Shown here: positions 1 through 56,972 of the stretch, piece after piece
Layout of the letters: each line of letters starts with the position of its first letter
Numbering within the stretch: position 1 is the first letter of the stretch
Source: Deltaproteobacteria bacterium
GTDB lineage: Bacteria; Myxococcota_A; UBA9160; UBA6930
NCBI GenBank assembly: GCA_031401135.1
Contig: JANNRF010000394.1
Location: 1-56,972, forward strand
Direction: 5' to 3'
Length of the DNA stretch: 56,972 nt
Notes under the pieces: model-generated
The model's database searches: none
What the model was told of the DNA's origin: nothing
Seen by the model: only the letters and a program-made list of their open reading frames with translations
Made by a program: the position numbers and the translations under genes

Positions 1-35
1 CATTAGTTCGTGTGAGGGATCCCCGCACAAGGCAA

Positions 36-193
36 GCGGATGGGGTCGGGGGCCGGCGGCGCTGAGGTAAAAGCGCAGGAGCGGCCCAACGCAATGAACC
101 GCCTTCAGCGAGTGCGCGCACGCCAGGGAACGCCACATCCATCCAAAGGCCGCTCCGAGCCACGAAGCGCCGCCGGCCTCCGGCCCCGTCCGC
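36..193 (+). repeat. Nested palindromic element, copy 1 (structured repeat or ncRNA candidate)
   Basis: 28-nt arms 36-63 and 166-193 pair fully (3 G-U wobbles on + strand RNA). Inner stem GGAGCGGCC (78-86) / GGCCGCTCC (148-156). Internal-loop strands GAGGTAAAAGCGCA and GAGCCACGA recur in the element at 23144-23279. Confidence 0.75.
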
Positions 194-197
194 GCTG

Positions 198-2915
198 CTA
201 CGACGCGCTCGGCACCGCCTCTTCCGCCGGCGCTGCCCCAGCCGCCGGCACCGGCTCTTCTTTCTTCTTCTCCACCGGAGGAGGCGACAGCACCTGCCCA
301 ATCGCCTTCAAGCTCCCAAACACGAAGTTCGGCACTCCTTCGAGCAACAACGTCGCCGGCCCCGACGCCACCGACTTCGCCAGAAGCGGCTGCACGTTCG
401 GCTTCGCCCAGATTCCAGTCACCGAGAAGTAGAACCCCGCCAGCGCCTGATCCTCGCCGAGCAGCAGCACGTTGAAGATCGGAATGTGCGCGACGATCGT
501 GTCGAGGGTCGGAATCGGGTACATGCCGATCACGCTTTCGAGTTCGTACGGCTCCGCGAGGTGCGTCTTGCCCGAGGCTGCCATGCGCTCGGACCGGCCC
601 TCGAGCGTGAGCGTGCGCGAAGTCATCCAGCCGTTCTCGATCGGACCTTCGAGATCGATCGCGCGATACGGGAAGCGGTCGCGCTTGCCGAATGGATCGA
701 TCTTCTCGTCAGTCAGCGCGAGCGCCAGCAGGAACGGGACGTCGCGATAGATCTCGCCTTTGCGCGCGTGCAGACTCGCGTAGCCGTGCACATCGACGAG
801 CGGGCTCTTGCCGAGCTGGAGCGTGCCGCTGGCGGTCGCGGCGCCGACGAGCAGCCCCGACATCACGGGCCTCGGCATCTGCGAGGTGGTCCAGACATCG
901 AGCAGTTCGAGGCCGCGGCTCTGGGCCTCGACCGCGAACGGAATCGGGCCGTCGCCGCCGAGCTCGAGCACGAGCTTGCCTTCGAGTTCGCCACTCGGCG
1001 CGAGTCGCAGCTTCGTCTTCAGCAACTCGACGCGCGCGCCCAGCACGCGGAAGCCGCCGTCATAACTCTTGGTGAGGAAGCGCCCCATCGAGCTGACGTC
1101 GAGCGCGAAGCGGCCCTCGGCCCAGATCGCGGGGTCGGCAGCGGGCGCGGCCTGCGCGCGCCGCTCGCCCAGCGCGAGTTCCACCGAGATCGAGCCGCCA
1201 TCGCGCAGCGGCTGGCCGTCTTTGCCGCGGCCTTTGCGATACGAGGCGTTGCCCTCGATCCCGAACGTCGCCCAGGTGCCGCTCTCGACCGTGTAGTCGT
1301 AACCGTTGTCGGCGCGCTGGATTTCGGCGGTCACGTCTTCGAGCGTGCAAAACAGGAGCGGGTGCGAGAGCCGATCGAGATCGAGGTTGAGCGCGCTCCA
1401 GGTGGGCACGTAGGGTGGTTTGCGGCGCGATTCGACCCAGGCGCGCAGATCGTCGATGGCGGCGAGCGGCGGCACCGGCGGCGGGCGTTCGCAGCGCACG
1501 TCTTCGAGTGAGTGCACGTGCGAGAGGCCGCTGAGCTTTAGCGCGAGGCGCGGCAAGCGGCGTTCGCGGTAGCTCGCGCCGACGGCGTGCACCTCGAGCG
1601 TGTCGCCTGAGAACTCGAGCGTGCCGGCGACGTCGCGCAGCTGATCGGCTTCGCCGAGGCGCAGCTCCGCTTCTTCGAGGCTCAGCTTCACGCGGAGATC
1701 GCCGGCGCGCGCGAGCAGCCCGCCGCGCGCGATCTCGCGCGCACCCGCGACGCTGCTCGTGAGCTTCAGTTCGAGGCTGCGGATCTGCCCGCTGACGATG
1801 CGCTCGAGCGCGCGTTCGAGATCTGGCCGCACGCCTCTCGGCAGCTGCGCCGCGATGCGTTCGAGCTCGGGGCGGCCGATGCCGCGCGTCGCGAGTTCGG
1901 CGCGTAGCGCGCTGGCGTCGGCGAACGGCAAGCCCAACGCGAGCGTGCCGCTCACCGCCAGCGCGCCGTCTGCCACAGAGAGCTCCGTCGCGCGCAGTTC
2001 GCCCGGGCTCGCTTCGAGCGCGAGCGAGATCTTCGGCGCGCGTAGATCGAGCGTGAAGCTGCGCTTCGGGTCGGGCGTCGCGACCGTGCCCGCGATGCCG
2101 CGCCCCTCGACCACGGCGCGCAGCTCGTGCGCCGCGCCCGCGGCGGAGCGCCAGCTCAATTCGCCGTGTAGCTCGCCCGCGAGTTCGGGCGCTTGTTCGA
2201 ACGCCGCGAGCAGCGCGTCCACCTGCGTTGATTTCAGCGCGAGCTTCGCCTCGACCTCATCGTCCGCGACCGCGAGCGTGAGTTCGAAGGGCGCCGAAGC
2301 CTCGGCGCCAAGCACGCCGCGGCCGCTCGCCTCCCAATTCCCGTCCCCTGAGAGCCGCGCGCAGCGGAACGTGAGCGTGTCGAGTTCGAGCACGCGGCGC
2401 GGGGCGGCGGCGCTCGTGAACGAAACCGAGAGACGTTCGGCATCGAGCGGCGGAATCGGGCAAGGGCGCGCGCGCAGCTGGTCTGCGGCTTTCGAGAGCG
2501 CCGCGACCGCGCGCGAGAGCGGCTCCTCCGCGTTCGGCGCAGCTTGCTCCGCCCCCGGCTCGGGCATCGCGAACTCGATCCCTGAGAACTGGAGCGCGCG
2601 CAGCTCGAGCCGGCCGAGCATCAACAAGAACGGATCGACGCGTGCGCTCACCTGTTCGATCGCGAGCGAGGCGCCGCCGGGCAGCGGGTCGGCCCGCATG
2701 TCGCGCGCTTCGAGGTGAAGCCACGGCAGATCCTCGGTGAGGCTGACTCGCACATCGCCGAGCCGGACCGGCGCCTTCAGCAGCGCCGAGAGACGCGCCT
2801 CCGCCTCGGTGCGAAGCCGTTCAGGCGCGAGCCGCGAGGCGGCGTAGAAGCCGCCGAGCGCTGCGGCTCCAAAGACGCACACGGCGACCAGAAAGACCAA
2901 GATGGCGCGACGCAA
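198..2915 (-). CDS. AsmA-like / YhdP-like intermembrane bridge protein
   Basis: 905-aa ORF with an N-terminal TM anchor, long beta-rich body and an AsmA_2-type C-terminus (PIPTLDTIVAHIPIFNVLLLG...YFSVTGIWAKPNV). TTG start is uncertain. Confidence 0.7.
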   Translation of the reverse strand: MRRAILVFLVAVCVFGAAALGGFYAASRLAPERLRTEAEARLSALLKAPVRLGDVRVSLTEDLPWLHLEARDMRADPLPGGASLAIEQVSARVDPFLLMLGRLELRALQFSGIEFAMPEPGAEQAAPNAEEPLSRAVAALSKAADQLRARPCPIPPLDAERLSVSFTSAAAPRRVLELDTLTFRCARLSGDGNWEASGRGVLGAEASAPFELTLAVADDEVEAKLALKSTQVDALLAAFEQAPELAGELHGELSWRSAAGAAHELRAVVEGRGIAGTVATPDPKRSFTLDLRAPKISLALEASPGELRATELSVADGALAVSGTLALGLPFADASALRAELATRGIGRPELERIAAQLPRGVRPDLERALERIVSGQIRSLELKLTSSVAGAREIARGGLLARAGDLRVKLSLEEAELRLGEADQLRDVAGTLEFSGDTLEVHAVGASYRERRLPRLALKLSGLSHVHSLEDVRCERPPPVPPLAAIDDLRAWVESRRKPPYVPTWSALNLDLDRLSHPLLFCTLEDVTAEIQRADNGYDYTVESGTWATFGIEGNASYRKGRGKDGQPLRDGGSISVELALGERRAQAAPAADPAIWAEGRFALDVSSMGRFLTKSYDGGFRVLGARVELLKTKLRLAPSGELEGKLVLELGGDGPIPFAVEAQSRGLELLDVWTTSQMPRPVMSGLLVGAATASGTLQLGKSPLVDVHGYASLHARKGEIYRDVPFLLALALTDEKIDPFGKRDRFPYRAIDLEGPIENGWMTSRTLTLEGRSERMAASGKTHLAEPYELESVIGMYPIPTLDTIVAHIPIFNVLLLGEDQALAGFYFSVTGIWAKPNVQPLLAKSVASGPATLLLEGVPNFVFGSLKAIGQVLSPPPVEKKKEEPVPAAGAAPAEEAVPSAS

Positions 2916-3258
2916 ATGGCCCCCAGAAGCGAGCGCACCTTAGCCGCCTCGCTGCGGGAGACGGCTCTCAGTGCGCGGGATATTCGCGCCCGGTAGCGCG
3001 CCGAGGGCCACCAAAACTTTGGGTCCTCGAAGCGGCGGCTAGCTGGCGAAAGCGCCCGCTCTGCACACGGAAAGCGCATTGCGGGAGGTATTCCGGAAGT
3101 CCGCCAAGCGCCGATTCCTGCTCAAGAAATTCCGCCTCGCTTCCGAAATCACCAGTCAGCCAAGTGCTGGCCTCGCGATGAGGCCAGTGAGAGCGAGCCA
3201 CGCCTGCGCCCAACGGGACCGGCGCTGAGCGTGAGTTCGCAACGGCACGGAGAACACT

Positions 3259-3555
3259 GTGGAAGCGGAACCCCAGAACGAGAGCGACTTCCAGCCGAAT
3301 CGCGTGCGCGAGATTCGCGAGAACCGCCTGATGACTCAGGCGCAGCTCGCGCGCAAGGCGAAGGTGGCGCTGCGGACGATCCACAGTGTCGAGAAGGGCA
3401 TGAACTGCCGCATGGACACCAAGCGCAAGATTCTGCTCGCGCTCGGCATGCGTTTCGAAGACAAAGAGTTCGTGTTTCCCTCGCTGCTTCGGCGCGGGCT
3501 CGAGAATCTCCCGCCGATGCCGAGTGAAGGCGGGAGCTCGCCGCTCTCGCACTGA
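3259..3555 (+). CDS. XRE-family helix-turn-helix transcriptional regulator
   Basis: NRVREIRENRLMTQAQLARKAKVALRTIHSVEKG is an HTH_3 pattern; GGAG upstream of the GTG. Confidence 0.85.
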   Translation: MEAEPQNESDFQPNRVREIRENRLMTQAQLARKAKVALRTIHSVEKGMNCRMDTKRKILLALGMRFEDKEFVFPSLLRRGLENLPPMPSEGGSSPLSH

Positions 3556-3576
3556 GCGAACGCGCGTTCTGAATAA

Positions 3577-3610
3577 GAAGGGCTGGGGAAATCCCCGGCC
3601 CTTCGTGTTT
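3577..3610 (+). terminator. Rho-independent terminator candidate
   Basis: GAAGGGCTGGGG-AAAT-CCCCGGCCCTTC hairpin followed by GTGTTT, just after the XRE stop codon. Confidence 0.65.
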
Positions 3611-3744
3611 CTGGGTGCGCGTTCGACCGCGCGCGCCGAGTTCCGCGCGCCCCGACTCGAGCGTCGTGAAACTAAACGTCGCTCGGCGCGCATTCACCAA
3701 AGCCCGGGCCTACCATCGCGCAGCGTCGTCGCGAGGGAGCCGCC

Positions 3745-6171
3745 ATTACCGATCGCAGCGCAGAGCGCGGAGCCCTAATTGCCGACGTCGCTGGCGTCGT
3801 CTCGCGCTCGCACGATCTGCGGCAGACGCTCGACAACGTCGTCGACCTCACGGCGAAGCGGCTCGATGCCGACGTCTGCTCCGTCTACCTGACGAGCGCC
3901 GATCGCGCATCGCTGACGCTTTCTGCCACGGTGGGCCTCGACAAGGCCTCGGTCGGGCACGTGAAGCTCGCGGTGGGGGAAGGCCTGGTCGGCCACGTCG
4001 CGGCGCGCGGCGAGCCCGAGGCGTTCGCGGAGGCGCAGCAGCACCCCGCCTACCGCTACTTCCCCGAGACGCGCGAGGAGCAGTTCCGCTCGCTGGCCGC
4101 AGCGCCGCTCAAAGTGCGCGGGCTCAGCGGCGAAGGCTTCACGATCGGCGTGCTGGTGGTGCAGACGCGCGAGGCGCGCGCGTTCTCGGACGCGGAGGTC
4201 GAACTGCTCGAGACCTGTGCGCAGTTGATCGCGCCGATCGTCATCAACGCCCAGCTGCTCAACGTGGTGGCGGGCGGTGAGGAGCGGCGTAGCCGGCTGA
4301 TCCAGGAACTCGGCGGCGTCGGCATCGTGCAGCCCGCGGCGCCGGCGGTTGCTGTGCGCGCCGAGCGCAATGCGGTGCTGAAGGGCACCGCCACCTCGCG
4401 CGGCATCGCGATCGGCCCGGTCTACGTCTTGGGCGACGCCGTCGATCTCGAGCGGCTCGACTACACGCCTAACAAGGACGCCGCGCAGGAGAAGCGCGAT
4501 CTCGAGAACGCGCTCGAGGAGGCGCGCCGCGAACTCCAGGATTTGCGCGAGGACGTCACCCAGCGTTTCGGCCCGGATTTCGCGGCGGTGTTCCACACCC
4601 ACATCCAGATGCTGGAAGACAAGGGTTTCGTCGCGAAGCTCGAGAGCGCGCTCGCGCACACCGGCAACGCGCTCGAAGCGCTGCGCGGCGTGCTGGCCGA
4701 GTACGCCCGCACCTTCGGCGCGCTCGACGATCCGTACTTCCGCGAGCGCGGCGTCGACATCCAGGACGTCGGCCAGCGCGTCGTCGCGAGGCTGCTCGGC
4801 GTGCGCCATCACGACAAGCCGCTGATGGATGGCGCGATCGTGGTGGCCTCCGCGCTCTTGCCCGCGCACTTCGCGACGCTCGACGTCGAGAAGATCGCCG
4901 CGGTCGTTTCCGAGCACGGCGGCCCGACTTCGCACGGCGCGATCTTCGCGCGCGCGCTCGAGATCCCAGCTGTTACGGGTGTCGCGGGGCTGCTCGAAGC
5001 CGCGCGCGCGGGCGAGCTCGCGATCGTCGACGGGGACGCGGGCCGCCTGATCCTCTCGCCCGACGACGAGATCCAGAGCACGTACTCGAAGGCGCAACAG
5101 CGCGCGCTGGTTGCGATCGAGCACCTCGACGCGCTGGCCGAGCGCCCCGCCGAGACGCGCGATGGCCACCGCGTGCGGCTCACTGCCAACGCGGGCCTGC
5201 TCTCGGATCTGCGCCTCGTCGAGCGCCACGGCGCCGAGGGCATCGGCCTGTTCCGCACCGAGCTGCTCGCGCTCGTGCACCGCGGTTTCCCGACCGAGGA
5301 GGAGCAGGAGAAGCTGTACGAGCAGGTAGCGGCCGCGATGAAGCCGCGGCCCGTAACAATTCGCACGCTCGACCTGGGCGGCGACAAGGCGATTCCCGAG
5401 TTGGCGCTCGAGGCCGAGGCGAACCCGCAGCTCGGCTGGCGCTCGATCCGGCTCTCGCTCTCGCACCTCGACGCCTTCCGCGCGCAGCTGCGGGCCGTGC
5501 TGCGCGCGAGCGCCCACGGCAACGTGCGCCTCTTGATCCCGATGGTCTCGGCGATCGACGAGCTGCGCCGCGTGAAGGAACTCGTCGAAGAGGCCAAGGC
5601 GGAGCTCGCGCGCGCCGAAGTTCCCTTCGACGCCCGCATGCCCGTCGGCATCATGATCGAGGTGCCGTCGGTCGCCGTGATCGCCGACGTGTTCGCGCGC
5701 GAGTGCGACTTCTTCTCGATCGGCACCAACGACCTCACGCAGTACACGCTCGCCGTCGACCGCGGGAACGAGCGCGTCGCGCACCTCTACGATCCGCTGC
5801 ACCCGGCGGTGCTCGCCCTGATCGATCGCAGCGTGCGCGCCGCGCGCAAAGCCGGCATCGACATCTCGGTGTGCGGCGAGATGGCGAGCAGCCCGCTGGC
5901 GGTGCCGATCCTGGTGGGCCTCGGCCTCGGCGAGTTATCAGGCGTCGCGAGCGCCGTGCCGCTCGTCAAAGAAATCGTGCGCGCGCTCGACAGCCACACC
6001 GTCGCCGCCGACGCGCGCCGCGCGCTCGATGCCGCGAGCGTCGGCGAAGTGCGCGCAATCGCCGCCGCGCGGCTCGCGGAGGCGGGGCTGCTCGAGCACC
6101 CGGATCTGGGCGAGTTCCTGCGCAGCGTGGTGCAAGGCGCGCAAGGCAACGGCGGCAGCGCGGGGCGTTAG
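3745..6171 (+). CDS. ptsP: Phosphoenolpyruvate-protein phosphotransferase with N-terminal GAF domain (EI-Ntr type)
   Basis: GGPTSHGAIFARALEIPAV phospho-His motif, GIGLFRTE, RTLDLGGDK, FFSIGTNDLTQY, SVCGEMA. The GAF domain (SRSHDLRQTLDNVV...DVCSVYL) extends upstream of the ORF-track start at 3931, so the start is placed at ATT 3745 behind GAGGGAG (inferred). Confidence 0.92.
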   Translation: MTDRSAERGALIADVAGVVSRSHDLRQTLDNVVDLTAKRLDADVCSVYLTSADRASLTLSATVGLDKASVGHVKLAVGEGLVGHVAARGEPEAFAEAQQHPAYRYFPETREEQFRSLAAAPLKVRGLSGEGFTIGVLVVQTREARAFSDAEVELLETCAQLIAPIVINAQLLNVVAGGEERRSRLIQELGGVGIVQPAAPAVAVRAERNAVLKGTATSRGIAIGPVYVLGDAVDLERLDYTPNKDAAQEKRDLENALEEARRELQDLREDVTQRFGPDFAAVFHTHIQMLEDKGFVAKLESALAHTGNALEALRGVLAEYARTFGALDDPYFRERGVDIQDVGQRVVARLLGVRHHDKPLMDGAIVVASALLPAHFATLDVEKIAAVVSEHGGPTSHGAIFARALEIPAVTGVAGLLEAARAGELAIVDGDAGRLILSPDDEIQSTYSKAQQRALVAIEHLDALAERPAETRDGHRVRLTANAGLLSDLRLVERHGAEGIGLFRTELLALVHRGFPTEEEQEKLYEQVAAAMKPRPVTIRTLDLGGDKAIPELALEAEANPQLGWRSIRLSLSHLDAFRAQLRAVLRASAHGNVRLLIPMVSAIDELRRVKELVEEAKAELARAEVPFDARMPVGIMIEVPSVAVIADVFARECDFFSIGTNDLTQYTLAVDRGNERVAHLYDPLHPAVLALIDRSVRAARKAGIDISVCGEMASSPLAVPILVGLGLGELSGVASAVPLVKEIVRALDSHTVAADARRALDAASVGEVRAIAAARLAEAGLLEHPDLGEFLRSVVQGAQGNGGSAGR

Positions 6172-6209
6172 ACGAACGGGTCGCGCGGAGCCACGGAAGG
6201 GGTAACCGG

Positions 6210-7484
6210 ATGAGGACTCTGCAGCGGATCGCGTTCGTTATGGCGCTCCTGCTTGCGGTGCCGGCGAACGCCGAGGTTTTCGTCGAGTCGACAGAGAGGC
6301 TGGTCAGTGAGCAGATCGACGTCCCGCCGGGAGGAATCGTTTATCGGCGTCTCCCGTTGAAGTCCAAGGCCATCATCTCGGCGGAGATTGCGACGCAAGG
6401 AGGGCTAGACAATGAGATTCGAGTCTGGTTCGTCGATCTCCCTAACTTTCAGTTGCTCCAGGGAGGCCAGAAGTTCGCCTTCGTAAGGAAGGGCTCGGGC
6501 ACCGTCTCGGGGCAAGGGCAATTCACGTTCACCGCCGCGCAAGCCAACGTCTACTACCTCGTGCTCGACAACCGCGAATCGTTCACGATGCGCAGGACCG
6601 ACGTGTCTGTCGAGAAGAGCACGGACGAACCGACGCCGGAAGCGGAGGCCGTTCGAGCGGGGTTTGAAGAGCTGTACGGCGGACTGAAGAAAGTGTTCGT
6701 GTTCGAGGATTTCGACATCCACATCACCTCGTGTGGTGAAGCGAACGCGTACTCCACGCCGGACGTTGTCCTCTGCGCCGAGTTGTTCAGCGAGCTTCAC
6801 GAACAGGGCGTCCCGGGGGCAGCGCTGTTCGTTTTCTTTCACGAGCTCGGTCACAGCTTGCTGAACCTCTGGGCTCTGCCGCTTCACGACAACGAGGATG
6901 CCGCTGACGAGTTTGCGACCGTAATGATGTTGCTCGGAGACCATGAGGAGGAGGCATTAGAGGCCGCTGCATGGTGGGCTGAGCGCGCGACGCAGCAGGA
7001 GGCGATCGCGAAGCTCTGGGCGGATGATCGCCACAGCATCTCGCCACAGCGCGCGCGGAACATCGTCAACTGGGTCAACCAAGGTGACGCGTTGAAGCTC
7101 CGGTGGATGAAGTTCCTGTCGCCGAACATGACTGCCACTGCGCAGCGAGAGTTCGCCGAAGAGTCGAAGTCGTGGCGTCCGGCGCCGACGGCGAGCAAGC
7201 AGGGGTTGGCAACGCGAAGGATTCCGATCGAGGTCGAGTTCGTGCCCGGGTCAACGATCGAGGGGCAGGTTGCGCGCATCATCAACACGTCTGGGCGCCG
7301 CCTCTCCCTCAAGTTGGTGGCCGAGAACTCCGCGCTCGACCAACAAGTGTCGGGGGAGCTGGAACTCGCGCCCTCACGCCGACCGATCGAGTGGGGCCCG
7401 GACGAGGGTTGGCACTTTGTGAGTGGAGAGACGCTCACGATCGAGGGCGAAGGCTTCGACGCGCTGAAGCTGACCGTCCCATGA
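6210..7484 (+). CDS. Secreted DUF4344-like zinc metallopeptidase with extra beta domains
   Basis: Signal peptide MRTLQRIAFVMALLLAVPANA; CGEANAY, FFHELGHSL (HExxH), NEDAADEFA, DDRHSISPQR. ATG at 6210; the ORF-track extension into ptsP is spurious. Confidence 0.75.
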   Translation: MRTLQRIAFVMALLLAVPANAEVFVESTERLVSEQIDVPPGGIVYRRLPLKSKAIISAEIATQGGLDNEIRVWFVDLPNFQLLQGGQKFAFVRKGSGTVSGQGQFTFTAAQANVYYLVLDNRESFTMRRTDVSVEKSTDEPTPEAEAVRAGFEELYGGLKKVFVFEDFDIHITSCGEANAYSTPDVVLCAELFSELHEQGVPGAALFVFFHELGHSLLNLWALPLHDNEDAADEFATVMMLLGDHEEEALEAAAWWAERATQQEAIAKLWADDRHSISPQRARNIVNWVNQGDALKLRWMKFLSPNMTATAQREFAEESKSWRPAPTASKQGLATRRIPIEVEFVPGSTIEGQVARIINTSGRRLSLKLVAENSALDQQVSGELELAPSRRPIEWGPDEGWHFVSGETLTIEGEGFDALKLTVP

Positions 7485-7500
7485 CGGGGCCGCGGACGAG

Positions 7501-8214
7501 TCACTCGCTGACCAGATCCACCACTAGCGCAGAGTGATCGCTGCCGCGCACTCGCAGCACCTGCACGTTCGCGGCGAGCACGCCGTTGCCTAACACGTGG
7601 TCGATGCGCAGTGCGCGCGGGGCGCCGGGCCAGGGGCCCCAGGTGCGGCGCGCGAAGCTGTTCCGCAGCGCGGCGTGCTCCCGCGCGAGATCCGGGAGGC
7701 GCGCGGCGAGCGCGCGGTAGGCGGGCCAGAGCGGCGTCGCGTTGAAGTCGCCGCACACGACGCGCGGCGCCTCGGGCGTTGCATCGAGGTAGAGCAGCAG
7801 CGCGGCGAGCTGCGCGCGGCGCGTCGCGAACGCGCGCCACTGCGGGAACGTGTGCGGCGCTTGGATGTGCAGGTTCACGAGTTCGAGCGCGGCGCCGAGT
7901 TCGGGCCAGTCGTTAGGGGAGAGCGTCGCGATGCGCGCGTCGCGGCGCGGCAGCGCGAGGCGGCTCATCGCGAGCGGGCGGCGCGCGGCGATTCCCATGC
8001 CGTCGAAGTCGCGCTTCGTGGCGCCGGGTTCGAGCTTGCCGTGCGGGAGCACGCGCGCGATCGCGGCGGCCTGGCGTGCGCCTAATTCCTGGAAGCACGC
8101 GACGTCCACCGCGAGCTCGCGCAGCTGCGCAGCGAACGCCTCGGGGTCGGCGCGGTCGTGAAACAGGTTCGCGGTGAGCAGGCGGATCGCTCTGCCGGGG
8201 CGGGCCGTCGTCAT
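7501..8214 (-). CDS. Endonuclease/exonuclease/phosphatase (EEP) family protein
   Basis: LLTANL, DVACFQE, NLHI, CGDFNA, RIDHVL and GSDH motifs; ATG overlaps the upstream stop (ATGA). Confidence 0.88.
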   Translation of the reverse strand: MTTARPGRAIRLLTANLFHDRADPEAFAAQLRELAVDVACFQELGARQAAAIARVLPHGKLEPGATKRDFDGMGIAARRPLAMSRLALPRRDARIATLSPNDWPELGAALELVNLHIQAPHTFPQWRAFATRRAQLAALLLYLDATPEAPRVVCGDFNATPLWPAYRALAARLPDLAREHAALRNSFARRTWGPWPGAPRALRIDHVLGNGVLAANVQVLRVRGSDHSALVVDLVSE

Positions 8215-8876
8215 CCGCTCGCGAGCTGCTCGGCGGCTTCTCGGTCCAAGCGGTGCAGCTCCTCCGTCAGTCTGCGGCGCCAGTCTTCGAGCGCCGCGGC
8301 GTCCGCACTTCTCGGAATTTCGAGCGCGTTTCCGTAGCGGAGTCGCACGCTCGCGAACGGCAGCGGCAAGAGCGCGCGGTCCCAGCTGCCGAGCTGGCGT
8401 GAAGGTGCTGCGGCAATTCCCAGCGGCACGAGCGGCGCGCCCGTGGCGCTCGCGAGCGCGAGCACGCCGGTCTTCAGTTCGAACGCAGGCCCGCGCGGGC
8501 CGTCCGGCAGCACGCCGCCACTCTCGCCCGTGCGCACGCGGCGGATCATCTCGCGCAGCAGCGCGCTGCCACCGCGCGAGCTCGAGCCGCGCGGCGCGCG
8601 CGCGAAGCCGAGGCGCAGCAATGCGCCCTCCGCGAGATCGCCGTCGCGCGAGAGGCTGAGCGGCACCCAGAGCCCGCGGTCGCGCATCGCGAACGCGGCA
8701 ACGATTAGGCCGCGGTGCCACGTCACCAGCACGAACGGCGTGTGCGCGGGCGGCGGACCTGATGACTCGATGCGCCAGCTCGCGCCGAGTGCGCGCAGCG
8801 CGAACGCGGCGAGTGCGCCCGCGAGTGCACGCAGCGCGCGCATCACCAAGCCGTCGTCGCGCACCCGCTCGCTCAT
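8211..8876 (-). CDS. DUF374 / lysophospholipid acyltransferase-like protein
   Basis: TWH, SLSRDG, RGSSSRGG and PDGPRGP motifs; ATGA coupling with both neighbours. Confidence 0.85.
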   Translation of the reverse strand: MSERVRDDGLVMRALRALAGALAAFALRALGASWRIESSGPPPAHTPFVLVTWHRGLIVAAFAMRDRGLWVPLSLSRDGDLAEGALLRLGFARAPRGSSSRGGSALLREMIRRVRTGESGGVLPDGPRGPAFELKTGVLALASATGAPLVPLGIAAAPSRQLGSWDRALLPLPFASVRLRYGNALEIPRSADAAALEDWRRRLTEELHRLDREAAEQLASG

Positions 8877-9748
8877 CCCGCCACCGCAATCGTCGCGACG
8901 CCCGCGACCGTGAGCGCCGCGCCCGCGAGCCGCCGCGCGCTCGGGCGCTCGCCGAGAAAGCGCATCGCGAACAGCGCCGCGAACAACACCGAGAGTTGCC
9001 GCACGGCGACGACGTAGCTCGCGGGCGCGGTCTGCAGCACGTGCAAGATCAAGCCGTAGCCGACCAGCCCAGCGATTACGGAGAGCCCCACGCGCGCGAG
9101 ATCGCTGCGCGCGGCTTCGACGAGCGCACTCGCGCCCACCGTGCGCAGAGCGAGCGGCGTGCGCACCGCCACGCTCGCGAGCGTGAGTAGCGCGTACCAA
9201 GCGAGCGGCCGCGGCAGCGCGCCGTGCCACGCGCCCGCGTGCAGCTCCGCCATCGCGAACTTGTCGAACAGCGAGTAGGCCACCGTGGTCGCGAGCGTCA
9301 GCCACGCATAAACAAGTTCTGGCGCGAACAGTTTTCGCAGCGAGAGCTCCTCGCCGTACACGAGCCACACCCCTGCGACCACGATCGCGATGCCGAGCGC
9401 GCCGAGCGGCGTGACAATTTCGCCAAGCGGAATCGCGATCAGCGGCAGCAGCGCCGGGGTGGAGCGAATGATCGGGTAAACGCGCGTCAGCTCGGCCCGC
9501 GTGTAGGCGAGGCTCATCCAGTAGCCGTAGAGGCCGTGAGCGAGGCCGGTGGCGGCGACCAGCACCCAGATCGCAGGCGCGAGATCGGTGAGGTCGAAGA
9601 AGGCGAGGGCCACGAGCGCGAGCGGCACCTCGGCGAGTTGTTGGGCCGTGCCGAACGCGAGCGGGCTACGCGCGCCCTTGATCGCGACGCTCCACACCGC
9701 GTGCAAGAGCGCGCTCACGAGCACCAGCGCGAGCTCGGTGGGATTCAC
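8873..9748 (-). CDS. EamA/DMT family transporter
   Basis: About 10 TM segments; SALLHAVW, LTRVYPIIR, YSLFDK, SYVVAVRQLSV and FLGE motifs. Confidence 0.88.
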   Translation of the reverse strand: MNPTELALVLVSALLHAVWSVAIKGARSPLAFGTAQQLAEVPLALVALAFFDLTDLAPAIWVLVAATGLAHGLYGYWMSLAYTRAELTRVYPIIRSTPALLPLIAIPLGEIVTPLGALGIAIVVAGVWLVYGEELSLRKLFAPELVYAWLTLATTVAYSLFDKFAMAELHAGAWHGALPRPLAWYALLTLASVAVRTPLALRTVGASALVEAARSDLARVGLSVIAGLVGYGLILHVLQTAPASYVVAVRQLSVLFAALFAMRFLGERPSARRLAGAALTVAGVATIAVAG

Positions 9749-10147
9749 GGCGGCGCACTATAGGCAGCGCGCAGGCGGAACTGGGGGAGCGAAGCGCCGT
9801 GTCATCGCACGTTCACGCGCAACGACGAGGGCCAGAGCGCTGCCTTTACCGTGGGCGGGCAGACGAGCTGGTGAGCGTACGAAGAACTCTTCCCGATCCA
9901 ACTTACGTCAGGATTATTGGACCATTGAACTGAGAGCGACTCACCGGCCCGGCGCCATACACTCGATTGATGCAACAGGCGCCGTGGTGGCTTTTGCTCG
10001 CAATGCTCTGGCTGTTTGGCTCGGCAGCAATGCGGATCGTGCATCCGATGCGGTGCTAGCCGCCGCCCACCGCAGGCTCCGCCGCATGGCGACCGCGCTT
10101 CTCCAGCCTATGTTCCCGCCCCTCTCGGCGTCGGAGATCCCCCCAAC

Positions 10148-11059
10148 ATGAGCGCAGCATCGTTGCCCGAGCCCGCGCGCTCATCGTTCTCGCGCACGCT
10201 CTCGCTCTACCTCGCGCTCACCAAGCCGCGCATTCTCCCGCTCGTGATCTTCACCGCGCTGCCCGTCTTGTTGATGGCGCACGACGCGCCCGGCTTCGCG
10301 CGCAGCCTCGCCATCCTCGCGGGCATCTCGCTCGCGGCCGGCGCGGCGAACACGCTCAACATGTACGTGGAGCGCGATCGCGACGCGCTGATGGAGCGCA
10401 CGCGCACGCGCCCGCTGCCGAGTGGCGCGATCTCCGCGCGCGCGGCGCTCTTGTTCGGCCTCGCGCTCTCCGCGCTCGCGACGGCTGCGCTCTACGCCAT
10501 CGCGGGCGCACCGGCCGCGGGGCTCGGCGTCGCGAGCATTCTCTTTTACGTGTTCGTCTACACGATCTGGCTGAAGCCGCGCTCCGCGTACAACGCGGTC
10601 ATCGGCGGCGCGGCGGGCGCTGCGGCGCCGCTGATCGCGGACGCCGCGGTGAACGGCAGCGTCGGCTGGCCGGGCCTGCTCTTGTTCTCGATCGTGTTCT
10701 TCTGGCAACCGCCCCACGTCTGGGCGATCGCGCTCTACCGCAAGGGCGACTACGCCGCGGCCGGCATCCCGATGATGCCCGCGGTCATTGGGGATGAGCG
10801 CACGCGCCGCCGCATTCTCTGGTACACGCTCGGCCTCCTGCCCGTGACGATCGCGCCCGCGCTGCTCGGCCTGCTCGGCCCTATCTATCTAACTGCCGCG
10901 GCTCTCCTCGGCGCGTGGTTCGTGTGGTCCGGCGTGCAGTTGATTCGCGAGCGTACCGACGCCGCGGCGCAGCGCGTCTTCCGCGTCTCGCTCGGCTACC
11001 TCGCGCTGCTCTATCTCGCGATGCTGGTGGATCTGATCGCGCCGAAGCTGATCGCGTAG
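10148..11059 (+). CDS. cyoE: Protoheme IX farnesyltransferase (heme o synthase)
   Basis: LTKPR, NMYVERDRDALMERTRTRPLPSG, YTIWLKPR, FWQPPH and DYAAAGIPM motifs. Confidence 0.95.
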   Translation: MSAASLPEPARSSFSRTLSLYLALTKPRILPLVIFTALPVLLMAHDAPGFARSLAILAGISLAAGAANTLNMYVERDRDALMERTRTRPLPSGAISARAALLFGLALSALATAALYAIAGAPAAGLGVASILFYVFVYTIWLKPRSAYNAVIGGAAGAAAPLIADAAVNGSVGWPGLLLFSIVFFWQPPHVWAIALYRKGDYAAAGIPMMPAVIGDERTRRRILWYTLGLLPVTIAPALLGLLGPIYLTAAALLGAWFVWSGVQLIRERTDAAAQRVFRVSLGYLALLYLAMLVDLIAPKLIA

Positions 11060-11072
11060 CCGGGCCGCGGCC

Positions 11073-11507
11073 GTGGATCTTTCTGGGCTGCCCGCCGTCA
11101 ACGCCTCGCTGAACGCCGTCGCGACGGTGCTGCTGCTCTGGGGTCGCGCGCTCGTGAAGCGTGGGCGCATCGATGCGCATCGGCGCGTAATGCTCTCCGC
11201 GTTCGCGGTATCGAGCTTGTTCCTCGCGTTCTACGTCGCGCACAAAGTCTCACGCTCGTTCGAGAACACCACGTTCAACGCGCACGGCGCCGCGAAGGCC
11301 GCGTACCTCGCGCTGCTCGCGAGCCACGTCGTGCTCGCGGCGCTCGTGCCATTCCTCGCGCTCGCGCTGATCCGCTTCGGTCTGCGCGGCGAGATCGCGC
11401 GGCATCGCCGCCTCGCGCGCGTCGCATGGCCGATCTGGATGTACGTCTCGATCACCGGCGTGGTGATCTACGTGCTGCTCTATCAGGTGAATCCGCTGCT
11501 CATGTGA
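11073..11507 (+). CDS. DUF420 family membrane protein (oxidase-associated)
   Basis: LPAVNASLN, HRRVM, SHVVLA and HRRLARVAWPIWMYVSITGV; lies next to cyoE. Confidence 0.9.
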   Translation: MDLSGLPAVNASLNAVATVLLLWGRALVKRGRIDAHRRVMLSAFAVSSLFLAFYVAHKVSRSFENTTFNAHGAAKAAYLALLASHVVLAALVPFLALALIRFGLRGEIARHRRLARVAWPIWMYVSITGVVIYVLLYQVNPLLM

Positions 11508-11598
11508 AGTCGCGCCAAGCCGTGGCGCGATGCCTCGCGCGAAGAGCGGAGAACGCGCGCAACCCGCGGTTTCTCGCTGGTTTTGTGCCCTCCGTCCC

Positions 11599-11627
11599 TT
11601 GAAAATCGCATGCCCTCCGCTCACACT
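11599..11627 (+). promoter_or_regulatory. Candidate sigma70-type promoter of the oxidase operon
   Basis: TTGAAA-N17-CACACT; direct repeat TGCCCTCCG at 11586-11594 and 11611-11619. Confidence 0.35.
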
Positions 11628-11715
11628 GCGCGCCGCTTCTCGGCGGGCGCGCCGCTGTGATCCGATGAGTCCGCCGCGCGCGTTGGCCCACGAGAACATC
11701 CGCGCAAGGACCATC

Positions 11716-12435
11716 ATGAAGTCGATTCGATCGCTCGCCGCCTGCCTGCTGACTGCGGCGTTTCTCGGCGCCCCCACGCTCGCGGCTGCCGAGGACGCAG
11801 CAGCGGATCTCGCGCGAGGCAAGGAACTGTTCTCGCTGTGCGCGCACTGCCACGGCGACGCCGCCGAGGGCAAGCAGAACATCGGTGCGCCGGCGATCGC
11901 GGCCATGCCTGCGTGGTACGTGAAGGAGCAGCTGCGCAAGTACTCGGTGGGCCTGCGCGGCAGGCACTTCGACGACGCCGAGGGCCTGCGCATGCGGCCG
12001 ATGTCGCTATGGCTGATCGCGGCGCAGCACGCTGCGGACAACGCGAGCGGCACGACACCGGATCCCACCAAGCTCGACCCGAACATCGTGAACGTGGCGG
12101 CCTACGTGGCGAGCCTGCCCGCGACGAACCCCGCAAAGACGCTGAGCGGCGGCAATGCTGCCAACGGCGAAGCGAACTACCCCGGTTGCAGCTCGTGCCA
12201 CGGGCAATTCGGCGAGGGCACGGAGGCATTGACGGCGCCGCCGCTCGCCGGCCAGAGCGACTGGTACTTGCTCTCAGCGCTGCGCAAGTACAAAGCCGGG
12301 GTGCGCGGTTACGACGCTACCAACGACTCGTTGGCCTTCATGATGTCGGCAATGTCGGGCGCGCTGCTGCCCGACGAGCAGGCGATGCAAGACATGGTCG
12401 CGTACCTCGCGACGCTGCAGACCCCGAAGCAGTAG
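11716..12435 (+). CDS. Di-heme cytochrome c (c4-like)
   Basis: Signal peptide, CAHCH and CSSCH heme motifs, APAIA/APPLAGQ...Y repeats; AAGGA RBS before the ATG at 11716. Confidence 0.92.
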   Translation: MKSIRSLAACLLTAAFLGAPTLAAAEDAAADLARGKELFSLCAHCHGDAAEGKQNIGAPAIAAMPAWYVKEQLRKYSVGLRGRHFDDAEGLRMRPMSLWLIAAQHAADNASGTTPDPTKLDPNIVNVAAYVASLPATNPAKTLSGGNAANGEANYPGCSSCHGQFGEGTEALTAPPLAGQSDWYLLSALRKYKAGVRGYDATNDSLAFMMSAMSGALLPDEQAMQDMVAYLATLQTPKQ

Positions 12436-12447
12436 GAGCCTCGAGCA

Positions 12448-12555
12448 ATGAACAAACAGCGCACGGCCGAGGGCACGGCCTCCTATTTTTTCTGGCTGTC
12501 GATGGCCGGCTTCGCGGCCTGGATCGCTGCCGGCTTCTACATCATTTTGCTCTGA
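12448..12555 (+). CDS. 35-aa single-pass membrane peptide (not in ORF track)
   Basis: MNKQRTAEGTASYFFWLSMAGFAAWIAAGFYIILL*; TAGGAG RBS 9 nt upstream; fills the gap between the cytochrome c gene and subunit II. Confidence 0.7.
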   Translation: MNKQRTAEGTASYFFWLSMAGFAAWIAAGFYIILL

Positions 12556-12564
12556 GGTCCGAAC

Positions 12565-13263
12565 GTGGACATTTTCAACTTCACTCGCCTCCCGGCCATC
12601 TCGAGCTTCGCGACGTCGATCGACGACGTGATCGGCTGGGTCACGGTGCTGGTCGGCTTCTGGTTCATCGTCACCGAAGTCGTGCTGTTCTACTTCATCC
12701 TGAAGTACCGCAAGCAGAACTCGCCGAAGGCGGCGTACATCACGGGCGAGGAGCCTGAGCTGTTCCGCTGGATCAGCCGCCCCCACGCAGCCGTGCTGGT
12801 GTTCGATGTGTTCATCGTGGTGATCGGCGTCCGAGTGTGGCTGGATGTGAAACAGACACTTCCGCCGGAGCCGGTTCCGCACGTGCGCGTGATCGGACAG
12901 CAATGGGCGTGGAGCTTCGTGCATCCGGGCCTGGACGGGCAGCTCGATACCGCCGACGACATCAAGACGGTGGACGATCTCCACATCCAGACGAACCAGC
13001 AGTACATCTGGGAGCTCGAGGCGAGAGACGTGTTGCACAGCTTCTCGATCCCGGCGATGCGCCTGAAGCAAGACGCTGTGCCCGGCCGCGTGATCAAGGG
13101 CTGGATGGATGCGAACGCTGCGGGCGTCTACGAAATCCAGTGCGCGGAGATCTGCGGCATCGGCCACGGCCTGATGCCCGGCAAGCTGCACGTGGAAGAC
13201 GCGGCGCAGCATACGGCCTGGATGCAAGCGCACTCGCCCGTCGCCCGCATCGCCGCGAACTAG
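12565..13263 (+). CDS. coxB: Cytochrome c oxidase subunit II
   Basis: Two TM helices, QQWAWSF, DVLHSF and the CuA motif CAEICGIGHGLM. Confidence 0.95.
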   Translation: MDIFNFTRLPAISSFATSIDDVIGWVTVLVGFWFIVTEVVLFYFILKYRKQNSPKAAYITGEEPELFRWISRPHAAVLVFDVFIVVIGVRVWLDVKQTLPPEPVPHVRVIGQQWAWSFVHPGLDGQLDTADDIKTVDDLHIQTNQQYIWELEARDVLHSFSIPAMRLKQDAVPGRVIKGWMDANAAGVYEIQCAEICGIGHGLMPGKLHVEDAAQHTAWMQAHSPVARIAAN

Positions 13264-13279
13264 TTAGGTCGAGGACACC

Positions 13280-14977
13280 ATGGCCCACGCAGTCGATCAC
13301 GCTCCGGCTCACGACGACCACGGTCATCACGAGCAGAGCTTCTTCATGAAATATATGTGGTCGACCGACCACAAGATGATCGCGATGCAATACATGTTCA
13401 CGGGCATGCTGATGGCGATGCTCGGCGGCTTCTTCGCCTACGTGTTCCGCATGCAGAACGCGTTCCCCGGCATGGCCGTGCCGGGCTTCGGCCTGGTGAC
13501 TCCCGCCGACTACAACATGCTCGTCACCAACCACGGCACGATCATGATCTTCTGGGTCGCGATGCCGGTGCTGGTCGCCGCTTTCGGCAACTTCCTGATC
13601 CCGCTGATGGTCGGCTGCGACGACATGGTGTTCCCGAAGCTGAACCGCCTCTCGTATCAGATCTTCCTGCTGTCGGCGATCGTCCTGATTGCTGGCTTCT
13701 TCGTTCCCGGCGGTGGCTTCGGCGGCGCCTGGACGGCCTACCCGCCGCTCTCCGCCGTCGGCGTCTACAACCTCACGCCAATGGGCTCCTCGTTCTGGGT
13801 GCTGGCCGTCGCGCTCGAATTCGTGGCCTTCCTGTTAGGTGGTATCAACTTCATCACCACCTCGATGAATTCGCGCGCACCCGGCATGAAGCTCTACGAC
13901 ATCCCGATCGTGGTCTGGACGATCGTGATCGCGAGCGTGCTGTTCATGTGCTCGGTCGGCCCGCTGATCGCCGGCGCGATCATGCTGCTGTTCGACCAGA
14001 ACATCGGCACGGGCTTCTTCAACCCCGCGATGGGCGGCGACCCGGTGCTTTGGCAGCACCTGTTCTGGTTCTTCGGGCACCCCGAGGTGTACGTCGTGCT
14101 GCTGCCGACGCTCGGCATCGTCGCCGAAATCATCTGCGTGTTCTCGCGCAAGAAGCTGTTCGCGTACCAGACGGTGCTCTACACGATGTTCGGCACCGGC
14201 ATCCTGAGCTTCACGGTCTGGGCGCATCACCAGTTCATCTCGGGCATCGACCCGCGCATGGCGAACGTCTTTACGATCACCACGCTGCTCATCTCGGTGC
14301 CGATCGCGGAGATGTTGTTCGTCTACATCGCCACGCTCTACAAGGGCTCGATCACACTCTCGACGCCGATGCTATGGGCGCTCGGATTCATCGCGACGTT
14401 CCTGATCGGCGGCGTGACGGGCATCTACCTCGGCACCGCGGGCTCGGACATCTACTTCCACGACACCTACTTCGTGCTCGCCCACTTCCACTACACGTTC
14501 TTCCCGATCGCGATCATCGGCACCTACGCGGGCGTCACCTACTGGTACCCGAAGATGTTCGGCCGAATGCTCGACGAGACGCTCGGCAAGATTCACTTCT
14601 GGCTGACGTTCATCCCGTTCAACTGCATCTTCATCCCGCTCTTCTTCCTGGGCCTCTGGGGCGAGCATCGCCGCATCTACAGCTACGAGCTGTTCGACGA
14701 GCTCTGGAAGTATCAGGGCATCCGCCAGTTCGCGACCGTGGCGCTCGTGGTGATGCTGGCCGCGCAAGCGATCTTCATCTGGAACTTCTTCAAGAGCCTG
14801 TGGAGCGGCCCGATCGCGGGCCCGAACCCGTACAACGCCAACACGCTCGAGTGGCAGTGCCCGTCGCCGCCGCCCCACGGCAACTTCGCCGAGCTGCCGA
14901 CCGTCTACCGCCCGCCGTACGAGTACAGCCATCCGGACCGCAAGGAAGATTTCTGGCCGCAAAACTCGCCGGTCTAA
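13280..14977 (+). CDS. coxA: Cytochrome c oxidase subunit I, A1-type
   Basis: STDHK, NHGTIMIF, FGHPEVY, WAHH, HDTY..AHFHY and RR motifs; all six His ligands present. Confidence 0.97.
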   Translation: MAHAVDHAPAHDDHGHHEQSFFMKYMWSTDHKMIAMQYMFTGMLMAMLGGFFAYVFRMQNAFPGMAVPGFGLVTPADYNMLVTNHGTIMIFWVAMPVLVAAFGNFLIPLMVGCDDMVFPKLNRLSYQIFLLSAIVLIAGFFVPGGGFGGAWTAYPPLSAVGVYNLTPMGSSFWVLAVALEFVAFLLGGINFITTSMNSRAPGMKLYDIPIVVWTIVIASVLFMCSVGPLIAGAIMLLFDQNIGTGFFNPAMGGDPVLWQHLFWFFGHPEVYVVLLPTLGIVAEIICVFSRKKLFAYQTVLYTMFGTGILSFTVWAHHQFISGIDPRMANVFTITTLLISVPIAEMLFVYIATLYKGSITLSTPMLWALGFIATFLIGGVTGIYLGTAGSDIYFHDTYFVLAHFHYTFFPIAIIGTYAGVTYWYPKMFGRMLDETLGKIHFWLTFIPFNCIFIPLFFLGLWGEHRRIYSYELFDELWKYQGIRQFATVALVVMLAAQAIFIWNFFKSLWSGPIAGPNPYNANTLEWQCPSPPPHGNFAELPTVYRPPYEYSHPDRKEDFWPQNSPV

Positions 14978-15014
14978 CAAGCGGCGTCCCAAGGAACCTG
15001 GAGAGCGAGACGCG

Positions 15015-15584
15015 ATGACACCGATTGCAACGACACGCAGCACCGCTGGGTTGCCGACCGGCACGCTCGGGGTGTGGTGGCTGCTGGGATCCGAGATCGT
15101 GATTTTCGGCGGGCTGCTGTGCTCGTACATCATGCACCGCCTCTCTCACGACTGGTGGTCGGCGGAAGCCGCGCACACGAACGTCTACATCGGCCTCACG
15201 AACACGTTCGTGCTGCTGACGTCGAGCTTGTTCGCGGTGCTCGCGCACGCCGCGGCGCAGCGCGGTGACGGCAAGCTCGCGGCGCGCCGGCTCTGGTACA
15301 CGATCGCCGGCGGCGGGATGTTCCTTTGCATCAAGGCGGCCGAGTGGACGATCGAGATCAGTAACGGCATGACGATCTCGTCGAGCAGCTTCTGGTCGTT
15401 CTACTACACGGCCGCGGGCATTCACGCCTCGCACGTGATCGCGGGCATGATCGCGATGGCGGTCGTCGCAATGGACGCCGCCAAGGGCAAGTTCCTGCAC
15501 CGCGTCGAGAACGCCGGGATCTACTGGCACTTCGTCGATCTCGTCTGGATTTTCCTCTTCCCGCTCCTCTACATCGCGAAGTAG
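15015..15584 (+). CDS. coxC: Heme-copper oxidase subunit III (short form, copy 1)
   Basis: GVWWLLGSEIVIFGGL, NTFVLLTSS, FYYTAAGIHASHV and YWHFVDLVW. Confidence 0.92.
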   Translation: MTPIATTRSTAGLPTGTLGVWWLLGSEIVIFGGLLCSYIMHRLSHDWWSAEAAHTNVYIGLTNTFVLLTSSLFAVLAHAAAQRGDGKLAARRLWYTIAGGGMFLCIKAAEWTIEISNGMTISSSSFWSFYYTAAGIHASHVIAGMIAMAVVAMDAAKGKFLHRVENAGIYWHFVDLVWIFLFPLLYIAK

Positions 15585-15591
15585 GTGACGC

Positions 15592-15975
15592 ATGTCCGAC
15601 CACGCACACGCCGCGCACGCTGACCACGGTGACGCCGCCGCGCACGAAAAGCACTACTGGAAGATCTGGCTCGTGTTGCTCGTGTTGCTCGGGATCAGCT
15701 TCGCGGGCCCGTTCCTCGAGATTCGCGTCATCACGATGGTTACGGCTTTCGGCATCGCGGTCGTGAAGGCCTGGCTCGTCGCCAAGCACTTCATGCACGT
15801 CACCGCGCAGCCCAAGTTCGTGATGTACCTGATGGGCACCTGCCTGGTGTTCATGCTGCTCTTCTTCGCGGGCACAGCGCCCGACGTGATGGAGCACGAG
15901 GGCGCGAACTGGACGAAGCCGAACCCGCACGGCGTGATTCCGGAGCGCGCGCTCCACCCCGAAGCGCATCACTAG
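15592..15975 (+). CDS. Cytochrome c oxidase subunit IV family protein
   Basis: His-rich N-terminus, YWKIWLVLLVLL, AVVKAWLVAKHFMH, 3 TM segments. Confidence 0.88.
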   Translation: MSDHAHAAHADHGDAAAHEKHYWKIWLVLLVLLGISFAGPFLEIRVITMVTAFGIAVVKAWLVAKHFMHVTAQPKFVMYLMGTCLVFMLLFFAGTAPDVMEHEGANWTKPNPHGVIPERALHPEAHH

Positions 15976-16061
15976 CAAGCGGCGTTCCGCCGCGCGCAGC
16001 GAGGCGAAGCCGAGCGAAGTCGAACGAGACCGCTCGGGCTTCTCCCCCGGAGGCCCTAAAC

Positions 16062-16655
16062 ATGCAGAGTCGCACTGGCGTTCCGCTGCGAGTGATTACG
16101 GATCCGCGGCCCGCGCCCGCAGTGCCGAGCGCGGTGCTTGGCACGTCTCTGTTCGTGTTCAGCGAGGCGATGCTGTTCGCGGGCCTGATCAGCGCGTTCT
16201 CGATCACGCGCGCGAGTTCGCTGCTCGGCTGGCCCCCGCCCGGGCAGCCGCGCCTGCCCACCGAGGCGACCGCGCTCAACACGCTCGCACTACTCGCCTC
16301 GGGCGTCGTGCTCTATCTCGCGGGCCGCGCCCACGCGCGCGAGCGGCGCACCGCAGCCACGCCGATGCTCGTCGCGCTCGGCCTCGCCGCGTTCTTCGTG
16401 TGCTTCCAGGGCTACGAGTGGGTGCAGCTGCTCGGCGAGGGGCTCACGCTCACCTCGAGCCAGCACGGCAGCTTCTTCTACCTAATCATCGGCATCCACG
16501 CGCTGCACTGCATCGCCGCGATCGCCGCGCTCGCCTGGGTCTACCGCCGCCTCACGCGCGGCATGCTCGCCGCGAGCACCTTCCAGGCCGTGCGCGTGTT
16601 CTGGTACTTCGTGGTCGGCCTCTGGCCGCTGCTCTACTGGCGGGTGTACTGGTAG
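16062..16655 (+). CDS. Heme-copper oxidase subunit III (short form, copy 2)
   Basis: LGTSLFVFSEAMLFAGL, NTLALLAS, QGYEW, FFYLIIGIHALH and FWYFVVGLW. Confidence 0.88.
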   Translation: MQSRTGVPLRVITDPRPAPAVPSAVLGTSLFVFSEAMLFAGLISAFSITRASSLLGWPPPGQPRLPTEATALNTLALLASGVVLYLAGRAHARERRTAATPMLVALGLAAFFVCFQGYEWVQLLGEGLTLTSSQHGSFFYLIIGIHALHCIAAIAALAWVYRRLTRGMLAASTFQAVRVFWYFVVGLWPLLYWRVYW

Positions 16656-16657
16656 CC

Positions 16658-16876
16658 ATGAAGAGCTTCACCACCGCCGTCGCGTTCGCACTCGCCACGC
16701 TGCCCGCGCAGCAAGCCGTCGCCTGCGCCGTCTGTTTCTCGGGCCGCGACGAGAGCCGCGTCATGTACCTGCTGACGACGATCTTCATGACGCTGATCCC
16801 GATCGCCGTGTTAGGCGGCGGGATCTACTGGGTCGTGAAGAAGGCCACGGCGACCGACAGCGCGCCGCCGCGCTGA
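16658..16876 (+). CDS. Small exported CxxC membrane peptide (72 aa)
   Basis: Signal peptide ending AVA, then CAVCF, one TM helix and a KK stop-transfer; starts 2 nt after the previous stop. Confidence 0.75.
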   Translation: MKSFTTAVAFALATLPAQQAVACAVCFSGRDESRVMYLLTTIFMTLIPIAVLGGGIYWVVKKATATDSAPPR

Positions 16877-16877
16877 G

Positions 16878-17213
16878 TCAGGGCTTCTTCGTCCAGCCGC
16901 TGCCCGAATTGATCCATTCGCCGGGCGGCCTCGCGGCGATGATCTTCTCGGCCATCAGTGCGGCGACGCCCTCGACCGGAGCGCCCGTCTTCTTGGCGAC
17001 GTCCTCATACGCAGCGCGCCGCTTCGCGTTGATCTCCGCCACGAGCGCGACGACTTCCGCCGACGGCTTGTCCTTCACCGCGGCGACGTAGCCATCCGAG
17101 CGCTCGCCGATCGCACCCTTCGCGCGCGCTTCGTCGAGATCGAGCGCGAACGCGGGAAGCGCGATCGCGAGCAGCAGCGCAGTCAGCCAAATCCAGCGTG
17201 AGTTCTTGCGCAT
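16878..17213 (-). CDS. ydbL: YdbL family protein (DUF1318)
   Basis: LDEARAKGAIGERSDGYV...INAKRRAAY...W..K; AAGGAG RBS; downstream of ynbE. Confidence 0.9.
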   Translation of the reverse strand: MRKNSRWIWLTALLLAIALPAFALDLDEARAKGAIGERSDGYVAAVKDKPSAEVVALVAEINAKRRAAYEDVAKKTGAPVEGVAALMAEKIIAARPPGEWINSGSGWTKKP

Positions 17214-17223
17214 GTTCATCTCC

Positions 17224-17406
17224 TTAGAAAATGCTCGGTTCGGCCTTGAACAGGTCATCGAGCTCTTTGTCCACCTTGATGCGGATCTCGTGCTCGATCT
17301 TGATGTTGAGGTTGATCGTGATCGGCTCCTCGGCCTTCACGTTCACGGTGTGCGTGCAGCTCACCAGGAACCCCGCCATAACAGCCAGTGCCAGCGCTCG
17401 TCTCAT
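17224..17406 (-). CDS. ynbE: YnbE family lipoprotein
   Basis: Lipobox LVSC; EPITINLNIKIEHEIRIKVDK. Confidence 0.93.
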   Translation of the reverse strand: MRRALALAVMAGFLVSCTHTVNVKAEEPITINLNIKIEHEIRIKVDKELDDLFKAEPSIF

Positions 17407-19598
17407 TGCTTCTCCCCACCGAAGTAGCGTTCCACTTGCCCTGCGATCTCTTCGGGAACGCTCGCCGCGACCATGCCTGCATTCAGCAGGCTTCCGATCG
17501 GGGCGTCGACGTTCACGTTGAGTACGACGGGCCGCCCCTTCTGATAATTCGGGTTGCGTCCACGAATGTGCATCTTCACGTCCATCCTATCGGCGATGTC
17601 GCCGTTCAGGGTGAGCGTGAGTTCCTCATAATGAAGATCTGCGAGCGCGCCAAGCACCGGCGCGACCGTGGGTTGCTTCTTCGCGAGCGCGGCCCCGCTC
17701 TCGCCGGACGTGAAGCGGATCACGCCCGTCTCGGTGGCGCGCAAGACGGCGTTGCGCACGAACATCTTTGCGCCGCGCTGCTCGACGGGAATTATGCCCG
17801 CGAGCACGCCTGTGCCAGCGAGCCCCTCGAAATCGAGCGCCGTGAGCAACTCCGGGATCGAAATGCCTTCGGCGCGCAGCGTGAGGTCGCGCTCCTCGAC
17901 GTCGATCGGAAAATCGCCCGTGAGGCTGAGCTTGCCGCCTGCGAGGCTAAACGCAGCGAGTTCGACCGCGAGCACGCCATCGGGCAGCAGTTCGAAACGC
18001 AGGCTGCCGTTCGCGAGCGACAGCGGGCCCTCGAACGCTTTCATCCACAAAGTCTGCCCCGGCGGCGTTACCAGCGGCTCCGGACCGATCGCCGAGATCA
18101 AGCCCGTGAGACCGCGAATCGTGCCGTACTCGGTCGTGATGTCGGCCCCGCTGAAGGCGATCACCGCGCTCGCGGCGAGGACGTCGTTTTCGTAGGACGC
18201 GAGCGCTTCACCCCCCACCTTTCCGCTCGCGCGCGTGACGAGGCCATCGAGCCACGGGAAAACGCGATGCGGCTGGCGCGTCTTGGGCGTCAGCTCGGTC
18301 TCCGGCAACGCGATCTTCAGTTCCAGACGCGCGCGAGCCGGCTCGAGCTCACCTGCAAGAGCGAACACGAGGCCGTCGCCCGGCGTGCGCGCTTCGCCGC
18401 TGAGCGCGAGCCGCTCGAGCGGGCCTGATAACTTCGCAGCGAGGCGAAGCGGCGCGATCATGGCGGGCTGCGAAAGCTCGACGAGCTTCGCGACCGTGAC
18501 GCGGGCCTCGAGCCGAGCCTCCGCGTAGCGCGCGTCGATCGCGATCTGCTCGAAGCGGGCGAGTCCGGGTGCGATGCCTCGCGGAAGCTCGATCTGGGCG
18601 GTGACGACATCGCCCGCGAGCTGCGCGTGGACGGACGCGCTCGGGAAGCGCGCGAGATCGGGCAGCTCGATCTCGCGCAGTGCGATCTCGGCGTCGGCGA
18701 CCTCACCGCGCAGCTTCGCCGTCACCTCGAGGCTCGCCGCGCGGCCGACGTCGACGAACTCGACACCCGTCGCGGAGAGCATGGCATCCGCGTTGAAGGC
18801 GCCTGCGGCGTCGCGCGTGGCGGTTCCCCGCACGCTGACGGGCGCCGCAGCACTGAGCGATAGCGCCGCGGGGTCGGGTAGCGCGTTGCCCGCGAACGCG
18901 ATCTGCGGCGACGCGAGTGTCCCGAGCACGCGCAGCTGGCCGCTCGCGCTGCCCCAAGGTGTTACGCCTCCGAGCGCTCCCGCGGCGGCAAGTTCTTGCG
19001 ACGCGAGCCCAATCGTGCCGCCGCCGCCGAAATCGAGCGCACCTTGCGTCGATTCGCCGTGCAGCGAGAACGTCGCGCGCACGAGCTCGCCCTCGGGCGT
19101 GGCGTTGCCCTCTGCGCTCACAGTGAGTGCGCCCTGCGGCGAATCGATTACCGCGCTCGCATCGGCGAGCACCGCCTCGGCGAAGGGCAGCGCGAGTGGT
19201 GTGCTGCTCGCACTCGCGTCGCTCGCGAGCAGCGCATCGAGCGCGCCGAGGTGCAGGCCCGCGGCGTCGATGCGCGCGCGCAGGCGTACGCCGCGCAGCT
19301 CGATGCGATCGAGGCGCCCCGCACGCAGGCCCGCGTACGACCACGCCAGCGCTACGCGCTCGAGCGCAAGATCCGGCGCTGCCGCTGCGCCGAGCTTCAC
19401 GCTCGCAATCTCCGCGCCGCGCAAACCGAGGCGCACCACGCGCAGCTGTGCGGGCACACCACGCGCCGCGAGTTCACGCAGTGCGAGCCACTCCGCCAAC
19501 GCGCGGCGCTGCGCGATCGCGACGCCCACGCCGATCGCGAGCACCCCCAACAACCCCGCCAGCGCGAGTGCGAGCGTGCGCGCGCGGCGCGAGGCCAC
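17403..19598 (-). CDS. ydbH: YdbH-domain intermembrane lipid transport protein
   Basis: N-terminal TM; C-terminal ALADLHYEEL...IRGRNP....GRPVVLNVNV; synteny with ynbE-ydbL. Confidence 0.88.
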   Translation of the reverse strand: MASRRARTLALALAGLLGVLAIGVGVAIAQRRALAEWLALRELAARGVPAQLRVVRLGLRGAEIASVKLGAAAAPDLALERVALAWSYAGLRAGRLDRIELRGVRLRARIDAAGLHLGALDALLASDASASSTPLALPFAEAVLADASAVIDSPQGALTVSAEGNATPEGELVRATFSLHGESTQGALDFGGGGTIGLASQELAAAGALGGVTPWGSASGQLRVLGTLASPQIAFAGNALPDPAALSLSAAAPVSVRGTATRDAAGAFNADAMLSATGVEFVDVGRAASLEVTAKLRGEVADAEIALREIELPDLARFPSASVHAQLAGDVVTAQIELPRGIAPGLARFEQIAIDARYAEARLEARVTVAKLVELSQPAMIAPLRLAAKLSGPLERLALSGEARTPGDGLVFALAGELEPARARLELKIALPETELTPKTRQPHRVFPWLDGLVTRASGKVGGEALASYENDVLAASAVIAFSGADITTEYGTIRGLTGLISAIGPEPLVTPPGQTLWMKAFEGPLSLANGSLRFELLPDGVLAVELAAFSLAGGKLSLTGDFPIDVEERDLTLRAEGISIPELLTALDFEGLAGTGVLAGIIPVEQRGAKMFVRNAVLRATETGVIRFTSGESGAALAKKQPTVAPVLGALADLHYEELTLTLNGDIADRMDVKMHIRGRNPNYQKGRPVVLNVNVDAPIGSLLNAGMVAASVPEEIAGQVERYFGGEKQ

Positions 19599-19605
19599 CC
19601 GCGCG

Positions 19606-22242
19606 CTACCCGACCACGTTCACGAGCCGGCCCGCGATCACGATCACTCGCTTGGGTTCGCGCCCGGCGAGATGCTTCTGAACGTTGGGCGCCGCGAGCG
19701 CGGCAGCGCGGATCGTCTCTTCGCTCGCACTGGCGGCGATCTCGATTTGATCGCGCAGTTTGCCGTTCACCTGCACAGGCAGCGTGATCGTGTCGACGAC
19801 GAGCAGCTTCTCGTCGGCGACGGGCCAGCTCGCGAGCGTCACTTCGCGCGCGTTGCCGAGCCGCGCCCACAGTTCCTCGGCGAGATGCGGCGCGAAGGGC
19901 GAGAGCATGCGCAGGAACGCCTCGCCACCCTCGCGCGGCACGGGCGCATCCTTCGCGACGTCGCGCAACCACACCATCAGCTTCGCGATCGCGGTGTTAG
20001 GTTGCACCGCCTCCATGTCGGCCGTAACACCCGCGATCGTCTGCGCGGTGAGGCGCGCCTGCTCGCGGCTGCCGTCGCCGGGCGCGAGTGCGCGGGCCGA
20101 TTCGCCAGGCGCATCGTCGTCGACGAATAGGCGCCAGGCGCGCTGCAAGAAACGGAAACAGCCGGGGATGCCCTCGGTGGACCAGGGCGCGCCCTTCTCG
20201 AGCGGGCCCATGAACAGCTCGTAGACCCGCATCGAATCGGCGCCGAACTCCGCAATCACTTCGTCGGGCGAAACCACGTTGCCGCGGCTCTTCGACATCT
20301 TCTCGACCACTTCCTCGAGCGGAAGGTCGTCGAGGGTCGGGTGCAGCGGCGTTCCGTCCGCCGCGCGCCGCACGTCCGAGAGGTTTACCCAGCGCTCCTT
20401 CAGTTCCTGGCCGGTCGCCGCCGCAATCGCGCGCTCGCCATCGATCCGCACGGCCGAGGCCGCGTAGGCGCGCGGCTTTGCGTTCGGGTCGTCGCCCGGG
20501 TTGTCGTCGTAATACCTGTAGCTGTAACCGAGGATCATCCCCGGATTGAGCAGCTTCGTGAACGGCTCCTTGGTGTGAACGAGGCCCGCGTCGTACAGCA
20601 CCTTGTGCCAGAAGCGCGCATACAAGAGGTGCAGCACCGCGTGCTCGGCACCGCCGACGTAGAGGTCGACGGGCATCCAGTAGCGCTCGGCTTCCTGCGA
20701 CCACGCCTCGCGGTTGTTACGGGGATCGCAGAAGCGCAGGTAGTACCAACAGCTGCCGGCCCACTGCGGCATGGTGTTCGCGTCGCGCCGCGCGGGTCTG
20801 CCGGTATCCGCGTCGCTGGTCGCGACCCAGCGCTTCGCGCGCGAGAGCGGCGTCTCGAACTCGCCCGTCGGCCGGTAGTCGTCGAGGTCGGGAAGCATCA
20901 CCGGCAGGTCGGACTCGGGCACGAGCTTGGTGGTGCCGTCTTCCAGATGAATCACCGGGTACGGCTCGCCCCAATAACGCTGTCGGCTGAACAGCCAGTC
21001 GCGCAGTTTGTAGGAGACCGTGCTCTCGCCGAGGCCGCGCTCCGCGAGCCACGCCGTAATCGCTTGCTTCGCCTCGTCGGTCGCGAGCCCGTCGAGGAAT
21101 CCCGAGTTCACGGCGGCGCCATCGCCGGCGTAAGCGGCTTTTGCGACGTCGCCCCCGCGGACGACCTCGACGATCGGCAACGAGAACTTCTTCGCGAACA
21201 CCCAGTCGCGCTCGTCATGGCCCGGCACGGCCATGATCGCGCCGGTGCCGTAGGTCGAGAGCACGTAGTCCGCGATCCACACCGGGATGCGCGCGCCGTT
21301 CACAGGGTTCGTTGCGAACGCGCCGGTGAACGCGCCCGTTTTGTCGTCGGCGTCCGCGATACGCGCGCGCTCGCTCTTGCGCGCCGCATCGGCCACGTAC
21401 GCTTGCACGGCCGCGCGCTGCGCCGGCGAGGTGATCTCCGCGACCAGCGGATGCTCGGGCGCGAGCACCATGTACGTGGCGCCGAACAACGTGTCGGGCC
21501 GCGTCGTGAATACTTCGATCGACTTATCAGGGTGGTCCGGCAGTGCGAAGCGCACGCGCGCGCCTTCGGAGCGCCCGATCCAATCGCGCTGCATCTTCTT
21601 GATGTTCGCGGGCCAGTCGAGCTCATCGAGATCGCTCAGCAGGCGTTCGGCATAACTCGTGATGCGCAGCATCCACTGCCGCATCGGCATGCGCACGACC
21701 GGATGCCCGCCGCGTTCGCTCTTGCCGTCGATCACTTCCTCATTCGCGAGCACCGTGCCGAGGGCCGGGCACCAGTTCACCGGCACCTCGGCCAAATAAG
21801 CGAGCCCGCGTTCGTAGAGCTTCGAGAAGATCCATTGAGTCCACCGGTAATAACCGGGGTCGGTGGTGTCGATCTCGCGGCTCCAGTCATAGGAGAGCCC
21901 GAGGTTCTCGAGCTGGCGCCGATAATTCTCGGTGTTCTTCTTCGTGGTCGCGCGCGGGTGCGTGCCGGTCTGGATCGCGTGCTGTTCGGCGGGCAGCCCG
22001 AAGGCATCCCAGCCCATTGGATGCAGCACATTGAAGCCGCGCATGCGCTTGTAACGCGAGATCGCGTCGGTCGAGATGTACCCCTTCGGGTGGCCGACGT
22101 GGAGCCCTTCGCTCGACGGATACGGGAACATGTCGAGCACGTAGTACTTGGGCTTCGAGTGATCGATCTCGACTTTGAACGTGCCGCGCTCGGCCCAAAG
22201 GCGTTGCCAGCGGGTCTCGATCGCCTTCGGGTCGTACGACAT
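19606..22242 (-). CDS. leuS: Leucine--tRNA ligase
   Basis: MFPYPS..LHVGH (HIGH), GWDAFGLPAE, FTTRPDT, DWLFSRQRYWG and KMSKS. Confidence 0.98.
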   Translation of the reverse strand: MSYDPKAIETRWQRLWAERGTFKVEIDHSKPKYYVLDMFPYPSSEGLHVGHPKGYISTDAISRYKRMRGFNVLHPMGWDAFGLPAEQHAIQTGTHPRATTKKNTENYRRQLENLGLSYDWSREIDTTDPGYYRWTQWIFSKLYERGLAYLAEVPVNWCPALGTVLANEEVIDGKSERGGHPVVRMPMRQWMLRITSYAERLLSDLDELDWPANIKKMQRDWIGRSEGARVRFALPDHPDKSIEVFTTRPDTLFGATYMVLAPEHPLVAEITSPAQRAAVQAYVADAARKSERARIADADDKTGAFTGAFATNPVNGARIPVWIADYVLSTYGTGAIMAVPGHDERDWVFAKKFSLPIVEVVRGGDVAKAAYAGDGAAVNSGFLDGLATDEAKQAITAWLAERGLGESTVSYKLRDWLFSRQRYWGEPYPVIHLEDGTTKLVPESDLPVMLPDLDDYRPTGEFETPLSRAKRWVATSDADTGRPARRDANTMPQWAGSCWYYLRFCDPRNNREAWSQEAERYWMPVDLYVGGAEHAVLHLLYARFWHKVLYDAGLVHTKEPFTKLLNPGMILGYSYRYYDDNPGDDPNAKPRAYAASAVRIDGERAIAAATGQELKERWVNLSDVRRAADGTPLHPTLDDLPLEEVVEKMSKSRGNVVSPDEVIAEFGADSMRVYELFMGPLEKGAPWSTEGIPGCFRFLQRAWRLFVDDDAPGESARALAPGDGSREQARLTAQTIAGVTADMEAVQPNTAIAKLMVWLRDVAKDAPVPREGGEAFLRMLSPFAPHLAEELWARLGNAREVTLASWPVADEKLLVVDTITLPVQVNGKLRDQIEIAASASEETIRAAALAAPNVQKHLAGREPKRVIVIAGRLVNVVG

Positions 22243-22297
22243 GGCGGGCCAAGTTGCCCGCAGCGGTCCGTAGCGTCAACGGCTACCAAGTCTCGCG

Positions 22298-23119
22298 ATG
22301 GCGCGCGGCGGCGAAGAACAGATCGAGATTTTCCTGCTCTCGGATGGCACCGGCGAGACCGGGACGCATGCCGTGCGCGCCGCCGCCACGCAGTTTCAGC
22401 GCCGCTTCCGCCTGCGCACCTTTGCCGAGACGCGCCACGATTCTCAGGCGCGGCGCATTATGGAACGCGCCAAAGAGGCCGGCGCGCTGGTGGTGTTCAC
22501 GCTGGTGAACGACCGGCTCAAGGACAGCGTGCGCACGATGGCGGTCGAGATGGGCGTGCCTGTGGTCGATTTGTTGAGCCCGCTGATCTCCGCGATGTCG
22601 CACCACTACGCACTCTCGCCCCAACACCTGGTCGGCGTGCTGCACGGTTTCGGCGACGAGTACTTTCGGCGCGTCGAGGCGGTGGAGTTCGCGGTGCGCC
22701 ACGACGACGGCGCGAACCTGCACACGCTGCATCAAGCGGACATCGTGCTCGCTGGCGTTTCGCGCACTTCGAAGACGCCCCTCTCGATGTATCTCGCGCA
22801 GCGCGGCTACAAGACGGGCAACGTGCCGATCGTGCCGGGCATCGAGCCGCCGCGCGAGCTGCTCGAAGTGGACGCGCGCAAAGTAATTGGGCTCGTGATC
22901 GAGCCGAATCCACTGCTCGAGATTCGGCGCGCGCGGATTCGGCAACTGCAGGCGTCGCCGTACATCACGTACGCGGATCCGGAAGCGATCGTGGAGGAGT
23001 TGCAGCGCGCGCGGCGCCTGTTCAATTCGCGGCAGTGGCGGACTGTGAATACGACGGGCAAAGCCATAGAAGAGAATGCCGCGCGAATTCTGGAGTTGAT
23101 GTACGGGAGTGCGGCGTGA
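22298..23119 (+). CDS. ppsR: Pyruvate, water/phosphate dikinase regulatory kinase-pyrophosphorylase (DUF299)
   Basis: SDGTGET, YFRRVEAVEFAVRHDDG and GVSRTSKTPLSMYLA. Confidence 0.93.
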   Translation: MARGGEEQIEIFLLSDGTGETGTHAVRAAATQFQRRFRLRTFAETRHDSQARRIMERAKEAGALVVFTLVNDRLKDSVRTMAVEMGVPVVDLLSPLISAMSHHYALSPQHLVGVLHGFGDEYFRRVEAVEFAVRHDDGANLHTLHQADIVLAGVSRTSKTPLSMYLAQRGYKTGNVPIVPGIEPPRELLEVDARKVIGLVIEPNPLLEIRRARIRQLQASPYITYADPEAIVEELQRARRLFNSRQWRTVNTTGKAIEENAARILELMYGSAA

Positions 23120-23143
23120 GCGAGGCCCTCGCTGCGGCGCTGC

Positions 23144-23279
23144 GCGCGCGGGCGCGCCCGCTCTGCTCCATGGCTCGCGCGTCTGCCTGGGTGTTACTGG
23201 GCTCGGAGTCCCAAAGCCCATCGGTTTAGCGGCTACGCCTGCTGCGCTTTACTTCCGCTCCGCGGGCCCGCCCGCGCGC
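23144..23279 (-). repeat. Nested palindromic element, copy 2
   Basis: 18-nt arms 23144-23161 and 23262-23279 (1 mismatch). The minus strand carries GCGGAAGTAAAGCGCAG and CGAGCCATGGAGC, matching copy 1 GCTGAGGTAAAAGCGCAG and CGAGCCACGAAGC. Apical hairpin at 23198-23220. Confidence 0.7.
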
Positions 23280-23350
23280 TTCGCTCTTCGGTGTCGGTGC
23301 GGCGTTGCACTCGGCGTCGGCGTTCGGTGTGGGGGAGGGGGAGAGAAGAA

Positions 23351-24334
23351 GTGACGAGTCGGCCTTACGTGTTTGCCACCCGCGAGTTGCCCGGCGCGCC
23401 TTGGGAGTTGGTGCGGGCGGTCGCGGAGCTTCGCGTTTGGGAGGGTGAAGATGCGCCGCCGCGGGGGGTGTTGCTCGCTGAGGCCGGGCGGGCGGAGGGG
23501 TTGATCGTCGCGTTCGTGGATCGTGTCGATGCGGAGTTGTTGGGTGCGGCGCCGCGGTTGCGGGTGGTTTCGACTTGTTCGGTGGGAGTGGATCACGTCG
23601 ATCTCGCGGCGGCTTCGGCGCGCGGAATTGCGGTCGGGCATACGCCGGGGGTGCTGACGGAGGCGACGGCGGATTTGGCGTTTGCGTTGTTGTTGGCGGC
23701 GGCGCGAAGGATTCCGGAGGCGGATCGCTTCGTGCGCGCCGAACGCTGGTTGAAGGCCTGGGAGCCGAGCTTGTTGTTGGGGAAGGAGCTGGCAGGAGCG
23801 ACGCTTGGTGTCGTTGGGCTCGGCGCGATTGGTGAGGCGGTGGCGCGACGGGCGCAGGGGTTTGGGATGCGTGTGCTGGGCTGGACACGAAGCGGGCGCG
23901 GGGCGCCAGGTGTTACGGCCGTGGGCGATCTCGGCGAGCTGCTCGCTGCGGCGGATTTCGTGAGCGTGCACGTTGCGCGCACGCCGCAGACGCTCGGGCT
24001 GCTCGGCGCGCGCGAAATCGCGAGCATGAAACGCGGCGCGATTCTGGTGAACACCGCGCGCGGCGGCATCGTGGATGAGGAAGCAGTGTGCGCCGCGCTC
24101 GCGAGCGGGCAGTTGAGTGCTGCGGCGTTCGACGTGTTCGAGACGGAGCCGCTGCCCGCTTCGAGCCCGCTGCTCGCGGCGCCGAACCTTGTGCTCGCGC
24201 CACACCTCGGCAGCGCGACGTACGCGACGCGCGCGCGCATGTCGGAGCTGTGCGTGAAGAATCTGCTGGCGGGGCTGCGCGGCGAGAAAATGCCGCGCTG
24301 CGCGAACACCGAGCAGCTCGCAGCGCGAGCCTGA
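23351..24334 (+). CDS. D-isomer-specific 2-hydroxyacid dehydrogenase (glyoxylate reductase / D-glycerate dehydrogenase-like)
   Basis: SVGVDHVD, TPGVLTEATADL, GLGAIG, VNTARG, DVFETEP and PHLGSAT. Confidence 0.93.
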   Translation: MTSRPYVFATRELPGAPWELVRAVAELRVWEGEDAPPRGVLLAEAGRAEGLIVAFVDRVDAELLGAAPRLRVVSTCSVGVDHVDLAAASARGIAVGHTPGVLTEATADLAFALLLAAARRIPEADRFVRAERWLKAWEPSLLLGKELAGATLGVVGLGAIGEAVARRAQGFGMRVLGWTRSGRGAPGVTAVGDLGELLAAADFVSVHVARTPQTLGLLGAREIASMKRGAILVNTARGGIVDEEAVCAALASGQLSAAAFDVFETEPLPASSPLLAAPNLVLAPHLGSATYATRARMSELCVKNLLAGLRGEKMPRCANTEQLAARA

Positions 24335-24338
24335 GAAC

Positions 24339-24890
24339 TCAGCGCAATTCGGCTTCGTCCACTGCGTCCTGCCGCGCTTCCTCGAGCACGCGCGCCATCG
24401 CGGCGTCGAACGCCACCAGCACGACGTCGCGCAGCTGCTGCTTCCCCGCGAGTTCGCGCGCAATCGTGGTCGCGGCGATCTTGGCGGCGCGCTCGACCGG
24501 GAAGCGATAGACGCCGCAGCTGATTGCCGGGAACGCGATCGACGCGGCGCCGTGTTCGAGCGCGAGCCGCAGCGAGTTTCGATAACAAGCGCCGAGCAAG
24601 TCGCCCTCGCGCGCAGCCCCGCCCCGCCAGATCGGGCCCACGGTGTGGATCACGTACTTCGCGGGCAGCCCGAAGCCGGGCGTGATGCGCGCTTCGCCGG
24701 TCGGGCAGCGAACCCCCGGGCGCACTTCAGGGACCTGTTGGCACGCCGCGCGCAGTTCGCGCCCCGCGGCGCGGTGGATCGCGCCGTCTACGCCGCCGCC
24801 GCCGAGCATCAGCTCGTTGGCGGCGTTCACGATTGCGTCGACCGCGAGCGTGGTGATATCGGCCCGAAGTACGCGAATGCGCTGCGGCAT
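24339..24890 (-). CDS. Macrodomain O-acetyl-ADP-ribose deacetylase (YmdB-like)
   Basis: [28 protein letters not shown] and [12 protein letters not shown]. Confidence 0.93.
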
Positions 24891-24894
24891 ACGG

Positions 24895-25356
24895 CTACTT
24901 CTGCTCTGGAGGGCCGGCTGCTGCGCAGCGCGTCAGCCAATCTCGCGGCGAGATCGCGTGCGCGCCGAAACGCCGCGCGCGATCCTTCACCGAGCGGTCG
25001 CCCGTAACAACCGCGACGCCGCCAGGATCGGGCGCGGCGCGCATGGCCTTCAAGATCCATTCGTCCGCGTTGGGCGCGAACACGACGCGCAACAGCGCGG
25101 CCTCGGGCGCTTCCTCCGTGCCGGCCGGCTGCTTGCCGTCGAACACCACGCACACGCGCTCGCCGCGCGCGCTGAGCCGCTCGGCCTGAGCGATCACCAG
25201 CCGCCGCCGCTCCTCGGTCCACCACTCTTTGCGGTCGCGCCCCCGTAACAGGTGCGCATGCAGCACGTTGAAGCCGTCGACGAGCCACTGCGCGATGGCG
25301 GGCAGGGCGTCGCCGAGCGCGTCTTCCAGTGCGGGCCGCTCGGGTGAATCGGTCAT
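24895..25356 (-). CDS. NYN-domain (YacP/Rae1-like) ribonuclease
   Basis: [18 protein letters not shown] and VVTGDR acidic motifs; true ATG at 25356 inside the longer ORF-track frame. Confidence 0.82.
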
Positions 25357-25367
25357 CGTGGCGAAGC

Positions 25368-27338
25368 CTAATTCGAGCCGCCCGCCTCCGCGAGCGCCGC
25401 AGCGATCTCCGCCGCGAAAACGGCACCGAGATCGCGCAGCTTCACCTCGCCGATGCCGCGGATGCCGCGCAGCTGCTCCACCGCGGTGGGCTTCGCGGCG
25501 GCGAGTTCTTGCAGCGTGCGGTCGCCAAATATTAGGTACGGAGGCACGCCGCGCTCGGATGCGAGGCGCCGACGCAGCGCGCGCAGGCGCTGGAAGAGCG
25601 CGTCGTCGTAGTCGGGGAGCGCGTCGCTCGCACCGGCACGCGAGCCAGTCGCGCCGCCGCCCGCACGCGCCGCGCGCTTCGTCTTCGGCGCGAGCGGCAG
25701 CGCATAGAGCGTCACCGGCACGCTCGCCTTCATCGCGCCGACGCCGCTCTCGCTGAGCGAGAGCGTCGGGTACTGCCCGTCCGCCACGCGCAGGTGGCCG
25801 AGCGCCACCAGCTGATCGATCCAGTGGCGAATCTCGCGGGTGTTGTGGGCTTTCAGCAGGCCGAAGGTGCTGAGCTTGTCGTGGCTGGCGTTGCGGATGC
25901 GCTCGGTGTCGGAGCCGTGCAGCACGTCGGCGATGTGCTGCGCGCCGTAGCGTTGGGCGCAGCGCGCGACGCAGGAGAGCACCATCTGCGCGATGCGCTG
26001 CGAATCGGGCGCTGTGCTGAGTTCGTGCAGGCAGACGTCGCAAGCGCCGCAGCCGACGACATCGGGCTGCGCATCGGCGGGTGCGCGCTCGCTCGGCGCC
26101 TCCCACGCCTGGCCGAAGTGCTCGACGAGGAACTGGTGGCGGCACGTCGCGCTGGTTGCGAAGCCGTACATCTCGCCGAGCCGCGCGAGTGCGCCCGCTT
26201 GCTCGGTCGCATCGACCGGCGTGCCCGCGGCCTCCGCATCCTGCGCGCTGCGCTCGGTGAGCGAGCGCCAGCCATAATAATCCGCGCCCGCGTAGAGCAT
26301 CACGCACTCGCTCGCGAGGCCATCGCGTCCCGCGCGGCCGGTTTCCTGCGCGAACTGCTCGACGCCCTTCGGCAGCGAGGCGTGAATCACGAACCGCACG
26401 TCCGGCCGGTCGATGCCCATGCCGAACGCGACCGTCGCCACGATCACGTCGATCTCTTCCGCGAGAAAGCGGTTCTGATTGCGCTTGCGCACTTCGGCGT
26501 CGAGGCCCGCGTGATACGGCAGGCAGCGCACGCCGGACTTTTTGAGCGAAGCCGCGAGCGAGTCCACGTCGCGGCGGCGCAGGCAGTAGACGATGCCCGC
26601 TTCGCCCGCGTGGCGGCGAATCACCCCTAACACTTGCGAAGCGGAATCGCCGCGCGGCAGGAAGCGGTACGTGAGATTCGGGCGGTCGAAGCCGCCCACC
26701 AGCAGGGCCGGATCGCGCAGCCCGAGCTGCGCCGCGATGTCGCGCCGCACCTGCGGCGTCGCGGTCGCGGTGTACGCGTGCACAGGCACGTCGGGCCGCA
26801 GCGCGCGCAACTCGCCGATGCGCCGGTACTCGGGCCGGAAATCGTGGCCCCAGTGCGAGATGCAGTGCGCCTCGTCCACCACCAGCGACGCGAGCCCGTA
26901 CTTCGCGAGCTCGTCGAAGAAGCCCGGCATCACGAGCCGCTCCGGCGCAACGAACAGCAGCTTCACGGCGCCGCTCGCGAGCCGCTCCTGCGCGTCGCGC
27001 TTCTCGCTCCAGTCCTGCGCGCTGGTCAGCATCACCGCATCGACGCCGCTCTCGGTGAGCCCCGCGAGCTGATCCTGCATCAGCGAGATCAGCGGGCTGA
27101 TCACGACCGTGAGGCCGTCCCGCAGGAGGGCCGGCGCCTGATAACACAGGCTCTTGCCGCCGCCGGTCGCGAGCACCACCAGCGAATCGTGGCCCGCGAG
27201 CGCGGCCAGCATCGCCTCGGCTTGGTGCGGGCGCAGTTCGCTGTAGCCCCAGACGCGCAGGATGAGCGCGCGGAGCGAGGCGAGCTGTGCGGCGGCGTCG
27301 GGAGCAGCGCCAGCGATGTCGAGCCGCTGCTGAATCAT
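25368..27338 (-). CDS. recQ: ATP-dependent DNA helicase RecQ
   Basis: TGGGKSLCYQ, DEAHCISHWGHDFRPEY, VAFGMGID, QETGRAGRDG, Zn-binding Cys residues, RQC and HRDC (VPPYLIFGDRTL). Confidence 0.96.
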   Translation of the reverse strand: MIQQRLDIAGAAPDAAAQLASLRALILRVWGYSELRPHQAEAMLAALAGHDSLVVLATGGGKSLCYQAPALLRDGLTVVISPLISLMQDQLAGLTESGVDAVMLTSAQDWSEKRDAQERLASGAVKLLFVAPERLVMPGFFDELAKYGLASLVVDEAHCISHWGHDFRPEYRRIGELRALRPDVPVHAYTATATPQVRRDIAAQLGLRDPALLVGGFDRPNLTYRFLPRGDSASQVLGVIRRHAGEAGIVYCLRRRDVDSLAASLKKSGVRCLPYHAGLDAEVRKRNQNRFLAEEIDVIVATVAFGMGIDRPDVRFVIHASLPKGVEQFAQETGRAGRDGLASECVMLYAGADYYGWRSLTERSAQDAEAAGTPVDATEQAGALARLGEMYGFATSATCRHQFLVEHFGQAWEAPSERAPADAQPDVVGCGACDVCLHELSTAPDSQRIAQMVLSCVARCAQRYGAQHIADVLHGSDTERIRNASHDKLSTFGLLKAHNTREIRHWIDQLVALGHLRVADGQYPTLSLSESGVGAMKASVPVTLYALPLAPKTKRAARAGGGATGSRAGASDALPDYDDALFQRLRALRRRLASERGVPPYLIFGDRTLQELAAAKPTAVEQLRGIRGIGEVKLRDLGAVFAAEIAAALAEAGGSN

Positions 27339-28528
27339 GCTCGCCACGCTTCGCCAGGCATTATGCGCCGCATGAACTCGTCGAAGAGCGGCACCGTGAA
27401 TGCGGTGTCGCCGTGGTTCGGGCTCCAGATCATGCCCTTCGCGATCAGCTGGTTTCGCGTCGGGCCGAGCGAAGTCACCTTGCGCGCGAGCTGCAGAGCG
27501 ATGTCGCCCGAGCGGTGCGGCCCCGGCCCGAGCTCCGCCATCGCGCGCAGGTACTTCTTCTCGTTCTGCGTGAGCCGGTCGAAACGCACGCGGAAGAAAC
27601 TCTGGTCGAGCGCCGCGAGCGCCGTGATCGAGCCGGCCTCGACGTCGGCGAGTGTTATGGGCGAAGCCTTCGCGGCGTCCCAGGCGCGCTTGCCCCACTC
27701 CTGGAGGAAATAGGGGTAGCCGCGAGTTTCGCCGACGATGCGCGCGAGGGCCGCTTCGTCGAAGGCGATGCCGTGCGCGGCGGCCGGCTTCGCGAGCGCT
27801 CGCCGCGCCTCGGGCTCGGGCAGCGGCCCGATCTCGGAGAACTCGAACAGCCGCTCCGCGTACGATTTTGCCCTGCCTGTTAGGCCGCGCAGCTGGGGCA
27901 AGCCCGCGCCGACCAGCACGACGGGCAGCCTGCGCTGCGCGCAGCGATGCAGCGCCGTAATCAGTACCGCCAGCTGGGCTTCCTCCACGTACTGCAGTTC
28001 GTCGATGAACAGCGCGATCGCGCTGCCGGCTTGTTGGGCCGCTGCGCCCGCGGCTTCGAGCAGCGCCGCGAGGTCGTGCTCGAGATCGCCGCTGTCGGCG
28101 AGGCCAGGCTCGGGCTGCGCCTCCGGCAGCGTCAGCTCGATGTCGTCGTACTTCACGCGCAGCCCGGAGACGAAGCCCGCCAGCGCGCGCAGCGCACGCC
28201 GCGCGAGATCCTTCGCCGCCTCGGTCTGGCTGAGCCGTAACAGCGCGATGCGAAGTTCCGGCGCGAGCATGGCCGGCAGCGAGCGCCCTTCCGGCGCTTC
28301 GAGCTTGATCGTCTGCAGGCCGGAATCTTCCGCAGCGCCGCGCATCGCTTCGAGCAACACCGTCTTGCCCACGCCGCGCAGACCGACCATCAGCACGCTC
28401 TGCGCCGAGCTGCCGAGCCGGATCCGTTCCAGCGCAACGCGCACCTGTTCCCGCAACCCGTCCCGCCCCGCGAGTTCGGGCGGCGGTGTCCCCGCGCCAG
28501 GCGCGAAAGGGTTGTTGACCGGGTCCAT
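27335..28528 (-). CDS. AAA-family ATP-binding protein (AAA_16-like, C-terminal winged helix)
   Basis: NPFAPGAG.PP.LAGRD, Walker A GLRGVGKT, Walker B LFIDELQ, GYPYFLQ; stop overlaps the recQ ATG. Confidence 0.9.
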   Translation of the reverse strand: MDPVNNPFAPGAGTPPPELAGRDGLREQVRVALERIRLGSSAQSVLMVGLRGVGKTVLLEAMRGAAEDSGLQTIKLEAPEGRSLPAMLAPELRIALLRLSQTEAAKDLARRALRALAGFVSGLRVKYDDIELTLPEAQPEPGLADSGDLEHDLAALLEAAGAAAQQAGSAIALFIDELQYVEEAQLAVLITALHRCAQRRLPVVLVGAGLPQLRGLTGRAKSYAERLFEFSEIGPLPEPEARRALAKPAAAHGIAFDEAALARIVGETRGYPYFLQEWGKRAWDAAKASPITLADVEAGSITALAALDQSFFRVRFDRLTQNEKKYLRAMAELGPGPHRSGDIALQLARKVTSLGPTRNQLIAKGMIWSPNHGDTAFTVPLFDEFMRRIMPGEAWRA

Positions 28529-28534
28529 GCCCGT

Positions 28535-28598
28535 GAAGTTATTCGGAGTTTAGTAAGTTTACAAGATCGAGATAAATCTCGAAAACTCGATATAAATC
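28535..28598 (-). promoter_or_regulatory. AT-rich promoter/operator of the AAA ATPase gene
   Basis: Palindrome TCGAGAT-AA-ATCTCGA (28567-28582); direct repeat TCGA(G/T)ATAAATC at 28567 and 28587; two TAAACT hexamers on the minus strand. Confidence 0.5.
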
Positions 28599-28633
28599 GC
28601 CTCGCGGGCGCTGCAGGAGGCCCGGCACCGCGT

Positions 28634-28882
28634 TCAGGCCAAGCTGAGAAGCCAACGCAACCCGGTCACGAGCGCGACGTACCCGGAGGCGATCGCAACG
28701 CTCGCGCCCACGCCGCGGGTGATCGCGGCTGAGCGCGAAGCTCGCGCGGGGCGGGCGTTCTCCGGCAAGCCGTCGCGTCGCGGCCCCGGTTTCCCCGCCC
28801 GCCGCCGCTCGGCGCAGATCGCCGCCCGCACCACCTTCACGCTGTTCGCGCAGTTCACGCCGTCGTAGCTCGCACTCGCCAT
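28634..28882 (-). CDS. Hypothetical 82-aa protein or gene remnant
   Basis: AAGGAG 6 nt before the ATG, GC3-rich first codons, hydrophobic C-terminus; no family recognised. Confidence 0.35.
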   Translation of the reverse strand: MASASYDGVNCANSVKVVRAAICAERRRAGKPGPRRDGLPENARPARASRSAAITRGVGASVAIASGYVALVTGLRWLLSLA

Positions 28883-29014
28883 CGCTCGCTCCTTTGTGGG
28901 GACCGAGGAGCAGCTTGCAGCGCGGATGTGTCAGCGGCGGTCACACCTCGGCAGCGCACGGGCGAGTTCGCTGGATCCGCGCGGGCGCAGCTGCAATTCG
29001 AGCGCGCCCCGCGC

Positions 29015-29323
29015 TCACGCCGCGCCGCGCTTGCACCGCTTTTTCTTGCCCGCGCCCAGCATGTGCGCGCGCAGCACCGCGTTGATGCGCGCGTTCGGTT
29101 TGGGCCCCTGGCGCTCGAACCAAGCGACCACGTCGATGTCGATGGGCACCACGCATTCGTCGCCCGGCTCCGGCTGCACGACGCGGGCGTTCTTGAAGAA
29201 GTCCGAGGGAAGATCGCGCAGCTCGGGCGGGGAGGTGCGCATGATGTCCTCCTCCGTCATCGCGTCCATCTTCGCGAAGTCTGCACGGCCTCGGCTGGGT
29301 CTCTCAAGCCTTCTCGCCTTCAT
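29015..29323 (-). CDS. BrnA-family antitoxin
   Basis: D.MTEEDI, DFFKNA and IDIDVVAWFERQG....RINAVLRAHM RHH pattern; overlaps the end of the brnT fragment. Confidence 0.82.
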   Translation of the reverse strand: MKARRLERPSRGRADFAKMDAMTEEDIMRTSPPELRDLPSDFFKNARVVQPEPGDECVVPIDIDVVAWFERQGPKPNARINAVLRAHMLGAGKKKRCKRGAA

Positions 29324-29531
29324 AGTACGCCTGTCGCTCACTTCGATTGCTCCTTCGCGCCGAGATGATTCGCCGAACACTCTCGCCCCGGCTCCCGATC
29401 CTGTCGGTATAGACGACCGTCAAGGTACGCCCGTCGGCCACGCCTACGGCGGCGATTCGACGTTCGCCGTAGTCGCGGCGCGTATCGTGCCTTTCCAATG
29501 TGCGGCTCCGGAAGACGAGCGTCGCGAACTC
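29304..29531 (-). pseudogene. BrnT-family toxin, 5'-truncated
   Basis: EFATLVF...DTRRDYGERRIAAVG....LTVVYTDR...RRIISARRSNRSERQAY; lacks the N-terminal FEWD..K..N..KH segment. Confidence 0.8.
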
Positions 29532-29780
29532 GACCCCGGCTGCGCGCACTCGCGCGCGAAGAAAGAAAACCCGCAGTGCAACGACGGGCTCGACAACGAC
29601 GCCGACACGCTGATCGACTTCCCCTTCGACACGAACTGCGCCACCGCCACCGGCACGAACGAAGCGCCGCCTCCTCCGCCAGGCGGCGGCGGCTGCGGCA
29701 TCGGCCCCGAACTCGCCGCGCTCCTGCCACTGCTCGCGTGGGCACGCAGAAGGCGGCACGCGTCTTCTCGGTTCGAGTGA
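29532..29780 (+). pseudogene. 3' fragment of a surface protein (Cys/Asp-rich repeat plus C-terminal sorting signal)
   Basis: DPGC...PQCNDGLDNDADTLIDFPFDTNC...PPPPPGGGGCGIGPELAALLPLLAWARRRR; no plausible start, and the upstream frame is antisense brnT. Confidence 0.75.
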
Positions 29781-29783
29781 GGC

Positions 29784-30290
29784 TTAGCTCCGTTCGCGAA
29801 TCAGCTCCGCGAGCTTGCGCAGCGCCGGCAACACGGCTCGGTCCTTCTCGCGGTTCGCGGCTTCCTTGGAGCGGATCACGTCGGCGAGGGCGGCCAGCAC
29901 AACGCGGTTGCCGTGGATGTTGAGTTCCACCGCATTAGCCCGCAGGTCCGGGTAGCCGCGGGTTCCGGCGGGCTCGAAGCTGATTTCCATGTCGCCGTAC
30001 TTCGTCACCAGATTCAGCATCGCGACGCCGCGCAAGAGCGCGGGCGAGCGGTCGAAGGCAAGGCCTTCGGGCACGGTGTGAGTTCGGATGCGCGCCTCGA
30101 GCTCGACCATCGCCGCGGCGAGACGCACGAGATTCTGGGCGTCACGGCTCGGTGTGATATCGGCGTCATTTGTCGTGTGGATCGCACCGTGGAGCATGGC
30201 CGCGAGGCCGCCGATCAATACGTAGTCGACGCGATGCTTGTCGAGCACCCCGAGAATCGCGTCCGGGTCGAACTGAGCCGAGTCAGCCAC
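29784..30290 (-). CDS. Nucleotidyltransferase-fold protein
   Basis: VDYVLIGGLAAMLHG...TNDADI and C-terminal SKEAANREKD, typical of stand-alone nucleotidyltransferases in TA-like pairs. Confidence 0.82.
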   Translation of the reverse strand: MADSAQFDPDAILGVLDKHRVDYVLIGGLAAMLHGAIHTTNDADITPSRDAQNLVRLAAAMVELEARIRTHTVPEGLAFDRSPALLRGVAMLNLVTKYGDMEISFEPAGTRGYPDLRANAVELNIHGNRVVLAALADVIRSKEAANREKDRAVLPALRKLAELIRERS

Positions 30291-30474
30291 GCTTACGAGC
30301 GAGCGCTGCTCGCCCGGCCTGGATGAAGCGAACGATCCGAACGAGCTGTTCCATCCGCTGCTCGGGCGTGAGGCGGAGGTTTTGCTCGATCAGCGAGACG
30401 TCATGCGGGTCGAGCGGGGTGGAAGGCTTCGCTTCCGTAGGGCCGACCGACTCGCCGTGTGTGTCATTCGCCAT
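30283..30474 (-). CDS. Small partner protein of the nucleotidyltransferase (antitoxin-like)
   Basis: 63 aa with DVSLIEQNLRLTPEQR; overlaps the NTase start. Confidence 0.7.
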   Translation of the reverse strand: MANDTHGESVGPTEAKPSTPLDPHDVSLIEQNLRLTPEQRMEQLVRIVRFIQAGRAALARKRG

Positions 30475-30513
30475 GCGACCCAACCTAGCACCGCGCCTCG
30501 CGCGCTCGGCGCT

Positions 30514-31677
30514 TCACTTCCTCAAAAACCCCACCACCTCGCTCACCACTCGCTCGACCTGCGCAGCGCTCAGCTCGGGGAAGATCGGCAGCGCGAGGGT
30601 TTCCTGCGCGGCGGCCTCGGACTCAGGCAGATCCCCCACCTGATAACCGTGCTCGGCGAAGCACGGCTGCATGTGGAGCGGCTTCGGGTAGTAGATGCTG
30701 GTGCCGATGCCCTGCGCGCCTAAGTGCTCCTTCAGCGCATCGCGCTTCGCGGCGGGCACACGCACGACGTACTGGTTCCAGACGTGGCGCGCGGGCTTCG
30801 CGTGCTGCGCGGGGGTGCGCAGCGCGAGGCCACCTTCCGTGAGCGGGGTGCGCGAGTCCGCTGCGCCTTCGCTCGCGAACAGCGCGTCGTACTGGGAGGC
30901 GGCGCGGGCGCGACCATCGTTCCAGGTATCGAGGTGCGGCAGTTTCACGCGCAGCACGGCGGCCTGCAGCGTGTCGAGGCGCGAGTTCATCCCCACTTCG
31001 TCGTGGAAGTATTCCCGCGCGGCGCCGTGCGTGCGGAGCCTCCTCAAGTGCGCGGCTTGCTCGGCGTCGTCGCTGGTGAGGGCGCCGCCGTCTCCGTAAC
31101 AACCGAGGTTCTTGGAAGGGTAGAAGCTGAAGCAGGCGAGTCCGTCGCTCCCCGTTCTCTGGCCGCGCGCACCGACAGCGCCAATCGCCTGCGCCGCATC
31201 GTGAACGACGTGCGCGCGCTTTGCCCGAGCCGCGTCCTCGACGCTCGGGTCGCAGGCCTGCCCAAACAAGTGCACGGGGATCACGGCGTTTACTCGCTTT
31301 CCGGCCAGCGCCCGCTCCAATGTGTCCGCCGTCATGCAGAAAGTCGCTGGGTCGATGTCCGTGAACACGATGCGCGCGCCGAGGCGTGCGATCGCGCTGG
31401 CGGTGGCGAAAAACGTGTAGGTCGGACACGCCACGGCGTCGCCCCGCTTCACACCCAACGCCAATAGCGCGAGTAGCAACGCATCGGAACCCGAAGCGCA
31501 CGCGACGCCGTGCCGTGCCCCGCAATAATCGGCGAACTCGCGCTCGAACATGCCGACTTCGGGGCCGAGGATGAAGCGCTGCTCGGAGAGCACCTTGTTA
31601 ATGGCGGCGGCGAGCTCGTGCTCGAGCGCCTCGTACTGGAGCTTCAGGTCGAGCTGCGGAATTTGCGCTGGCTGCAT
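30514..31677 (-). CDS. DegT/DnrJ/EryC1/StrS family sugar aminotransferase
   Basis: FILGPEV, SGSDAL, TFFATA, DAAQA, SFYPSKNLG (PLP Lys) and NSRLDTLQAA. Confidence 0.95.
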   Translation of the reverse strand: MQPAQIPQLDLKLQYEALEHELAAAINKVLSEQRFILGPEVGMFEREFADYCGARHGVACASGSDALLLALLALGVKRGDAVACPTYTFFATASAIARLGARIVFTDIDPATFCMTADTLERALAGKRVNAVIPVHLFGQACDPSVEDAARAKRAHVVHDAAQAIGAVGARGQRTGSDGLACFSFYPSKNLGCYGDGGALTSDDAEQAAHLRRLRTHGAAREYFHDEVGMNSRLDTLQAAVLRVKLPHLDTWNDGRARAASQYDALFASEGAADSRTPLTEGGLALRTPAQHAKPARHVWNQYVVRVPAAKRDALKEHLGAQGIGTSIYYPKPLHMQPCFAEHGYQVGDLPESEAAAQETLALPIFPELSAAQVERVVSEVVGFLRK

Positions 31678-31704
31678 GGGTCTGCCCGTCCTCGTGGCCT
31701 TCGA

Positions 31705-33711
31705 CTACTGGACGTAACCGAGCGCGCGCAGCTGCTCTAGCGCTTCTTCGTCGAGTTCTGCACTGGGCCGGCCAGGGATCCGGAAAACTGTCCGCGCTGC
31801 CGCCGCCCGCTCTCGCCAAACACGCTCTGCATCGTCTGCCGCGACAATCGCCGCTCCGGTATCGAGGAGGGGATGCTGCTCCTTGGGATCGGCGCTGAGG
31901 TCGAAGACGGTGCGCTGGCCCGAGGCCACGTTGCGAATCACCTTCCAATGCTCGTACACGACCGAAACCTGCGCGTCGAAGTAGAGCATGCCGGTGCTCA
32001 CAGCGGCCGGGTTCTCGCCCGCAGTGCCAGGCGCTCGCCACAGGCGCACGAGCGACGGCGCGATCGCAGCGCCATCCGGTATCGGCAATCGCATCAGCTC
32101 CAGAATCGAGGCGGGGATTTGCTCGGTTGAGACTGGCGTCGGCACGACACCGCGCTCGCTCGCGCCGGGCAGCCGGATCGCGAGCGGCACGCGGATCGAC
32201 TCGTCGTACAGGGCATGCCCATGCTGCGTCGCGCCATGATCCCAGAACTCCTCGCCGTGGTCGCTCGAGAGCACGATCACGCAGCGCTGGTCGAGGCCCG
32301 CGTCGCGGACGGCGGCGAGAAGACGCCCAATACTCGCGTCCACCCAGCGCAGCTCCCCGTCATATAGAGCGCGGATCCAGCGGCGTTCATCGGCACTCGG
32401 GATGAACAAGCCCGTTCGCACATCGTCGCCGCGTTTCCATTCCGCGCCGATCCGCGCGGGCGCGGGCCCAGGGGGCTGGTACTCCGCCGGCGGGTGGTAG
32501 TTCATGTGGGGATCGAGGTAGTGGATCCAGAAGAAGAACGACTCGTCGCGCAGCGCTTCGATTTGCGAGATGGCTCGCTCGGTGAGCAAGTCGGTCCGTC
32601 CGTCGAGCTGGTGCAAGCCGATGCGCCGCGAGAGTTCGGCGCCGAGCGAATCGCCGATTCGTTCGTGCGGAAAAAAGTCGTAGCGCTGGAAGCCCTGTCC
32701 GAAGCCGAACTCGGCGCCGACGTTGGTGTTGTCGCCGAGCGCAGAAGTCGCGAAGCCGGCCGTGGCGAAGCGCTCCGCGAGCGTCTCGACCTCGGGCGGC
32801 AGGACCGCCTCGATCTGCTCAACGCCGTGCGCCGGAACCGAGAGCCCGGTGTGCATCGACGCGAACGCTGGCCGCGTCCACGGCGCAGCGGAGCGCGCCT
32901 GGCTGAAGACGATGCTCTCGCCGAGCAGCGCGTCCAAGTTCGGATGCTCCGCCGCCGCCGGGTCGTACGCGCGGAGGGCATCTGCGCGGAGCGTGTCGAT
33001 CGTCAATAAGATCGTGCAGTTCTTCGGCCCGCTGTCCGCGGGCATGCGGTCGAAGGCTCGCTCTTCCCGAGCGCCGAGGCCGAGGGCGGCCACCAGCGCA
33101 GCGGCGCTTACCGTTGGCACCAGCGAGCCGCGCCGAACGCGCGCGAAGCCAGCGCCAAAGATCACGCACGAGAGCGCCCAGCCGCCCGTCGCAGCTAGGC
33201 CGAGCGGCGAGCGCCAGGGGCCGATCGCATAAAGGTGGGCCCATGCGGTGAAGCCGGTTGCGAGCGCGATCCAGGGCGCCGCGTGAACGAGGCCTGCGCC
33301 AGCTTCAAAGCGGCCTCTCCGGAGCGCGAGCAGGTTCGACGCTCTCGCAGCAGCGATACCGCTCGCGAGTGCCGCGACGCTGACGCAGGCGGCCTCGATC
33401 GCGCCGCCCCCGATCCAGATCGGCACAAACGCGAATGCGACCACAGCTGCGACCGAAGCGCCGAATGCGCAGCCTTCCGCCGAGCCGCGGCGGCGCGCAA
33501 CAATCGCAGCGCCGAACGCGCAGATGGCGGCGGTGGCCGCGGTCGATAACCAGAACGTCCAGAGCAACCACGGCACACTCACTAGGCCCTGCGGGCGCTC
33601 CAGCAGGCCGACAGTGAAGTTGAGCGCGCCGCTCGTGATCGAGACGGACAGCCATACCCCGAATGGGGAGAATCGCGCCGGGCCCATTCCGTCTGCTTGC
33701 TTGAAGCCCAC
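31705..33711 (-). CDS. Membrane-anchored sulfatase-like (alkaline phosphatase superfamily) hydrolase/transferase
   Basis: N-terminal multi-TM region; IDTLRAD, WTRPAFASMHTG, HYLDPH, SDHGEEF.DHG...HG and LRALGY; AGGAG before the GTG. Confidence 0.88.
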   Translation of the reverse strand: MGFKQADGMGPARFSPFGVWLSVSITSGALNFTVGLLERPQGLVSVPWLLWTFWLSTAATAAICAFGAAIVARRRGSAEGCAFGASVAAVVAFAFVPIWIGGGAIEAACVSVAALASGIAAARASNLLALRRGRFEAGAGLVHAAPWIALATGFTAWAHLYAIGPWRSPLGLAATGGWALSCVIFGAGFARVRRGSLVPTVSAAALVAALGLGAREERAFDRMPADSGPKNCTILLTIDTLRADALRAYDPAAAEHPNLDALLGESIVFSQARSAAPWTRPAFASMHTGLSVPAHGVEQIEAVLPPEVETLAERFATAGFATSALGDNTNVGAEFGFGQGFQRYDFFPHERIGDSLGAELSRRIGLHQLDGRTDLLTERAISQIEALRDESFFFWIHYLDPHMNYHPPAEYQPPGPAPARIGAEWKRGDDVRTGLFIPSADERRWIRALYDGELRWVDASIGRLLAAVRDAGLDQRCVIVLSSDHGEEFWDHGATQHGHALYDESIRVPLAIRLPGASERGVVPTPVSTEQIPASILELMRLPIPDGAAIAPSLVRLWRAPGTAGENPAAVSTGMLYFDAQVSVVYEHWKVIRNVASGQRTVFDLSADPKEQHPLLDTGAAIVAADDAERVWRERAAAARTVFRIPGRPSAELDEEALEQLRALGYVQ

Positions 33712-33764
33712 GCAACATCTCCTTGTCGGTCGTCGATGGCGGCATGATTCGCGCGCGCGAGAGC

Positions 33765-35474
33765 TCAGTCCTTGCTGAGATTCGCGATTCGTCGATAGAC
33801 CCGGATCGGCGGATTCACGGTGGGATAGTCGAGGGCGGGCGCCCCCGCGAAGGCGAACGGATCGGGTGTTTGAAACAATGCGACGCGGCGATAACCGAGT
33901 CCGCCTTGCTCGAGTGCCTGATACGAGGCCGGGGGGAGCACGCCGCTGTGGGGAAGCCCAAGGCTGGTGTGGTCCGGAATCACGATCACGAAACGAGGCG
34001 TGGCATCCGCCAACTCACGGGCGATGCGATCCGCGGCTGCTTGGTCGATTCTCGGCAGGTCGTACATGCCGCGGAACTCACCGAATCGGCGGCTCTCGAC
34101 GCTCGCAGGAAGCGGCGGGAGGTTTTGGGAAGCGCCGAAGAATCCCACGCGATCGCCGGGCTGTAGGTGCGTCGCGAGCCACGCGCCAGCTTCGTATCTC
34201 GAATCTCGCAGCATCTCGAACGAGAGCGACGCCCCGCGCGCCAGCGCTAGCGCTAGCGCTAGCGCGACTGCCAGCGCTCCCACATGCGAGACCCAGCGTA
34301 AGCGGTGGCTCTCTGCCATCCAGAGAGCGCGCGCGCCGAACGGCGCCAGCAGCAGCGCCGTGACCAGCGTGTATCGGAGGTGCGGCCCGCGCGCGAGCAG
34401 GAACATGTACACGCCGTAGCCGAGTGCGGGCAATAACAAGTAGCGGTCGGCGCGCCAAGCGCGGCGCAGCGAAGAGGCCACGCCCACAAGGACCAAACCG
34501 AGCCCGAGCGGGTTCAGACAGTCGATCAGTAGTGAGAACTCGATGCGTGCAAGGGCGGCATGTCCGGCGAGCGTGTAGGGGAAGCCCGGCGTCGCGCCGA
34601 CACCGCCCTGCGCGTGAATGATCACGCGCTCCGAGAGTTCGCGGATGTGCGCGAAGTAGCGGCCCGGATCGAGGAACAAGCCGCTGCCGAGCCCGAATGT
34701 CACGAAGCCCACTGCAAGCCCGCAGCCCGCTGCGCGCCAGAATGCGCCCGCGCTGGGGAGCGCGCGTGCCGCCGGCGGACGCTGTGCATTCAGCAGCAGC
34801 CCGAGAGCCATCCCGAGCAGCAAGCCGAGCGCCGACTCTTTGGTGGCGAGCGCGCAGCCTGCCCAGAGCCCGAGCCAGGCAGCTCGCCGGGGAGTCGTCC
34901 CGTCGGCGATGCAGCGCGCGTAACAGGCCAGTGCCAGGCTCGCGAAGGCGAGCAGCGCGATGTCTACGTTGCCGGTTCGCGCATAATAAAACATCGGAAA
35001 CACGGTCATCGCGAGAAGGGCCGCGATCAGCGCCGATTTCGCGCCCCAGGCGCAGCGCGCGGCCTCGTGGAGGCCGAGCACGCACACCACGCCCAGCAGG
35101 ACCGAGAGGAAGTGCGAGATCCAAGTCAACACCCGCAGGCTGCGCGCGGGATCTGCAAGGCCGTACGGGTATTCGGGCTGCGGCGCGCGAAGATCGCCGC
35201 TGAGCCACAGCGCGCCCAGATACGGCGTGTAGCTCGCGCCGACAAGGAGCGGATGCAGCATCGCGTAGCCGACGTTCTGTCCTTCGCGCGGCGCCACAAG
35301 CGCGTGGAGCTGTGCAAGCGAGCCGAGCGGGGTCTCGTCGTCCACGCCCCAAGCATGGGTTCGATCCGCGCGGGTTGCGTGTGGTGCACCCCACCAGAAG
35401 GCGGGCGCGTAAAGCAAGAAGGCGAGGAGGGCGACGACTACGCGGCCGTTCGCCGGCCATGCAGTGGCGCTCAT
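33765..35474 (-). CDS. ArnT/PMT-like GT-C membrane glycosyltransferase
   Basis: DDE in the first periplasmic loop, YYARTGNVD, ALATK, about 12 TM segments. Confidence 0.82.
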   Translation of the reverse strand: MSATAWPANGRVVVALLAFLLYAPAFWWGAPHATRADRTHAWGVDDETPLGSLAQLHALVAPREGQNVGYAMLHPLLVGASYTPYLGALWLSGDLRAPQPEYPYGLADPARSLRVLTWISHFLSVLLGVVCVLGLHEAARCAWGAKSALIAALLAMTVFPMFYYARTGNVDIALLAFASLALACYARCIADGTTPRRAAWLGLWAGCALATKESALGLLLGMALGLLLNAQRPPAARALPSAGAFWRAAGCGLAVGFVTFGLGSGLFLDPGRYFAHIRELSERVIIHAQGGVGATPGFPYTLAGHAALARIEFSLLIDCLNPLGLGLVLVGVASSLRRAWRADRYLLLPALGYGVYMFLLARGPHLRYTLVTALLLAPFGARALWMAESHRLRWVSHVGALAVALALALALARGASLSFEMLRDSRYEAGAWLATHLQPGDRVGFFGASQNLPPLPASVESRRFGEFRGMYDLPRIDQAAADRIARELADATPRFVIVIPDHTSLGLPHSGVLPPASYQALEQGGLGYRRVALFQTPDPFAFAGAPALDYPTVNPPIRVYRRIANLSKD

Positions 35475-36091
35475 GGCGCTGGCGGGCGTCGCGTCGGTTT
35501 CGGAAGGGCCGCCCGCATCGCCTCGAACCAGCTGATTGCCGGCACACCGAGCATCCTCGCGCCCGGCGCGACGTTCGTGAAAACGGCGGAGCAGGCCCCC
35601 ACTACCGCGCCGTCGCCCAGCGTCACGCCCGCTTTCACAAAACAATTCGAGGCGACCCACACATCGTTCCCCAGCACCACAGGTTTCACGCGATGCGAGG
35701 CCGGGTCCGTGTAGGCCTGCGTTCGTGACATCGTGCTGTGCTCGCGCGAGAGGATCACCGTGTTCGCGCCGATCGAGCAGTTGTCGCCGATCGTGACGCC
35801 GCCGTACGCCTCGATCAGCACGTTGCGTGTTGTCGTGAAGCCGCTGCCGATCGAGAGGTTGTAGCTGTGCGAGAGCGTGCAGCCGGGCCCGATCCAACAG
35901 AATCCGGCCAGGCGCTTGGTGGTCGCCTTGAGAAACAGGTAGCGGAGAAAGACGCCCTCGAAGCCTGGCAGCCCCCTAATCAGCCACCACAGATACTCCT
36001 CTGCGAAGCGGATGATCAGCTGTTTTGGCCGGTACGAAGAGAGCAGATGCCGCGCGTTCGGCAGCATCCAATGGCCGCGCGCCTCGCTCAT
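35471..36091 (-). CDS. Hexapeptide-repeat (LbH) acyltransferase
   Basis: VTIGDNCSIGANTVI..REH and VVLGNDVWV...GVTLGDGAVVGA...GVPA. Confidence 0.9.
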   Translation of the reverse strand: MSEARGHWMLPNARHLLSSYRPKQLIIRFAEEYLWWLIRGLPGFEGVFLRYLFLKATTKRLAGFCWIGPGCTLSHSYNLSIGSGFTTTRNVLIEAYGGVTIGDNCSIGANTVILSREHSTMSRTQAYTDPASHRVKPVVLGNDVWVASNCFVKAGVTLGDGAVVGACSAVFTNVAPGARMLGVPAISWFEAMRAALPKPTRRPPAP

Positions 36092-36330
36092 GCGCCCTTC
36101 GCGACGAGGGTCTGCACGATCTGCGGGATCGACAGCATCGCCATGATCTCCTCGTCCGTGAAGCGCAGCCCGAATTCTTCCTCGAGCGCGAGCACGAGGT
36201 TCATGTGGCTGAGCGAGTCCCAGGCTTCGAGCGTGTCGGGCGACACCTCGTCGTTCAGCGCGGCTCGCTCGACGTCCATGATGTCCATCATGGCCTGCAC
36301 GACTCGCCCACGAACATCCGCGTCACTCAT
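36088..36330 (-). CDS. Acyl carrier protein
   Basis: WDSLSHMNLVLALEEEFG phosphopantetheine motif. Confidence 0.93.
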   Translation of the reverse strand: MSDADVRGRVVQAMMDIMDVERAALNDEVSPDTLEAWDSLSHMNLVLALEEEFGLRFTDEEIMAMLSIPQIVQTLVAKGA

Positions 36331-38107
36331 TGAGAGTCTCCACTGGGAACGGTCCCACGATCGCCTTGAACCAGTCGGGCCGCGAGCCTGAATCGGACAG
36401 CCGGCGCCGGTACACGACCTCGGCCGCTTCGCGTTTCACGACTTGGAAGCCGACACTGCTCCAGAACTCCGCGACCAGCCCGTTCTTTGCGCTGCGCAGA
36501 TAGTGGCCTTCGATCTCGCTGCAGTGACGCCGCGCGGCGAGAGCGACGCAGCTTTCGGCGAGCACTTGCTCGACCCCGCGGCCGAGAACACGGCAGGACA
36601 TCAGCAGCGTGTCGACGATCGCGAGCGGACCCTGGCAGCGAAGGATGGCCGCACCGACCAGCCCCGCGTCACCGAAGCGGTCGCTTACGCGGATCGTGAG
36701 CACGTCGGAGTCCGGGCTCTCGACGAATGTGCGGATGTCGTCTTCCGAGTAACGGCGCGTCGTCAGGTTGAACTGATTGGTGCGCTGCGTCAGCTGAGCG
36801 ACGCGGGCGATCTCGCCCGGCCCCGCGAGCGCCAGTTCGGCGACCATCTCGAGCGAGCGCAGGTAGGCCGTAAGGTCTGGAATTTCGTCGTGCGCCCGGC
36901 GGCGGTCCGCCTCGGCCCGATACATCGCACTGCGAGTGCGGTCTTCCTCGGAGATCGAGAGCGTGTCGAACCACCCGCCCGCCAAGAGCAGGTTGCGGTA
37001 CTCGACGGCGCGATCCGCGGGCAAGTGAACCGCCTCGACCATCGGCAGCGCGCTGCGCACGCGCTCGACCTCGAACTCGCTGTCGTCGAGGAAGACCAGG
37101 CTGTCGAGGCCGATGTTCAGCTCCGCCGCGATCTCGCGGAGGTTCTCTGCCTTGTCCCGCCAGTTGATGCGGCTCGCCGCGATGTCGCGTTCTTGCAACA
37201 GCATGCCGGGGTGATCGCGGAACACGCGCCAGACGGTCTCTGGCTCGTTCTTGCTGCACAGCGCGAGGATCACGCCACGCGCCGCGAGATTCTTCACTTC
37301 CTGCTGGAACTCGCGAAACGCCGAGCCGGGATGCTCCGTACCGAGCGCGAGGCCCGCGAACTCCTCCTCGCCGGCAATTCCGCCCCACAGCACGTTGTCG
37401 CAATCGAGCACGAGGCACTTCCGCGCGCGCCCGCGCGTTGCCACCCAATAACGAGTGACGGTGTCGGCGACTTCGCGCAGCGCATCGCGCGCATACGGCG
37501 CGCGCCCGATGTGCCAGTAGCGCGGGTCGTAGAAGCGTTCGACGCCGAGCCGCGCGAGCACCTGCGAGAGGTCGAGGAAGTAGGCGTTACCGAGAGCTGC
37601 GAGGGCCTCGCGCATACCGTCGTTGAGCGCGCGCACCACCGCTTGCTGCCCAAAGCCGGCGGCTTCGCCGTCGGCGATACCGAGGGCCGGCAGCGGGGGC
37701 GTTTCGAAGCCGACACAGAGCAGCGTCGCCTGCGTCTGCCGGCGCGCTCCGGCGAGCAGCACACGCAGCTCGCCGAGGGTGCGCTCGAGTTCTGACTGCA
37801 CGTCCGCGCGAGAGAGCGTTGGGAATTCGCGAGCGAGGCGGGGAGACGCCGTGTCGAAATGCAGCCAGACCAGCGCGAGGTCGCTGCGCGAGAGCACCTT
37901 TTCGCGGCCGTCCAGAGCCTCCTGGAACGCTCCGGCGAAACTCGAGAAGTGGACTTCGGCTCGGAAGCCGGCGCGCATCGCCGAGTAGCGGAGATAGGGC
38001 TCGATCGGTTCGAGTGTGGCGTTGCGCAGGACGCCCACGGACAGCAGCGGCAGCGACGCCAGCTCGGCGCTCCGCAATAACCGCTGGATCTCGGCGAAGG
38101 ACGGCAT
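36323..38107 (-). CDS. FkbH-like HAD-IIIC phosphatase / glyceryl-ACP synthase
   Basis: VLDCDNVLWGG, CSKN, INW.DK, FLDDS.FE, RTNQFN, DRFGDAG and MSCRVLGR. Confidence 0.93.
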   Translation of the reverse strand: MPSFAEIQRLLRSAELASLPLLSVGVLRNATLEPIEPYLRYSAMRAGFRAEVHFSSFAGAFQEALDGREKVLSRSDLALVWLHFDTASPRLAREFPTLSRADVQSELERTLGELRVLLAGARRQTQATLLCVGFETPPLPALGIADGEAAGFGQQAVVRALNDGMREALAALGNAYFLDLSQVLARLGVERFYDPRYWHIGRAPYARDALREVADTVTRYWVATRGRARKCLVLDCDNVLWGGIAGEEEFAGLALGTEHPGSAFREFQQEVKNLAARGVILALCSKNEPETVWRVFRDHPGMLLQERDIAASRINWRDKAENLREIAAELNIGLDSLVFLDDSEFEVERVRSALPMVEAVHLPADRAVEYRNLLLAGGWFDTLSISEEDRTRSAMYRAEADRRRAHDEIPDLTAYLRSLEMVAELALAGPGEIARVAQLTQRTNQFNLTTRRYSEDDIRTFVESPDSDVLTIRVSDRFGDAGLVGAAILRCQGPLAIVDTLLMSCRVLGRGVEQVLAESCVALAARRHCSEIEGHYLRSAKNGLVAEFWSSVGFQVVKREAAEVVYRRRLSDSGSRPDWFKAIVGPFPVETLNE

Positions 38108-38122
38108 GCTCGGCTCGGCTTC

Positions 38123-39016
38123 TCAGCGCACTATGAACGCGGCGACTTTGGGGACGATCTCGCCGGCTGCGCCGACGTAGGCTGGATTCTCCTGCAACTC
38201 CAGCACCTCGAAGCCTGCGTGCTCGAGCTGCGCGACGACGTCGTCGGGGCTCCAGTAGAGGAAGATGTGATCCGCCTCGGGCGCCGTGATGGCGGCCGCG
38301 ACGAACCCGACGCCGCCCGGCAGCAGCAAGCGGCGCAGCCGCTCGAGGAAGCGCTGCGGGTCGGAGAGATGCTCGAGCACCTCGATGGTCTGGACGCAAG
38401 CGCGCGGCTCGAGCTCGACGCTTGTTATGTCCGTGCTCGCCGACTCGAAACGGCTCGCACAATTCCAGGCGCGCACGTGCTCGAGCGTGAACTCGCGCGA
38501 GGACGGGCTGATGTCGAGCCCGCTGCCCGAAGAGCCCGGCGCCCCGTTCAGCAGCTGGACGGAGTAGAAGCCCGTGCCGGTTCCGACATCGTAGAAACGG
38601 CGATCCGCGAGCTTGGCCACGCGCGGCAGAAAGCGTTCGCGATAGAACGTGAGCTGGCGATAGTGGTGACGCCAGAGAAACTGCGAAACGAGAATCCCAG
38701 GCAGGTACAGCGTCTTCATGTACTCGGGGTTCAGGTAGACCCGCGCGCACGCCTCCTCGTAGCTCTGCTCTTCGTATCGCTTCGTGCGGTTGAAGCGGCG
38801 CTGCAGACGCATTGCATCGATGGAGAACCCGGAGTAACCGCGGATCGCACCCTCGAGCGCTCGTGGGTCGGTTCCGAGCAGCCGCGACAGATGCTCGTCG
38901 AAATCCGCGATCCACGCGGGTCCGAACTCAGCCTCGACATCCAAGAACGTCTTCTTGAAGATCGGTGCTCGCTCGAAGAACAGCTCGCGAAACGGCCCGT
39001 AGGCGCCGCGCTCCAT
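38123..39016 (-). CDS. Class I SAM-dependent methyltransferase
   Basis: YDVGTGTG, GLDIS, EVLEHL and LLPGG. Confidence 0.88.
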   Translation of the reverse strand: MERGAYGPFRELFFERAPIFKKTFLDVEAEFGPAWIADFDEHLSRLLGTDPRALEGAIRGYSGFSIDAMRLQRRFNRTKRYEEQSYEEACARVYLNPEYMKTLYLPGILVSQFLWRHHYRQLTFYRERFLPRVAKLADRRFYDVGTGTGFYSVQLLNGAPGSSGSGLDISPSSREFTLEHVRAWNCASRFESASTDITSVELEPRACVQTIEVLEHLSDPQRFLERLRRLLLPGGVGFVAAAITAPEADHIFLYWSPDDVVAQLEHAGFEVLELQENPAYVGAAGEIVPKVAAFIVR

Positions 39017-39025
39017 CTCGACCTC

Positions 39026-39463
39026 TTATTTTGGGTAAACGCAGGTCGCTTTGCCGCTGACGCAGCGTGCGCCAGCGCGGTTGTCGACCGTCATGTCGAG
39101 CTGAACGCTGCGCAATGGAGCGAGCACGCGCTTTACCTCGACGCCGAACTCGACCGTCTCGCCCACATACACCGGCGCGTGGAACTGAAAGCTCACGGAG
39201 CCAATCACCGCGCGCGCTCCCGGCAACTCGGTTCCCAGAATCTTGGAGAAGAACGAGGAGACCAGGAGGCCGTGCACGATGCGCCCGCTGTATCCCCACT
39301 GATCTGGCAGACCACCATCGACGTGAACTCCGGTGAAGTCGCCCGTGAGCGCGCTGAAGGCATCGACGCGATCCGTCGTGAGCTCGACGGACTCCCCGTA
39401 GCAGTCGCCCACATGGATTTCGTCCAGAGCCTTTCCCGGCACGCCGCTCCCCTCGACTTTCAC
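39026..39463 (-). CDS. MaoC-family (hotdog) dehydratase
   Basis: FSALTGD...HVD, IVHG, LPG and F.APVYVG. Confidence 0.88.
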   Translation of the reverse strand: MKVEGSGVPGKALDEIHVGDCYGESVELTTDRVDAFSALTGDFTGVHVDGGLPDQWGYSGRIVHGLLVSSFFSKILGTELPGARAVIGSVSFQFHAPVYVGETVEFGVEVKRVLAPLRSVQLDMTVDNRAGARCVSGKATCVYPK

Positions 39464-39475
39464 TCGCGCTCCCCG

Positions 39476-40441
39476 TTACTCGCTCGGGGCTGCCGCCTCA
39501 GCGATCTGCTGCTGCAGATTCCCGCGGAGATACACAAAAAATCCGCAGACCCATATCGGCACGCACCCTAGGCGCCATAAGACGAGCAATAGGGCTGCCC
39601 CTTGCAGTCCGCTCCAGCGGAAGAGCTGCTCGAACGCTGCTTCTCCGACGCCGAGGCCTGCTGGCGTGATGGGCAGCGCGTTCGCAAAGAAGCCGAGTGC
39701 TGCGAGCGCAGCGGCCAAGACATGCTGCGTCGAGCCGAGCAATTCGGCGGCGGCGTGGGAGAACGCAGCGAGCACGCTGGCTTGACCGAGCGCGGCGATC
39801 GCGAACATCCCGAGCAGCAGACGGCGGTGACGCCGAAAGTGGGAGAGGGCGGTCAAGATCCGCACGAGCCAACCGACACGCAGCACGCGCAGCGCCGCCA
39901 ATCTCTCGGCGGAGAACACCAGGAGAAGCCCGCCCACGACGAGACCCACGCCCATCGCTGCGCCAATTGCCAGCGCGCTCCCGGCGCTGCCAGTGAATGC
40001 GGCGCGCGGCAGACAGGCCGCTAGCCCGCTGACGAGCACGAACAGTGCGGTCATCGCGACGGCGCGATCGAGCAGGACTAGCGTGCCGATCTCGACCAGC
40101 TGCTTGCGGTGATCGCGGCCCAAGTAATAAAGCTTGATGACATCGCCACCCGTCCCACCTGGCACCGCCACACTGAAGAAGGCACTCACGAGTACGATGC
40201 GGATCGCCCGTTCGAACGACAGCGCAATGCCTTCCACGCGCACCACGAGACGCAGCCGCGCGGCTTCGACGAGTACGCCGAAGGGCCCGAGCGCGGCGAA
40301 CACGCAGAGTGGAAGCCAGGCATCCGCGAGCATCTTCGGAGAGAACGGGACGCGCGAGAGCACCCAGGCGGCGATGCCGACACCGATCGCCGTGCGACCG
40401 AACGCACCCCAGCGAGCGCGTCGTCGATTGTCCTCTGCCAT
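39476..40441 (-). CDS. Lysylphosphatidylglycerol synthase TM-domain (flippase-like) protein
   Basis: PGGTGGDVIK, LDR and LPITPAGLGVGE; multi-TM. Confidence 0.87.
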   Translation of the reverse strand: MAEDNRRRARWGAFGRTAIGVGIAAWVLSRVPFSPKMLADAWLPLCVFAALGPFGVLVEAARLRLVVRVEGIALSFERAIRIVLVSAFFSVAVPGGTGGDVIKLYYLGRDHRKQLVEIGTLVLLDRAVAMTALFVLVSGLAACLPRAAFTGSAGSALAIGAAMGVGLVVGGLLLVFSAERLAALRVLRVGWLVRILTALSHFRRHRRLLLGMFAIAALGQASVLAAFSHAAAELLGSTQHVLAAALAALGFFANALPITPAGLGVGEAAFEQLFRWSGLQGAALLLVLWRLGCVPIWVCGFFVYLRGNLQQQIAEAAAPSE

Positions 40442-40501
40442 CGCGGCGCGCAGGGTATCGGCACGCTCGGCGGCGGGCCACGCGCGCGTCCGGCGAAGTT
40501 C

Positions 40502-41572
40502 GTGAGCGGGGCGCAAACCGCGCTGCGCGTCAGCGCGCTCACTGCCAGCGATGCGCAGCGTTGGGGCGAATACATCGCTGGCCACGCGGACGCGACGCTT
40601 TACCACACGCTCGCGTGGCGCGATTTCGTGGCCGATGTGTTCGGGCACCACGCGGTCTACCTAATTGCTGAGCGCGAGGGCCGCGTGTGCGGCGTGTTGG
40701 CTGGCTTCGTCGTCCGGCTGCCCGTACTCGGTGCCAAGCTGATCTCGCTGCCCTACGACATTGGCTCCGGAGGCGCGCTGGCCGACGACGACGAGACCGA
40801 GCGCGCGTTAGTCGTGGCGGTCTGCGAGGCCGGCCGGGCGGAGCGCGTGAAGTACGTCGAGTTGCGTTACGCGGATGCGCGTCCTGCGCTCGCCCAGTTA
40901 GGCCTGCTCGAGAGTCGCCCTGTCTATTTGTCGGACATCGCGATCGGGAGCCGCGGGACAACTTGGGCGCGCATCAAGAAGGACCAGAAGGGCTCGATGC
41001 GCACAGCACGCCAGCGCGGCGTCAGCGTTCGCGAGGCGCGCGGGAGCGAGGACTACGCTGCGTTCTACGGCGTCTACCTGACGGCCTTCCGCGATTTCGG
41101 AACTCCTCCTTACGGCCCCAACTACTTCCCTGAACTGTTTCAGCGCTTCCACGCGAGCCACGCGGTTCGCTTGCTGGTGGCCGAGGCCGAGGGGCGCGTG
41201 GTCGGCGGCCTCCTGCTCTTCTGCTTCGGGGGGGCATGGGTTAACAAGTTCACGGCTTGCCTCCCCGAGGCGGCGCCGCTGCGCGCGCCCGCCGCCCTCT
41301 ACGGCGCTGCGCTCGAGTTGGCGATCGAGACCGGCATAAGGCGTTTCTCGATGGGGAGTTCGGCTCCCCACCAGAAAGGGCTGATCGAGTTCAAGGAGCG
41401 CTGGGGCGCGACGAGCCGGCCTGCCGTCGCCTACAGCGCGGCGGTGAAGGGCGCGCCGCCCGACCTCGCGCGCTACTTCAACGAATCGGGTCTGGCGCAG
41501 CGGGCCTGGCGCCAGCTGCCGTTATTCGCGACACGCACGTTAGGTGGGCCGCTGAACCGCTGGTTCTGTTAG
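40502..41572 (+). CDS. FemAB-like GNAT protein (polysaccharide-associated)
   Basis: ATLYH..AW, LISLPY..SGG, YVELR, RDFGTP and FKERWGA; GTG start approximate. Confidence 0.85.
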   Translation: MSGAQTALRVSALTASDAQRWGEYIAGHADATLYHTLAWRDFVADVFGHHAVYLIAEREGRVCGVLAGFVVRLPVLGAKLISLPYDIGSGGALADDDETERALVVAVCEAGRAERVKYVELRYADARPALAQLGLLESRPVYLSDIAIGSRGTTWARIKKDQKGSMRTARQRGVSVREARGSEDYAAFYGVYLTAFRDFGTPPYGPNYFPELFQRFHASHAVRLLVAEAEGRVVGGLLLFCFGGAWVNKFTACLPEAAPLRAPAALYGAALELAIETGIRRFSMGSSAPHQKGLIEFKERWGATSRPAVAYSAAVKGAPPDLARYFNESGLAQRAWRQLPLFATRTLGGPLNRWFC

Positions 41573-41758
41573 TTCGAAAACGTGATGCGCCGCCGCGAAA
41601 TCGCCGTCGCGCGAACTCGGCGCGAGGCAGCCATTCATCGCGCGCCCATTGGTTGCCGCGGCTGCGCGCCTAAAGTCTATTGGGGACCCGCGCTGCCTGA
41701 CCGATGGGAGTCGAGGTCGAACTGGGTCGTCTGCGCGCGCGACCGCCGGGGAGCATGG

Positions 41759-43927
41759 ATGAAGGCCGTTGTGCAGGACATGAAATCGGGAGGCCTCTCG
41801 GTGGGCGAGGTTCCGCCCCCGGCGCTGCGCTCGGACGGCGTGCTCGTGCGCGTTCGGCGCTCGCTCATCAGTCTCGGGACGGATCGCGCCGTGATCGCGC
41901 TCGCCAAGAAGACGCCGCTCGGCAAGGCGCAGGATCGCCCCGATCTGGCGCGCAAGGTGATCAACAAGGCGATGCAGGAGGGCTGGTGGTCGACTTATCA
42001 GGTCGTGCGCAACCTCCTCGCTTCGCCGATCCCGCTCGGGTACTCATGCGCGGGCGAGGTGGTGGCGGTCGGCGCGAAGGCCAGCGAGTTCAAGGTCGGC
42101 GATCTGGTGGCATGCGCGGGACTGAACTTCGCGAATCACGCCGAGATCGATTACATCCCGCGCAATCTCGCGGTGAAGATGCCGGCCGGTTTGTCGTTCG
42201 AGTCCGCGAGCTTCGTTGCGCTCGGCGCAATCGCGATGCAGGGCACGCGCCTCGCCGAAGTGAATCTCGGCGAGCGCGTCGTCGTGTTAGGGCTCGGGCT
42301 GGTAGGCCAGATCTGCGCGCAGCTCGTGCGCTGCGCGGGCGCCACCGTGATCGCGATGGATCCAGATGTCGGCAAACACGAGCTCGCGCGCCAGCTTGGT
42401 ACGCATCACGTCGTTGCCAGCCACGAAGCGTTGATGCAGACCGTCCGCGAGCTCACCGATGGTGTGGGCGCGGATTCGATCTTGGTGTGCGCGGCCAGCA
42501 AGTCGAGCGCGATTCTGCGCGACGCCGCGGAGGCCGCCCGTCTCAAAGGCCGGGTCGTGGTCGTGGGCGACGTGGGCATGGAACTCGAGCGCCGCCCCTT
42601 TTTCGAGAAGGAGATCGAGCTCGTCGTCTCGCGCTCCTACGGGCCAGGCCGTTACGACCCGAGTTACGAGGAGCGCGGCATCGACTACCCGCCGGCCTAC
42701 GTGCGCTGGACAGAGCGCCGTAACATGCTCTCGTTCCTGGAGCTGGTCGCGCGCGGCGACGTGGCGGTCGAGCCGCTGATTACGCACTCCTTCCCGATCG
42801 AGCAGGCTGCCGCCGCATACGACATCGTGACCGGGAAGAGCAAGGTGCCGGCGATCGCGATCGCGCTCACTTACGAAGGGCCGCTCGAGAAGCCCAGCCA
42901 AGTCGTGCTGAAGGCGCCCGCCGCGGCGAGTCGCGCCAACGAACGCGTGCGGCTGGGCGTGATTGGCGCCGGGCAGTTCGCGCAGGGTGTTTTGCTGCCC
43001 GCCTTCAAGCGCCAAGGCGTTGCGTTTCAGTCATTTTGCACGGCCTCCGGCTTCACCAGCCGGAGCGTCGCCGAGCGTTACGACGCAACCTCTTGTACGA
43101 GCGACCCGCGCGAGGTGATTCACGATCCTGCGGTCGACGCGGTGGTGATCGCCACCCGCCACGACCAGCACGCGCCACTCGTGCTCGAGGCCCTGCGCGC
43201 CGGTAAGGCGGTGTTCACAGAAAAGCCGCTCTGCATCAAACCGGAGGAACTCGCGGAGCTTTGCGCCTTTGCCGCAGAGCACGGCCCGCCGCGCCTCGCC
43301 GTCGGCTTCAATCGCCGGTTTTCTCCGCTCGCTCGTGACGCGCGCGAGTTCTTCGCGAACCGCGCGGAGCCGCTCTCGATCGCCTACCGGGTGAACGCGG
43401 GCACCTTCCCGCCGGAGAGCTGGGTGTTCGACCCGCAGGTGGGCGGGGGCCGCTTGATCGGCGAAGCCTGTCACTTCGTCGACATGATCTGCTTCCTCGC
43501 TGGCTCGCTGCCGAATCGCATCTTCGCCGAGCGCATCGCGTCGCCCGGTGAAGGCGCGCCGAACCGCGACAGCGTCCTCATGAGTTTGCGGCTCGCAGAC
43601 GGATCGGTGGGCACGCTGCACTACCTCGCGAACGGAGACCCCTCGTTGGCCAAGGAGTACGTCGAGGTCTTCGGCGCACAGCGGGCCGCGCTGCTCGACA
43701 ACTACCGCTCGCTCTCGTTGTTCTCAGGGAATCGAAAACGAAAGCGCCGTCTGTTGAACCAGCAAAAAGGCTTCGCGGAGGAGACCGCCGCGTTCGTTTC
43801 CGCGGTACGCAGCGGCGGCCCCATGCCCATCCCCTTCGAGCAGTTGGTCGCCGTCACGCAGGCGGCCTTCCTTGCTCTCGAGAGCCTCTCGACGGGCGTG
43901 CCGGTCGAGTACCGGGATCCCCTCTAG
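41759..43927 (+). CDS. Bi-domain oxidoreductase (MDR-type dehydrogenase + Gfo/Idh/MocA)
   Basis: PLGYSCAG, GLGLVG and SRSYGPGRYD in the first domain; GAGQF, TRHDQH, EKP, GFNRRF and GEACHFVD in the second. Confidence 0.92.
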   Translation: MKAVVQDMKSGGLSVGEVPPPALRSDGVLVRVRRSLISLGTDRAVIALAKKTPLGKAQDRPDLARKVINKAMQEGWWSTYQVVRNLLASPIPLGYSCAGEVVAVGAKASEFKVGDLVACAGLNFANHAEIDYIPRNLAVKMPAGLSFESASFVALGAIAMQGTRLAEVNLGERVVVLGLGLVGQICAQLVRCAGATVIAMDPDVGKHELARQLGTHHVVASHEALMQTVRELTDGVGADSILVCAASKSSAILRDAAEAARLKGRVVVVGDVGMELERRPFFEKEIELVVSRSYGPGRYDPSYEERGIDYPPAYVRWTERRNMLSFLELVARGDVAVEPLITHSFPIEQAAAAYDIVTGKSKVPAIAIALTYEGPLEKPSQVVLKAPAAASRANERVRLGVIGAGQFAQGVLLPAFKRQGVAFQSFCTASGFTSRSVAERYDATSCTSDPREVIHDPAVDAVVIATRHDQHAPLVLEALRAGKAVFTEKPLCIKPEELAELCAFAAEHGPPRLAVGFNRRFSPLARDAREFFANRAEPLSIAYRVNAGTFPPESWVFDPQVGGGRLIGEACHFVDMICFLAGSLPNRIFAERIASPGEGAPNRDSVLMSLRLADGSVGTLHYLANGDPSLAKEYVEVFGAQRAALLDNYRSLSLFSGNRKRKRRLLNQQKGFAEETAAFVSAVRSGGPMPIPFEQLVAVTQAAFLALESLSTGVPVEYRDPL

Positions 43928-43929
43928 CC

Positions 43930-45849
43930 GTGTGCGGGATCGCCGGGTACGTGGGGATTCGCGACGAGACGCTGCTCGCGGAGATGGCGACCGCGCTCGC
44001 GCACCGCGGCCCGGATGACGCGGGCTACCTGCGCGACGGAGACGTCGGCCTCGCGCACCGCCGGCTCTCGATCATCGACCTGGCGGGCGGCCATCAACCG
44101 CTCTTCAACGAGGACGAGAGCGTCGCGGTGATCGCGAACGCCGAGATATACAACTACCGCGAGCTCGCGGTGGAGCTGCGCGCACGCGGCCATCGCCTGC
44201 GCACCAACAGCGATTGCGAGATGATCGTCCACCTCTACGAAGAGCTGGGCCCGCGCTGTGTCGAGCGGCTGATCGGCATGTTCGCGTTCGCGCTCTGGGA
44301 CAAGCGTGCGCGCAAGCTGCTGATCGCGCGTGATCGGCTGGGGGTGAAGCCGCTTTATTATGCCGCGTTGCCCGGCGCGTTCCTGTTCGCGTCCGAGGCG
44401 AAGGCGCTGCTGCGCTATCGCGGGCTCGACGCGACGGTCGACCCGCATGGGATCGTCGACTACCTCGCGCTGCGCTACTCGCCAGGCCCAGGCGGGATGT
44501 TCCGCGATGTCCAGAAGCTGCCGGCTGGCTGCATCGCCGAGATCGACGCGCGCGGCGAGGCGAAGGTCACGCGTTATTGGGAGCCGCCGCTGGTAGCCGG
44601 GCCGCACCGCGGCAGCGAAGACGACTGGCTCGAGGGCTTCGCCGAGCGCTTCGAGCGCTCGATCCAGCGCCGCCTGATCGCGGACGTTCCGCTCGGCGCA
44701 TATCTCTCAGGCGGCGTCGATTCGAGCGTGATCGTGGCAGCGATGGCGAAGGGCGGGGCCGCGCCGGTGCGCACGTTCACGGTCGGCTTCGGCTTCGAGC
44801 ACGACGAACTCTCGCAGGCCGCGTTCACGGCCAAGGAATTAGGCTGCGCTCACACGGAGATCGAGTCACGAGCCGCAGACGTCGCGCTGCTCCCCGAGAT
44901 CGTCTGGCATCTCGATGAGCCGATCGGCGACGCCATCGTGGTGCCGATGTACCAGCTTGCGCGCGAGGCCAAGAAGCAGGTCAGCGTGATCCTCTCCGGG
45001 GAAGGAGCTGACGAGACGCTCGGCGGTTACCTGTTCCAGAAGGCGCTGCTCTATGGCGATCGCCTGGCGCGCGTCGTGCCGGAACCGCTGCGCCGCGGCG
45101 CACTCATGCCGTTGTTACGCGCGACGCCCGCTGCGGCGATCAACCTCGCGTTCAGCTACCCGGCCGCGCTCGGCGAGCGCGGTAAGCAGCGCGCCGTCGA
45201 TTTCCTCGCGCTGCTCGGATCGGATCATCTACCCGCCGCATATCGGCACCTCATCTCGCTGTTCGACGCGCGCGACATGTCCAGTTTGCTGACGGCCGAG
45301 TTCCGCGCGCGCCTCGCGGAGACGCCGGCGCCGCTCCGCGCTGCGCCGCGCGGTGGCCCCGAGGTTCCGTTCTTGAACCGCGCGATCGATCTGCAGTTCG
45401 AGCATTGGCTGCCCGACGACATCTTGACCAAACAAGACAAAGTCTCGATGGCGCACGCGCTCGAGGTGCGGGTGCCGTTTCTCGATCACGAGCTCGTCGA
45501 GTACGCGCTCTCGATCCCGCCCAGCCTGAAGATCCGCCGCTTCGCGTCCAAGTGGCTGTTGCGGCGCTACGCGGAGCGGCTGTTGCCCAAGCGCGTGACC
45601 TCGCGCCGCAAGATGCCGTTCTACGTACCCGTCGAGAAGTACCTCGAAGAGCCGAGTTTCCGCGAGTTGGTGGGCGACACGCTCACGGAGCGGGCGCTGC
45701 GTGAACGCGGCATCTTCCGACCCGAAGCCGTGGAAAAACTGCGCGCCTCGGTCGCGAGCGGCGAGTTTCTCTACTCGAAGCAGCTCCTCAGCATCGTGAT
45801 TCTCGAGCTGTGGTTCCGCGCGATGGTTGATCGAAGAGGTGTGCGATGA
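43930..45849 (+). CDS. asnB: Asparagine synthase-like glutamine amidotransferase
   Basis: MCGIAG, HRGPD, HRRLSIID, LSGGVDSS, SGEGADE and EVRVPFLD; probably amidates a glycan in this context. Confidence 0.93.
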   Translation: MCGIAGYVGIRDETLLAEMATALAHRGPDDAGYLRDGDVGLAHRRLSIIDLAGGHQPLFNEDESVAVIANAEIYNYRELAVELRARGHRLRTNSDCEMIVHLYEELGPRCVERLIGMFAFALWDKRARKLLIARDRLGVKPLYYAALPGAFLFASEAKALLRYRGLDATVDPHGIVDYLALRYSPGPGGMFRDVQKLPAGCIAEIDARGEAKVTRYWEPPLVAGPHRGSEDDWLEGFAERFERSIQRRLIADVPLGAYLSGGVDSSVIVAAMAKGGAAPVRTFTVGFGFEHDELSQAAFTAKELGCAHTEIESRAADVALLPEIVWHLDEPIGDAIVVPMYQLAREAKKQVSVILSGEGADETLGGYLFQKALLYGDRLARVVPEPLRRGALMPLLRATPAAAINLAFSYPAALGERGKQRAVDFLALLGSDHLPAAYRHLISLFDARDMSSLLTAEFRARLAETPAPLRAAPRGGPEVPFLNRAIDLQFEHWLPDDILTKQDKVSMAHALEVRVPFLDHELVEYALSIPPSLKIRRFASKWLLRRYAERLLPKRVTSRRKMPFYVPVEKYLEEPSFRELVGDTLTERALRERGIFRPEAVEKLRASVASGEFLYSKQLLSIVILELWFRAMVDRRGVR

Positions 45850-46868
45850 GCGAACAGATCGAAGTCAGCGTGGTCACGCCGTTCTTCAACGAGCGGGGCG
45901 TCGTGGAGCACGCGATTCGCGCGTTCGCCGCGTCTCTCGCGACGCTCGGCAAGCGCTGGGAGTTGTTGGTGGTGAACGACGGCTCGACCGACGGCTCCGC
46001 GGAGATCGCGGCTCGCGTGATTGCCGAGCTGGGGCCGAACGCGCGTCTGCTCGGTTATCCGCGCAATCGCGGACGCGGCTTCGCGCTGCGCACGGGCATC
46101 GCCGCCGCGCGCGGCGACATAATCGTTACGACGGAGATCGATCTCTCCTGGGGCGAGCACATCGCGCACGCCCTGGTGGCGGCGATGGACGCCGATCCCA
46201 AGGCTGACATCGTGGTTGCGAGCCCGCATCTGCCGGGCGGTGGTTACAAGAACGTGCCGTGGGACCGCGTCTTCTACTCGACCTGGGGCAACCGCGTGAT
46301 CCGCACCGGTGTCTCGAACGCCGTCACGATGAATACCGGCATGACGCGCGCGTACCGGCGCGCAGCCATCCAGTCGCTGCCGCTCTTCGAGGACGAGAAG
46401 GAGTTCCATCTCGAGGTGATTCTGAAGTCGACCAGCTTCGGCTTCCGCATCACGGAAATCCCCGCGATTCTCGAGTGGAAGGACTACAAGCACGCGGACA
46501 CACGTGTGGTTCGCAAGAGTTCATCGAAAGTAAACCGGTTGATCGTCACGCACGGCTTGTTCAGCCTGTTCGCGAACCCGGTTCATTACGTGCTCCCGGC
46601 CAGCATGGTCGTGCTCGCGTTGGGCTTCGCCTGTCTGGGCGCGGCAGCCGTTGCGAAGCTGGTCGGGGCGGTGTCCGCATATCTGGCGATTTTCGGCGTC
46701 GGCTGGCTCACGCTCGGCATCATCCTGTTCGTGCTGGCGGTTGTCGCGCGCCAAGGCAACATGGTCCAGCACGAACTGTGGAGTCTGCAGCGAATCTTGT
46801 TAGGAATGGACCCGGCGCACCGGCCGCGCCTCGACGCAGCGCGGGAAGAGAGCCGAGCGACGGAATGA
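45846..46868 (+). CDS. GT2 glycosyltransferase (polyprenol-phosphate sugar synthase-like)
   Basis: SVVTPFFNE, VNDGSTD, NRGRG, EID and two C-terminal TM helices. Confidence 0.9.
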   Translation: MSEQIEVSVVTPFFNERGVVEHAIRAFAASLATLGKRWELLVVNDGSTDGSAEIAARVIAELGPNARLLGYPRNRGRGFALRTGIAAARGDIIVTTEIDLSWGEHIAHALVAAMDADPKADIVVASPHLPGGGYKNVPWDRVFYSTWGNRVIRTGVSNAVTMNTGMTRAYRRAAIQSLPLFEDEKEFHLEVILKSTSFGFRITEIPAILEWKDYKHADTRVVRKSSSKVNRLIVTHGLFSLFANPVHYVLPASMVVLALGFACLGAAAVAKLVGAVSAYLAIFGVGWLTLGIILFVLAVVARQGNMVQHELWSLQRILLGMDPAHRPRLDAAREESRATE

Positions 46869-47707
46869 GTGCTGCGCGCCCTCGAGCCGTCGTTCATCTC
46901 GATTGCGACGGAATCGCGGATATTTTCCGCGTGCACGGCTGGAGCCGCGCCGCGGATGACGACGCGCTGTTCGATCGCGGTCTTCCGCGGGCACTGGATT
47001 TCTTCGAGGCCGAGAGCGTACGCGCGACGCTGTTCGTGATCGCCGGCGCGCTCGACGTGCCGGCGCGCCGCGCGCGGCTGCGGGAGGCCGTGGCGCGCGG
47101 CCACGAGGTGGCCAGCCACTCGCTCACGCATCGCTCGCTGCCCGCACTCGCTTCGAAAGAGAAGCGTCGTGAGATCGTGGAGAGTCGAGCGCGAATTTCG
47201 GATGCGTTGGGCGTCCCGGTGCAGGGCTTCCGAGCGCCCAACTTCGCGCTCGACCGCGAGAGCTTCGACCTGATCGGGGAGGCAGGCTACGCGTACGACT
47301 CGTCGCGGCAGGCGGGACGTGACGATGTTCTGGGTAGCGTAGCCGAAGGGCCTCATCTCTTGTTAGGGGGAGGACTGCTCGAGCTGCCGCTGCCGCGCCT
47401 CGGGCTGCTGCCGCTCCCGTTTCACCCGAGCTACAGCCTGGTGCTCGGCGCCCGACACTTCCGCGCGGGCCTCGCACGCGCAGTGCACAGCGCTGCGCCG
47501 CTCGTCATGTTGTTCCACCTGACCGATCTCGCGGATCCCCTCACGGCGCAGGATCTGCCGACGCTGCGTGCGCGGTTCTTCACGCTCTCCTTTCTCTCGC
47601 GCGCGCAGAAGCAGCGGCGTTGCGCACGCATGCTGGCCGCACTGCGCGAGAACTTCGAGCTGACCGACACCGCGACGCTGCTCGCGAACCAAGCTGTGTA
47701 CGCGTGA
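46865..47707 (+). CDS. Polysaccharide deacetylase family protein
   Basis: ATLFV, GHEVASHSLTH, GFRAP, YDSS and FHLTD. Confidence 0.9.
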   Translation: MSAARPRAVVHLDCDGIADIFRVHGWSRAADDDALFDRGLPRALDFFEAESVRATLFVIAGALDVPARRARLREAVARGHEVASHSLTHRSLPALASKEKRREIVESRARISDALGVPVQGFRAPNFALDRESFDLIGEAGYAYDSSRQAGRDDVLGSVAEGPHLLLGGGLLELPLPRLGLLPLPFHPSYSLVLGARHFRAGLARAVHSAAPLVMLFHLTDLADPLTAQDLPTLRARFFTLSFLSRAQKQRRCARMLAALRENFELTDTATLLANQAVYA

Positions 47708-49362
47708 ATCCGAGCGCGGCGGCTCTCTACGCAGAGCGGATCCTCGCCCAGCTCCCGCGCGTGCTCGGCCAGATCGACCGCGAGCCGCTCTCGCCCACGG
47801 CGGGCTGCGCGGACCGTACTTATTGGGCGTGGAAGTTCGTCGACTTCCCGGCACCTCGCTTCCAGGAAGCGGTGTGCGCGCTCGCCTACGCCTGGGCGAC
47901 GCCGCTGCCCGGCAGCCCGTACCACCGCGATGCCAATCTGCTCGAGTGGATCGAACGTGCGCTGACCTGGTGGTCGAGCCGTCAGCACTCGGACGGGAGC
48001 TTCGACGAGGCCTATCCATTCGAGCGCTCGCTCGCCGCGACGAGCTTCACCACGTTCTATGTCAGCGAGGCGTTGCTGCTGCTCGGCGACGCGCTTTCGC
48101 CTGCGACTCGCGCGCGCGCGGAGCGCAGTATCGCCGCAGCCGGACGCTGGCTCGCGCGGAACGACGAGACGCACGGCTTTCTCTCCAACCATCTCGCGGC
48201 CGCGCTCGCCGCTTGTTGGCACGCTCATCGCCTCACCGGCGAGCGCGCGCTCGAGCAACGCGCGCACCACTTTCGGGACAAAATCTTGCGCGAGCAATCG
48301 CGCGAGGGGTGGTACCGCGAATACGAAGGCGCCGACCCGGGTTATCAGACGCACGGCAGCTTCTACCTCGCGCGCTACGCGGAGTTGTCTCAGGACGGGG
48401 CGCTTGCGGGTTCACTCGAACGGTCGTTCTTGTTCCTCGCGCATTTCGTGCACCCCGACGGCAGCCTCGGCGGGGAATACGCGAGCCGAAACACGCAGAC
48501 CTATTATCCAGCGGCCTTCGAGATGTCGGCGCACAGTTCCCACACGGCCGCTTGGATCGCCGAGACGATGCGCGCCTCGGTGATCGACGGCTCCGCGGCA
48601 GGCGTCAGCGCTGTCGATGCGTGGAACCAATACCCACTCCTCAACAACCTCGTGTTCGCACATCGAGCCGTGAGCGATCCTGCTCGGCTGGAACTCATCG
48701 CGCGCGAGCCCGACCCAGAGCGGTCGTTCACACACTTCTCGGAAGCAGGGCTCGCATGCGTACGCCGCCGCCGCTACGAGGCGGTCGTCGCCACAAAAAA
48801 AGGCGGAGTCATCAAGGTTTGGGATCGCGAAACGGGGCTACTCGCGTACAGCGACAGCGGCTGGGTCGGCCGGAGCGCGGGCGGCTCGCTAGTTGCGACA
48901 CAATCGTTCGACCCTTCGCGGAAGATCCGCGTCGAACCCGGCGCCATTGAGCTGGAGGGCGACGCAGTGTGCGTGTCCCGCCCGACGTTCACGCCGCTCA
49001 CGTTCCTCGGCTTTCGTAGCTTCAGCCTGACAATTGGGCGTTTCCCGGCGGCGGCGCGCTGGATCAAGGCCCTGCTCGTTCACCTGCTCGTGTACCGGAA
49101 GCGCAGCGGCGGTTTCTCGCTCGCGCGTCGCATCGAGTTCGGGGAGAACGCGGTCCGCGTGGTCGATCGACTGCGTGGTGAGGCGCGCCTCTCCGAGCTG
49201 TTACGCGCCGCCCGTTTCGCGACGATCCACATGGGCTCGTCGCGCTACTTCGTGCCGAACGAGTTGCGCGGCGGGCGCAGCGAGGCGGCTGCGGAGGATC
49301 GCGCTGATCCCAGCGACCTAGCGACCGGCGTGTTGCGCGAACGATCGATCCGCTTCGAATAG
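47704..49362 (+). CDS. Hypothetical protein, probable alpha/alpha-toroid carbohydrate-active fold
   Basis: 552 aa, GTGA-coupled to the upstream gene; repeated QHSDGSF / QSREGWY / HPDGS turns, EYEGADPGYQT, beta-rich C-terminus. Confidence 0.7.
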   Translation: MNPSAAALYAERILAQLPRVLGQIDREPLSPTAGCADRTYWAWKFVDFPAPRFQEAVCALAYAWATPLPGSPYHRDANLLEWIERALTWWSSRQHSDGSFDEAYPFERSLAATSFTTFYVSEALLLLGDALSPATRARAERSIAAAGRWLARNDETHGFLSNHLAAALAACWHAHRLTGERALEQRAHHFRDKILREQSREGWYREYEGADPGYQTHGSFYLARYAELSQDGALAGSLERSFLFLAHFVHPDGSLGGEYASRNTQTYYPAAFEMSAHSSHTAAWIAETMRASVIDGSAAGVSAVDAWNQYPLLNNLVFAHRAVSDPARLELIAREPDPERSFTHFSEAGLACVRRRRYEAVVATKKGGVIKVWDRETGLLAYSDSGWVGRSAGGSLVATQSFDPSRKIRVEPGAIELEGDAVCVSRPTFTPLTFLGFRSFSLTIGRFPAAARWIKALLVHLLVYRKRSGGFSLARRIEFGENAVRVVDRLRGEARLSELLRAARFATIHMGSSRYFVPNELRGGRSEAAAEDRADPSDLATGVLRERSIRFE

Positions 49363-49529
49363 CGAGCGGCGACTCGCTGTGAGGCGAACTCGAACGCCCC
49401 GCGTCTTGGACGCACGGCCCGCCGCCCGGAAGGCTCGGACGAGCCAGGAAGAGAGCGCGCCGCTGCGGAGCCCTTCTGCCAGTCCGGCCAGTCGTTCCTC
49501 CAACGGGTTGCAAACAGCGTCGTCCGAGC

Positions 49530-49671
49530 AGTGGTTCAGCGAGGAGTAAAGCCGCTCGCGCCGCAACAACGCGCCGATCTCACGCGGCTTCCGGCAACGC
49601 TCAGCTTCGCGAATAATTTTCTGGCGCCGGCGAGACTTCGCCGACAGCTCCTTGACGCGTCCATCAGTGCC
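49530..49671 (-). mobile_element. Degenerate IS3-family transposase OrfA fragment
   Basis: Minus frame reads ELSAKSRRRQKIIREAERCRKPREIGALLRRERLYSSL, resembling the IS3 OrfA pattern RRRFTAEYK..IL.EA..C...GEIGALLRREGLYSS with an internal deletion; in-frame stop upstream. Confidence 0.65.
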
Positions 49672-49955
49672 CTAACGCGCGATCTGAAGCACGAGCGCAG
49701 GCGTCGCCGTAACCATCAGCTAGAGCATGGGATCTCGCAGCGGCCGGTGCGCAGCGCCTCGCTATTGGGGAGCGAAGTCAACGCGCGAGCGCCGGGTTCG
49801 CAGCGCACGCCCAGCGGCACTTCGCCGCGCGGCAGGTCGCGTGGAGGAGAGGCGCGAGCGCCGCGCGGCGATCACGTTGCCACTCGCAGTCGCGCAGTTG
49901 CGCCGCCAGCTCGCACACTGCGCGGTGTAGGATGCGCGCGCCGTGGAGGTTGCTC

Positions 49956-52352
49956 ATGTCGCAGTTGTCGTTTCGTGCATTCCGCTTCGCCTTGCTCGGG
50001 GCCGCTTTCTTCCTGATGACTGGCGCGCCGTCGTGCGGCCCGCGCCCGATCGTGCTCGCCGCGCCTGCGGACGGGCAGCTCTCGCTTGCGGGTAGCTCGG
50101 TGGCCTTCGCGTTCGCGATGCCCGAGGGCGCGGGGCTCGCGAACCTCACGCTCACGCTCGATGGCGCGCCGGTCGCGCCGCCGGATCTCGCGCTCGCGAA
50201 CGGCAGCGCGACGGGCACGCTCGCCGGCCTCGCGCCGGGCTGGCACGAGCTCGTCGCCGATGTCGCGGCTGGCGGCGCGCAGTTCTCCGGGCGCAGCACG
50301 TTCGAGCTCGCCGCCCTCACGAACCCCGACGAGTGCGATGTGCTCAATAACATCTCGTGCCTGCTGCCGTTCCCGTCGTCGCGCTTCCTGGTCCCGGCGA
50401 ACACGCGCACCGGCTTGCGCGTCGAGCTGCCCCCTGCGCAATTCCTCCCGCAGTTCGGCGGCACCAGCGCCGACTCGGCACAATACGCGCGGAACGACGG
50501 CTTCAGCCCGACCGCGCAGGTGTTGATGCACTTCCCCGGCGGCGTCGACGTGGCGCAGTCGAACGCCTCGCGCATCGATCCCGTGACGCGCACTTATGGC
50601 GCGCGCGGCCTCGACGGAGACAGCCCCACGCTGCTGATCGATTACGAAACAGGCGAGCGCATCAATCACTGGCTCGAGAACGATTCGCGCGCGCGCGGCG
50701 CGCGGCCGGTGCTGACGTTCCTGCGCCCCGGCGAGAGCCTCACGCCGGGCCACCGCTACATCGTCGCGGTGCGCGGCCTTCTGAACGCGAGCGGCGCTGC
50801 CGTGCTCGCGGAGCCCGCCTTCGCGGCGATTCGCGATGCGCGGCCGTCCACGGTCCCGGCCGTGCGCAAGCGCGCCGAACAGCTCGCGCCCGTCTTCAGC
50901 CGTCTCGCGCGCTTCGGCATCGAGCGCAGCGACCTAATTCTCGCCTTCGACTTCGTCGTGATGAGCGATCACTCGCTCACGCACGAAATGCTGAAGATGC
51001 GCGCCTTCGGCTTCCGCTGGCTCGACGAGCAGCTCGCAGCCGGCGCGCAGCCGTTCAGCGTCACGACTGTTACGGACGTGAACCCGAACTGCGCCGACCC
51101 GGCCATTCCGACTTGGCGCCGCGTCCAAGGCACGTTCTCGGTGCCGCTCTTCCTCGAAGGCGATCCGTTCACGGCGGCGAATACGCCCACGTTCCTGCGC
51201 CGCGACGCGGACGGCGCCCCGCGCGCGCAAGGCTTGACGGAGGCGCCCTTCGGCGCGGCGATTCCCTGTTCTGCCTTCAACGCCGCCACCCCGGCGCCCG
51301 GCCTGGTCATCGGGCACGGCCTGTTCGGCACCGGCGTCAGCACGGTGAACTCGCTCACGGCTTCGCGAGGGCTCACGAACTTCGGCTTCGTCTCGGTCGC
51401 GACGAACTTCAGCGGCTTATCAGGGCCGGATGTCTCGGGCCCGCTCGGTCAGACGCCGCTCGATCAGAGTTTCATCTATCAACTCATCGTCGATCCGACG
51501 CTCTTCCCCGCGCTGCCGGACCGCCTGCGCCAGGGACAGCTGAACACGCTGATCCTCGCGCGCCTGCTCGCACGCGGCGCGTTCAACTCGCACGCCGCGT
51601 TCCAACTGCCGAACGGCGGCGGATCGATCGCGACGGACGTGAAGCCTTATTATTTCGGCGCGAGTCTCGGCGGCATCATGGGCACGATGTTCGCGGCGCT
51701 CACGCCCGACGTGGACAAGCTCAACGTCGATGTGCCCGCCATCAACTTCTCGCTGCTGCTGCACCGTGCGACGCCGTTCCTCCAGTTCGAGCAGCTGGTC
51801 CAGCTGCTGAACCGCGACCCGCTCGAGCAGGCGCTCGGCCTCGGGCTCCAGCACGAACTCTGGGTGCGCGGCGAGCCGGCCGGCTACGCGACGCACGTCA
51901 CCTCGAATCCGTTCCCCGGTACGAACGCGAAGCAAGTGCTCGCGACGGTCGCACTCTACGACCACCAGGTCGCGAACCTCGGTTCGCAGTTGTTGGGCCG
52001 AACGCTGCGGCTCGGCGCGCTCGAAGGCTCGGTGATGCGCGGGCTGCCAGGCCAACCCGATCTCACAGGCCCGCAGAACTCCGGCTACATCGTCTACTCC
52101 ACAGGCTCCTTCGACCCCAACAACCCGCTCCACCTCCCGTTCATCCCGCCGCTCATCAACGAGCAGGTGCAGATCAGCAAGTGCGATCCGCACGGCCGGC
52201 GCGGCTTCATTCCGGCCTCGGTGGCGCAGCTCCAACAGTTCTTCACGCCCGGCGGCAAGCTCGCGAACTACTGCACGGACGACGGCGTGTGCAACGCGTC
52301 CGAGCCGAACGAGTGGCCAAACGGCGTGACGCCCTGCGATCCGCTGCAGTGA
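49956..52352 (+). CDS. Secreted or lipoprotein alpha/beta-hydrolase (lipase-like) with N-terminal beta domains
   Basis: GGAGG RBS; signal peptide with possible lipobox GAPSC; CLLPFPS, NDGFSP, GHGL oxyanion motif, GASLGG nucleophile elbow, DPH. Confidence 0.78.
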   Translation: MSQLSFRAFRFALLGAAFFLMTGAPSCGPRPIVLAAPADGQLSLAGSSVAFAFAMPEGAGLANLTLTLDGAPVAPPDLALANGSATGTLAGLAPGWHELVADVAAGGAQFSGRSTFELAALTNPDECDVLNNISCLLPFPSSRFLVPANTRTGLRVELPPAQFLPQFGGTSADSAQYARNDGFSPTAQVLMHFPGGVDVAQSNASRIDPVTRTYGARGLDGDSPTLLIDYETGERINHWLENDSRARGARPVLTFLRPGESLTPGHRYIVAVRGLLNASGAAVLAEPAFAAIRDARPSTVPAVRKRAEQLAPVFSRLARFGIERSDLILAFDFVVMSDHSLTHEMLKMRAFGFRWLDEQLAAGAQPFSVTTVTDVNPNCADPAIPTWRRVQGTFSVPLFLEGDPFTAANTPTFLRRDADGAPRAQGLTEAPFGAAIPCSAFNAATPAPGLVIGHGLFGTGVSTVNSLTASRGLTNFGFVSVATNFSGLSGPDVSGPLGQTPLDQSFIYQLIVDPTLFPALPDRLRQGQLNTLILARLLARGAFNSHAAFQLPNGGGSIATDVKPYYFGASLGGIMGTMFAALTPDVDKLNVDVPAINFSLLLHRATPFLQFEQLVQLLNRDPLEQALGLGLQHELWVRGEPAGYATHVTSNPFPGTNAKQVLATVALYDHQVANLGSQLLGRTLRLGALEGSVMRGLPGQPDLTGPQNSGYIVYSTGSFDPNNPLHLPFIPPLINEQVQISKCDPHGRRGFIPASVAQLQQFFTPGGKLANYCTDDGVCNASEPNEWPNGVTPCDPLQ

Positions 52353-52490
52353 TCGCACGGAGTTCTGCACCCGCCGTTTCCTGAGCGGAATCGAGCACAT
52401 TCCGCATCGCATTTCGCAGCAGACCGCCTCGATTCACCTGCCCACCTCGGCTAAACAGAGCGCCGTTTCATTCGGCCGGGAGGGCTGGCT

Positions 52491-54221
52491 TTGCTGGATG
52501 TCGTTCGCCATGACGTCGTGATCGTGGGTGGGGGCGCTGCGGGTCTTCGTGCCGCGATCGCCGCTTGCGAAGCGGATCCGACGATCACCGTGGCGCTGGT
52601 TTCGAAGGTCTATCCGATGCGGAGCCACACCGTCTCCGCGGAAGGCGGCGCCGCGGCGGTTCCGCCAGGCTCGAAGGACGACAGCCTCGAGCAGCACGCC
52701 TTCGACACGGTCAAAGGCTCGGACTTCTTAGGCGATCAGGACGTCATCCAGTATTTCGTGCAGGAGGCTCCCAAGGAGTTGACGCTGCTCGATCACTGGG
52801 GCTGCCCGTGGAGCCGCAACGCCGACGGCAGCGTTTCGACGCGCCCGTTCGGCGGCATGCAGACGCCGCGCACGTGGTACGCCAGCGACAAGATCGGCTT
52901 CCACATGTTGCACACGCTGTTCCAGACTTCGCTGAAGTACGAGCGCATCGTGCGCTACGACGAACACTTCGTGACGAAGTTGTTAGTGGATGGCGGCAAG
53001 TGCGGCGGCGTCGCGGCGCTCGACATCCGCACCGGCAAACTGAAGGCGGTGCTCGGGCGCGCGGTGATCCTCACCACCGGCGGCGCCGGCAAAGTGTGGC
53101 CGTTCACGACGAACGGAAACATCAAGACGGGCGACGGCATGTCGGTGGCGTACCGCGAAGGCGTGGCGCTGAAGGACATGGAGTTTGTGCAGTACCACCC
53201 CACCGGGCTACCGGGCACGGGCATCCTGATCACGGAAGCCTCGCGCGGCGAGGGCGGCTACCTGATCAACTCCGAGGGCGAGCGCTTCCTGATCACGCGT
53301 GATTATGGCGTCGGCACCAAGGCCGAACTCGGTCCGCGCGACATGATCTCACGCGCGATCATCCAGGAGATCGAAGCGGGCCGCGGCATCGACGTGCCGG
53401 GCAAGCTCGGTAAGTACGCGCACCTCGACCTGCGCCACATCGGCAAGGAAAAGCTCGAGTCTCGATTGCCGTTCGTGCTCGAACTCGCGCGCACGTATGC
53501 GGGCATCGACCCGGTGACGCAGCCGATTCCGATCCGCCCCGTGCTCCACTACATGATGGGCGGCGTCGACGTGAACATCGACGGCGCGACCAGCATCGGC
53601 GGGCTCTACGCCGCGGGCGAGACGGCCTGCGTCTCGCTGAACGGCGCGAACCGGCTCGGCTCGAACTCGCTCACCGAGTGCCTCGTGTTCGGCGCGCGCG
53701 CGGGCGTGCACGCCGTCGGGCTCGCGAAGCGCAGCATGGCGGGCAGCGAAGCGCCGCTGCTCGAGCAAACGAAGAGCGAGGCCGCGCGGCTCGATGCCTT
53801 GCGCGCGCGCAAGCGCGGCGGCGAGACGCTCTCGGGCATTCGCCAAGACATGAACACCGCGATGGAGGTCGGGCTCGGCGTCTACCGCGAGCAGGCGCCG
53901 ATGGACAAGGCGGTGCGCGACATCGCGGAGCTGAAGCGGCGCTTCGAGCAGGTGAGCCTCTCCGACGCGAGCAAAGTGTTCAACACCGAGCTCACGACGG
54001 CGCTCGAACTTTCGAACTTGCTGGATTGCGCGGAGGCTGTCGCCACCGCGGCGGCGCAGCGCAAGGAATCGCGCGGCGCTCACGCGCGGCGAGATTTCCC
54101 GAAGCGCAACGACGCGGAGTTCATGCACCACTCGCTGGTGCACTGGGGCCCGCATGGCCCGCGCTTCAGCACTAAGTCCGTCACGCTCGGCGTGTGGGTT
54201 CCGGAAGAGCGAAAGTATTAG
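52491..54221 (+). CDS. frdA: Fumarate reductase / succinate dehydrogenase flavoprotein subunit
   Basis: GGGAAG, RSHTVSAEGG (Glu as in FrdA), QYHPTG, HYMMGG, NRLGSNSL and ESRGAH. Confidence 0.93.
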   Translation: MLDVVRHDVVIVGGGAAGLRAAIAACEADPTITVALVSKVYPMRSHTVSAEGGAAAVPPGSKDDSLEQHAFDTVKGSDFLGDQDVIQYFVQEAPKELTLLDHWGCPWSRNADGSVSTRPFGGMQTPRTWYASDKIGFHMLHTLFQTSLKYERIVRYDEHFVTKLLVDGGKCGGVAALDIRTGKLKAVLGRAVILTTGGAGKVWPFTTNGNIKTGDGMSVAYREGVALKDMEFVQYHPTGLPGTGILITEASRGEGGYLINSEGERFLITRDYGVGTKAELGPRDMISRAIIQEIEAGRGIDVPGKLGKYAHLDLRHIGKEKLESRLPFVLELARTYAGIDPVTQPIPIRPVLHYMMGGVDVNIDGATSIGGLYAAGETACVSLNGANRLGSNSLTECLVFGARAGVHAVGLAKRSMAGSEAPLLEQTKSEAARLDALRARKRGGETLSGIRQDMNTAMEVGLGVYREQAPMDKAVRDIAELKRRFEQVSLSDASKVFNTELTTALELSNLLDCAEAVATAAAQRKESRGAHARRDFPKRNDAEFMHHSLVHWGPHGPRFSTKSVTLGVWVPEERKY

Positions 54222-54279
54222 GCGGAAGCGCAGCGCGGAGAGCGCAGCGCGAACTCGAGTGGAGATCTGAAAGGGAGCC

Positions 54280-55023
54280 ATGGCCCAGGTCAAGAAGACT
54301 CTGATCGTCACGCGCTTCGACCCGGACAAGGACGAGAAGCCGCACACGCAGAAGTACGAGATCTCCGTCGAGTCCGACGCGAAGGTTCTCGACGCGCTGA
54401 ACCACATCAAAGACCACGTCGATTCGACGCTCTCGCACCGCTGGTCGTGCCGGATGGCGGTGTGCGGCAGCTGCGGCATGAACGTGAACGGCAAGCCGAA
54501 GCTCACCTGCAAGGACGCGGTCTCGAACTACGGCGACGTGATCGAAGTCGCGCCGCTCGCGAACTTCCCGGTGGTGCGCGATCTCGTCGTCGAGCTCGAA
54601 GGCTTCATGGACAAGTTAAAGGCGGTGAAGCCTTGGATCATGGTCGCCAAGGAGCGCGCCGTCGAAGCTGGGCCGACGAAGCAGTCGCCCGATGAGCTCA
54701 ACGACTTCAAGCAGTTCAGCATGTGCATCAACTGCATGCTCTGCTACGCCGCCTGCCCGGTGGTCTCGAACGAGCCGGACTTCTTAGGGCCCGCGGCGAT
54801 CGCGCTCGGCCACCGATACAACCTGGACACGCGCGACGAAGGCGCCGGCGAGCGCAACGAGATCTTCCGCCAGGACGGCGGCGTGTTCTCGTGCTCGTAC
54901 GCGAACGAGTGCAGCGAGGTCTGCCCGAAGCACGTCGATCCGTCGGCCGCGATCCAGCAGGCGAAGCTCAACAACGTGCTCGACTGGGCCAAGGGCTTTG
55001 TCGTGCCGCGGGGAGGGAAGTGA
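54280..55023 (+). CDS. frdB: Fumarate reductase iron-sulfur subunit
   Basis: WSCRMAVCGSC, CINCMLCYAACP and C.....CSEVCPKHVDP. Confidence 0.94.
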   Translation: MAQVKKTLIVTRFDPDKDEKPHTQKYEISVESDAKVLDALNHIKDHVDSTLSHRWSCRMAVCGSCGMNVNGKPKLTCKDAVSNYGDVIEVAPLANFPVVRDLVVELEGFMDKLKAVKPWIMVAKERAVEAGPTKQSPDELNDFKQFSMCINCMLCYAACPVVSNEPDFLGPAAIALGHRYNLDTRDEGAGERNEIFRQDGGVFSCSYANECSEVCPKHVDPSAAIQQAKLNNVLDWAKGFVVPRGGK

Positions 55024-55466
55024 TGAGCCACGCACGTCCCCGACTCGACGCGATGAAACCGAGGAAGCCCGGCGCGACGCGCACCGCCGATCCACGGCCG
55101 CCCGACAAGTTCCCGCTTGGCGGGAATTACGGCCCGTACCTGTTGTTCGGCTCGTGCGGTGTGTTCCTGCTGCTGACGAGCTTGATCGTGATCGAGTTCG
55201 TCTGGTCGCTTGCGGGCGGCGAGGCCAAGTACGACGCCTTCCTCGATCGCATCCACGGTGGCGCTTATCAGGCGTACTTCTGGCTCGCGCTGGTCGCGCT
55301 CGTATGGTTCACGCTGCGCTTCCTCGGCCTGTTCCCGAAGACGCAGCCGTTCCGCATCGGCCCGTTCAAGCGCCCACCGGATGCAGTCATGCTCGCCGGC
55401 CTCTACGCCGCGTTCGTGGTGCTGAACCTCGCGGTCGCCGTGATCCTCGGAGGCATGCTCGGATGA
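55023..55466 (+). CDS. frdC: Fumarate reductase membrane anchor subunit C (divergent)
   Basis: 3 TM segments, lies between frdB and frdD; LAGGEAKYDAFL and LFPK resemble FrdC. Confidence 0.75.
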   Translation: MSHARPRLDAMKPRKPGATRTADPRPPDKFPLGGNYGPYLLFGSCGVFLLLTSLIVIEFVWSLAGGEAKYDAFLDRIHGGAYQAYFWLALVALVWFTLRFLGLFPKTQPFRIGPFKRPPDAVMLAGLYAAFVVLNLAVAVILGGMLG

Positions 55467-55813
55467 AGGCCCTAATGCGGAAGCTCGAGCCGGTGATCTG
55501 GCTGCTGTTCGGCGCCGGCATGATGGTGGGCGGTTTCGTGCTGCCCGCGTGGATCGCGACCGTGGGCCTCGGCCTCGTCGGCGACGCGGACGCGTTCTCC
55601 TACGACCGCATGTACGCGATGTTCACGCACCCGGTCGGCCGCCTCGTCGCGCTCGCCGCGATGGCGCTGCCGCTCTGGGGCGGCGCGCATCACCTGCGCC
55701 ACGTCTCGATCGACCTCGGCGGCCTGCAACGCGACCCGCTCGTCGGCGGCCTGCTCTACGCACTCGCGCTCGGCGGCAGCCTCGCCGCCGTAATCGCGGT
55801 AGTGACGCTCTGA
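55463..55813 (+). CDS. frdD: Fumarate reductase membrane anchor subunit D
   Basis: EPVIWLLFGAGMM...P and LPLWGGAHHLRH...DL. Confidence 0.88.
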   Translation: MKALMRKLEPVIWLLFGAGMMVGGFVLPAWIATVGLGLVGDADAFSYDRMYAMFTHPVGRLVALAAMALPLWGGAHHLRHVSIDLGGLQRDPLVGGLLYALALGGSLAAVIAVVTL

Positions 55814-55814
55814 G

Positions 55815-55916
55815 CGGGGACGTTTCGTAAGAAAGGTAAGTTGTTCCGCCGGTCATGAGCCGGAGAGGCCATCGCGTGACTGGCGAGAAACTTAACTTTC
55901 TTACGGAACGTCCCCG
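55815..55916. repeat. 102-bp palindromic element (REP/MITE-like, GGGGAC...GTCCCC ends)
   Basis: Arms 55815-55842 and 55889-55916 match at 26/28 positions; inner stem CGCCGGTCATG/CGTGACTGGCG; AT-rich relative to flanks. Confidence 0.85.
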
Positions 55917-56972
55917 TCTGCCTCTCTCCGGGCTGCGGATTCTCGATCTCACGCGCGTGGTCGCGGGGCCATTTGCGACGGCGATCTTCGCGGACCTCGG
56001 CGCGGACGTCGTGAAGATCGAGGCGCCCCGCACCGGCGACGACTATCGCTACGGCCCGTCGCCGCCAGGGCAGACCTCGCTCTCGTTCCAGAACAACAAC
56101 CGCGGCAAGCGCTCGATCACGCTCGACGTGCGCTCGCCCGAAGGCCGCGAGCTGTTACTGAAGCTCGTGGACGGCGCCGACGCGCTGATCGAGAATTTCC
56201 GCGCGGGCTACATGGCGAAGTGCGGCCTCGGCCCCGAGCTGCTGCAAGCGCGCAACCCGCACCTCGTGGTCGCCTCGCTCTCCGGCTTCGGGAAGACCGG
56301 GCCGCGCGCGGGCGAGCCCTCCTACGACATCGTCGCGCAGGCCACTGGCGGCATGATGGCGATGACCGGCTTCGCGGATGCGCCGCCTGTTAGGGCCGGC
56401 GGCGCGGTCGGCGATTTCGTCGGCGGGCTCTACCTGGCGCTCGGCGTCGCGGTCGCGCTGCTCGAGCGCGAGCGCACCGGCAAGGCGCGCGTGCTCGATC
56501 TCTCGAACCAAGACTGTGTGTTCGCGATCACCGATTCTGCGGCGACGATCTTCTCGGGCATCGGCGCGAAGATGGAGCGCGTCGGCAACGCGCATCCGTT
56601 CAGCTCGCCCTACGACAGCTTCGCTGCACGCGACGGCTTCATCGTGGTGGGCACAGCCAGTAACAAGCTGTTCCGCAAGCTGTGCGACGCGATCGGGCGC
56701 CCGGAGCTCGGCCGCGACGAGCGTTTCAAGAACCACCGCGTGCGCGCGGCGAATCGAGTCGAGCTCTCCGCGATCATCGCGGAGTGGATGCGCGCGCGGA
56801 GTTGCGACGAAGTGCTCAGCGCGCTCGGCCCGAACGGCGCCGACGTGCCGTGCGCGCGGGTCGCCAGCCCGCACGAGCTGATCGACGACCCGCAGCTGAT
56901 CGCGCGCGGCATGATCGAGCGCCAGCCGCATCCGCAGCTCGGCGAGATCGTCTTCCACGGCAACGCGCTGCG
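55876..56972 (+). CDS. CaiB/BaiF family III CoA-transferase (runs off the window end)
   Basis: Frame +1: PLSGLRILDLTRVVAGPF, DLGADVVKIE, NRGKRSITLD, ENFR, SGFG and YD. Absent from the ORF track because it has no stop in the window. Start GTG 55876 (or ATG 55855). Confidence 0.93.
   Translation, partial: MTGEKLNFLTERPRLPLSGLRILDLTRVVAGPFATAIFADLGADVVKIEAPRTGDDYRYGPSPPGQTSLSFQNNNRGKRSITLDVRSPEGRELLLKLVDGADALIENFRAGYMAKCGLGPELLQARNPHLVVASLSGFGKTGPRAGEPSYDIVAQATGGMMAMTGFADAPPVRAGGAVGDFVGGLYLALGVAVALLERERTGKARVLDLSNQDCVFAITDSAATIFSGIGAKMERVGNAHPFSSPYDSFAARDGFIVVGTASNKLFRKLCDAIGRPELGRDERFKNHRVRAANRVELSAIIAEWMRARSCDEVLSALGPNGADVPCARVASPHELIDDPQLIARGMIERQPHPQLGEIVFHGNAL

Follow-up and report, generated by a model that had tools for sequence, protein, structure and literature searches.

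An interspersed hairpin-repeat family with a conserved asymmetric core in uncultured myxobacteria-like genomes

The two hairpins and their neighbours

The window, by which we mean the whole 56,972-nucleotide stretch of DNA that was analysed (contig JANNRF010000394.1, positions 1 to 56,972, of a Deltaproteobacteria bacterium, assembly GCA_031401135.1), contains two nested hairpins 23 kb apart. A first-pass annotation had placed them at 36–193 (+) and 23144–23279 (−), and both sequence and fold bear this out. The features at the two loci are collected in Table 1.

Table 1. Features of the two hairpin loci in the window
Feature	Position	Strand	Evidence or remark
Copy 1, 5' flank (linker), part of the repeat unit, at the contig start	1..33	+	89% identity to the flank of a contig-end copy (C299)
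Copy 1, whole hairpin (module B), sub-type 1	34..197	+	R1 covariance model, 132 bits, E 2.6e-18
Copy 1, G-rich 5' arm of outer stem	36..63	+	28 consecutive pairs with 166–193
Copy 1, 5' core GAGGTAAAAGCGCAG	64..78	+	Contains the invariant columns T, AA, C, A of the family alignment
Copy 1, inner stem (79–86 with 148–155) and sub-type-specific apex (87–147)	79..155	+	MFE structure
Copy 1, 3' core CGAGCCACGA	156..165	+	GAG.CA invariant across 31 G000 copies
Copy 1, C-rich 3' arm	166..193	+	Partner of 36–63
Convergent gene, YhdP-like, 905 aa	198..2915	−	ORF list; Pfam YhdP, E 1.8e-13
PpsR-like kinase/pyrophosphorylase gene	22298..23119	+	Stop TGA 23117–23119, 17 nt from copy 2 3' end; Pfam
Copy 2, whole hairpin, sub-type 2	23136..23285	−	R1, 79.7 bits, E 8.4e-10
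Copy 2, 3' arm	23142..23166	−	Sequence and fold
Copy 2, 3' core CGAGCCATGGA	23167..23177	−	Sequence and family alignment
Copy 2, 5' core GAAGTAAAGCGCAG	23242..23255	−	Sequence and family alignment
Copy 2, 5' arm	23256..23279	−	Sequence and fold
Spacer with Shine–Dalgarno-like GGGGGAGGGGGAG (23331–23343) and GTG start (23351)	23286..23353	+	Orthologous-locus alignment; sequence

Copy 1 folds with an MFE of −107.5 kcal/mol (z = −6.6), which none of 200 shuffles equalled. A base-by-base check of its arms found just three non-Watson–Crick pairs (U·G, U·G and G·U on the + strand), as had been claimed. Its apex, with the elements CCCAACGCAATG, CTTCA and CCAAAGG in that order, is common to other sub-type-1 copies. 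The fold of copy 2 is less perfect (−79.4 kcal/mol, z = −2.4; three of 200 shuffles as good). The loop strands of the two copies are near-identical, as had been quoted, and the loop-motif pair AAAGCGCAG N60–90 CGAGCCAYG occurs twice in the window and not once in any of 100 dinucleotide shuffles.

The stop codon of the YhdP-like gene (CTA, 198–200) abuts the 3' end of copy 1 at a distance of 1 nt, and the orthologue of this gene in another MAG has the element at the same place. The next gene after copy 2, starting at GTG 23351 (+), is a 2-hydroxyacid dehydrogenase by Pfam. Both hairpins had been described as lying just past a stop codon. The position is correct, but the strand needs amending: the two stops belong to genes opposite the folded strand (198–2915, −, and 22298–23119, +). 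We note that a metatranscriptome (X20; contigs only, covering a small share of the window) includes a relative's contig that spans 22949–23162 and then diverges, giving neither strand nor transcript ends.

Size and distribution of the family

The pair belongs to a hairpin-repeat family that has not been described before. Its members are interspersed, and uncultured myxobacteria-like genomes contain dozens of them each. Searches of an open-access library for Myxococcota repeats and for the core strings gave no description of it; the title of the one string match concerns an unrelated Klebsiella gene. Using the R1 covariance model, with 150 of 7961 candidates scored, we found further copies throughout the 4.8-Mb draft genome of the window (G000), at about 41 places dispersed over at least 37 contigs (44 matches, three of them opposite-strand echoes). 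Exact 5'-motif matches in G000 number 16 and nhmmer matches 33. Of 151 genomes sampled from the same order, 67 gave covariance-model matches to the family, the number of matches per genome ranging from 0 to at least 19 across the order.

The complete genome G031 has at least 15 copies along its chromosome and the incomplete MAG G151 has 43–55. The same core is present in two low-GC MAGs labelled Deltaproteobacteria, for which about 36–38% GC is suggested by the names, compared with 69% for G000; individual elements reach 80% GC. A 1.7-Mb MAG gave 43 and 55 core-pattern matches, against 1 and 0 for the control pattern. Viral contigs contained no exact match to one 21-nt degenerate core pattern. 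Rfam was also consulted and none of its families matches the element: at the gathering threshold Rfam 15 has no match in the whole window, and for seven copies from three genomes, where neither gathering nor E-value thresholds were reached, the best matches were generic sub-threshold miRNA-precursor hairpins (13–25 bits versus cut-offs of 53–168).

On the G031 chromosome + and − copies interleave, which is at most a hint against a replication-strand bias.

Structure of the family and the strand under selection

The outer stem is 17–32 bp long and free in sequence but paired. It carries the core, then a short inner helix and finally an apex, which measures between 9 and about 100 nt. The apex is dispensable and sub-type-dependent, its sub-types being genome-specific; the smallest copies, of 97 nt with an apex of 9–12 nt, comprise stem, core and small hairpin only. 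The core is asymmetric and purine-rich, with 5' GARRUMAAAGCGSAG opposite 3' SGAGCCAY-(GA), and its conserved strands GARRTMAAAGCGSAG and SGAGCCAY are not complementary to each other. The first-pass annotation took it for an internal loop. It is indeed conserved but it is not fully unpaired, since an RU/AY pair within it covaries (GC 11, AU 11 and GU 9 in the G000 alignment) and a GC/GC pair is essentially invariant (one pair never varies and the other is GC in 27 of 31 copies). The core is held by these short helices between G·A-type mismatches and an A-rich bulge. Comparison by hand with consensus motifs gave no clean fit to a K-turn, loop E or UAA/GAN, and we rejected a start-codon/Shine–Dalgarno reading of GGAG...CCAUG, in which the AUG is not conserved (ACG and AUU in other sub-types).

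The description of a shared loop with differing stems, made from two copies, is valid in alignments of the whole family. In a plain MAFFT alignment of 31 G000 copies the covariation was 0.693 compared with 0.170 after shuffling, with none of 500 shuffles as high and slid controls at 0.07–0.15; 96.3% of cells were paired (65.8% when shuffled) and double changes were seen in 27 of the 31 pairs. Among the outer-stem pairs 21 of 23 have double changes, and the arms are the most variable part of the element. A cross-genome set of 37 matches from 28 loci, each in a different genome of the order, gave a covariation of 0.814 (0.178 shuffled) with 97.6% of cells paired. Taken with the fold z-score and the motif-pair shuffles, this covariation rules out chance hairpins.

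Wobble pairs are tolerated on one strand. Over two cross-genome alignments G·U pairs outnumber A·C by 57 to 4; the counts are 35 G·T versus 2 A·C in alignment A3, 22 versus 2 in the low-GC set and 22 (GU + UG) versus 4 (AC + CA) in the G000 alignment. The pair R36:Y143 of the cross-genome set is AU in 17 cases, GU in 15, GC in 4 and nothing else. This excess indicates that the strand folded in the first-pass annotation is the one under structural selection. Its unpaired parts are A-rich. By MFE the opposite strand is the more stable in 25 of the 31 G000 copies, a comparison that we consider biased towards that G/U-rich strand.

One reading of these data is that the folded strand is a multi-copy functional structured RNA, cis-acting or small, with a protein-binding or catalytic (self-cleaving) loop. 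The long stem would be a clamp and the apex dispensable, and multiplication would be secondary. The tolerance of G·U with almost no A·C, the A-rich unpaired parts and the minimal 97-nt versions are consistent with such an RNA, as is the near-identity of the core between the low-GC MAGs and G000: about 25 positions are kept from roughly 36% to 69% GC while every helix covaries. Strand-specific purifying selection on every copy is likewise to be expected of such an RNA. This reading is harder to reconcile with a copy number that runs from 0 to dozens between related genomes or with flanks that offer no conserved promoter, being unrelated by eye except for short stem-abutting motifs (14 copies listed, complete G031). 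No sigma-70-like site is predicted around two copies, and the sole metatranscriptome contig reaches just the element's edge.

Placement and orientation

Of 57 cases that could be scored in the high-GC order, 52 have the 3' end of the element pointing at the stop codon of a convergent gene. Of the 37 copies examined in G000, 27 have an opposite-strand stop no more than 150 nt from the 3' end and 2 have a same-strand gene there, and the distance after the stop codon is 1–119 nt (median 24); among 40 examined in other genomes the counts are 25 and 3. The flanking genes are conserved, housekeeping genes, and several copies fill intercistronic spacers of 3–25 nt. Close pairs are head-to-head in 12 of 13 instances, with one in the same direction and none tail-to-tail. 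In selB one copy is inserted in frame, where it separates the β-barrel from the winged-helix domain; the other copies examined are intergenic. In the two low-GC MAGs, with rough ORF calls, the orientation is mostly sense (roughly 8–11 versus 3). A preference for TAG as the adjacent stop codon was considered and dropped: TAG accounts for 13 of 27 beside the element compared with a G000 background of 29% (p = 0.054), and other genomes have no excess (14 of 24 versus 49 of 81).

The 5' flank is A-rich (4.1 A versus 0.45 T per 12 nt in G000). It contains AAA in 8 of the 33 copies from G000 and in 5 of the 40 from other genomes, and TTT follows the sense hairpin in none of 73. Often a second hairpin module (A) and another palindromic repeat, GGGGACGTTCC...GGAACGTCCCC, adjoin the element. 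Module A lies upstream and folds better on the opposite strand (seven G·U versus two A·C when so read), with a U-tract in some copies; inspection revealed no consistent frame in it, and we rejected it as a small ORF.

A role as a terminator or as a hairpin that blocks 3' exonucleases has been reported for REP, ERIC and SPRITE-type elements. By analogy, the reverse complement of the present element in the mRNA of the adjacent gene might act simply as a terminator or stabiliser that travels with the element: a hairpin in the 3' UTR or between cistrons that ends transcription or holds back 3' exonucleases. Its position shortly after the stop codon of the gene on that strand, in G000 and elsewhere, speaks for this, and the A-rich 5' flank becomes a U- or pyrimidine-rich tail on the reverse-complement strand. 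The reverse-complemented 5' core reads CGCUUUACUU, which was scanned as a terminator-like tail, and the preference of module A and the lower MFE both favour that strand. A plain hairpin, however, needs no invariant asymmetric core across lineages, and on this strand the wobbles become A·C mismatches, so that the counts of 35 versus 2 and 22 versus 2 go the wrong way. U-tracts are short or absent in most copies (AAA in 13 of 73), some copies are inside operons, where a terminator would be polar, and the orientation in the low-GC MAGs is mostly opposite. We regard a terminator or stabiliser as an unlikely basis for the family.

Placement also bears on the functional RNA. In the low-GC MAGs most copies are sense and lie upstream of or between co-oriented genes, and the sense orientation is avoided inside high-GC operons (12 versus 3 in G000), as expected of a sense RNA that cleaves or marks the transcript. 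In the high-GC order, however, the sense strand is antisense to the nearest gene, and terminator-like hairpins (judged by eye, and for L232 alone also by the scan) stand between it and the co-oriented upstream gene. The filling of 3–25 nt spacers and the translation of one copy inside selB also speak against a functional RNA. On balance we consider it possible but doubtful.

Turnover and the search for a partner enzyme

Within genomes the family both multiplies and is turned over. Orthologous sites that are empty or differently filled, of the kind that the first-pass annotation had in mind for a mobile repeat, exist at the copy-2 locus and at a second locus, and the genes flanking orthologous sites are syntenic across species. 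Where G000 has about 245 nt at the copy-2 locus, G006 has 6 nt, the spacer at 23286–23353 being missing together with copy 2 in the aligned orthologous loci, and G002 has a different palindrome. A population variant skips 23153–23402. The outer ~13 bp of the copy 2 5' arm are kept at this locus in G000, G003, G004 and G007 of the six congeners aligned. At the second locus G000 and G003 have the element, and G001 and G008 lack it. Six congeners have three or four different sub-types at one orthologous site, with the arms fully compensated.

We found no precise empty site with a target duplication; those that exist are differences in the spacer as a whole, between species of about 77–85% identity. 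The element varies most at its termini, where a cut-and-paste transposase would be expected to bind, and short conserved flanks such as CGAGGA and GGCGCC are not duplications. The variable termini, the lack of a visible direct repeat at the stem ends and the lack of any copy with a coding insert speak against a cut-and-paste MITE, although target duplications might yet come to light at a recent insertion. No autonomous parent emerged from core-pattern maps of G151 and G152, or from a loose scan for 5' cores without 3' cores, which gave mostly random matches and a few broken copies. Three candidate parents were inspected and discarded. A 5-kb interval in G151 is an ordinary four-gene operon between two unrelated, unpaired half copies; in G031, the 4.9 kb separating a − copy from a + copy contain housekeeping genes (shikimate dehydrogenase, a UDG-family gene, an AhpC/cytochrome gene); and a 1-kb gene between two doublets in G009 looks, as read from its sequence, like a housekeeping glutathione-transferase-type gene.

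A linked HUH gene, raised by the first-pass annotation, was sought and not found. Y1_Tnp (PF01797) has no match in the complete genome G031 or in the incomplete MAG G151. G000 has four PF01797 matches; nearby R1 matches are only generic hairpins and one of the genes is flanked by a different palindrome. Given the absence of Y1_Tnp from G031 and G151 and the different palindrome at the G000 RAYT gene, we rejected a RAYT partner. Reverse transcriptase (PF00078) is absent from all five element-bearing genomes searched, including complete G031, and with housekeeping genes on the flanks this also speaks, for these genomes, against an RT-dependent element (retron ncRNA/msDNA).

Interpretation

The further copies, the covariation, the non-random pairing of the loop motifs, the lack of an Rfam family and the empty or refilled sites all support the interpretation of the first-pass annotation. 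The explanation that we favour, at about an even chance of being correct, is that the family is a small non-coding, strand-specific hairpin element that resembles REP, RPE and BIME elements but is differently designed, with a core recognised by a trans-acting factor. Because the core is so conserved, we infer that a protein or other factor recognises it; the core is probably the handle of a small mobile element. Such a factor would bind the core on a folded single strand, whether single-stranded DNA or RNA, and copy or move the element. The long stem would only present the core, and would be kept perfect by selection on that intermediate and by conversion between copies.

High-GC copies would persist almost only where the 3' end stands against a convergent stop, so that the reverse complement is read in the 3' UTR of that gene or in an intercistronic spacer. 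There a hairpin with a pyrimidine-rich tail would probably do little harm, or might serve as a terminator or stabiliser, while sense-transcribed copies would be selected against in the high-GC order. Most high-GC copies have their folded strand antisense to the neighbouring gene, so that selection acts on a strand other than the one certain to be transcribed. The mobile-element reading explains this mismatch only by an extra assumption.

A bolder possibility is that the core, folded on the same strand, is a new active centre or recognition site, belonging either to a new class of small RNA that cleaves itself or recruits a protein and propagates as a selfish hairpin, or to the substrate of a transposition pathway that works without a Y1 HUH enzyme or a reverse transcriptase. 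We think this decidedly improbable; if it were true, the avoidance of sense transcription near high-GC genes would reflect that activity.

Interspersed hairpin repeats (REP, ERIC, RPE, Correia) are common. The present family is informative in that a ~25-nt asymmetric core is kept from about 36–38% to 69% GC while every surrounding helix covaries, in that the strand under selection can be read from wobble pairs, and in that two obvious enzyme classes (Y1 HUH and reverse transcriptase) are missing from some carrier genomes. The core offers a defined bait for a partner protein or RNA activity in a poorly known, uncultured branch of the Myxococcota. The element occupies 3' UTRs and operon spacers and may shape termination and mRNA stability. 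As many copies are found at contig ends, the repeat also breaks short-read assemblies of these MAGs.

Comparison with known systems

An integron attC site is a hairpin just after the stop codon of a gene, with its folded strand antisense to that gene, R''/R' boxes and cassette arrays beside intI. An attC-type site, or another hairpin site of a tyrosine recombinase with a folded bottom strand, would account for the polarity of the present element, which likewise begins just after a stop codon with its folded strand antisense to the upstream ORF, and for its architecture of stem, unpaired spacers and variable terminal part on a conserved structure. The copies, however, are single or head-to-head beside conserved housekeeping genes and form no cassette arrays, and the orthologous flanking genes are syntenic across species. 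No R-box consensus, that is, no conserved AAC...GTT boxes at the stem base, appears in any alignment, and the conserved part is internal and sequence-specific. We consider an attC-type site very improbable indeed.

Small self-cleaving ribozymes and multi-copy Rfam RNAs also have conserved internal-loop nucleotides between freely covarying helices and occur over wide base compositions. The element differs from these and other Rfam RNAs in matching no Rfam family at threshold.

As described in the relevant parts of PMC3116915 and PMC3337134, REPs and REPINs are hairpin repeats outside genes that number in the tens, persist vertically and often lie at gene ends; their conserved sequence is the stem itself, and a REPIN consists of two inverted copies of one REP. 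Measured against those parts, the present family is similar in its tens of extragenic, vertically persistent hairpin copies, often at gene ends, in its common inverted doublets (the 12 of 13 pairs above) and, presumably, in being recognised as a folded single strand. It differs in that the arms are free and the conserved sequence is an asymmetric internal loop with non-complementary strands. Unlike the REP/REPIN–RAYT system there outlined, it occurs in genomes (G031 and G151) without Y1_Tnp, and the G000 RAYT genes carry another palindrome.

RPEs appear in the relevant section of PMC10969869 as palindromic repeats without a known transposase, reported mostly inside Rickettsia ORFs. With elements so described our family shares a palindromic unit of about 100–150 bp, no known transposase and, in the one case of selB, a capability to lie in frame. 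The first-pass annotation had likened the motif pair to RPE/CIR-type repeats, and the selB copy adds one concrete parallel on the RPE side. By description only, it departs from them in being almost always intergenic and in occurring in Myxococcota-labelled MAGs.

The same MITE review, in the part concerned, describes clustering of such small elements, which the mosaic context seen here recalls. As with the BIME and BOX-RUP-SPRITE elements covered there (PMC10969869), our elements are modular with other palindromes, lie after genes and have predicted terminator-like features on one strand. Unlike those elements as there presented, the family has kept its core motif across an order and beyond, and its helices covary strand-specifically.

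Structure and strand asymmetry of the hairpin

Both elements in the window follow one plan, with different arms and apices, as the first-pass annotation had described, and the copy 2 fold is the less perfect of the two. All three non-Watson–Crick pairs in the copy 1 outer stem are indeed G·U on the + strand, and the core motif pair at the observed spacing occurs twice in the window and in none of 100 shuffles, which rules out chance. We note that the end of another contig of the draft genome G000 (C299, 7306–7480) repeats the first 80 bases of the window (positions 1–80) with 89% identity; the repeat includes the copy 1 5′ arm and then runs into a core of sub-type 2, so that the copy there is either recombinant or the result of the assembly breaking at the repeat.

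Positions of the hairpins and of associated features
Feature	Location	Strand	Remarks
Copy 1, whole hairpin	34–197	+	fold
Copy 1, outer stem	36–63 with 166–193	+	28 pairs, uninterrupted
Copy 1, 5′ core	64–78	+	15 nt
Copy 1, inner stem and apex	79–155	+	8 bp stem; 61-nt apex
Copy 1, 3′ core	156–165	+	10 nt
Copy 2, whole hairpin	23136–23285	−	same plan as copy 1
Second palindromic repeat	L055 (G000:C157), about 333–398		same locus in G003
Second palindromic repeat	L093 (G002:C6:435287–435396)		
selB with element	L171 (G152), 2159–3688; element 3204–3301		in frame

The predicted covariation was found in a MAFFT alignment of 31 G000 copies, which scored 0.693 against 0.170 when shuffled (0 of 500 shuffles as high; slid controls 0.07–0.15), with 96.3% of cells forming standard pairs (65.8% shuffled) and double changes in 27 of the 31 pairs. 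For a cross-genome set of 37 matches from 28 loci, each locus from a different genome and the alignment fitted to the model, 97.6% were paired and covariation was 0.814 compared with 0.178. The loop previously regarded as shared and unpaired is conserved but not wholly unpaired, since R36:Y143 covaries (GC 11, AU 11, GU 9) and adjoins an invariant U:A. The neighbouring GC/GC is essentially invariant (in one pair no change is seen, and 27 of 31 copies have GC in the other); covariation thus neither supports nor contradicts its pairing.

Wobble pairs point to a single strand, the one folded at first pass: the ratio of G·T to A·C is 35 to 2 in the cross-genome alignment, 22 to 2 among copies of low GC and 22 to 4 for G000. 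This strand is A-rich in its unpaired parts. MFE alone favours the opposite, G/U-rich strand in 25 of 31 G000 copies, which we read as an effect of composition.

Copy number and distribution

The 4.83-Mb G000 draft (68.6% GC) comprises 516 contigs, one of which is the entire window. Further copies were found genome-wide, as had been anticipated; hits in all number 16 by exact motif search, 33 by iterated nhmmer and at least 44 with R1, a covariance model from 31 G000 copies (E ≤ 0.01; 150 of 7961 candidates scored), the last being about 41 places and three opposite-strand echoes. Many lie less than 300 nt from contig ends, indicating that the repeat breaks the assembly and that this count is a floor. 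Counts per genome are lower bounds, as the model search of the complete genome G031 (150 of 7105 candidates scored) failed to report one full copy (L232, 1268–1392, − strand). Homology between copies stops about 100–130 nt 5′ and 10–30 nt 3′ of the hairpin and never reaches into genes.

Scoring no more than 19 candidates in each genome, R1 detected the family in 67 of the 151 genomes sampled from the order, in nine of the 12 families and in all eight genomes of the genus. A phylum-wide sample searched with strict filters and the high-GC model gave 13 positives among 24 genomes of this order (G000 included) and none among 127 outside it. Matching contigs are titled publicly as Myxococcota, Myxococcales or Deltaproteobacteria bacterium MAGs, and the runs containing the window are freshwater-sediment metagenomes. 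The core is nearly letter-for-letter the same in two MAGs whose names suggest about 36–38% GC; one has minimal 97-nt copies with an apex of merely CCCCUUCAAGGG, and in the other (1.7 Mb) two core patterns gave 43 and 55 matches, their reversed controls 1 and 0. It is therefore the core, not the arms or apex, that is conserved. The family is real, widespread, covarying and strand-asymmetric, and its apex is dispensable. The apex of some low-GC copies carries TGTCATTCTGAGCAACGCGAAGAAT-like inverted pieces (L209, G151:C19, 800–830 and 5740–5775), which we take to be another repeat, widespread in environmental genomes.

Placement relative to genes

Among 37 G000 copies, 27 are followed, no more than 150 nt past the 3′ end, by a gene on the opposite strand whose stop points towards the element, 1–119 nt away (median 24); the 3′-side gene is same-strand in two and unscorable in eight. 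For 40 copies elsewhere in the order, opposite-strand genes prevail on the 3′ side by 25 to 3 and ends of co-oriented genes on the 5′ side by 20 to 6, so most copies sit in convergent intergenic spaces, close against one of the two stop codons. Where the flanking genes are in tandem, the antisense orientation prevails (12 to 3 in G000, about 7 to 4 elsewhere). Of 13 close pairs, 12 are head-to-head, one has both copies in the same direction and none is tail-to-tail; a terminator-like hairpin separates the two copies in at least two pairs (L223/L234 and L232). Copies in the two low-GC MAGs are mostly in the sense orientation, by roughly 8–11 to 3 (15 copies, rough ORF calls).

The main tension is that the structurally selected strand usually differs from that transcribed by the neighbouring gene. 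The A-rich flank 5′ of the stem means a U/pyrimidine-rich tail after the hairpin in the neighbour's transcript, and a T-run 3′ of the sense hairpin occurs in 0 of 73 copies. Both features would suit a gene-sense terminator or stabilizer; given the strand singled out by the wobbles, we consider this improbable as the primary role. A functional RNA transcribed from the sense strand would suit those wobbles, and the prevailing antisense placement less so; we hold it to be rather doubtful.

A second hairpin, module A, lies 35–75 nt 5′ of the element in 20 of 33 G000 copies (e.g. on C294, C77 and C157). It covaries, has the loop TCAAC, TCGAT or TCAAA and is followed by CCCTCCC(A)AT or CACTCCCTACT; it is also present in L149 and L209 of G151, the tail motif recurring in the low-GC MAG. 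Its mismatches favour the opposite strand, where some copies have a U-tract, which by sequence gives it the appearance of a terminator serving the gene next to it.

Turnover and possible mobility

The family turns over within and between genomes: relatives carry from none to dozens of copies, with genome-specific apex sub-types. The empty or differently filled orthologous sites sought were seen at two loci. At the copy 2 locus the element is present in five congeners (G003, G004, G007, G001 and G008). The filling in G005 is diverged, the site in G002 is taken up by another palindromic repeat, and in G006 the genes overlap, with 6 nt in place of about 245 nt in G000. A DNA contig from run X3 links 23152 with 23403 through 10 letters of other sequence. 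The six orthologous copies represent three to four sub-types. Four of them (G000, G003, G004 and G007) have the outer ~13 stem pairs in common, and the copies differ in the inner arms, the pairs next to the core and the apex, with full compensation every time. Such a pattern points to probable re-insertion or conversion from other copies, not slow in-place drift. At the second locus the element is found in G000 and G003 and is absent from G001 and G008, the upstream hairpin beside it being likewise an indel.

The repeat that fills the copy 2 spacer in G002 belongs to a second palindromic family of about 65–110 nt. Its termini, GGGGACGTTCC...GGAACGTCCCC, are conserved, as in a classical MITE-like design.

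In the MAG G152 a copy lies in frame within selB, whose product it extends by about 33 residues, placed between domain III (the β-barrel, to residue 341) and the winged-helix domains (from 459). Read in the sense direction, the core is closed by stop codons (TAA, TGA) in two frames; this copy uses the third, open one. No precise junction with target duplication was seen at the sites compared.

In our view, a mobile element stands at about an even chance. The core would then be a recognition site on the folded single strand, recognition there would drive copying, and the reverse-complement orientation beside stop codons may be what selection has left in the high-GC lineage. The linked HUH gene that the first-pass annotation envisaged was not found, the element flanking none of the four Y1_Tnp ORFs of G000. 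Y1_Tnp had no match in G031 (at least 15 copies) or in G151, nor RVT_1 in five carrier genomes. None of the intervals and broken copies inspected proved to hold an element with a coding insert. An attC-like site seems to us highly improbable.

A Y1_Tnp (RAYT-like) ORF in G000 (L098, C371) lies between copies of one 43-nt perfect palindrome (1316–1358 and 2245–2281), a textbook REP–RAYT arrangement unrelated to the element.

Comparison with known repeats

No Rfam family matches the element, and the entire window returned nothing at gathering thresholds, in line with the earlier failure to assign a name; no description of the family was found in the open-access literature searched. Interspersed palindromic repeats are a known kind, as in accounts of REPINs (PMC3116915, PMC3337134) and of RPE, SPRITE and clustering (PMC10969869). 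None of the kinds compared shows the design of the element, in which free arms surround an invariant asymmetric internal core and the carriers searched have no Y1 or RT partner.

Follow-up and report, generated by a model that had tools for sequence, protein, structure and literature searches.

A spaced, degenerate 11-mer in the genes of one bacterial genus, with an AP2-like putative nucleoid protein as its candidate reader

The window analysed here is a stretch of 56,972 nucleotides whose genes, leuS and recQ among them, are the calls of a self-trained gene finder. It holds 26 copies of the heptamer TGTTASG (CSTAACA), 15 on the forward strand and 11 on the reverse, against 2.54 ± 1.51 expected from 100 dinucleotide shuffles, none of which reaches 26. 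The sequence-only reading had listed 25 of them, each an exact match, and had overlooked one, at 42719. It had also placed the copies within coding sequences on both strands and often on rare codons; all 26 indeed lie in predicted genes, read in sense or in antisense, and the codons hit are frequently TTA, GTT, GTA, CTA or CCT-AAC. The host genome (G000, an assembly of 516 contigs with an N50 of 15.5 kb) contains 1,184 TGTTACG and 937 TGTTAGG, or 2,121 heptamers. For TGTTAGG, Markov models of order 2 and order 3 predict 49 and 116 copies genome-wide, and in 12 within-gene synonymous-codon shuffles the copies in coding sequences drop from 1,105 to 110 for TGTTACG and from 830 to 55 for TGTTAGG, placing the heptamer at 10–15 times the codon-shuffled null. 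As the observed counts lie far above all these nulls, Markov, dinucleotide and codon-shuffle backgrounds are rejected as their source. Avoidance of CTAG, which stands at 0.45 of expectation in the genome, is also rejected as a cause, as it leaves TGTTACG and TTATCAGG unexplained, and CTAG words cluster whereas motif sites repel.

The signal first read as a heptamer is thus real, but TGTTASG is one spelling of a longer unit, A-S-T-T-R-T-T-A-S-G-G. This 11-mer is degenerate and non-palindromic, and G000 has about 10,000 sites of it. Its position weight matrix holds 9.2 bits, the commonest 11-mer spelling accounts for only 121 of 9,908 sites, and the variants TTGTTACGG, TTATCAGG, CATTAGG and TTGTTGGGG have no fixed core in common. 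Across the window (1..56972) there are 80 full-motif sites of at least 10 bits and 104 of at least 9 bits (see Table 1 for heptamer cores and selected further sites). Sites occur about once per 450–500 bp and contain 72% of TTA codons. Their density is 1.0 per kb in intergenic DNA versus 1.39 overall, 0.2–0.9 per kb in genes with GC3 below 0.8 versus about 1.5, and 0.70 per kb in the site-poor ribosomal protein genes, while a recent type I restriction island on contig C377 has about 2 sites in 13 kb. Gaps between sites exceed 2 kb in 145 of 8,212 cases, and one site-free gap of 7.4 kb covers recA. Two P4-like integrase genes are preceded by site stacks (upstream regions of related integrases elsewhere were taken from one word-free genome, G031), and the XerD arm of a dif-like site is spelled differently from the word.

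Table 1. Heptamer cores and other sites of the 11-mer in the window
Feature	Position	Strand	Remarks
TGTTAGG core	4468..4474	-	antisense in ptsI-like gene
TGTTACG core	4971..4977	+	site 12.6 bits
TGTTACG core	5352..5358	-	site 14.6 bits
TGTTAGG core	7589..7595	-	on TTA codon
motif site without heptamer	7908..7919	+	12.7 bits
TGTTAGG core	13833..13839	+	TTA codon, cytochrome c oxidase subunit I
AGTGATTACGG variant	16091..16102	+	14.0 bits; retained in G003
TGTTAGG core	16809..16815	+	on TTA codon
TGTTACG core	18960..18966	+	exact match
TGTTAGG core	19995..20001	+	in leuS
TGTTACG core	20023..20029	-	in leuS; member of a rare close pair
AGGTATTACGA variant	20506..20517	-	12.3 bits
TGTTACG core	20715..20721	+	in leuS; site retained in G003, G004, G001
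TGTTACG core	23911..23917	+	exact match
TGTTACG core	25003..25009	-	exact match
TGTTACG core	25244..25250	-	on TTA codon
motif site without heptamer	26271..26282	-	14.4 bits; in recQ
TGTTAGG core	26626..26632	-	TTA codon in recQ
TGTTAGG core	27878..27884	+	exact match
motif site without heptamer	27954..27965	-	12.8 bits
TGTTACG core	28236..28242	-	on TTA codon
TGTTACG core	31095..31101	-	site 14.5 bits
motif site without heptamer	34430..34441	-	13.6 bits
TGTTACG core	34919..34925	-	exact match
motif site without heptamer	38071..38082	-	12.9 bits
motif site without heptamer	38420..38431	+	12.2 bits
TGTTAGG core	42285..42291	+	on TTA codon
TGTTACG core	42719..42725	-	absent from the sequence-only list
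TGTTACG core	45113..45119	+	on TTG TTA
TGTTAGG core	46798..46804	+	on TTG TTA
TGTTAGG core	47361..47367	+	on TTG TTA; site 13.0 bits
TGTTACG core	49199..49205	+	on TTA codon
TGTTACG core	51068..51074	+	exact match
motif site without heptamer	52978..52989	+	14.6 bits; fumarate reductase/succinate dehydrogenase flavoprotein gene
motif site without heptamer	56150..56161	+	12.1 bits
TGTTAGG core	56388..56394	+	exact match
motif site without heptamer	56657..56668	-	12.1 bits

Sites of the word avoid each other at short range. Relative to expectation, the density of site pairs is 0.11 at 12–30 bp, 0.30 at 75–100 bp and 0.63 at 150–200 bp, with recovery by about 300 bp (0.96 at 250–300 bp, 1.09–1.11 at 400–600 bp). 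The exclusion is equal on both sides of a site and in both orientations, opposite-strand non-overlapping pairs within 50 bp standing at 0.15–0.17 of the far level; it holds between different spellings, and in each genome it tracks that genome's own sites. The control words CTAG and TGATCA cluster rather than repel. Enrichment is 6–86-fold in every one of the six frame/strand classes, and the word is conserved at silent positions: four-fold A/T bases are identical in G003 at 85 of 135 positions within sites versus 418 of 2,269 outside, and in G004 at 11 of 19 versus 28 of 233. No change in amino-acid identity is visible at the sites. Ordinary G000 sites survive in 8 of 84 cases in G005, 3 of 77 in G008 and 8 of 119 in G002. 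The earlier proposal of a genome-wide signal finds support, in the form of a DNA signal under selection.

All nine genus genomes show enrichment of the word; none of the 216 other class members does. ASTTRTYRSGG occurs 112–547 times in eight genus genomes, 54 times in G002 and at most 49 times in the 216 others, and counts of TTATCAGG against its reversed control are 83 versus 8 in G002, 2 versus 1 in G020 and 0 versus 7 in G023. Within the genus, the density of sites changes about tenfold with GC, with about 13 per Mb in G002 versus 25–122 in the other genomes. Loci of 26–49% GC have 4–28 chance sites per 10 kb versus 9.1 in G000. A LeuS scan of mostly distant taxa supplied background densities. 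No alternative word was found in 100–160 kb each of G002, G009, G020, G023 and G031, in samples of nine genomes of family f13, or in 40 kb of G094, all of them samples in which a word as sparse as that of G002 would escape detection.

The ranges of ten candidate genes or families were compared with that of the word. IHF/HU and two histone-fold genes occur in word-free genomes, and the distributions of ComEC, ComEA, DprA and the integron integrase do not match its range. The first candidate reader, an 89-aa coiled-coil and basic-helix protein (G000:C247:4904-5173), is present in eight of nine genus genomes and in none of 183 other genomes of the order; it was ruled out by its presence in 21 of 32 f13 genomes, as all six of those sampled (80–100 kb each) are without the word. 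Its promoter lacks a conserved site, and a fold search with it gave no match.

The second candidate is encoded outside the window (G000:C354:8134-8340, minus strand), and is a basic AP2-like protein of 68 residues with 15% Lys and a Lys/Ala-rich tail. Close homologues are found in exactly the nine word-bearing genomes of the genus, with 86–98% identity in the eight others. There is no homologue in 24 other genomes of the family, the 216 other class genomes have only homologues of 30–41% identity, in seven genomes, and a profile search of 401 phylum genomes gave 8 hits. Among genomes with distant homologues, five of five show no excess of TTATCAGG and 40 kb of one contain no other word; viral contigs have no AP2 relative. 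Because the word and the protein both originated on a single branch, their co-distribution counts as one event. Any genus-specific gene would have this co-distribution in common. The protein and its counterparts are stand-alone, chromosomal and 66–74 residues long, and the ORF encodes neither a nuclease nor a recombinase domain. The structure model is β3-α (pLDDT 80), an antiparallel sheet (strands 7–13, 17–24 and 27–34) packed on a helix (41–59), and Foldseek aligns it with the PfSIP2 AP2–DNA complex 6sy0 (probability 0.96, E=0.68, rmsd 1.8 Å over 51 residues); the fold match has a Z of 6.1, a score equalled by dsRBD- and HPF-like folds as well as by AP2-like mitoribosomal chains. Pfam AP2 (PF00847) scores E=0.04 and 14.7 bits versus a family cut-off of 33.3, and in the Atlas cluster of the protein AP2 is assigned to 10% of members (score 0.93). 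The predicted fold therefore points to AP2 at a level below significance. Homodimer prediction scores 0.01, and the codon index of the gene lies at the 72nd percentile, the same index placing rpsU at the 17th. In G002 the sheet is nearly identical to that of its relatives, yet the site count is a small fraction of theirs.

Beside the candidate gene, two sites flank tRNA-Leu in nine of nine genus genomes, one about 55 bp before it (8.0–13.0 bits) and one about 15 bp after it (8.6–12.8 bits), both with constant strand and changing spelling, a retention that ordinary G000 sites do not show in G005, G008 or G002. The upstream site overlaps the Gln-stop codons of secG and an AT-rich promoter-proximal stretch. 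In G000 only 1 of 52 tRNAs has sites on both sides, and at least three upstream sites of 9 bits are present for 11 of 4,255 genes. Five family genomes that lack the gene show no downstream site at this junction, and one of them has an upstream site, of 10.1 bits. Seven metagenome contigs show the upstream site in five of five and the downstream site in five of six cases where the sequence suffices; one contig, L303, matches G001 and is no independent case. Conservation of sites at a promoter indicates that the reader of the word regulates the locus of the candidate or the tRNA, and not strictly that this gene encodes the reader.

We consider it somewhat probable that the word, at its roughly 10,000 spaced sites, is bound by the AP2-like putative nucleoid protein, and a nucleoid-protein site is the best fit among the options raised from the sequence. 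The three-stranded sheet would read the non-palindromic word as a monomer, and either the Lys/Ala-rich tail or a sliding movement on DNA may stretch the reach of the protein to about 150 bp each way. A second site within this reach would add little and so would not be retained. The AT-rich word would be eroded by GC-ward mutation and restored by weak selection, in which case density should fall with rising GC. Sites around the tRNA-Leu promoter region and the leader of the gene suggest negative autoregulation, and one may guess that the cellular role of binding is compaction, anchoring of other chromatin proteins or mild repression. The gene probably entered at the tRNA-Leu 3' end in the genus ancestor, with recoding of the chromosome to follow. 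Against this reading count the sparse sites of G002, the distant homologues in genomes with no excess of TTATCAGG, the AP2 match below significance and the soft coverage, with its long gaps between sites. More tentative is a wider history: a stand-alone AP2 protein derived from a mobile element would have been captured at a tRNA gene and become a chromatin protein, and the whole chromosome would have been rewritten with rare codons as a spaced landing lattice whose exclusion measures the reach of the protein.

The main alternative, though an unlikely one, is that the word is a DNA-uptake sequence, in which the preference of a pilus or periplasmic receptor and subsequent recombination drive its spread (molecular drive) and a nearby second site adds nothing. 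The word is non-palindromic, occurs on both strands and in all frames, is lineage-restricted and conserved, and is sparse in the recent C377 island and in ribosomal protein genes. G000 encodes ComEC, ComEA, DprA and pilin-like proteins, a near-identical 2.1-kb stretch among contigs diverged by 4–6% hints at recombination, and paired Haemophilus USS within 100 bp are described as giving no higher uptake (PMC7811141). Uptake, an option of the sequence-only reading, fits less well than a nucleoid-protein site. Word-free relatives have the tested competence genes equally, the word cannot distinguish self from AT-richer DNA, where chance copies abound, and a strong consensus and terminator pairs are absent. 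Isolated A/T silent bases are hardly reduced near sites (odds 0.93–0.98), and so there is no clear conversion tract; nor does drive predict that the sites of one promoter are kept in all nine genomes, site-poor ones included. A search for ComP (PF16732) was negative in five genomes, but also in 14 controls. A little less probable again is another intracellular DNA-binding reader, either the product of a genus-specific gene outside those screened or a long-standing protein whose specificity has shifted, that also regulates the tRNA-Leu/AP2 locus. The spacing, frame and conservation results suit any such protein, as do the stacks before the two integrase genes; however, IHF/HU, the histone-fold genes and the 89-aa protein are all found in word-free genomes, and range, fold and footprint come together in the AP2-like gene.

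We give little credence to the word as an end product of methylation- or repair-biased mutation (an Elhai-type ratchet, as for HIP1), or as a repair signal that stabilises itself by reducing mutation nearby. Self-stabilisation would likewise yield short-range exclusion, and GC3 rises by 0.6–0.9 points within 60 bp of strong sites. This effect, however, lies in AT-clustered, motif-like contexts (odds 0.54–0.79) and hardly at isolated bases, four-fold identity is flat near sites against both G003 (27,647 sites) and G001 (21,834 sites), so that silent divergence is not lower there, and the variants offer a methyltransferase no fixed core. Least credible of all is a polar replication or recombination signal (Chi, KOPS, a primase site), or a side effect of integron/integrase recombination with its GTTRRRY core. 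Chi and KOPS are over-represented non-palindromic words in genes and are strongly polar along replichores, unlike the present word, which is orientation-redundant and biased to about 55:45 at most. The G-rich strand has a slight excess (43 of 786 sites, in contigs with clear skew), but orientation by contig, with gene direction allowed for, gives a chi-square of 241 on 210 df, and opposite-strand sites exclude each other just as same-strand sites do, which is unexpected for polarity. Integron integrases occur in G000, and TGTTAGGC includes the integron core spelling; against this, such integrases score above cut-off in 116 of the 225 class genomes, almost none of which has the word, and the XerD arm has its own spelling.

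Binding by the AP2-like protein would most likely work as in Gbn (SCO1839), a GATC-binding nucleoid protein of Streptomyces that reads GATCWT in promoters and coding regions (PMC9239103): a small, sequence-specific, in our case putative, nucleoid protein with thousands of sites in a GC-rich genome. The available sections of that study report neither gene recoding nor site spacing, and our candidate is AP2-like. With AP2 and integrase arm-type domains (PfSIP2, 6sy0; the HPI integrase arm domain, 3jtz) the candidate shares a predicted three-stranded sheet plus helix and a non-palindromic site of about 10 bp, but it is stand-alone, has a Lys/Ala tail and is very conserved in one genus. The USS of Pasteurellaceae and DUS of Neisseriaceae (PMC7811141, PMC1939737, PMC2817400) resemble the word in being non-palindromic and limited to a lineage, in having thousands of fairly evenly spaced copies on both strands and in more than one frame, and in being scarce where DNA was acquired recently. 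Unlike these tags with their strong core, the word is degenerate (9 bits), without many perfect copies or inverted terminator pairs, and common by chance in AT-richer DNA; its close pairs are depleted ninefold, whereas 23% of Haemophilus USS have a second one within 100 bp; amino-acid identity at its sites is not visibly altered, and its candidate reader is small, basic and without a pilin-type N-terminus. Cyanobacterial HIP1 (PMC5861425), whose function is still open, shares with the word its hyper-abundance, conservation at silent positions, presence in and between genes and a proposed role in chromosome structure. HIP1, however, is a perfect palindrome, methylated in its core and with a periodicity of 10–90 kb, whereas our word is non-palindromic and degenerate, shows exclusion below 300 bp and can be paired with a candidate reader.

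Two precedents exist for DNA words repeated so often, uptake tags and HIP1. The present word is accompanied by a spacing rule that can be measured and by a candidate reader of 68 residues. Both the exclusion curve and the footprint at the candidate's own promoter are tests that can be reused on other iterated words, and if the lattice reading is true, some other unexplained words such as the Gemmatimonadales CGTTAGGC, and perhaps HIP1, would have small intracellular readers as well. If the AP2-like protein does read the word, it would be a chromosome-binding code and not a DNA-uptake tag, the tenfold range of density with GC would offer a natural series for mutation–selection balance on binding sites, and the coding genome of a bacterium would have been reshaped by a chromatin-type protein.

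The heptamer TGTTASG had been proposed, from inspection of the window, to be over-repeated on both strands within genes (at least 25 copies) and to reflect a genome-wide signal. All 25 positions listed are correct and one copy, at 42719, had been overlooked; these 26 matches compare with 2.54 expected from 100 dinucleotide shuffles. Across the source genome (G000; 4.83 Mb in 516 contigs, 68.6% GC, the window being its contig C394), TGTTACG occurs 1,184 times and TGTTAGG 937 times. The host probably belongs to the Myxococcota, an indirect placement: of 80 LeuS loci compared, a Myxococcota record ranked with the closer full-length matches and came nearest in length. In the 4,743 genes called by a self-trained gene finder (89.5% coding), there are 1,105 and 830 copies, as against 110 and 55 in 12 within-gene synonymous shuffles. 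Neither a shuffled or Markov model nor simple CTAG avoidance accounts for the count.

The enriched words of G000 align to a single degenerate 11-mer, of which the heptamer is one spelling. The EM motif (per cent: A41 S77 T60 T57 R96 T97 T83 A69 S82 G77 G59; 9.2 bits) yields approximately 11,800 sites, 9,908 with posterior >0.5. Its PWM is non-palindromic and has no fixed core, and site enrichment rises steeply above ~8–9 bits. The 6,713 sites of at least 10 bits comprise 3,869 in sense, 2,107 in antisense and 737 that are intergenic or at gene edges, and enrichment relative to codon usage learned outside sites extends to every one of the six frame/strand classes (6- to 86-fold). The suspected overlap with rare TTA codons is borne out, as 72% of TTA codons fall within sites. 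It is DNA that is the level under pressure, rather than peptide or RNA.

Sites exclude one another at short range. Relative to random, the density of strong-site pairs is 0.11 at 12–30 bp, 0.30 at 75–100 bp and 0.63 at 150–200 bp, recovering to 0.96 at 250–300 bp and about 1.1 at 400–600 bp; the exact heptamer gives an identical curve, while the control words CTAG and TGATCA show the opposite behavior and cluster. The hole is equal 5' and 3' and for neighbors on the same or opposite strand, and the words scarce near strong sites are the motif's other spellings. In the relative G001, neighbors within 120 bp number 0.02 per kept site versus 0.14, near background, per lost site; thus, exclusion tracks the sites that a given genome itself has. 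Both G003 and G001 likewise show fewer pairs within 120 bp than expected. Gap length has no upper bound, the hazard being flat past 300 bp and 145 of 8,212 gaps being longer than 2 kb. This spacing suggests that the benefit of each site would span roughly 150 bp each way and saturate.

In 30–190 kb of aligned sequence per genome, G000 sites of at least 11 bits are kept in 130/184 cases in G003, 14/31 in G004, 52/154 in G001 and 17/55 in G007, and in G005, G008 and G002 in 8/84, 3/77 and 8/119. The sequence-only reading had called for a check of silent positions among relatives: A/T bases at four-fold positions agree with G003 63% of the time within sites and 18% of the time elsewhere. Sites turn over, yet their retention is well over the neutral rate.

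The word is confined to one genus. ASTTRTYRSGG has 112–547 copies in eight genus genomes and 54 in G002, while the other 216 genomes of the class have at most 49, always fewer than of its reversed control. G002, which branches as sister to the remaining genus in our tree, bears the word thinly (TTATCAGG, 83 versus 8 for the reversed control). The PWM is constant throughout the genus. Site density falls with increasing GC (Spearman −0.82 over nine related genomes, which are not independent data points). Unrelated loci of 26–49% GC contain 4–28 strong sites per 10 kb by chance, compared with 9.1 in G000, and the word is therefore a poor self tag. The genus maintains a site density that comes free to AT-richer DNA.

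Other features found in the course of the analysis are collected in the table. The two densest site stacks may be arm-type repeats or a means by which the reader controls the integrases; a homologous integrase in the word-free relative G031 is without a stack. The near-identity of one stretch of the window among contigs suggests its recent exchange.

Coordinates of candidate genes and other features of G000 and the window
Feature	Location	Description
REP-like intergenic repeat, ~55 bp	window 15971-16025; e.g. G000:C85:11594-11856	dozens of G000 copies; matches in all genus genomes, often tandem at ~110-bp spacing
Word GGAACGTCC	window 44682 and 55905	occurs 198 times in G000, over 92 contigs; strong clustering, with copies 30-150 bp apart; belongs to a further repeat family; found in G002 as well
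Two densest site stacks in G000	C30:12845-13027; C377:13410-13609	immediately 5' of genes for P4-like integrases
Island with type I restriction-like genes	G000:C377:1-13400	almost no sites
Site-free gap, 7.4 kb	G000:C496:2415-9780	spans core genes, among them ORFs resembling recA and pilT (identified by eye from sequence)
Near-identical stretch	window 27418-29533	between contigs of runs X4, X5 and X7, 1-10 letters differ over 0.5-2.1 kb, versus 3-6% elsewhere
dif-like site	G000:C72, near 16272 (counted on - strand)	XerD-side arm unlike the motif
AP2-like ORF, 68 aa, basic	G000:C354:8134-8340 (- strand)	directly downstream of secG and tRNA-Leu(GAG)
89-aa protein (L184)	G000:C247:4904-5173	coiled coil and basic helix, H-NS-like layout
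Small histone-like gene	G000:C37:4524-4736	PF00808 and PF00125; also in word-free G020
Small histone-like gene	G000:C123:2266-2469	no Pfam match; also in word-free G020

A candidate reader is encoded by the AP2-like ORF, chosen for an AP2-domain look among 31 genes with at least three upstream sites of 7.5 bits. Its product is present in 9/9 genus genomes, at 86–98% identity to G000, and was not found in 24 other genomes of the family. Among the 216 class genomes outside the genus, homologues occur in seven, with only 30–41% identity and differing C-terminal parts, and a profile search of 401 genomes of the phylum recovered the protein in eight, five of them genus members. The distant genes of genus g35 (L281-L286) have a Cys-rich C-terminal part; others are found in g41 (L280, L283), and the G103 version has a longer second part. 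The modeled protein has three strands and a helix; ranked by probability, the PfSIP2 AP2-DNA complex comes first among its Foldseek matches (0.96, rmsd 1.8 Å, E=0.68). Since AP2 is level with dsRBD- and HPF-like folds in a wide structure search (Z about 6) and the protein scores under the Pfam AP2 cut-off, the model warrants the label AP2-like, short of AP2-family membership. The long C-terminus of the ORF in G002 (L085, L142) may be an artefact of an assembly that looks error-rich, leuS being broken there by several frameshifts.

The locus itself carries sites in a fixed arrangement. In 9/9 genus genomes the tRNA has one site ~55 bp ahead of it and a second, of equal orientation, ~15 bp beyond its end; 4/9 have a third at about −60. 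Spellings differ, for example GGTGATTAGGG in G001 and G007, GGCTGTTAGGG in G005 and ATGAATTATGG in G000, and the surrounding sequence diverges while the sites persist, even in G005, G008 and G002, where <10% of ordinary sites are kept. Of the 52 tRNAs in G000, only one is flanked by sites both before and after it. At the secG-tRNA junctions of five family genomes without the AP2-like gene, the downstream site is present in 0/5 and the upstream one (at least 9 bits) in 1/5. Seven metagenome contigs, one a likely duplicate of G001, repeat the pattern in 5/5 and 5/6 informative cases. The secG stop codon lies within the upstream site, which may be kept for other reasons; for the downstream site we see no other reason for retention. 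In the word-free G023 a dehydrogenase-like gene comes immediately after the tRNA; a remnant of this gene follows the AP2-like gene in G000, an arrangement that fits insertion of the AP2-like gene at the tRNA. Between tRNA-Leu and the AP2-like gene, the leader of the latter contains in all nine genomes (L271-L279) a GC-rich block that is conserved and has segments that look paired; this block is possibly an RNA structure.

Among other candidates, ComEC, ComEA, DprA, IHF/HU, the two histone-fold genes and the integron integrase are distributed unlike the word. The 89-aa coiled-coil protein matched the word within the order and failed in another family, f13, being found in 8/9 genus and 21/32 f13 genomes. 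The G000 protein has no match in Pfam, NCBIfam or PHROG; 3,080 representatives match at E≤0.001, helix repeats being present in many of them, and the Atlas neighbors are Acidobacteriota.

We give a little better than even credence to the AP2-like protein being a sequence-specific nucleoid protein that reads the word intracellularly and limits its own production; that it binds, how abundant it is, how far it reaches and what it does in the cell are inferences. Such a reader would be like Gbn of Streptomyces in kind (PMC9239103). Spread of the word by uptake-sequence drive, for which PMC7811141, PMC1939737 and PMC2817400 served as comparison, accounts for the frames, the range and the redundancy of close sites; it leaves the promoter footprint, the absent terminator pairs and the weak consensus unexplained, and we consider it unlikely. 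Next in order, and also doubtful, comes a different intracellular reader, for which it speaks that the range amounts to a single evolutionary event and that our screen covered part of the genes.

A repair ratchet fits poorly and is very improbable. Lower silent divergence near sites was looked for between relatives and not seen. GC3 near sites is higher by up to 0.9 points, mainly in AT-clustered contexts (odds 0.54–0.79) and barely at isolated bases (0.93–0.98), which reads as redundancy of weak sites beside strong ones. Least probable of all is a polar or recombinase signal. The Chi-like polarity that the sequence-only reading had entertained was not upheld, as per-contig orientation is nearly binomial once gene direction is allowed for (chi-square 241, 210 df, p=0.07); for the 786 sites on the 39 contigs whose skew is clear, the surplus on the G-rich strand is 43, which is small and which a G/T-rich word would lead one to expect. 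Comparisons covered the spellings of Chi, KOPS, integron-core and dif sites.

HIP1 (PMC5861425) was also compared. The Gemmatimonadaceae word CGTTAGGC has GTTAGG in common with one spelling of the genus word (80 copies in G000, where TGTTAGGC has 373), and TGTATCAC is a further comparable word. No description of the word or of a stand-alone bacterial AP2 nucleoid protein was found in the literature covered, which left out most subscription journals. We conclude that the word is a real, selected DNA code limited to this genus, that its sites follow a clear rule of spacing, and that its candidate reader can be tested.

Follow-up and report, generated by a model that had tools for sequence, protein, structure and literature searches.

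Textbook A-family haem-copper oxidases (HCOs) require two proton-input pathways, and an engineered K362M A-family oxidase, altered at the Lys of the K pathway, is nearly inactive. How, then, are protons delivered in natural A-family enzymes that have Met at this Lys position, as the R. sphaeroides K362M mutant does (PDB 3om3)? The question is raised by the gene for subunit I (CoxI) at positions 13280–14977 (+ strand) of the 56,972-nucleotide stretch that we analysed (the window; contig JANNRF010000394.1 of a Deltaproteobacteria bacterium, assembly GCA_031401135.1). Its 565-aa product is of A1 type (HPEVY), scores 428 bits with Pfam COX1 (PF00115), matches PDB entries with E values from 1e-126 to 1e-109, and shares the 12-helix fold and 38–39% identity with the enzymes from P. 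denitrificans (1ar1/1qle) and R. sphaeroides (1m56/2gsm). An AF2 model of the subunit (pLDDT 91.9) compared using Foldseek with solved A-family oxidases gave TM scores of 0.86–0.89, with a range of 0.86–0.93 and an rmsd of ~2 Å for the canonical A1 aa3 enzymes. With NCBIfam TIGR02891, the CtaD/CoxA equivalog, the subunit reaches 575.3 bits, under the cut-off of 670.75, a point relevant to annotation since the family as such scores below it.

The helix VIII segment (14282–14341, +), which translates as TLLISVPIAEMLFVYIATLY and whose minus strand yields no meaningful translation, carries Thr335, Ser339, Ile342, Glu344 (14309–14311), Met345 (14312–14314) and Val348. It is ungapped in the HMMER alignment of subunit I to P. 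denitrificans 1ar1_A (E 5.8e-123), which pairs Ile342 with T351, Glu344 with I353, Met345 with K354 and Val348 with S357, and so puts Glu344 one residue ahead of the K-pathway Lys position; Ala282, 11 residues past Tyr271, corresponds to P. denitrificans S291. In R. sphaeroides numbering, which we take to be that of P. denitrificans plus 8 (this fits the 1m56 and 3om3 matches), K362, T359, S299 and S365 are represented by Met345, Ile342, Ala282 and Val348, and E101 of subunit II by Leu66. A preliminary description of the locus had reported T>I, K>M and S>V in helix VIII, a new Glu one residue before the Lys position and Ala at the S299 equivalent, and all three readings are borne out, the last by count from Tyr271. 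Among 138 aligned sequences (rows) of the clade to which this enzyme belongs, here called the PIAEM clade after its helix VIII motif, Lys is absent and the Thr359 equivalent is Ile, Leu or Val in every one, and the Ser299 equivalent is Ala in 131. By alignment, all canonical K-pathway side chains are replaced by hydrophobic residues, the subunit II entry Glu included.

For subunit II (CuA; 12565–13263, +; Pfam COX2, PF00116), alignment to its R. sphaeroides counterpart, which extends to the CuA segment C-x-E-x-C-G-x-x-H-x-x-M, places Leu66 (12760–12762) of the second transmembrane helix (TM2) at the entry-Glu position (W-3), with Glu65 one residue before it, and His74 (12784–12786) and Asp81 (12805–12807) at W+5 and W+12, as expected from the earlier observation that this helix lacks the entry Glu and carries His and Asp. 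His at W+5 and Asp at W+12 each occur in 63/64 motif-bearing loci and the entry Glu in just 18/64; in Lys-bearing loci, E-x-x-W was read in 43 of 50 subunit II rows. From their i and i+7 spacing, His74 and Asp81 would lie no more than about 80 degrees from the canonical entry Glu around the helix.

The active site is conserved. The six His that bind haem a, haem a3 and CuB in P. denitrificans have aligned counterparts in H85, H267, H316, H317, H402 and H404; H85, H267, H316, H402, H404, E269, Y271, R464 and R465 are invariant in the 138 clade rows, and H317 is kept in 137. Helix VI (14078–14125, +) holds His267 (CuB), Glu269, which is the HPEVY Glu that assigns the enzyme to the A1 subtype, Tyr271 and, where the K pathway normally has its Ser, Ala282. 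Tyr271, four residues after the CuB His, occupies the position of the cross-link Tyr and, present in 138/138 rows, is as intact as had been claimed. The companion claim of an intact D channel held for its lower part, where D115, N104, N122, S125 and N190 are kept in the window's subunit I (D115, N104, N122 and N190 being invariant in the clade rows), but not for its upper part, where the serines are replaced: in the helix IV segment (13817–13831, +), Glu180 (13817–13819), Ala183 and Phe184 (13829–13831) occupy the positions of P. denitrificans S189/S192/S193 and R. sphaeroides S197/S200/S201. The new Glu180 is found in 138/138 clade rows and in 0/92 Lys-bearing rows, the latter judged from the four commonest residues listed.

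The neighbouring genes, all on the + strand, include upstream of subunit II those for a ctaB-like haem O synthase (10016–11059; Pfam UbiA, E 2e-58; true start perhaps downstream of the ORF start), a DUF420 membrane protein (11073–11507; Pfam DUF420, E 1.7e-37; syntenic in several loci) and a dihaem c-type cytochrome (11530–12435; two Pfam Cytochrom_C stretches and two CxxCH motifs), whose likely signal peptide begins near 11716. The dihaem cytochrome gene is conserved upstream of coxII across PIAEM-type loci, and its product is the probable electron donor. Downstream of subunit I are genes for a short subunit III (15015–15584; 189 aa; Pfam COX3) and a prokaryotic subunit IV (15592–15975; Pfam COX4_pro), both syntenic, a second COX3-like paralogue (16062–16655; Pfam COX3, E 5.5e-21; synteny conserved in clade and sisters alike) and a small Cys-x-x-Cys membrane protein (16658–16876), which has no Pfam match above cut-off but was matched by tblastn at 15 of the listed loci. 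Pfam identified no cupredoxin besides COX2 in the nine cluster ORFs. CtaA (COX15) was found in the window's genome and in 5/5 genomes searched, and since genes for both haem O and haem A synthases are present, the haem type would be aa3. On its sequence, the gene apparently encodes the catalytic subunit of a working aa3-type cytochrome c oxidase.

How widespread PIAEM might be had been left as a point to check. The motif, as P-[IL]-A-E-[ML], is present in 120/120 of the closest database homologues, and it occurs in at least 120 species genomes spread over about ten labelled phyla; the changes are thus not private to this genome but fixed in a multi-phylum clade. Carriers include many Myxococcota, Gemmatimonadota and Bdellovibrionota, among others, from sediments and soils, as well as a cultured species, Oligoflexus tunisiensis (Shr3). 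Between phyla, identity is 70–91% over all comparisons and 70–76% in one of them, and gene order in the cluster is preserved. The clade is widespread, mostly uncultured and horizontally spread. Several of its members carry a 'cbb3-type' label in public records. No other A-family match was found in 23 of 25 relatives carrying a match of at least 73%, and in one closed Longimicrobiales chromosome the PIAEM-type oxidase is the only HCO, with no cytochrome bd found. The window's genome (95% complete), in which no bd was found either, has another HCO without the Tyr; its identification as a qNOR was rejected, its best solved relatives being ba3-type chains. One other carrier (G001) also holds a Lys-bearing A1 enzyme, and O. 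tunisiensis has four further HCO matches and a bd. Third or further PF00115 matches occur in both of these and in the genomes G002 and G005. Contigs from four runs (X15–X17 recorded as RNA, X8 guessed to be RNA) were compared at a likeness of at least 90%. They match portions of both coxII and coxI, most pieces being 90–95% alike and so from relatives, and those from X8 and X15 extend over the helix VIII bin, where no difference is listed for the Glu344 and Met345 codons; this is at most a hint of transcription. Multi-phylum fixation, the co-occurrence of new polar residues and the status of sole A-family oxidase in most relatives favour, as first proposed, concerted rewiring over decay.

The new polar residues in subunit I are strongly conserved. 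Glu344 is present in 138/138 clade rows, compared to Ile or Val in 92/92 Lys-bearing rows, and Thr306 in 138/138, compared to Ile in 91/92. Thr306 is part of a hydroxyl ladder on helix VII (14171–14233, +), formed by Thr298, Thr302, Thr306 and Ser310 and followed by His316/His317 (CuB) and Gln318; in the clade rows, T302 and, on helix VIII, S339 are found in 138/138, S310 in 137/138 and T298 in 131/138. A separate, independent sample of 80 loci selected by motif again shows T306 (78/80), T302 (77/80), S310 (79/80) and E180 (76/77 covered rows), with T298 in only 56/80 of this wider set. Judged by aligned position, the buried polar gains are located exactly where polarity was lost. Helical periodicity would put Glu344, at i-4 from the S365 equivalent, one turn higher along the same face of the helix, and the i+4 steps of 298/302/306/310 would carry the ladder to six residues ahead of the first CuB His, an end point on helix VII that is presumably the site of the cross-linked Tyr in C-family oxidases. 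DSSP on the AF2 model assigns E180, positions 298–310 and E344 to helices. We tested five traits (T/S306, E/D180, non-Ser282, an acidic residue at 343–345 and non-S/T342) for association with Lys loss under phylogenetic control; well-supported branches supplied only four independent pairs (median p = 1 for four traits and 0.5 for non-S/T342), too few for any power, so that the co-occurrence counts are descriptive only. The Lys state changes at least eight times on the tree, and the co-occurrence of Lys loss with the gains is essentially one evolutionary event.

The explanation that we favour, and to which we give about an even chance, is that the gene product is subunit I of a working haem-copper cytochrome c:O2 oxidoreductase that depends on CuA and whose second proton-input path has been relocated, not abandoned. 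Protons for the reduction of haem a3–CuB would enter at the subunit I/II interface, pass His74 and Asp81 in TM2 of subunit II and then Glu344 in helix VIII, and from there climb the helix VII ladder (Thr298/302/306, Ser310) to Tyr271. The D pathway would be retained for pumped and oxidative-phase protons, with its upper end remodelled by Glu180 beside Glu269 and by Phe184 for Ser. We infer that the enzyme would pump and that a single unbroken proton path would be formed by the new residues. The helix VII threonines may put new hydroxyls in the channel, an outcome that would count against calling the enzyme one with no K channel. Precedent for an input pathway under haem a3 rebuilt from Thr, Ser, Tyr and Glu exists in the B- and C-family oxidases, where a single K-analogue pathway is formed by other residues, although these lack the D pathway that the PIAEM enzyme keeps. 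Somewhat more tentatively, we propose as its history that an A-family lineage lost the Lys path while gaining Glu180, and that a second path was then re-invented as a relay of Glu344 with His74 and Asp81 of subunit II plus the helix VII ladder to the Tyr.

The main rival, which we regard as unlikely though by no means negligible, is an oxidase dependent on the D pathway alone, with all eight protons per O2 delivered via Asp115 and the Asn cluster. Glu180 beside Glu269 would then be a second carboxylate that lets the D pathway serve the reductive phase too, and a structural role, or one in tuning how the subunits pack, would be left for Glu344, the hydroxyls of helix VII and the His of subunit II. 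The eight rows of the sister lineages (L017, from an isolate-labelled Puniceicoccaceae genome, K14, and L018, L020, L021, L023, L026, L027 and L151) lack Lys, E344, T306, T298 and T302, with Ser at 302 in 3/8, but keep Glu180 (E/D in 8/8) and subunit II Asp81, look conserved and have the same cluster, so that a Lys-less enzyme seems viable without the path proposed above. Four sister sequences have Thr at the Lys position, which we take to be the ba3 solution. Glu180 and Asp81, the only gains common to the whole Lys-less clade, fit a solution centred on the D pathway at least as well as relocation. Moreover, the upper D pathway has been rebuilt, with Phe184 for Ser in 138/138 clade rows, and Asp114, Arg123 and Gln127, gained near the D entrance in 138/138, could mean more traffic through it. 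On the other side, with a buried Glu that never varies at the level of the missing Lys, four new hydroxyls on the helix facing it and the subunit II His, much polarity would have been conserved for no proton role.

A further Lys-less type, from Verrucomicrobiota, Planctomycetota and Acidobacteriota, resembles the PIAEM clade in keeping the A1 motif and active site, in losing Lys (absent in 56/79 rows) and in having Ala at the Ser299 equivalent in most rows; it is the sister of the PIAEM clade on the tree, with an SH-aLRT support of only 93%. That it shows no obvious replacement for the Lys path favours reliance on the D pathway. Unlike the PIAEM clade, however, it keeps both D-pathway serines and a Ser at the T359 position and is without Glu180, Glu344 and Thr306; Glu180 is thus not a general requirement of Lys loss, which weakens the role given to it in the D-only reading. 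A haloarchaeal type likewise keeps the A1 motif and active site and has lost Lys, with an acidic residue beside it (Asp at 343). Sole use of the D pathway has also been put forward for enzymes of iron oxidisers, according to the available sections of a preprint (10.1101/2020.03.01.968255).

Altered energetics or substrate, that is, a non-pumping or low-stoichiometry, cation-coupled or NO-reducing enzyme, is a distinctly less probable alternative, one in which changes near the proton-loading region would matter more than those in the K region. Clade-specific changes do occur on the P side near Arg464/Arg465, namely Gln318 (versus Met in 89/92 Lys-bearing rows), Phe455 (His in 75/92), His463 (Pro in 52/92) and Thr420 (Tyr in 65/92), and the accessible text of one source describes some NO reduction by A-family enzymes (PMC11214002). 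Nonetheless, the O2-reducing site is fully canonical, Tyr271 and Glu269 included, some genomes have no recognised O2 reductase other than the PIAEM-type enzyme, and no cation site is indicated by the sequence. Finally, a decaying or misassembled gene, with K-pathway lesions made neutral by another working oxidase, is scarcely credible despite the further oxidases of G001 and O. tunisiensis, being contradicted by an intact ORF, the motif in every one of the 120 homologues, the identity and operon synteny maintained across phyla, and the 23 relatives in which this is the sole A-family enzyme.

Like canonical A1 aa3 oxidases, the PIAEM enzyme has the ligands of the haems and of CuB, Glu and Tyr of HPEVY, the Asp and Asn residues of the D pathway, the Arg pair, a subunit II with CuA, a subunit III and a subunit IV; it differs in that the K-pathway side chains, subunit II entry Glu and upper D-pathway Ser are all replaced, and in having gained Glu180, Glu344, the Thr ladder of helix VII and, in subunit II, His74 and Asp81. 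Unlike the K362M mutant, the natural enzyme has many co-varying changes and appears to be its hosts' working oxidase. Family-A COX without a K channel have already been published for acidophilic Fe(II) oxidisers and their relatives (Degli Esposti et al., bioRxiv 10.1101/2020.03.01.968255; PMC8239418), and with other K-less clades also common the surprise is smaller. In the available sections of these sources, the Fe(II)-oxidiser enzymes, like the PIAEM clade, have a hydrophobic residue for Lys, a substituted COX2 entry Glu and an essentially kept D pathway, and related Gemmatimonadetes clusters with a c4-like dihaem cytochrome and duplicated COX3 match the layout of the window's cluster. These K-less COX are, however, called A2 in those sections, whereas the window's enzyme is A1 (HPEVY), and their rus-type clusters carry rusticyanin and an outer-membrane cytochrome, whereas the window's has no cupredoxin besides COX2; assignment to the rus-operon type was rejected on these grounds. 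Pfam searches of ORFs upstream of three Gemmatimonadota loci likewise found no cupredoxin but bactofilin, NIF3, CarboxypepD_reg, multihaem cytochromes c, an ABC ATPase and DUF192. The accessible text on the Fe(II)-oxidiser COX (10.1101/2020.03.01.968255; PMC8239418) mentions neither Glu180 nor Glu344, nor the Thr ladder or the His and Asp of subunit II, and our literature search, in which subscription journals were thinly covered, found no paper on this package in the clade and none characterising the variant as conventional. What appears to be new, as far as aligned sequences can tell, is that K-pathway loss is accompanied by a conserved package of Glu180, the helix VII ladder and subunit II His74/Asp81.

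The Met that all but inactivates the mutant is fixed in the seemingly main, and often only, oxidase of many bacteria. Proton delivery to the binuclear centre in this enzyme would show either that one pathway is enough in an A-type scaffold or how such a pathway can be put together anew from other parts, with the sister lineages as natural controls and O. tunisiensis Shr3, which has the complete package, as a cultured carrier. If relocation is true, the clade would add to the superfamily a fourth way of building the K-analogue channel and, together with the sisters that lack the path, form a natural series in which to ask what purpose the second pathway serves.

The helix VIII segment at 14282–14341 (+ strand; translation TLLISVPIAEMLFVYIATLY) lies within the ORF of a 565-aa CoxI (13280–14977, +), the fifth gene of a same-strand cluster of nine that, by Pfam, comprises in order a UbiA-type haem O synthase, DUF420, a dihaem cytochrome c, COX2, COX1 (428 bits), COX3, COX4_pro, a second COX3-like gene directly after coxIV (16062–16655, +; COX3, E 5.5e-21) and, without a Pfam family, a membrane protein of 72 aa bearing Cys-x-x-Cys (16658–16876, +). 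Among solved structures, actinobacterial aa3 oxidases match best (E 4e-126) and the enzymes of P. denitrificans (Pd) and R. sphaeroides come next, with E values of 1e-123 to 1e-122; an AlphaFold2 model of CoxI (mean pLDDT 91.9; alignment of 66 sequences) superposed on solved A-family subunit I chains with TM 0.86–0.89 and an rmsd of ~2 Å.

In a HMMER alignment to Pd 1ar1_A, gap-free over helices VI–VIII, I342, E344, M345, V348 and A282 of CoxI pair with T351, I353, K354, S357 and S291 of Pd (R. sphaeroides numbers being Pd numbers plus 8), which bears out the T>I, K>M and S>V replacements, the new Glu before the Lys position and the Ala at the S299 equivalent read earlier in the preliminary description. 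Its view that subunit II helix 2 lacks the entry Glu and carries a His and an Asp also held on alignment to the R. sphaeroides chain, where Leu66 takes the entry-Glu position, with Glu65 one residue before it, and His74 and Asp81 lie deeper in TM2. The cross-link Tyr (Y271) and the HPEVY Glu (E269) are kept, as had been stated; the D channel, described as intact, is so in its lower part (D115, N104, N122, S125, N190) and not at three upper positions, where S189, S192 and S193 of Pd correspond to E180, A183 and F184.

To the window protein and its 120 close matches we aligned library representatives of 480–700 aa and stop-free locus HSPs of >480 aa, leaving out shorter or longer rows, and the resulting 259 rows divided into 138 with Glu followed by Met/Leu in helix VIII (the Glu344 group), 92 with Lys and 29 others. 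Over the 138 rows there is no variation in the metal ligands (apart from H317, 137/138), in E269 and Y271, in the Arg pair or in the Mg-site His/Asp. Relative to the Lys group, polarity is lost through Phe in place of Ser at position 184, Ala in place of Thr at 218 and of Ser at 282, Ile in place of Ser/Thr at 342, Met/Leu in place of Lys at 345, Val in place of Asn/Ser at 348 and Phe in place of His at 455. The canonical K side chains are completely lost, and the O2-reducing site is intact. Polar residues are gained in helix IV (E180), helix VII (T298, 131/138; T302; T306, where 91/92 Lys rows have Ile; S310, 137/138), helix VIII (S339, E344), next to the CuB His pair (Q318), before the Arg pair (H463) and near the D entrance (D114, R123, Q127), each in 138/138 rows unless indicated. 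In a second, motif-selected set, E180 was found in 76/77 covered loci, T302 in 77/80, T306 in 78/80 and S310 in 79/80, T298 being weaker (56/80). Subunit II TM2 was covered in 64 of these 80 loci; relative to its Trp (W), His occurs at W+5 and Asp at W+12 in 63/64 each and the canonical W-3 Glu in just 18/64, E-x-x-W being present in 43/50 Lys-bearing loci. These counts show that the new buried polar residues are a conserved set occurring together; a phylogenetically controlled test of association with Lys loss had no power.

The preliminary description had raised the question of how widespread the PIAEM motif is. P-[IL]-A-E-[ML] is present in 120/120 best matches (76–91% identity) from a 5.8-billion-protein collection, and a degenerate DNA pattern for it matches at least 120 species-representative genomes; all 80 loci examined out of 120 DNA-pattern loci encode a CoxI homologue. 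In a 50%-clustered library, one full-length cluster reached 73% identity, and no other full-length relative exceeded 46%. Among the 80 best genome loci, 19 (Myxococcota, Gemmatimonadota, Bdellovibrionota, Eisenbacteria and others) have the motif with Glu-Met/Leu, seven are closer relatives (52–69% identity) without Lys or Glu, four are Lys-less from other clades, and 50 have Lys. By record label, the motif matches listed include 45 Myxococcota, 10 Gemmatimonadota, 8 Bdellovibrionota, 8 Spirochaetota, 7 Eisenbacteria, 6 Verrucomicrobiota and 6 Acidobacteria, tallies that are approximate since MAG labels are not uniformly reliable, those of four carrier records (L016, L143, L120, L335) being implausible, e.g. 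Klebsiella pneumoniae, Enterobacteriaceae and Bifidobacteriaceae. The COX3 paralogue and the Cys-x-x-Cys membrane protein are syntenic across phyla in the clade. Four A-family members of the clade (P0037, P0083, P0098, P0117) are misnamed 'cbb3-type cytochrome c oxidase subunit I' in public records, 'cytochrome c oxidase subunit I' is another name among the 120 best matches, and the window protein scores under the NCBIfam CtaD equivalog cut-off.

In an 84-row tree (IQ-TREE, LG+G4, quick search) of hand-picked rows enriched for Lys-less sequences, the Glu344 group and its Lys-less sisters without E344 form one clade (SH-aLRT 100), within which the group joins L017, from Puniceicoccaceae (SH-aLRT 100). 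A separate Lys-less clade of Verrucomicrobiota, Planctomycetota and Acidobacteriota is sister to it with an SH-aLRT of just 93; together the two nest among enzymes from Gemmatimonadota, Binatia, Acidobacteriota and Bacteroidota that carry Lys, and the Lys state requires at least eight changes on this tree. The sisters keep an acid at position 180 (E or D, 8/8) and the subunit II Asp, lack E344 and T306 (apart from P0124, which has T306), lack the subunit II His except for L017, and in four cases have Thr at the Lys position; the COX3 paralogue also occurs among them. Lys is absent from 56 of 79 rows of the Verrucomicrobiota-type clade, which keeps both D-pathway serines and has, in those 79 rows, none of the new polar residues of the Glu344 group. 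This large A1-type clade (L099–L153, L178), which also takes in Marinimicrobia and has Rubritalea marina DSM 17716 among its members, shows Ile/Leu at the pathway-Lys position and mostly no Ser299 equivalent, with no obvious replacement, and haloarchaeal enzymes with Asp at 343 are a further Lys-less type. Lone Lys-less sequences within otherwise Lys-bearing clades (L030, adjoining L031 with 97% SH-aLRT; L071 and L072, inside Acidobacteriota; L073) are recent independent Lys losses.

A match of ≥73% identity occurs in 25 of 31 related genomes (same genus, family or order), and two of these 25 have a second A-family match (E≤1e-20), one with nine in-frame TGA codons. Two PF00115 matches occur in the window's genome, which is 95% complete, and a search of it for cytochrome bd found none. 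Its other haem-copper enzyme (L002:871-3156, contig C9) has ba3-type chains as its nearest relatives (E 1e-42), reads G-H-S-S-Q-Q at the His...Tyr motif site with no Tyr at His+4, and lacks a Tyr at the sixth residue ahead of the His pair of helix VII. A missing Tyr is used as a mark of NO reductases in PMC11214002, and the product is probably a B-family-derived NO reductase. In a Longimicrobiales chromosome the Glu344-type enzyme is the sole PF00115 match, again with no cytochrome bd found, and CtaA is encoded in 5/5 genomes searched; further oxidases exist in other carriers. RNA-library contigs span parts of the CoxI gene, which is not proof of transcription. Many hosts seem to depend on the Glu344-type oxidase. 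A second, A2-like oxidase gene with Y-S-H-P-A-V-Y and Lys is found in a Gemmatimonadaceae genome (G003; L091, L094–L098); this gene, seemingly split over several frames with two in-frame TGA codons in one fragment, may be a pseudogene or reflect long-read errors.

How protons reach the active site can be considered from geometry. E344 would lie one helical turn over the S365 equivalent, on the same face and about as deep as the lost Lys. Positions 298, 302, 306 and 310 would form a ladder on consecutive helix VII turns, its top adjoining Tyr271 and ending six residues ahead of the first CuB His, the site of the cross-linked Tyr in C-family oxidases; in subunit II, His74 would stand two turns and Asp81 four turns above the canonical entry-Glu position, facing roughly the same way. 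Such an arrangement fits a K-type input path relocated to the subunit I/II interface, a reading to which we give about an even chance. The main rival is proton supply by the D pathway only, which would draw on Glu180, present across the clade and next to Glu269. The sisters, lacking both E344 and the ladder, speak for this rival, which strikes us as possible, if rather unlikely.

Family-A oxidases without Lys have been described in acidophilic iron oxidisers and some relatives, and that text concludes 'K lost, D kept' and mentions clusters from Gemmatimonadetes that encode a c4-type cytochrome and a duplicated COX3 (bioRxiv 10.1101/2020.03.01.968255); for archaeal enzymes, repeated K-channel loss is noted in PMC8239418. 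CoxI shares the K loss and, for the most part, the D retention described for the iron-oxidiser enzymes (bioRxiv 10.1101/2020.03.01.968255) and differs in being A1 without a rusticyanin context, whereas those are called A2-type. In the literature searched we found no description of the Glu180, Glu344, helix VII ladder and subunit II His/Asp package. The K-less helix VIII feature is real and conserved, and, Lys-less family-A oxidases being already known, what is new is the variant with this package. The cultured Oligoflexus tunisiensis Shr3 carries an enzyme that is 71% identical to CoxI, shows all of these features and is encoded in the same cluster; the available part of its genome paper lists merely 'aa3-type' oxidases (PMC5154148). 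Its other A-family-like enzyme (L379) shows HPDVY as its helix VI motif and Gln in place of the Lys, so both of its A-type oxidases are without Lys. The K-less variant is testable in a cultured host.

Follow-up and report, generated by a model that had tools for sequence, protein, structure and literature searches.

A portable MaoC-methyltransferase-FkbH-ACP cassette, predicted to supply a glycerate-derived acyl group, in a putative surface-glycan locus of a deltaproteobacterium

Introduction

Lactyl starter modules of the arrangement DH-KR-FkbH-ACP are found in FR901464, lankacidin and bryostatin, the methoxymalonyl-ACP cassette consists of the gene set FkbG/H/I/J/K, and the Arn (L-Ara4N) layout places a GT2 glycosyltransferase, a deacylase, a flippase and a GT-C enzyme around a polyprenyl carrier. 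A DH-MT-FkbH-ACP arrangement starts OocJ of the oocydin trans-AT polyketide synthase (PKS; PMC4552970); phormidolide's identical domain set is reported to yield a starter of the 2-methoxyacrylyl type, and a congener of oocydin in which this group is uncleaved was isolated (PMC6174933). In Porphyromonas gingivalis and Tannerella forsythia, the Wbp/Vim pathway applies a C3 aminotransferase, an amidotransferase, a deacetylase and a FemAB-like transferase to a diamino-uronate (PMC7468200); its members are WbpA/B/E/D, WbpS, VimE and VimA. By analogy with the C. jejuni di-O-methylglyceroyl locus, an FkbH-type glycan module is not without precedent: as in the locus analysed here, a gene with an fkbH domain accompanies one for a SAM methyltransferase in a glycan locus, there with a glycerate-derived, methylated N-acyl group as product (PMC3068675, PMC7099621, PMC2764114), and the excerpts of these three papers neither propose nor test an FkbH route to it.

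Here, a locus within 56,972 nucleotides from a Deltaproteobacteria bacterium (GCA_031401135.1 JANNRF010000394.1; hereafter the window) was compared with these systems.

Results

The locus consists of two divergent arms that begin ~60 bases apart (Table 1). All genes that the original prediction listed in both arms are present, open and packed as described; the intergenic gaps from the flippase to the GT-C gene are 12, 9, 15, -8, -4 and -4 bases, with the ACP gene overlapping the FkbH gene by 8 bases. The plus arm also includes the toroid gene, which was absent from that list. An independent 13,010-base contig from another study covers 31085-44093 with 164 differences and spans the arm junction, which is therefore not a misassembly. 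The claimed lack of a ketosynthase, Wzx/Wzy or ABC exporter held, as none of these families matched among the 30 window proteins scanned.

Table 1. Genes of the two arms, with window positions, sequence evidence and predicted roles.
Gene product	Position (strand)	Evidence	Predicted role or remark
DegT-family aminotransferase	30514..31677 (-)	Probable WbpE (C3) type	At slot edge
Membrane-anchored sulfatase-like protein	31705..33687 (-)	PF00884	W-T-x-P replaces C-x-P-x-R
GT-C-type membrane glycosyltransferase (PMT_2)	33765..35474 (-)	PF13231, E 2e-10	
LbH (hexapeptide) acyltransferase	35471..36091 (-)	WcaF/LacA-like	Candidate ACP-to-sugar transferase
Dedicated acyl carrier protein (ACP)	36088..36330 (-)	PF00550; WDSL motif	
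Long-form FkbH	36323..38107 (-)	TIGR01686, 286 bits (cut-off 147)	Predicted glyceryl-ACP loader
Class I SAM methyltransferase	38123..39016 (-)	Pfam; 135-residue helical N-terminal part	Marker family of the cassette
MaoC-type hot-dog dehydratase	39026..39463 (-)	PF01575	Stand-alone, without fused ketoreductase
Flippase-like UPF0104 membrane protein	39476..40441 (-), predicted start	PF03706, E 5e-27	
FemAB-like GNAT	40502..41572 (+), predicted start	VimA-like	Candidate amino-acid/acyl transferase
Bi-domain oxidoreductase	41759..43927 (+)	MDR + Gfo/Idh/MocA	Candidate sugar C3 dehydrogenase
AsnB-type amidotransferase	43930..45849 (+)	WbpS-like	Predicted uronate to uronamide
GT2 polyprenyl-phosphate glycosyltransferase	45846..46868 (+)	ArnC/PgfS/AglJ-like; all models under cut-off	
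Polysaccharide deacetylase (CE4)	46865..47707 (+)	PF01522	
Toroid protein	47704..49362 (+)	No Pfam match; predicted (alpha/alpha)6 toroid + beta domain	Candidate uronate epimerase/lyase

Within the minus arm, family assignment and motifs of the module are all intact (TIGR01686 above cut-off, DxD, SCR, WDSL and D-x4-H). FkbH, present as one copy in the whole genome, carries DCD and SCR, the latter found in 72 of 72 aligned rows; an HAD DxD motif, a C-terminal SCR cysteine and a partner ACP mark FkbH loaders. W37-D38-S39 is invariant across 48 aligned ACPs, and a phosphopantetheinyl transferase is encoded at another genome site, outside the ACP locus. The MaoC protein retains its dyad (GDFTGVH) and is nearest, among solved structures, to the (R)-enoyl-CoA hydratase 1iq6 (E 8e-15). 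For the methyltransferase, whose family comprises 503 clusters (50% identity) at E<=1e-30, comparison of the predicted model (pLDDT 96) returned no specific structural relative (top Z 18.6) and none that fixes its substrate. The LbH gene lies directly 3′ of the ACP gene in eight genome and nine metagenome loci of the methyltransferase family. The sulfatase-like gene is only loosely linked to the cassette: it adjoins the module in three loci (L014, L019 and L074), and its matches in genus relatives reach only 31-38% identity.

The linkage of these genes was surveyed in 80 genomes or loci that hold the window's methyltransferase family, with partners counted within 10 kb. FkbH and ACP were each found in 75 of the 80 loci and a MaoC domain in 68; all three were present in 66 of 80, and in 46 of the 51 with full flanks, while MaoC was absent from 12 (5 of 51 with full flanks), close relative L017 included. 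Gene order varies widely (the window's order recurs in 10/80), and one of six acyltransferase types is nearby in 77/80, with LbH, GNAT, AAC(3) or MBOAT beside the cassette. Of 251 genomes sampled from the window's phylum, 19 have an FkbH above cut-off anywhere, a rough background only, the 80 loci spanning many phyla and including kin; the FkbH-methyltransferase linkage exceeds chance. MaoC-methyltransferase-FkbH-ACP is a portable cassette. It is also conserved with the glycosyltransferase genes, as proposed, with at least four backbone genes within 10 kb in five of the eight closest genome loci.

This company bears on the substrate of the methyltransferase. Were the enzyme to act on the sugar, the ACP would bear plain glyceryl or pyruvoyl; sugar O-methyltransferases are frequent in glycan loci, no structural relative pins the substrate, and three of five FkbH loci of relatives are FkbH-ACP-MBOAT loci without this methyltransferase. 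However, the enzyme accompanies ACP and FkbH in sugar pathways that are unrelated to each other (nonulosonate, Fuc3N/Qui3N-type and uronate), which is unlike a sugar-specific enzyme and makes sugar methylation very unlikely. Distant family members, one beside ACP, AMP-binding, LuxE and LuxC genes (L191) and one fused to LuxC (P0233), neighbour other acyl-activating systems, a setting consistent with action on acyl groups bound to a carrier.

The window matches the OocJ/phormidolide module in its four functions and their order, in lacking a ketoreductase and in a putative 1,3-bisphosphoglycerate-derived unit (PMC4552970, PMC6174933), yet it encodes the functions as four separate genes with no ketosynthase, followed by LbH and glycan genes. 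The likeness is one of functions and order: a search of 563-2000-residue proteins for PKS loading-module relatives of the methyltransferase gave one LuxC fusion only. PMC4552970 itself judged that conserved motifs are missing from the DH and MT domains in OocJ, which counts against the product reading below. The lactyl modules share FkbH, dehydratase and ACP with the window, which, unlike them, has a methyltransferase and no ketoreductase; unlike the methoxymalonyl-ACP cassette, it has no acyl-CoA or 3-hydroxyacyl-CoA dehydrogenase homologue beside FkbH, neither family occurring among the locus proteins.

From the observed genes, motifs, linkage and slot exchange (below), we infer each chemical step as follows. 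FkbH likely charges the dedicated ACP with glycerate from 1,3-bisphosphoglycerate, and glyceryl-ACP is predicted to become 2-methoxyacryloyl-ACP through the methyltransferase and MaoC, probably by 2-O-methylation first and then loss of the 3-OH, an order that would block collapse to pyruvoyl. LbH would move the acyl group onto a surface amino sugar, replacing the acetyl from the WbpD of relatives. Judged from sequence, it is quite probable that an ACP-borne, glycerate-derived acyl group is supplied for a surface glycan, so that the original prediction of a PKS-free glyceryl-ACP module serving a glycan is supported as a putative assignment; no match to the gene set was found among characterised pathways. 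That the product is 2-methoxyacryloyl on a surface sugar is a tentative reading. Such a group would be an enol-ether, a masked pyruvoyl, and the literature searches turned up no description of it on a glycan.

The lactyl product also foreseen is weakened: the locus has no ketoreductase, which makes lactyl unlikely, and the best match in the genome (95% complete) scores 190 bits versus 321-427 for dedicated ones. A general FabG, or the bi-domain enzyme through its MDR half, might still act in trans and reduce the unsaturated intermediate to 2-methoxypropionyl (O-methyl-lactyl) or lactyl. A MaoC-SDR fusion occurs in 30 of the 80 loci and a separate SDR in four more, so a reduced product is presumably common in the family, and the MDR domain weakly resembles acryloyl-CoA reductase (E 1e-9) and CurK (E 1e-13). 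2-Methoxypropionyl is known on the sugar of a mycobacterial glycolipid; the excerpt of PMC4403928 mentions N-acylkansosamine and does not name its acyl group. Nevertheless, 34 of the 80 loci have a stand-alone MaoC without SDR within 10 kb (L024 being a possible missed fusion), and the bi-domain enzyme is absent from most of these; a second copy of this enzyme stands on contig C31, where the module is absent; and a quick tree groups most MaoC-SDR loci in a single clade, separate from that of the window. Reduction in trans is thus considered quite unlikely here.

The main rival to 2-methoxyacryloyl is that the module makes mono- or di-O-methylglyceryl-ACP, with MaoC editing, epimerising or releasing instead of dehydrating. 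C. jejuni NCTC 11168 bears 5-(2,3-di-O-methylglyceroyl) pseudaminic acid on its flagellin, for which Cj1295 is needed (PMC3068675), a product that entails no dehydration and so weighs against 2-methoxyacryloyl. There, cj1302 is an fkbH-domain gene; it is a pseudogene in strain 12664 and cj1301 is absent in 12661, both strains lacking the glycan (PMC7099621), although the tie of these defects to glycan loss is drawn here and not by the authors of that paper. Cj1300 is listed as a methyltransferase, putative, with a SAM domain (PMC2764114), and an Atlas cluster named Cj1300, mostly Campylobacterota, aligns with the window's methyltransferase model over residues 38-297 (TM 0.80/0.90). In addition, DUF4910 occurs in 8 of 10 AAC(3)-type loci, reminiscent of Cj1295 and Cj1296/7. 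Against this rival, the MaoC hydratase dyad is intact in 71 of 71 aligned rows (rows picked with the MaoC profile); no DUF4910 or AAC(3) gene is found at the locus, an AAC(3) profile search of the genome being empty as well; and Cj1300 and Cj1301 were compared by description, Cj1301 being called an epimerase in the paper. The C. jejuni system also differs from the window in decorating flagellin with a nonulosonate, in using Cj1295 and an N-acetyltransferase instead of LbH and in having no GT2/flippase/GT-C set. The methylglyceryl product is accordingly rated as rather unlikely, and 2-methoxyacryloyl is retained as the preferred product.

Genus relatives suggest what the module may have replaced. 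The DegT gene does adjoin the sulfatase-like gene as originally described, but it belongs to the genus's resident genes, outside the imported block: it is 76-83% identical in seven of eight genus relatives, with a WbpD/WlbB-type acetyltransferase gene (3mqg, E 1e-60) directly before it in six of the eight. This neighbour supports a WbpE-type (C3) DegT, which matches WbpE 3nyu at E 8e-71, with 7b0d, DesV 2oga, 4qgr and QdtB scoring higher. In the same slot, G005, G007 and G008 hold cassettes without FkbH, with 33-43% paralogues of the GT2-type, AsnB, flippase, deacetylase, toroid and GT-C genes (34-35% for GT-C); VimE-like and WbpD-like genes belong to the relatives' cassette, and their deacetylase is fused to a carbamoyltransferase. 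The relatives' WbpD as query found no counterpart in the window's 95% complete genome, the best match being the module's own LbH (E 5e-6). The genome keeps a putative wbpE without wbpD, and paralogous cassettes have been exchanged at one chromosomal slot. Against the proposed role of DegT, G006 and one G001 copy that looks frameshifted likewise show this gene next to an empty slot and with no wbpD, so that the DegT of the window's genome may be an orphan; the closest loci's own, different aminotransferase was not found there (best 98 bits versus 656-680).

The transferase is a separate matter, compatible with any product. The nearest likenesses of LbH are acetyl-CoA-dependent O-acetyltransferases (LacA E 2e-14, Maa), so LbH may acylate oxygen or merely acetylate, and the FemAB-like enzyme could be the true acceptor of the ACP-borne group. 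In such an acyl swap, the deacetylase would free an amine, the FemAB-like GNAT would install the group and LbH would only acetylate, which would account for the loss of wbpD too; deacetylases in 7 of 11 GNATb-type loci, together with the above DUF4910 counts, point the same way. FemAB-like genes were found in all five close-clade genomes searched. On the other hand, L019, L020, L074 and L094 hold the MaoC-methyltransferase-FkbH-ACP-LbH block without FemAB within 10 kb, profile comparison links the FemAB-like family to none of the GNAT types seen at other loci, and its characterised look-alike VimA picks amino acids (PMC7468200). The swap is deemed unlikely, and LbH is kept as the candidate transferase.

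As for the sugar itself, a 2,3-diamino-hexuronate of Wbp type is most likely. The bi-domain enzyme (63% identical to counterparts in L016 and L017) would oxidise it at C3, the resident DegT would aminate, AsnB would amidate the diamino-uronate, the deacetylase and FemAB-like pair would deacetylate and then re-acylate with an amino acid, and the toroid protein would possibly epimerise the uronate. As in Wbp/Vim, the window has putative C3 aminotransferase-type, amidotransferase, deacetylase and FemAB-like genes (PMC7468200); unlike it, the window has the ACP module in the slot, no WbpD, and an added GT2/flippase/GT-C route and toroid protein. TIGR03019 (154 bits, cut-off 260), TIGR03006 and TIGR03108 (523 bits, cut-off 817) are the best family matches of the VimA-like, deacetylase and WbpS-like genes, all under cut-off, with TIGR01536 above cut-off for AsnB. 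The toroid model (pLDDT 69) matches dermatan sulfate epimerase 6hzn (Z 22.2, rmsd 4.3, 446 aligned), with which cellobiose 2-epimerase ties at Z 22.2, and Ulvan_lyase_N is found in 14-47% of members of its Atlas look-alikes.

For delivery, a lipid-carrier route is plausible, in which GT2 would place the sugar on polyprenyl phosphate, the flippase-like protein (42.3 bits to TIGR00374, slightly below its cut-off of 43.2) would carry it across the membrane and GT-C would join it to an outer acceptor, with lipid A and protein as candidates; the genome carries LpxK, but also two exosortases and eight PMT_2 matches. The Arn analogy drawn earlier stands as to this layout, but not as to the enzymes: ArnB and ArnC models score far under cut-off (180 bits versus 631 and 61 versus 529), the flippase is of UPF0104 type, there is no ArnA, and the GT-C protein, called ArnT-like, has a PMT_2 match only and none to ArnT or in the PDB. 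By sequence, a Wbp/Vim-like diamino-uronate backbone appears to fit better than Arn.

Discussion

The chemistry proposed for the module is, by analogy, already known from polyketides. The wider proposal, that a free-standing methoxyacrylate module found across many phyla caps surface sugars with 2-methoxyacryloyl and, as a plug-in acyl supply, can displace WbpD acetylation in a swappable diamino-uronate cassette, is regarded as somewhat doubtful. If the preferred reading is right, it would give a large and so far unstudied family of methyltransferases its substrate, predict a new acid-labile glycan substituent that routine hydrolysis would destroy, and suggest how the unexplained dimethylglyceroyl group on C. 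jejuni flagellin may arise, in a form open to testing. The four soluble module proteins are small and amenable to a mass-spectrometry assay without culture of the host, and the slot comparison provides a natural experiment, with the same backbone served by an acetyl/carbamoyl kit in the relatives and by the ACP kit in the window's genome.

Gene content of the locus

The region 33765-40441 carries seven tightly packed minus-strand genes, all open, encoding a flippase-like protein, a MaoC dehydratase, a SAM methyltransferase (MT), FkbH, an acyl carrier protein (ACP), an LbH acyltransferase and a GT-C glycosyltransferase (table below). This gene content agrees with the original prediction, and the divergent arm (FemAB-like, bi-domain oxidoreductase, AsnB, GT2, deacetylase) matches its description. 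The two arms start ~60 bases apart; misassembly of their junction was rejected, as a contig from another study spans 31085-44093. The window genome encodes a single FkbH copy and also a phosphopantetheinyl transferase. A promoter scan gave 0 sites, 15 terminators were predicted (versus 10.9 +/- 3.4 by chance), and no boundary repeats were found beyond chance-like matches. The predicted complex of MT, SAH and ACP scored 0.78, versus 0.77 for the control.

Features of the window and of loci compared with it
Feature	Position	Strand	Observation
Small gene and DUF6036 nucleotidyltransferase gene	29784-30474		After DegT; toxin-antitoxin-like pair; among the regions compared, shared by G003 alone
DegT	30514-31677		7 of 8 genus relatives have it at 76-83% identity; C3 transaminases DesV, QdtB and WbpE are among its closest solved structures
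Sulfatase-like membrane protein	31705-33687		Threonine at nucleophile position (W-T-x-P); one of at least 4 paralogues in genome; perhaps a phosphate or sulfate ester transferase, not a hydrolase
GT-C	33765-35474	-	No match in PDB by sequence and profile searches
LbH	35471-36091	-	
ACP	36088-36330	-	WDSL motif present
FkbH	36323-38107	-	TIGR01686, 286 bits (cut-off 147); DxD and SCR kept
MT	38123-39016	-	Fold search: generic class I matches only
MaoC	39026-39463	-	D-x4-H dyad kept; nearest solved relative (R)-enoyl-CoA hydratase 1iq6
Flippase-like	39476-40441	-	
Gap (~60 bases)	40441-40502		At this place the closest loci carry an aminotransferase gene of their own, collinear with flippase and FemAB; likely an inversion with gene loss
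Toroid gene	47704-49362	+	552 residues, model pLDDT 69; absent from the gene list of the original prediction; conserved, no Pfam, epimerase/lyase toroid fold predicted; in both cassette types, 37-61% identity
Distant MT-family member (genome G011)	L191:9677-14691		With LuxC, LuxE, AMP-binding enzyme and ACP; without FkbH
Larger recurring cassette	L073:10000-20457		Example of ~28 loci (L052-L089)
Tistrella mobilis plasmid pTM1 (cultured strain)	L192:6617-12552		FkbH, distant MT-family member, ACP, MBOAT; no MaoC annotated within the stretch
Second DegT copy (G001, contig C2)	L179:6515-7625		Apparently frameshifted, empty slot; intact copy and glycan locus on contig C60
Entire slot (G005)	L185:1862-18832		On one contig

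The toroid-gene model has dermatan sulfate epimerase and AGE-type epimerases as structural neighbours (Z 22.2 for both), and the gene product is a candidate uronate C5 epimerase.

A portable acyl cassette

The MT marks a tight family of 503 clusters (E<=1e-30). The best 80 of 98 confirmed genome matches were kept, with 10 kb taken as the neighbourhood and partner-gene profiles built from the same 80 loci. FkbH and ACP were each found within 10 kb of MT in 75 of these 80, a stand-alone MaoC in 38 and a MaoC-SDR fusion in 30; FkbH, ACP and a MaoC domain occurred together in 66 of the 80, and in 46 of the 51 loci whose flanks were complete, counts that are inflated by kinship. Cultured hosts of a reductase-free form include Oleispirillum naphthae (L049) and Microcoleus (L041). 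As background, of 251 genomes sampled from the window's phylum, 19 have an FkbH above cut-off anywhere. The converse fails, MT and MaoC standing beside only one of five FkbH loci of close relatives. The MaoC-MT-FkbH-ACP core is a portable cassette, whose gene order varies widely across the 80 loci and whose sugar context differs between them. The transferase beside it varies too (two or three GNAT types, AAC(3)-like, MBOAT or LbH), at least one type being present in 77 of the 80, a count in which some LbH matches may be unrelated sugar acetyltransferases.

In a tree built by a quick method (L074, L083 and L091 omitted), the MaoC-SDR-fusion loci fell mostly into one clade, and the window into a 9-row clade mixing Acidobacteriota, Gemmatimonadota, Nitrospirota and others. 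This mixture of phyla, together with the absence of an MT orthologue from the eight genus relatives searched, suggests that the cassette moved horizontally.

A search for PKS-fused MT forms among proteins of 563-2000 residues gave one LuxC fusion only. The protein P0233 is a distant MT-family member fused to LuxC, without FkbH; we read such LuxC-type neighbourhoods (P0233, L191) as a second acyl-supply kit of glycan loci. The larger cassette of L052-L089 (MT-GNAT-ACP-SDR-MBL-KASIII-MaoC/SDR-FkbH-ACP-AMP-binding) adjoins FdtA and DegT in Duganella, Sphingomonas, Modestobacter and others, many of them cultured hosts, and likely supplies two acyl donors.

Linkage of the two arms

Five of the eight closest genome loci (L014-L017 and L022) have, within 10 kb, at least four of the backbone genes, namely those for flippase, GT-C, FemAB-like protein, deacetylase, bi-domain enzyme, toroid protein, AsnB and GT2; identities are mostly 35-64%. 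Metagenome locus L095 does too. The module is hence kept with glycosyltransferase genes, and the minus and plus arms belong together. L019, L020 and L074 consist mainly of MaoC-MT-FkbH-ACP-LbH; genes for flippase, FemAB-like protein, deacetylase and GT2 are found at other places of the L019 genome. The closest loci encode their own aminotransferase, which is absent from the window genome. The record holding L022, L198 and L199 is titled uncultured Halobacteria archaeon, a doubtful label, given that its genes show 45-62% identity to bacterial counterparts and that a bacterial sugar transferase (PF02397) is among them.

The chromosomal slot in genus relatives

The resident DegT is preceded by a WbpD/WlbB-type acetyltransferase gene in six of the eight genus relatives (matching structure 3mqg, WlbB). 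In G005 the order runs wbpE, wbpD, VimE-like, GNAT, GT2, AsnB, flippase, Gfo dehydrogenase, UDP-GlcNAc 2-epimerase, deacetylase-carbamoyltransferase fusion, toroid gene and GT-C, with FkbH absent; partial views in G007 and G008 agree. The reading of the locus as an island inserted into an empty site was changed, because in most relatives the position is occupied by a paralogous cassette. The window backbone consists of 33-43% paralogues of these slot genes; its genome showed neither WbpD nor a VimE-like gene nor the resident GNAT, and the ACP kit stands there instead. The slot is a natural experiment, a paralogous backbone with or without the ACP kit. The resident DegT also adjoins an empty slot in G006 and in the apparently frameshifted G001 copy, which argues against its having a role in the window.

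The relatives' Wbp/Vim-like cassette (L185, L183, L187, L184, L182, L189), with its NodU-type carbamoyltransferase-deacetylase fusion, VimE-like, toroid and GT-C genes, is predicted to produce a carbamoylated diamino-uronate; no description of it seems to exist.

Predicted acyl product and its transfer

FkbH would load glycerate onto ACP, an activity established for the family (cited in PMC4552970). According to the same paper, OocJ begins DH-MT-FkbH-ACP, and the authors doubted the activity of its DH and MT; PMC6174933 describes, second-hand, an identical domain set in the phormidolide PKS as generating a 2-methoxyacrylyl starter, and reports an uncleaved oocydin congener. As the window encodes these four functions in that order, without a ketoreductase, 2-methoxyacryloyl-ACP is tentatively favoured as product; an O-methylglyceryl group ranks next as rather unlikely, and a reduced form is more improbable again. 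The module would work like such a PKS loading module, but it is unfused and lacks a ketosynthase. It is neither a methoxymalonyl cassette nor, having no ketoreductase, a lactyl module.

The nearest glycan precedent is the di-O-methylglyceroyl system of Campylobacter jejuni, whose pseudaminic acid carries that group (PMC3068675). In PMC7099621, cj1302 is an fkbH-domain gene, and loss of it or of cj1301 coincides with glycan absence in two strains; Cj1300 is described as a SAM methyltransferase (PMC2764114; PMC8405632). An Atlas cluster named Cj1300 matches the MT model by structure comparison, as a candidate homologue; no named Campylobacter MT homologue occurred among the best 120 of 1829 matches or among 10 representatives, and one supplementary file of PMC7099621 holds no cj1298-cj1303 entry. 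Full-text literature searches found no study in which a cassette of FkbH, MaoC, methyltransferase and ACP serves a glycan, most subscription journals and bioRxiv supplements lying outside coverage; a swinholide paper contained no FkbH, and an M. kansasii paper named neither FkbH nor MaoC.

In 8 genome loci and 9 metagenome loci LbH comes immediately after ACP, an adjacency that makes LbH the first candidate transferase; it would move the ACP-borne acyl group to the sugar, as a candidate N- or O-acylating enzyme. Since LbH resembles acetyl-CoA O-acetyltransferases, the FemAB-like protein remains a rival for this step. The backbone reads as Wbp/Vim-like: PMC7468200 links the tailoring of diamino-uronates to a deacetylase, a TIGR03019-like transferase and a TIGR03108-like amidotransferase. 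Those families give the best matches here, all below cut-off. Nucleotide-sugar dehydrogenases are encoded elsewhere in the genome. GT2, flippase and GT-C would, from family type, deliver the sugar; acceptor-relevant genes of the genome include LpxK, two exosortases, eight PMT_2 matches and Wzx-type genes. The original prediction is partly supported: a free-standing acyl module on a surface-sugar locus stands, the likeness to Arn is confined to the layout, and the lactyl option is unlikely. The predicted chemistry is of a known polyketide type, in a free-standing, widely traded form, and its product on a surface sugar is possibly new.
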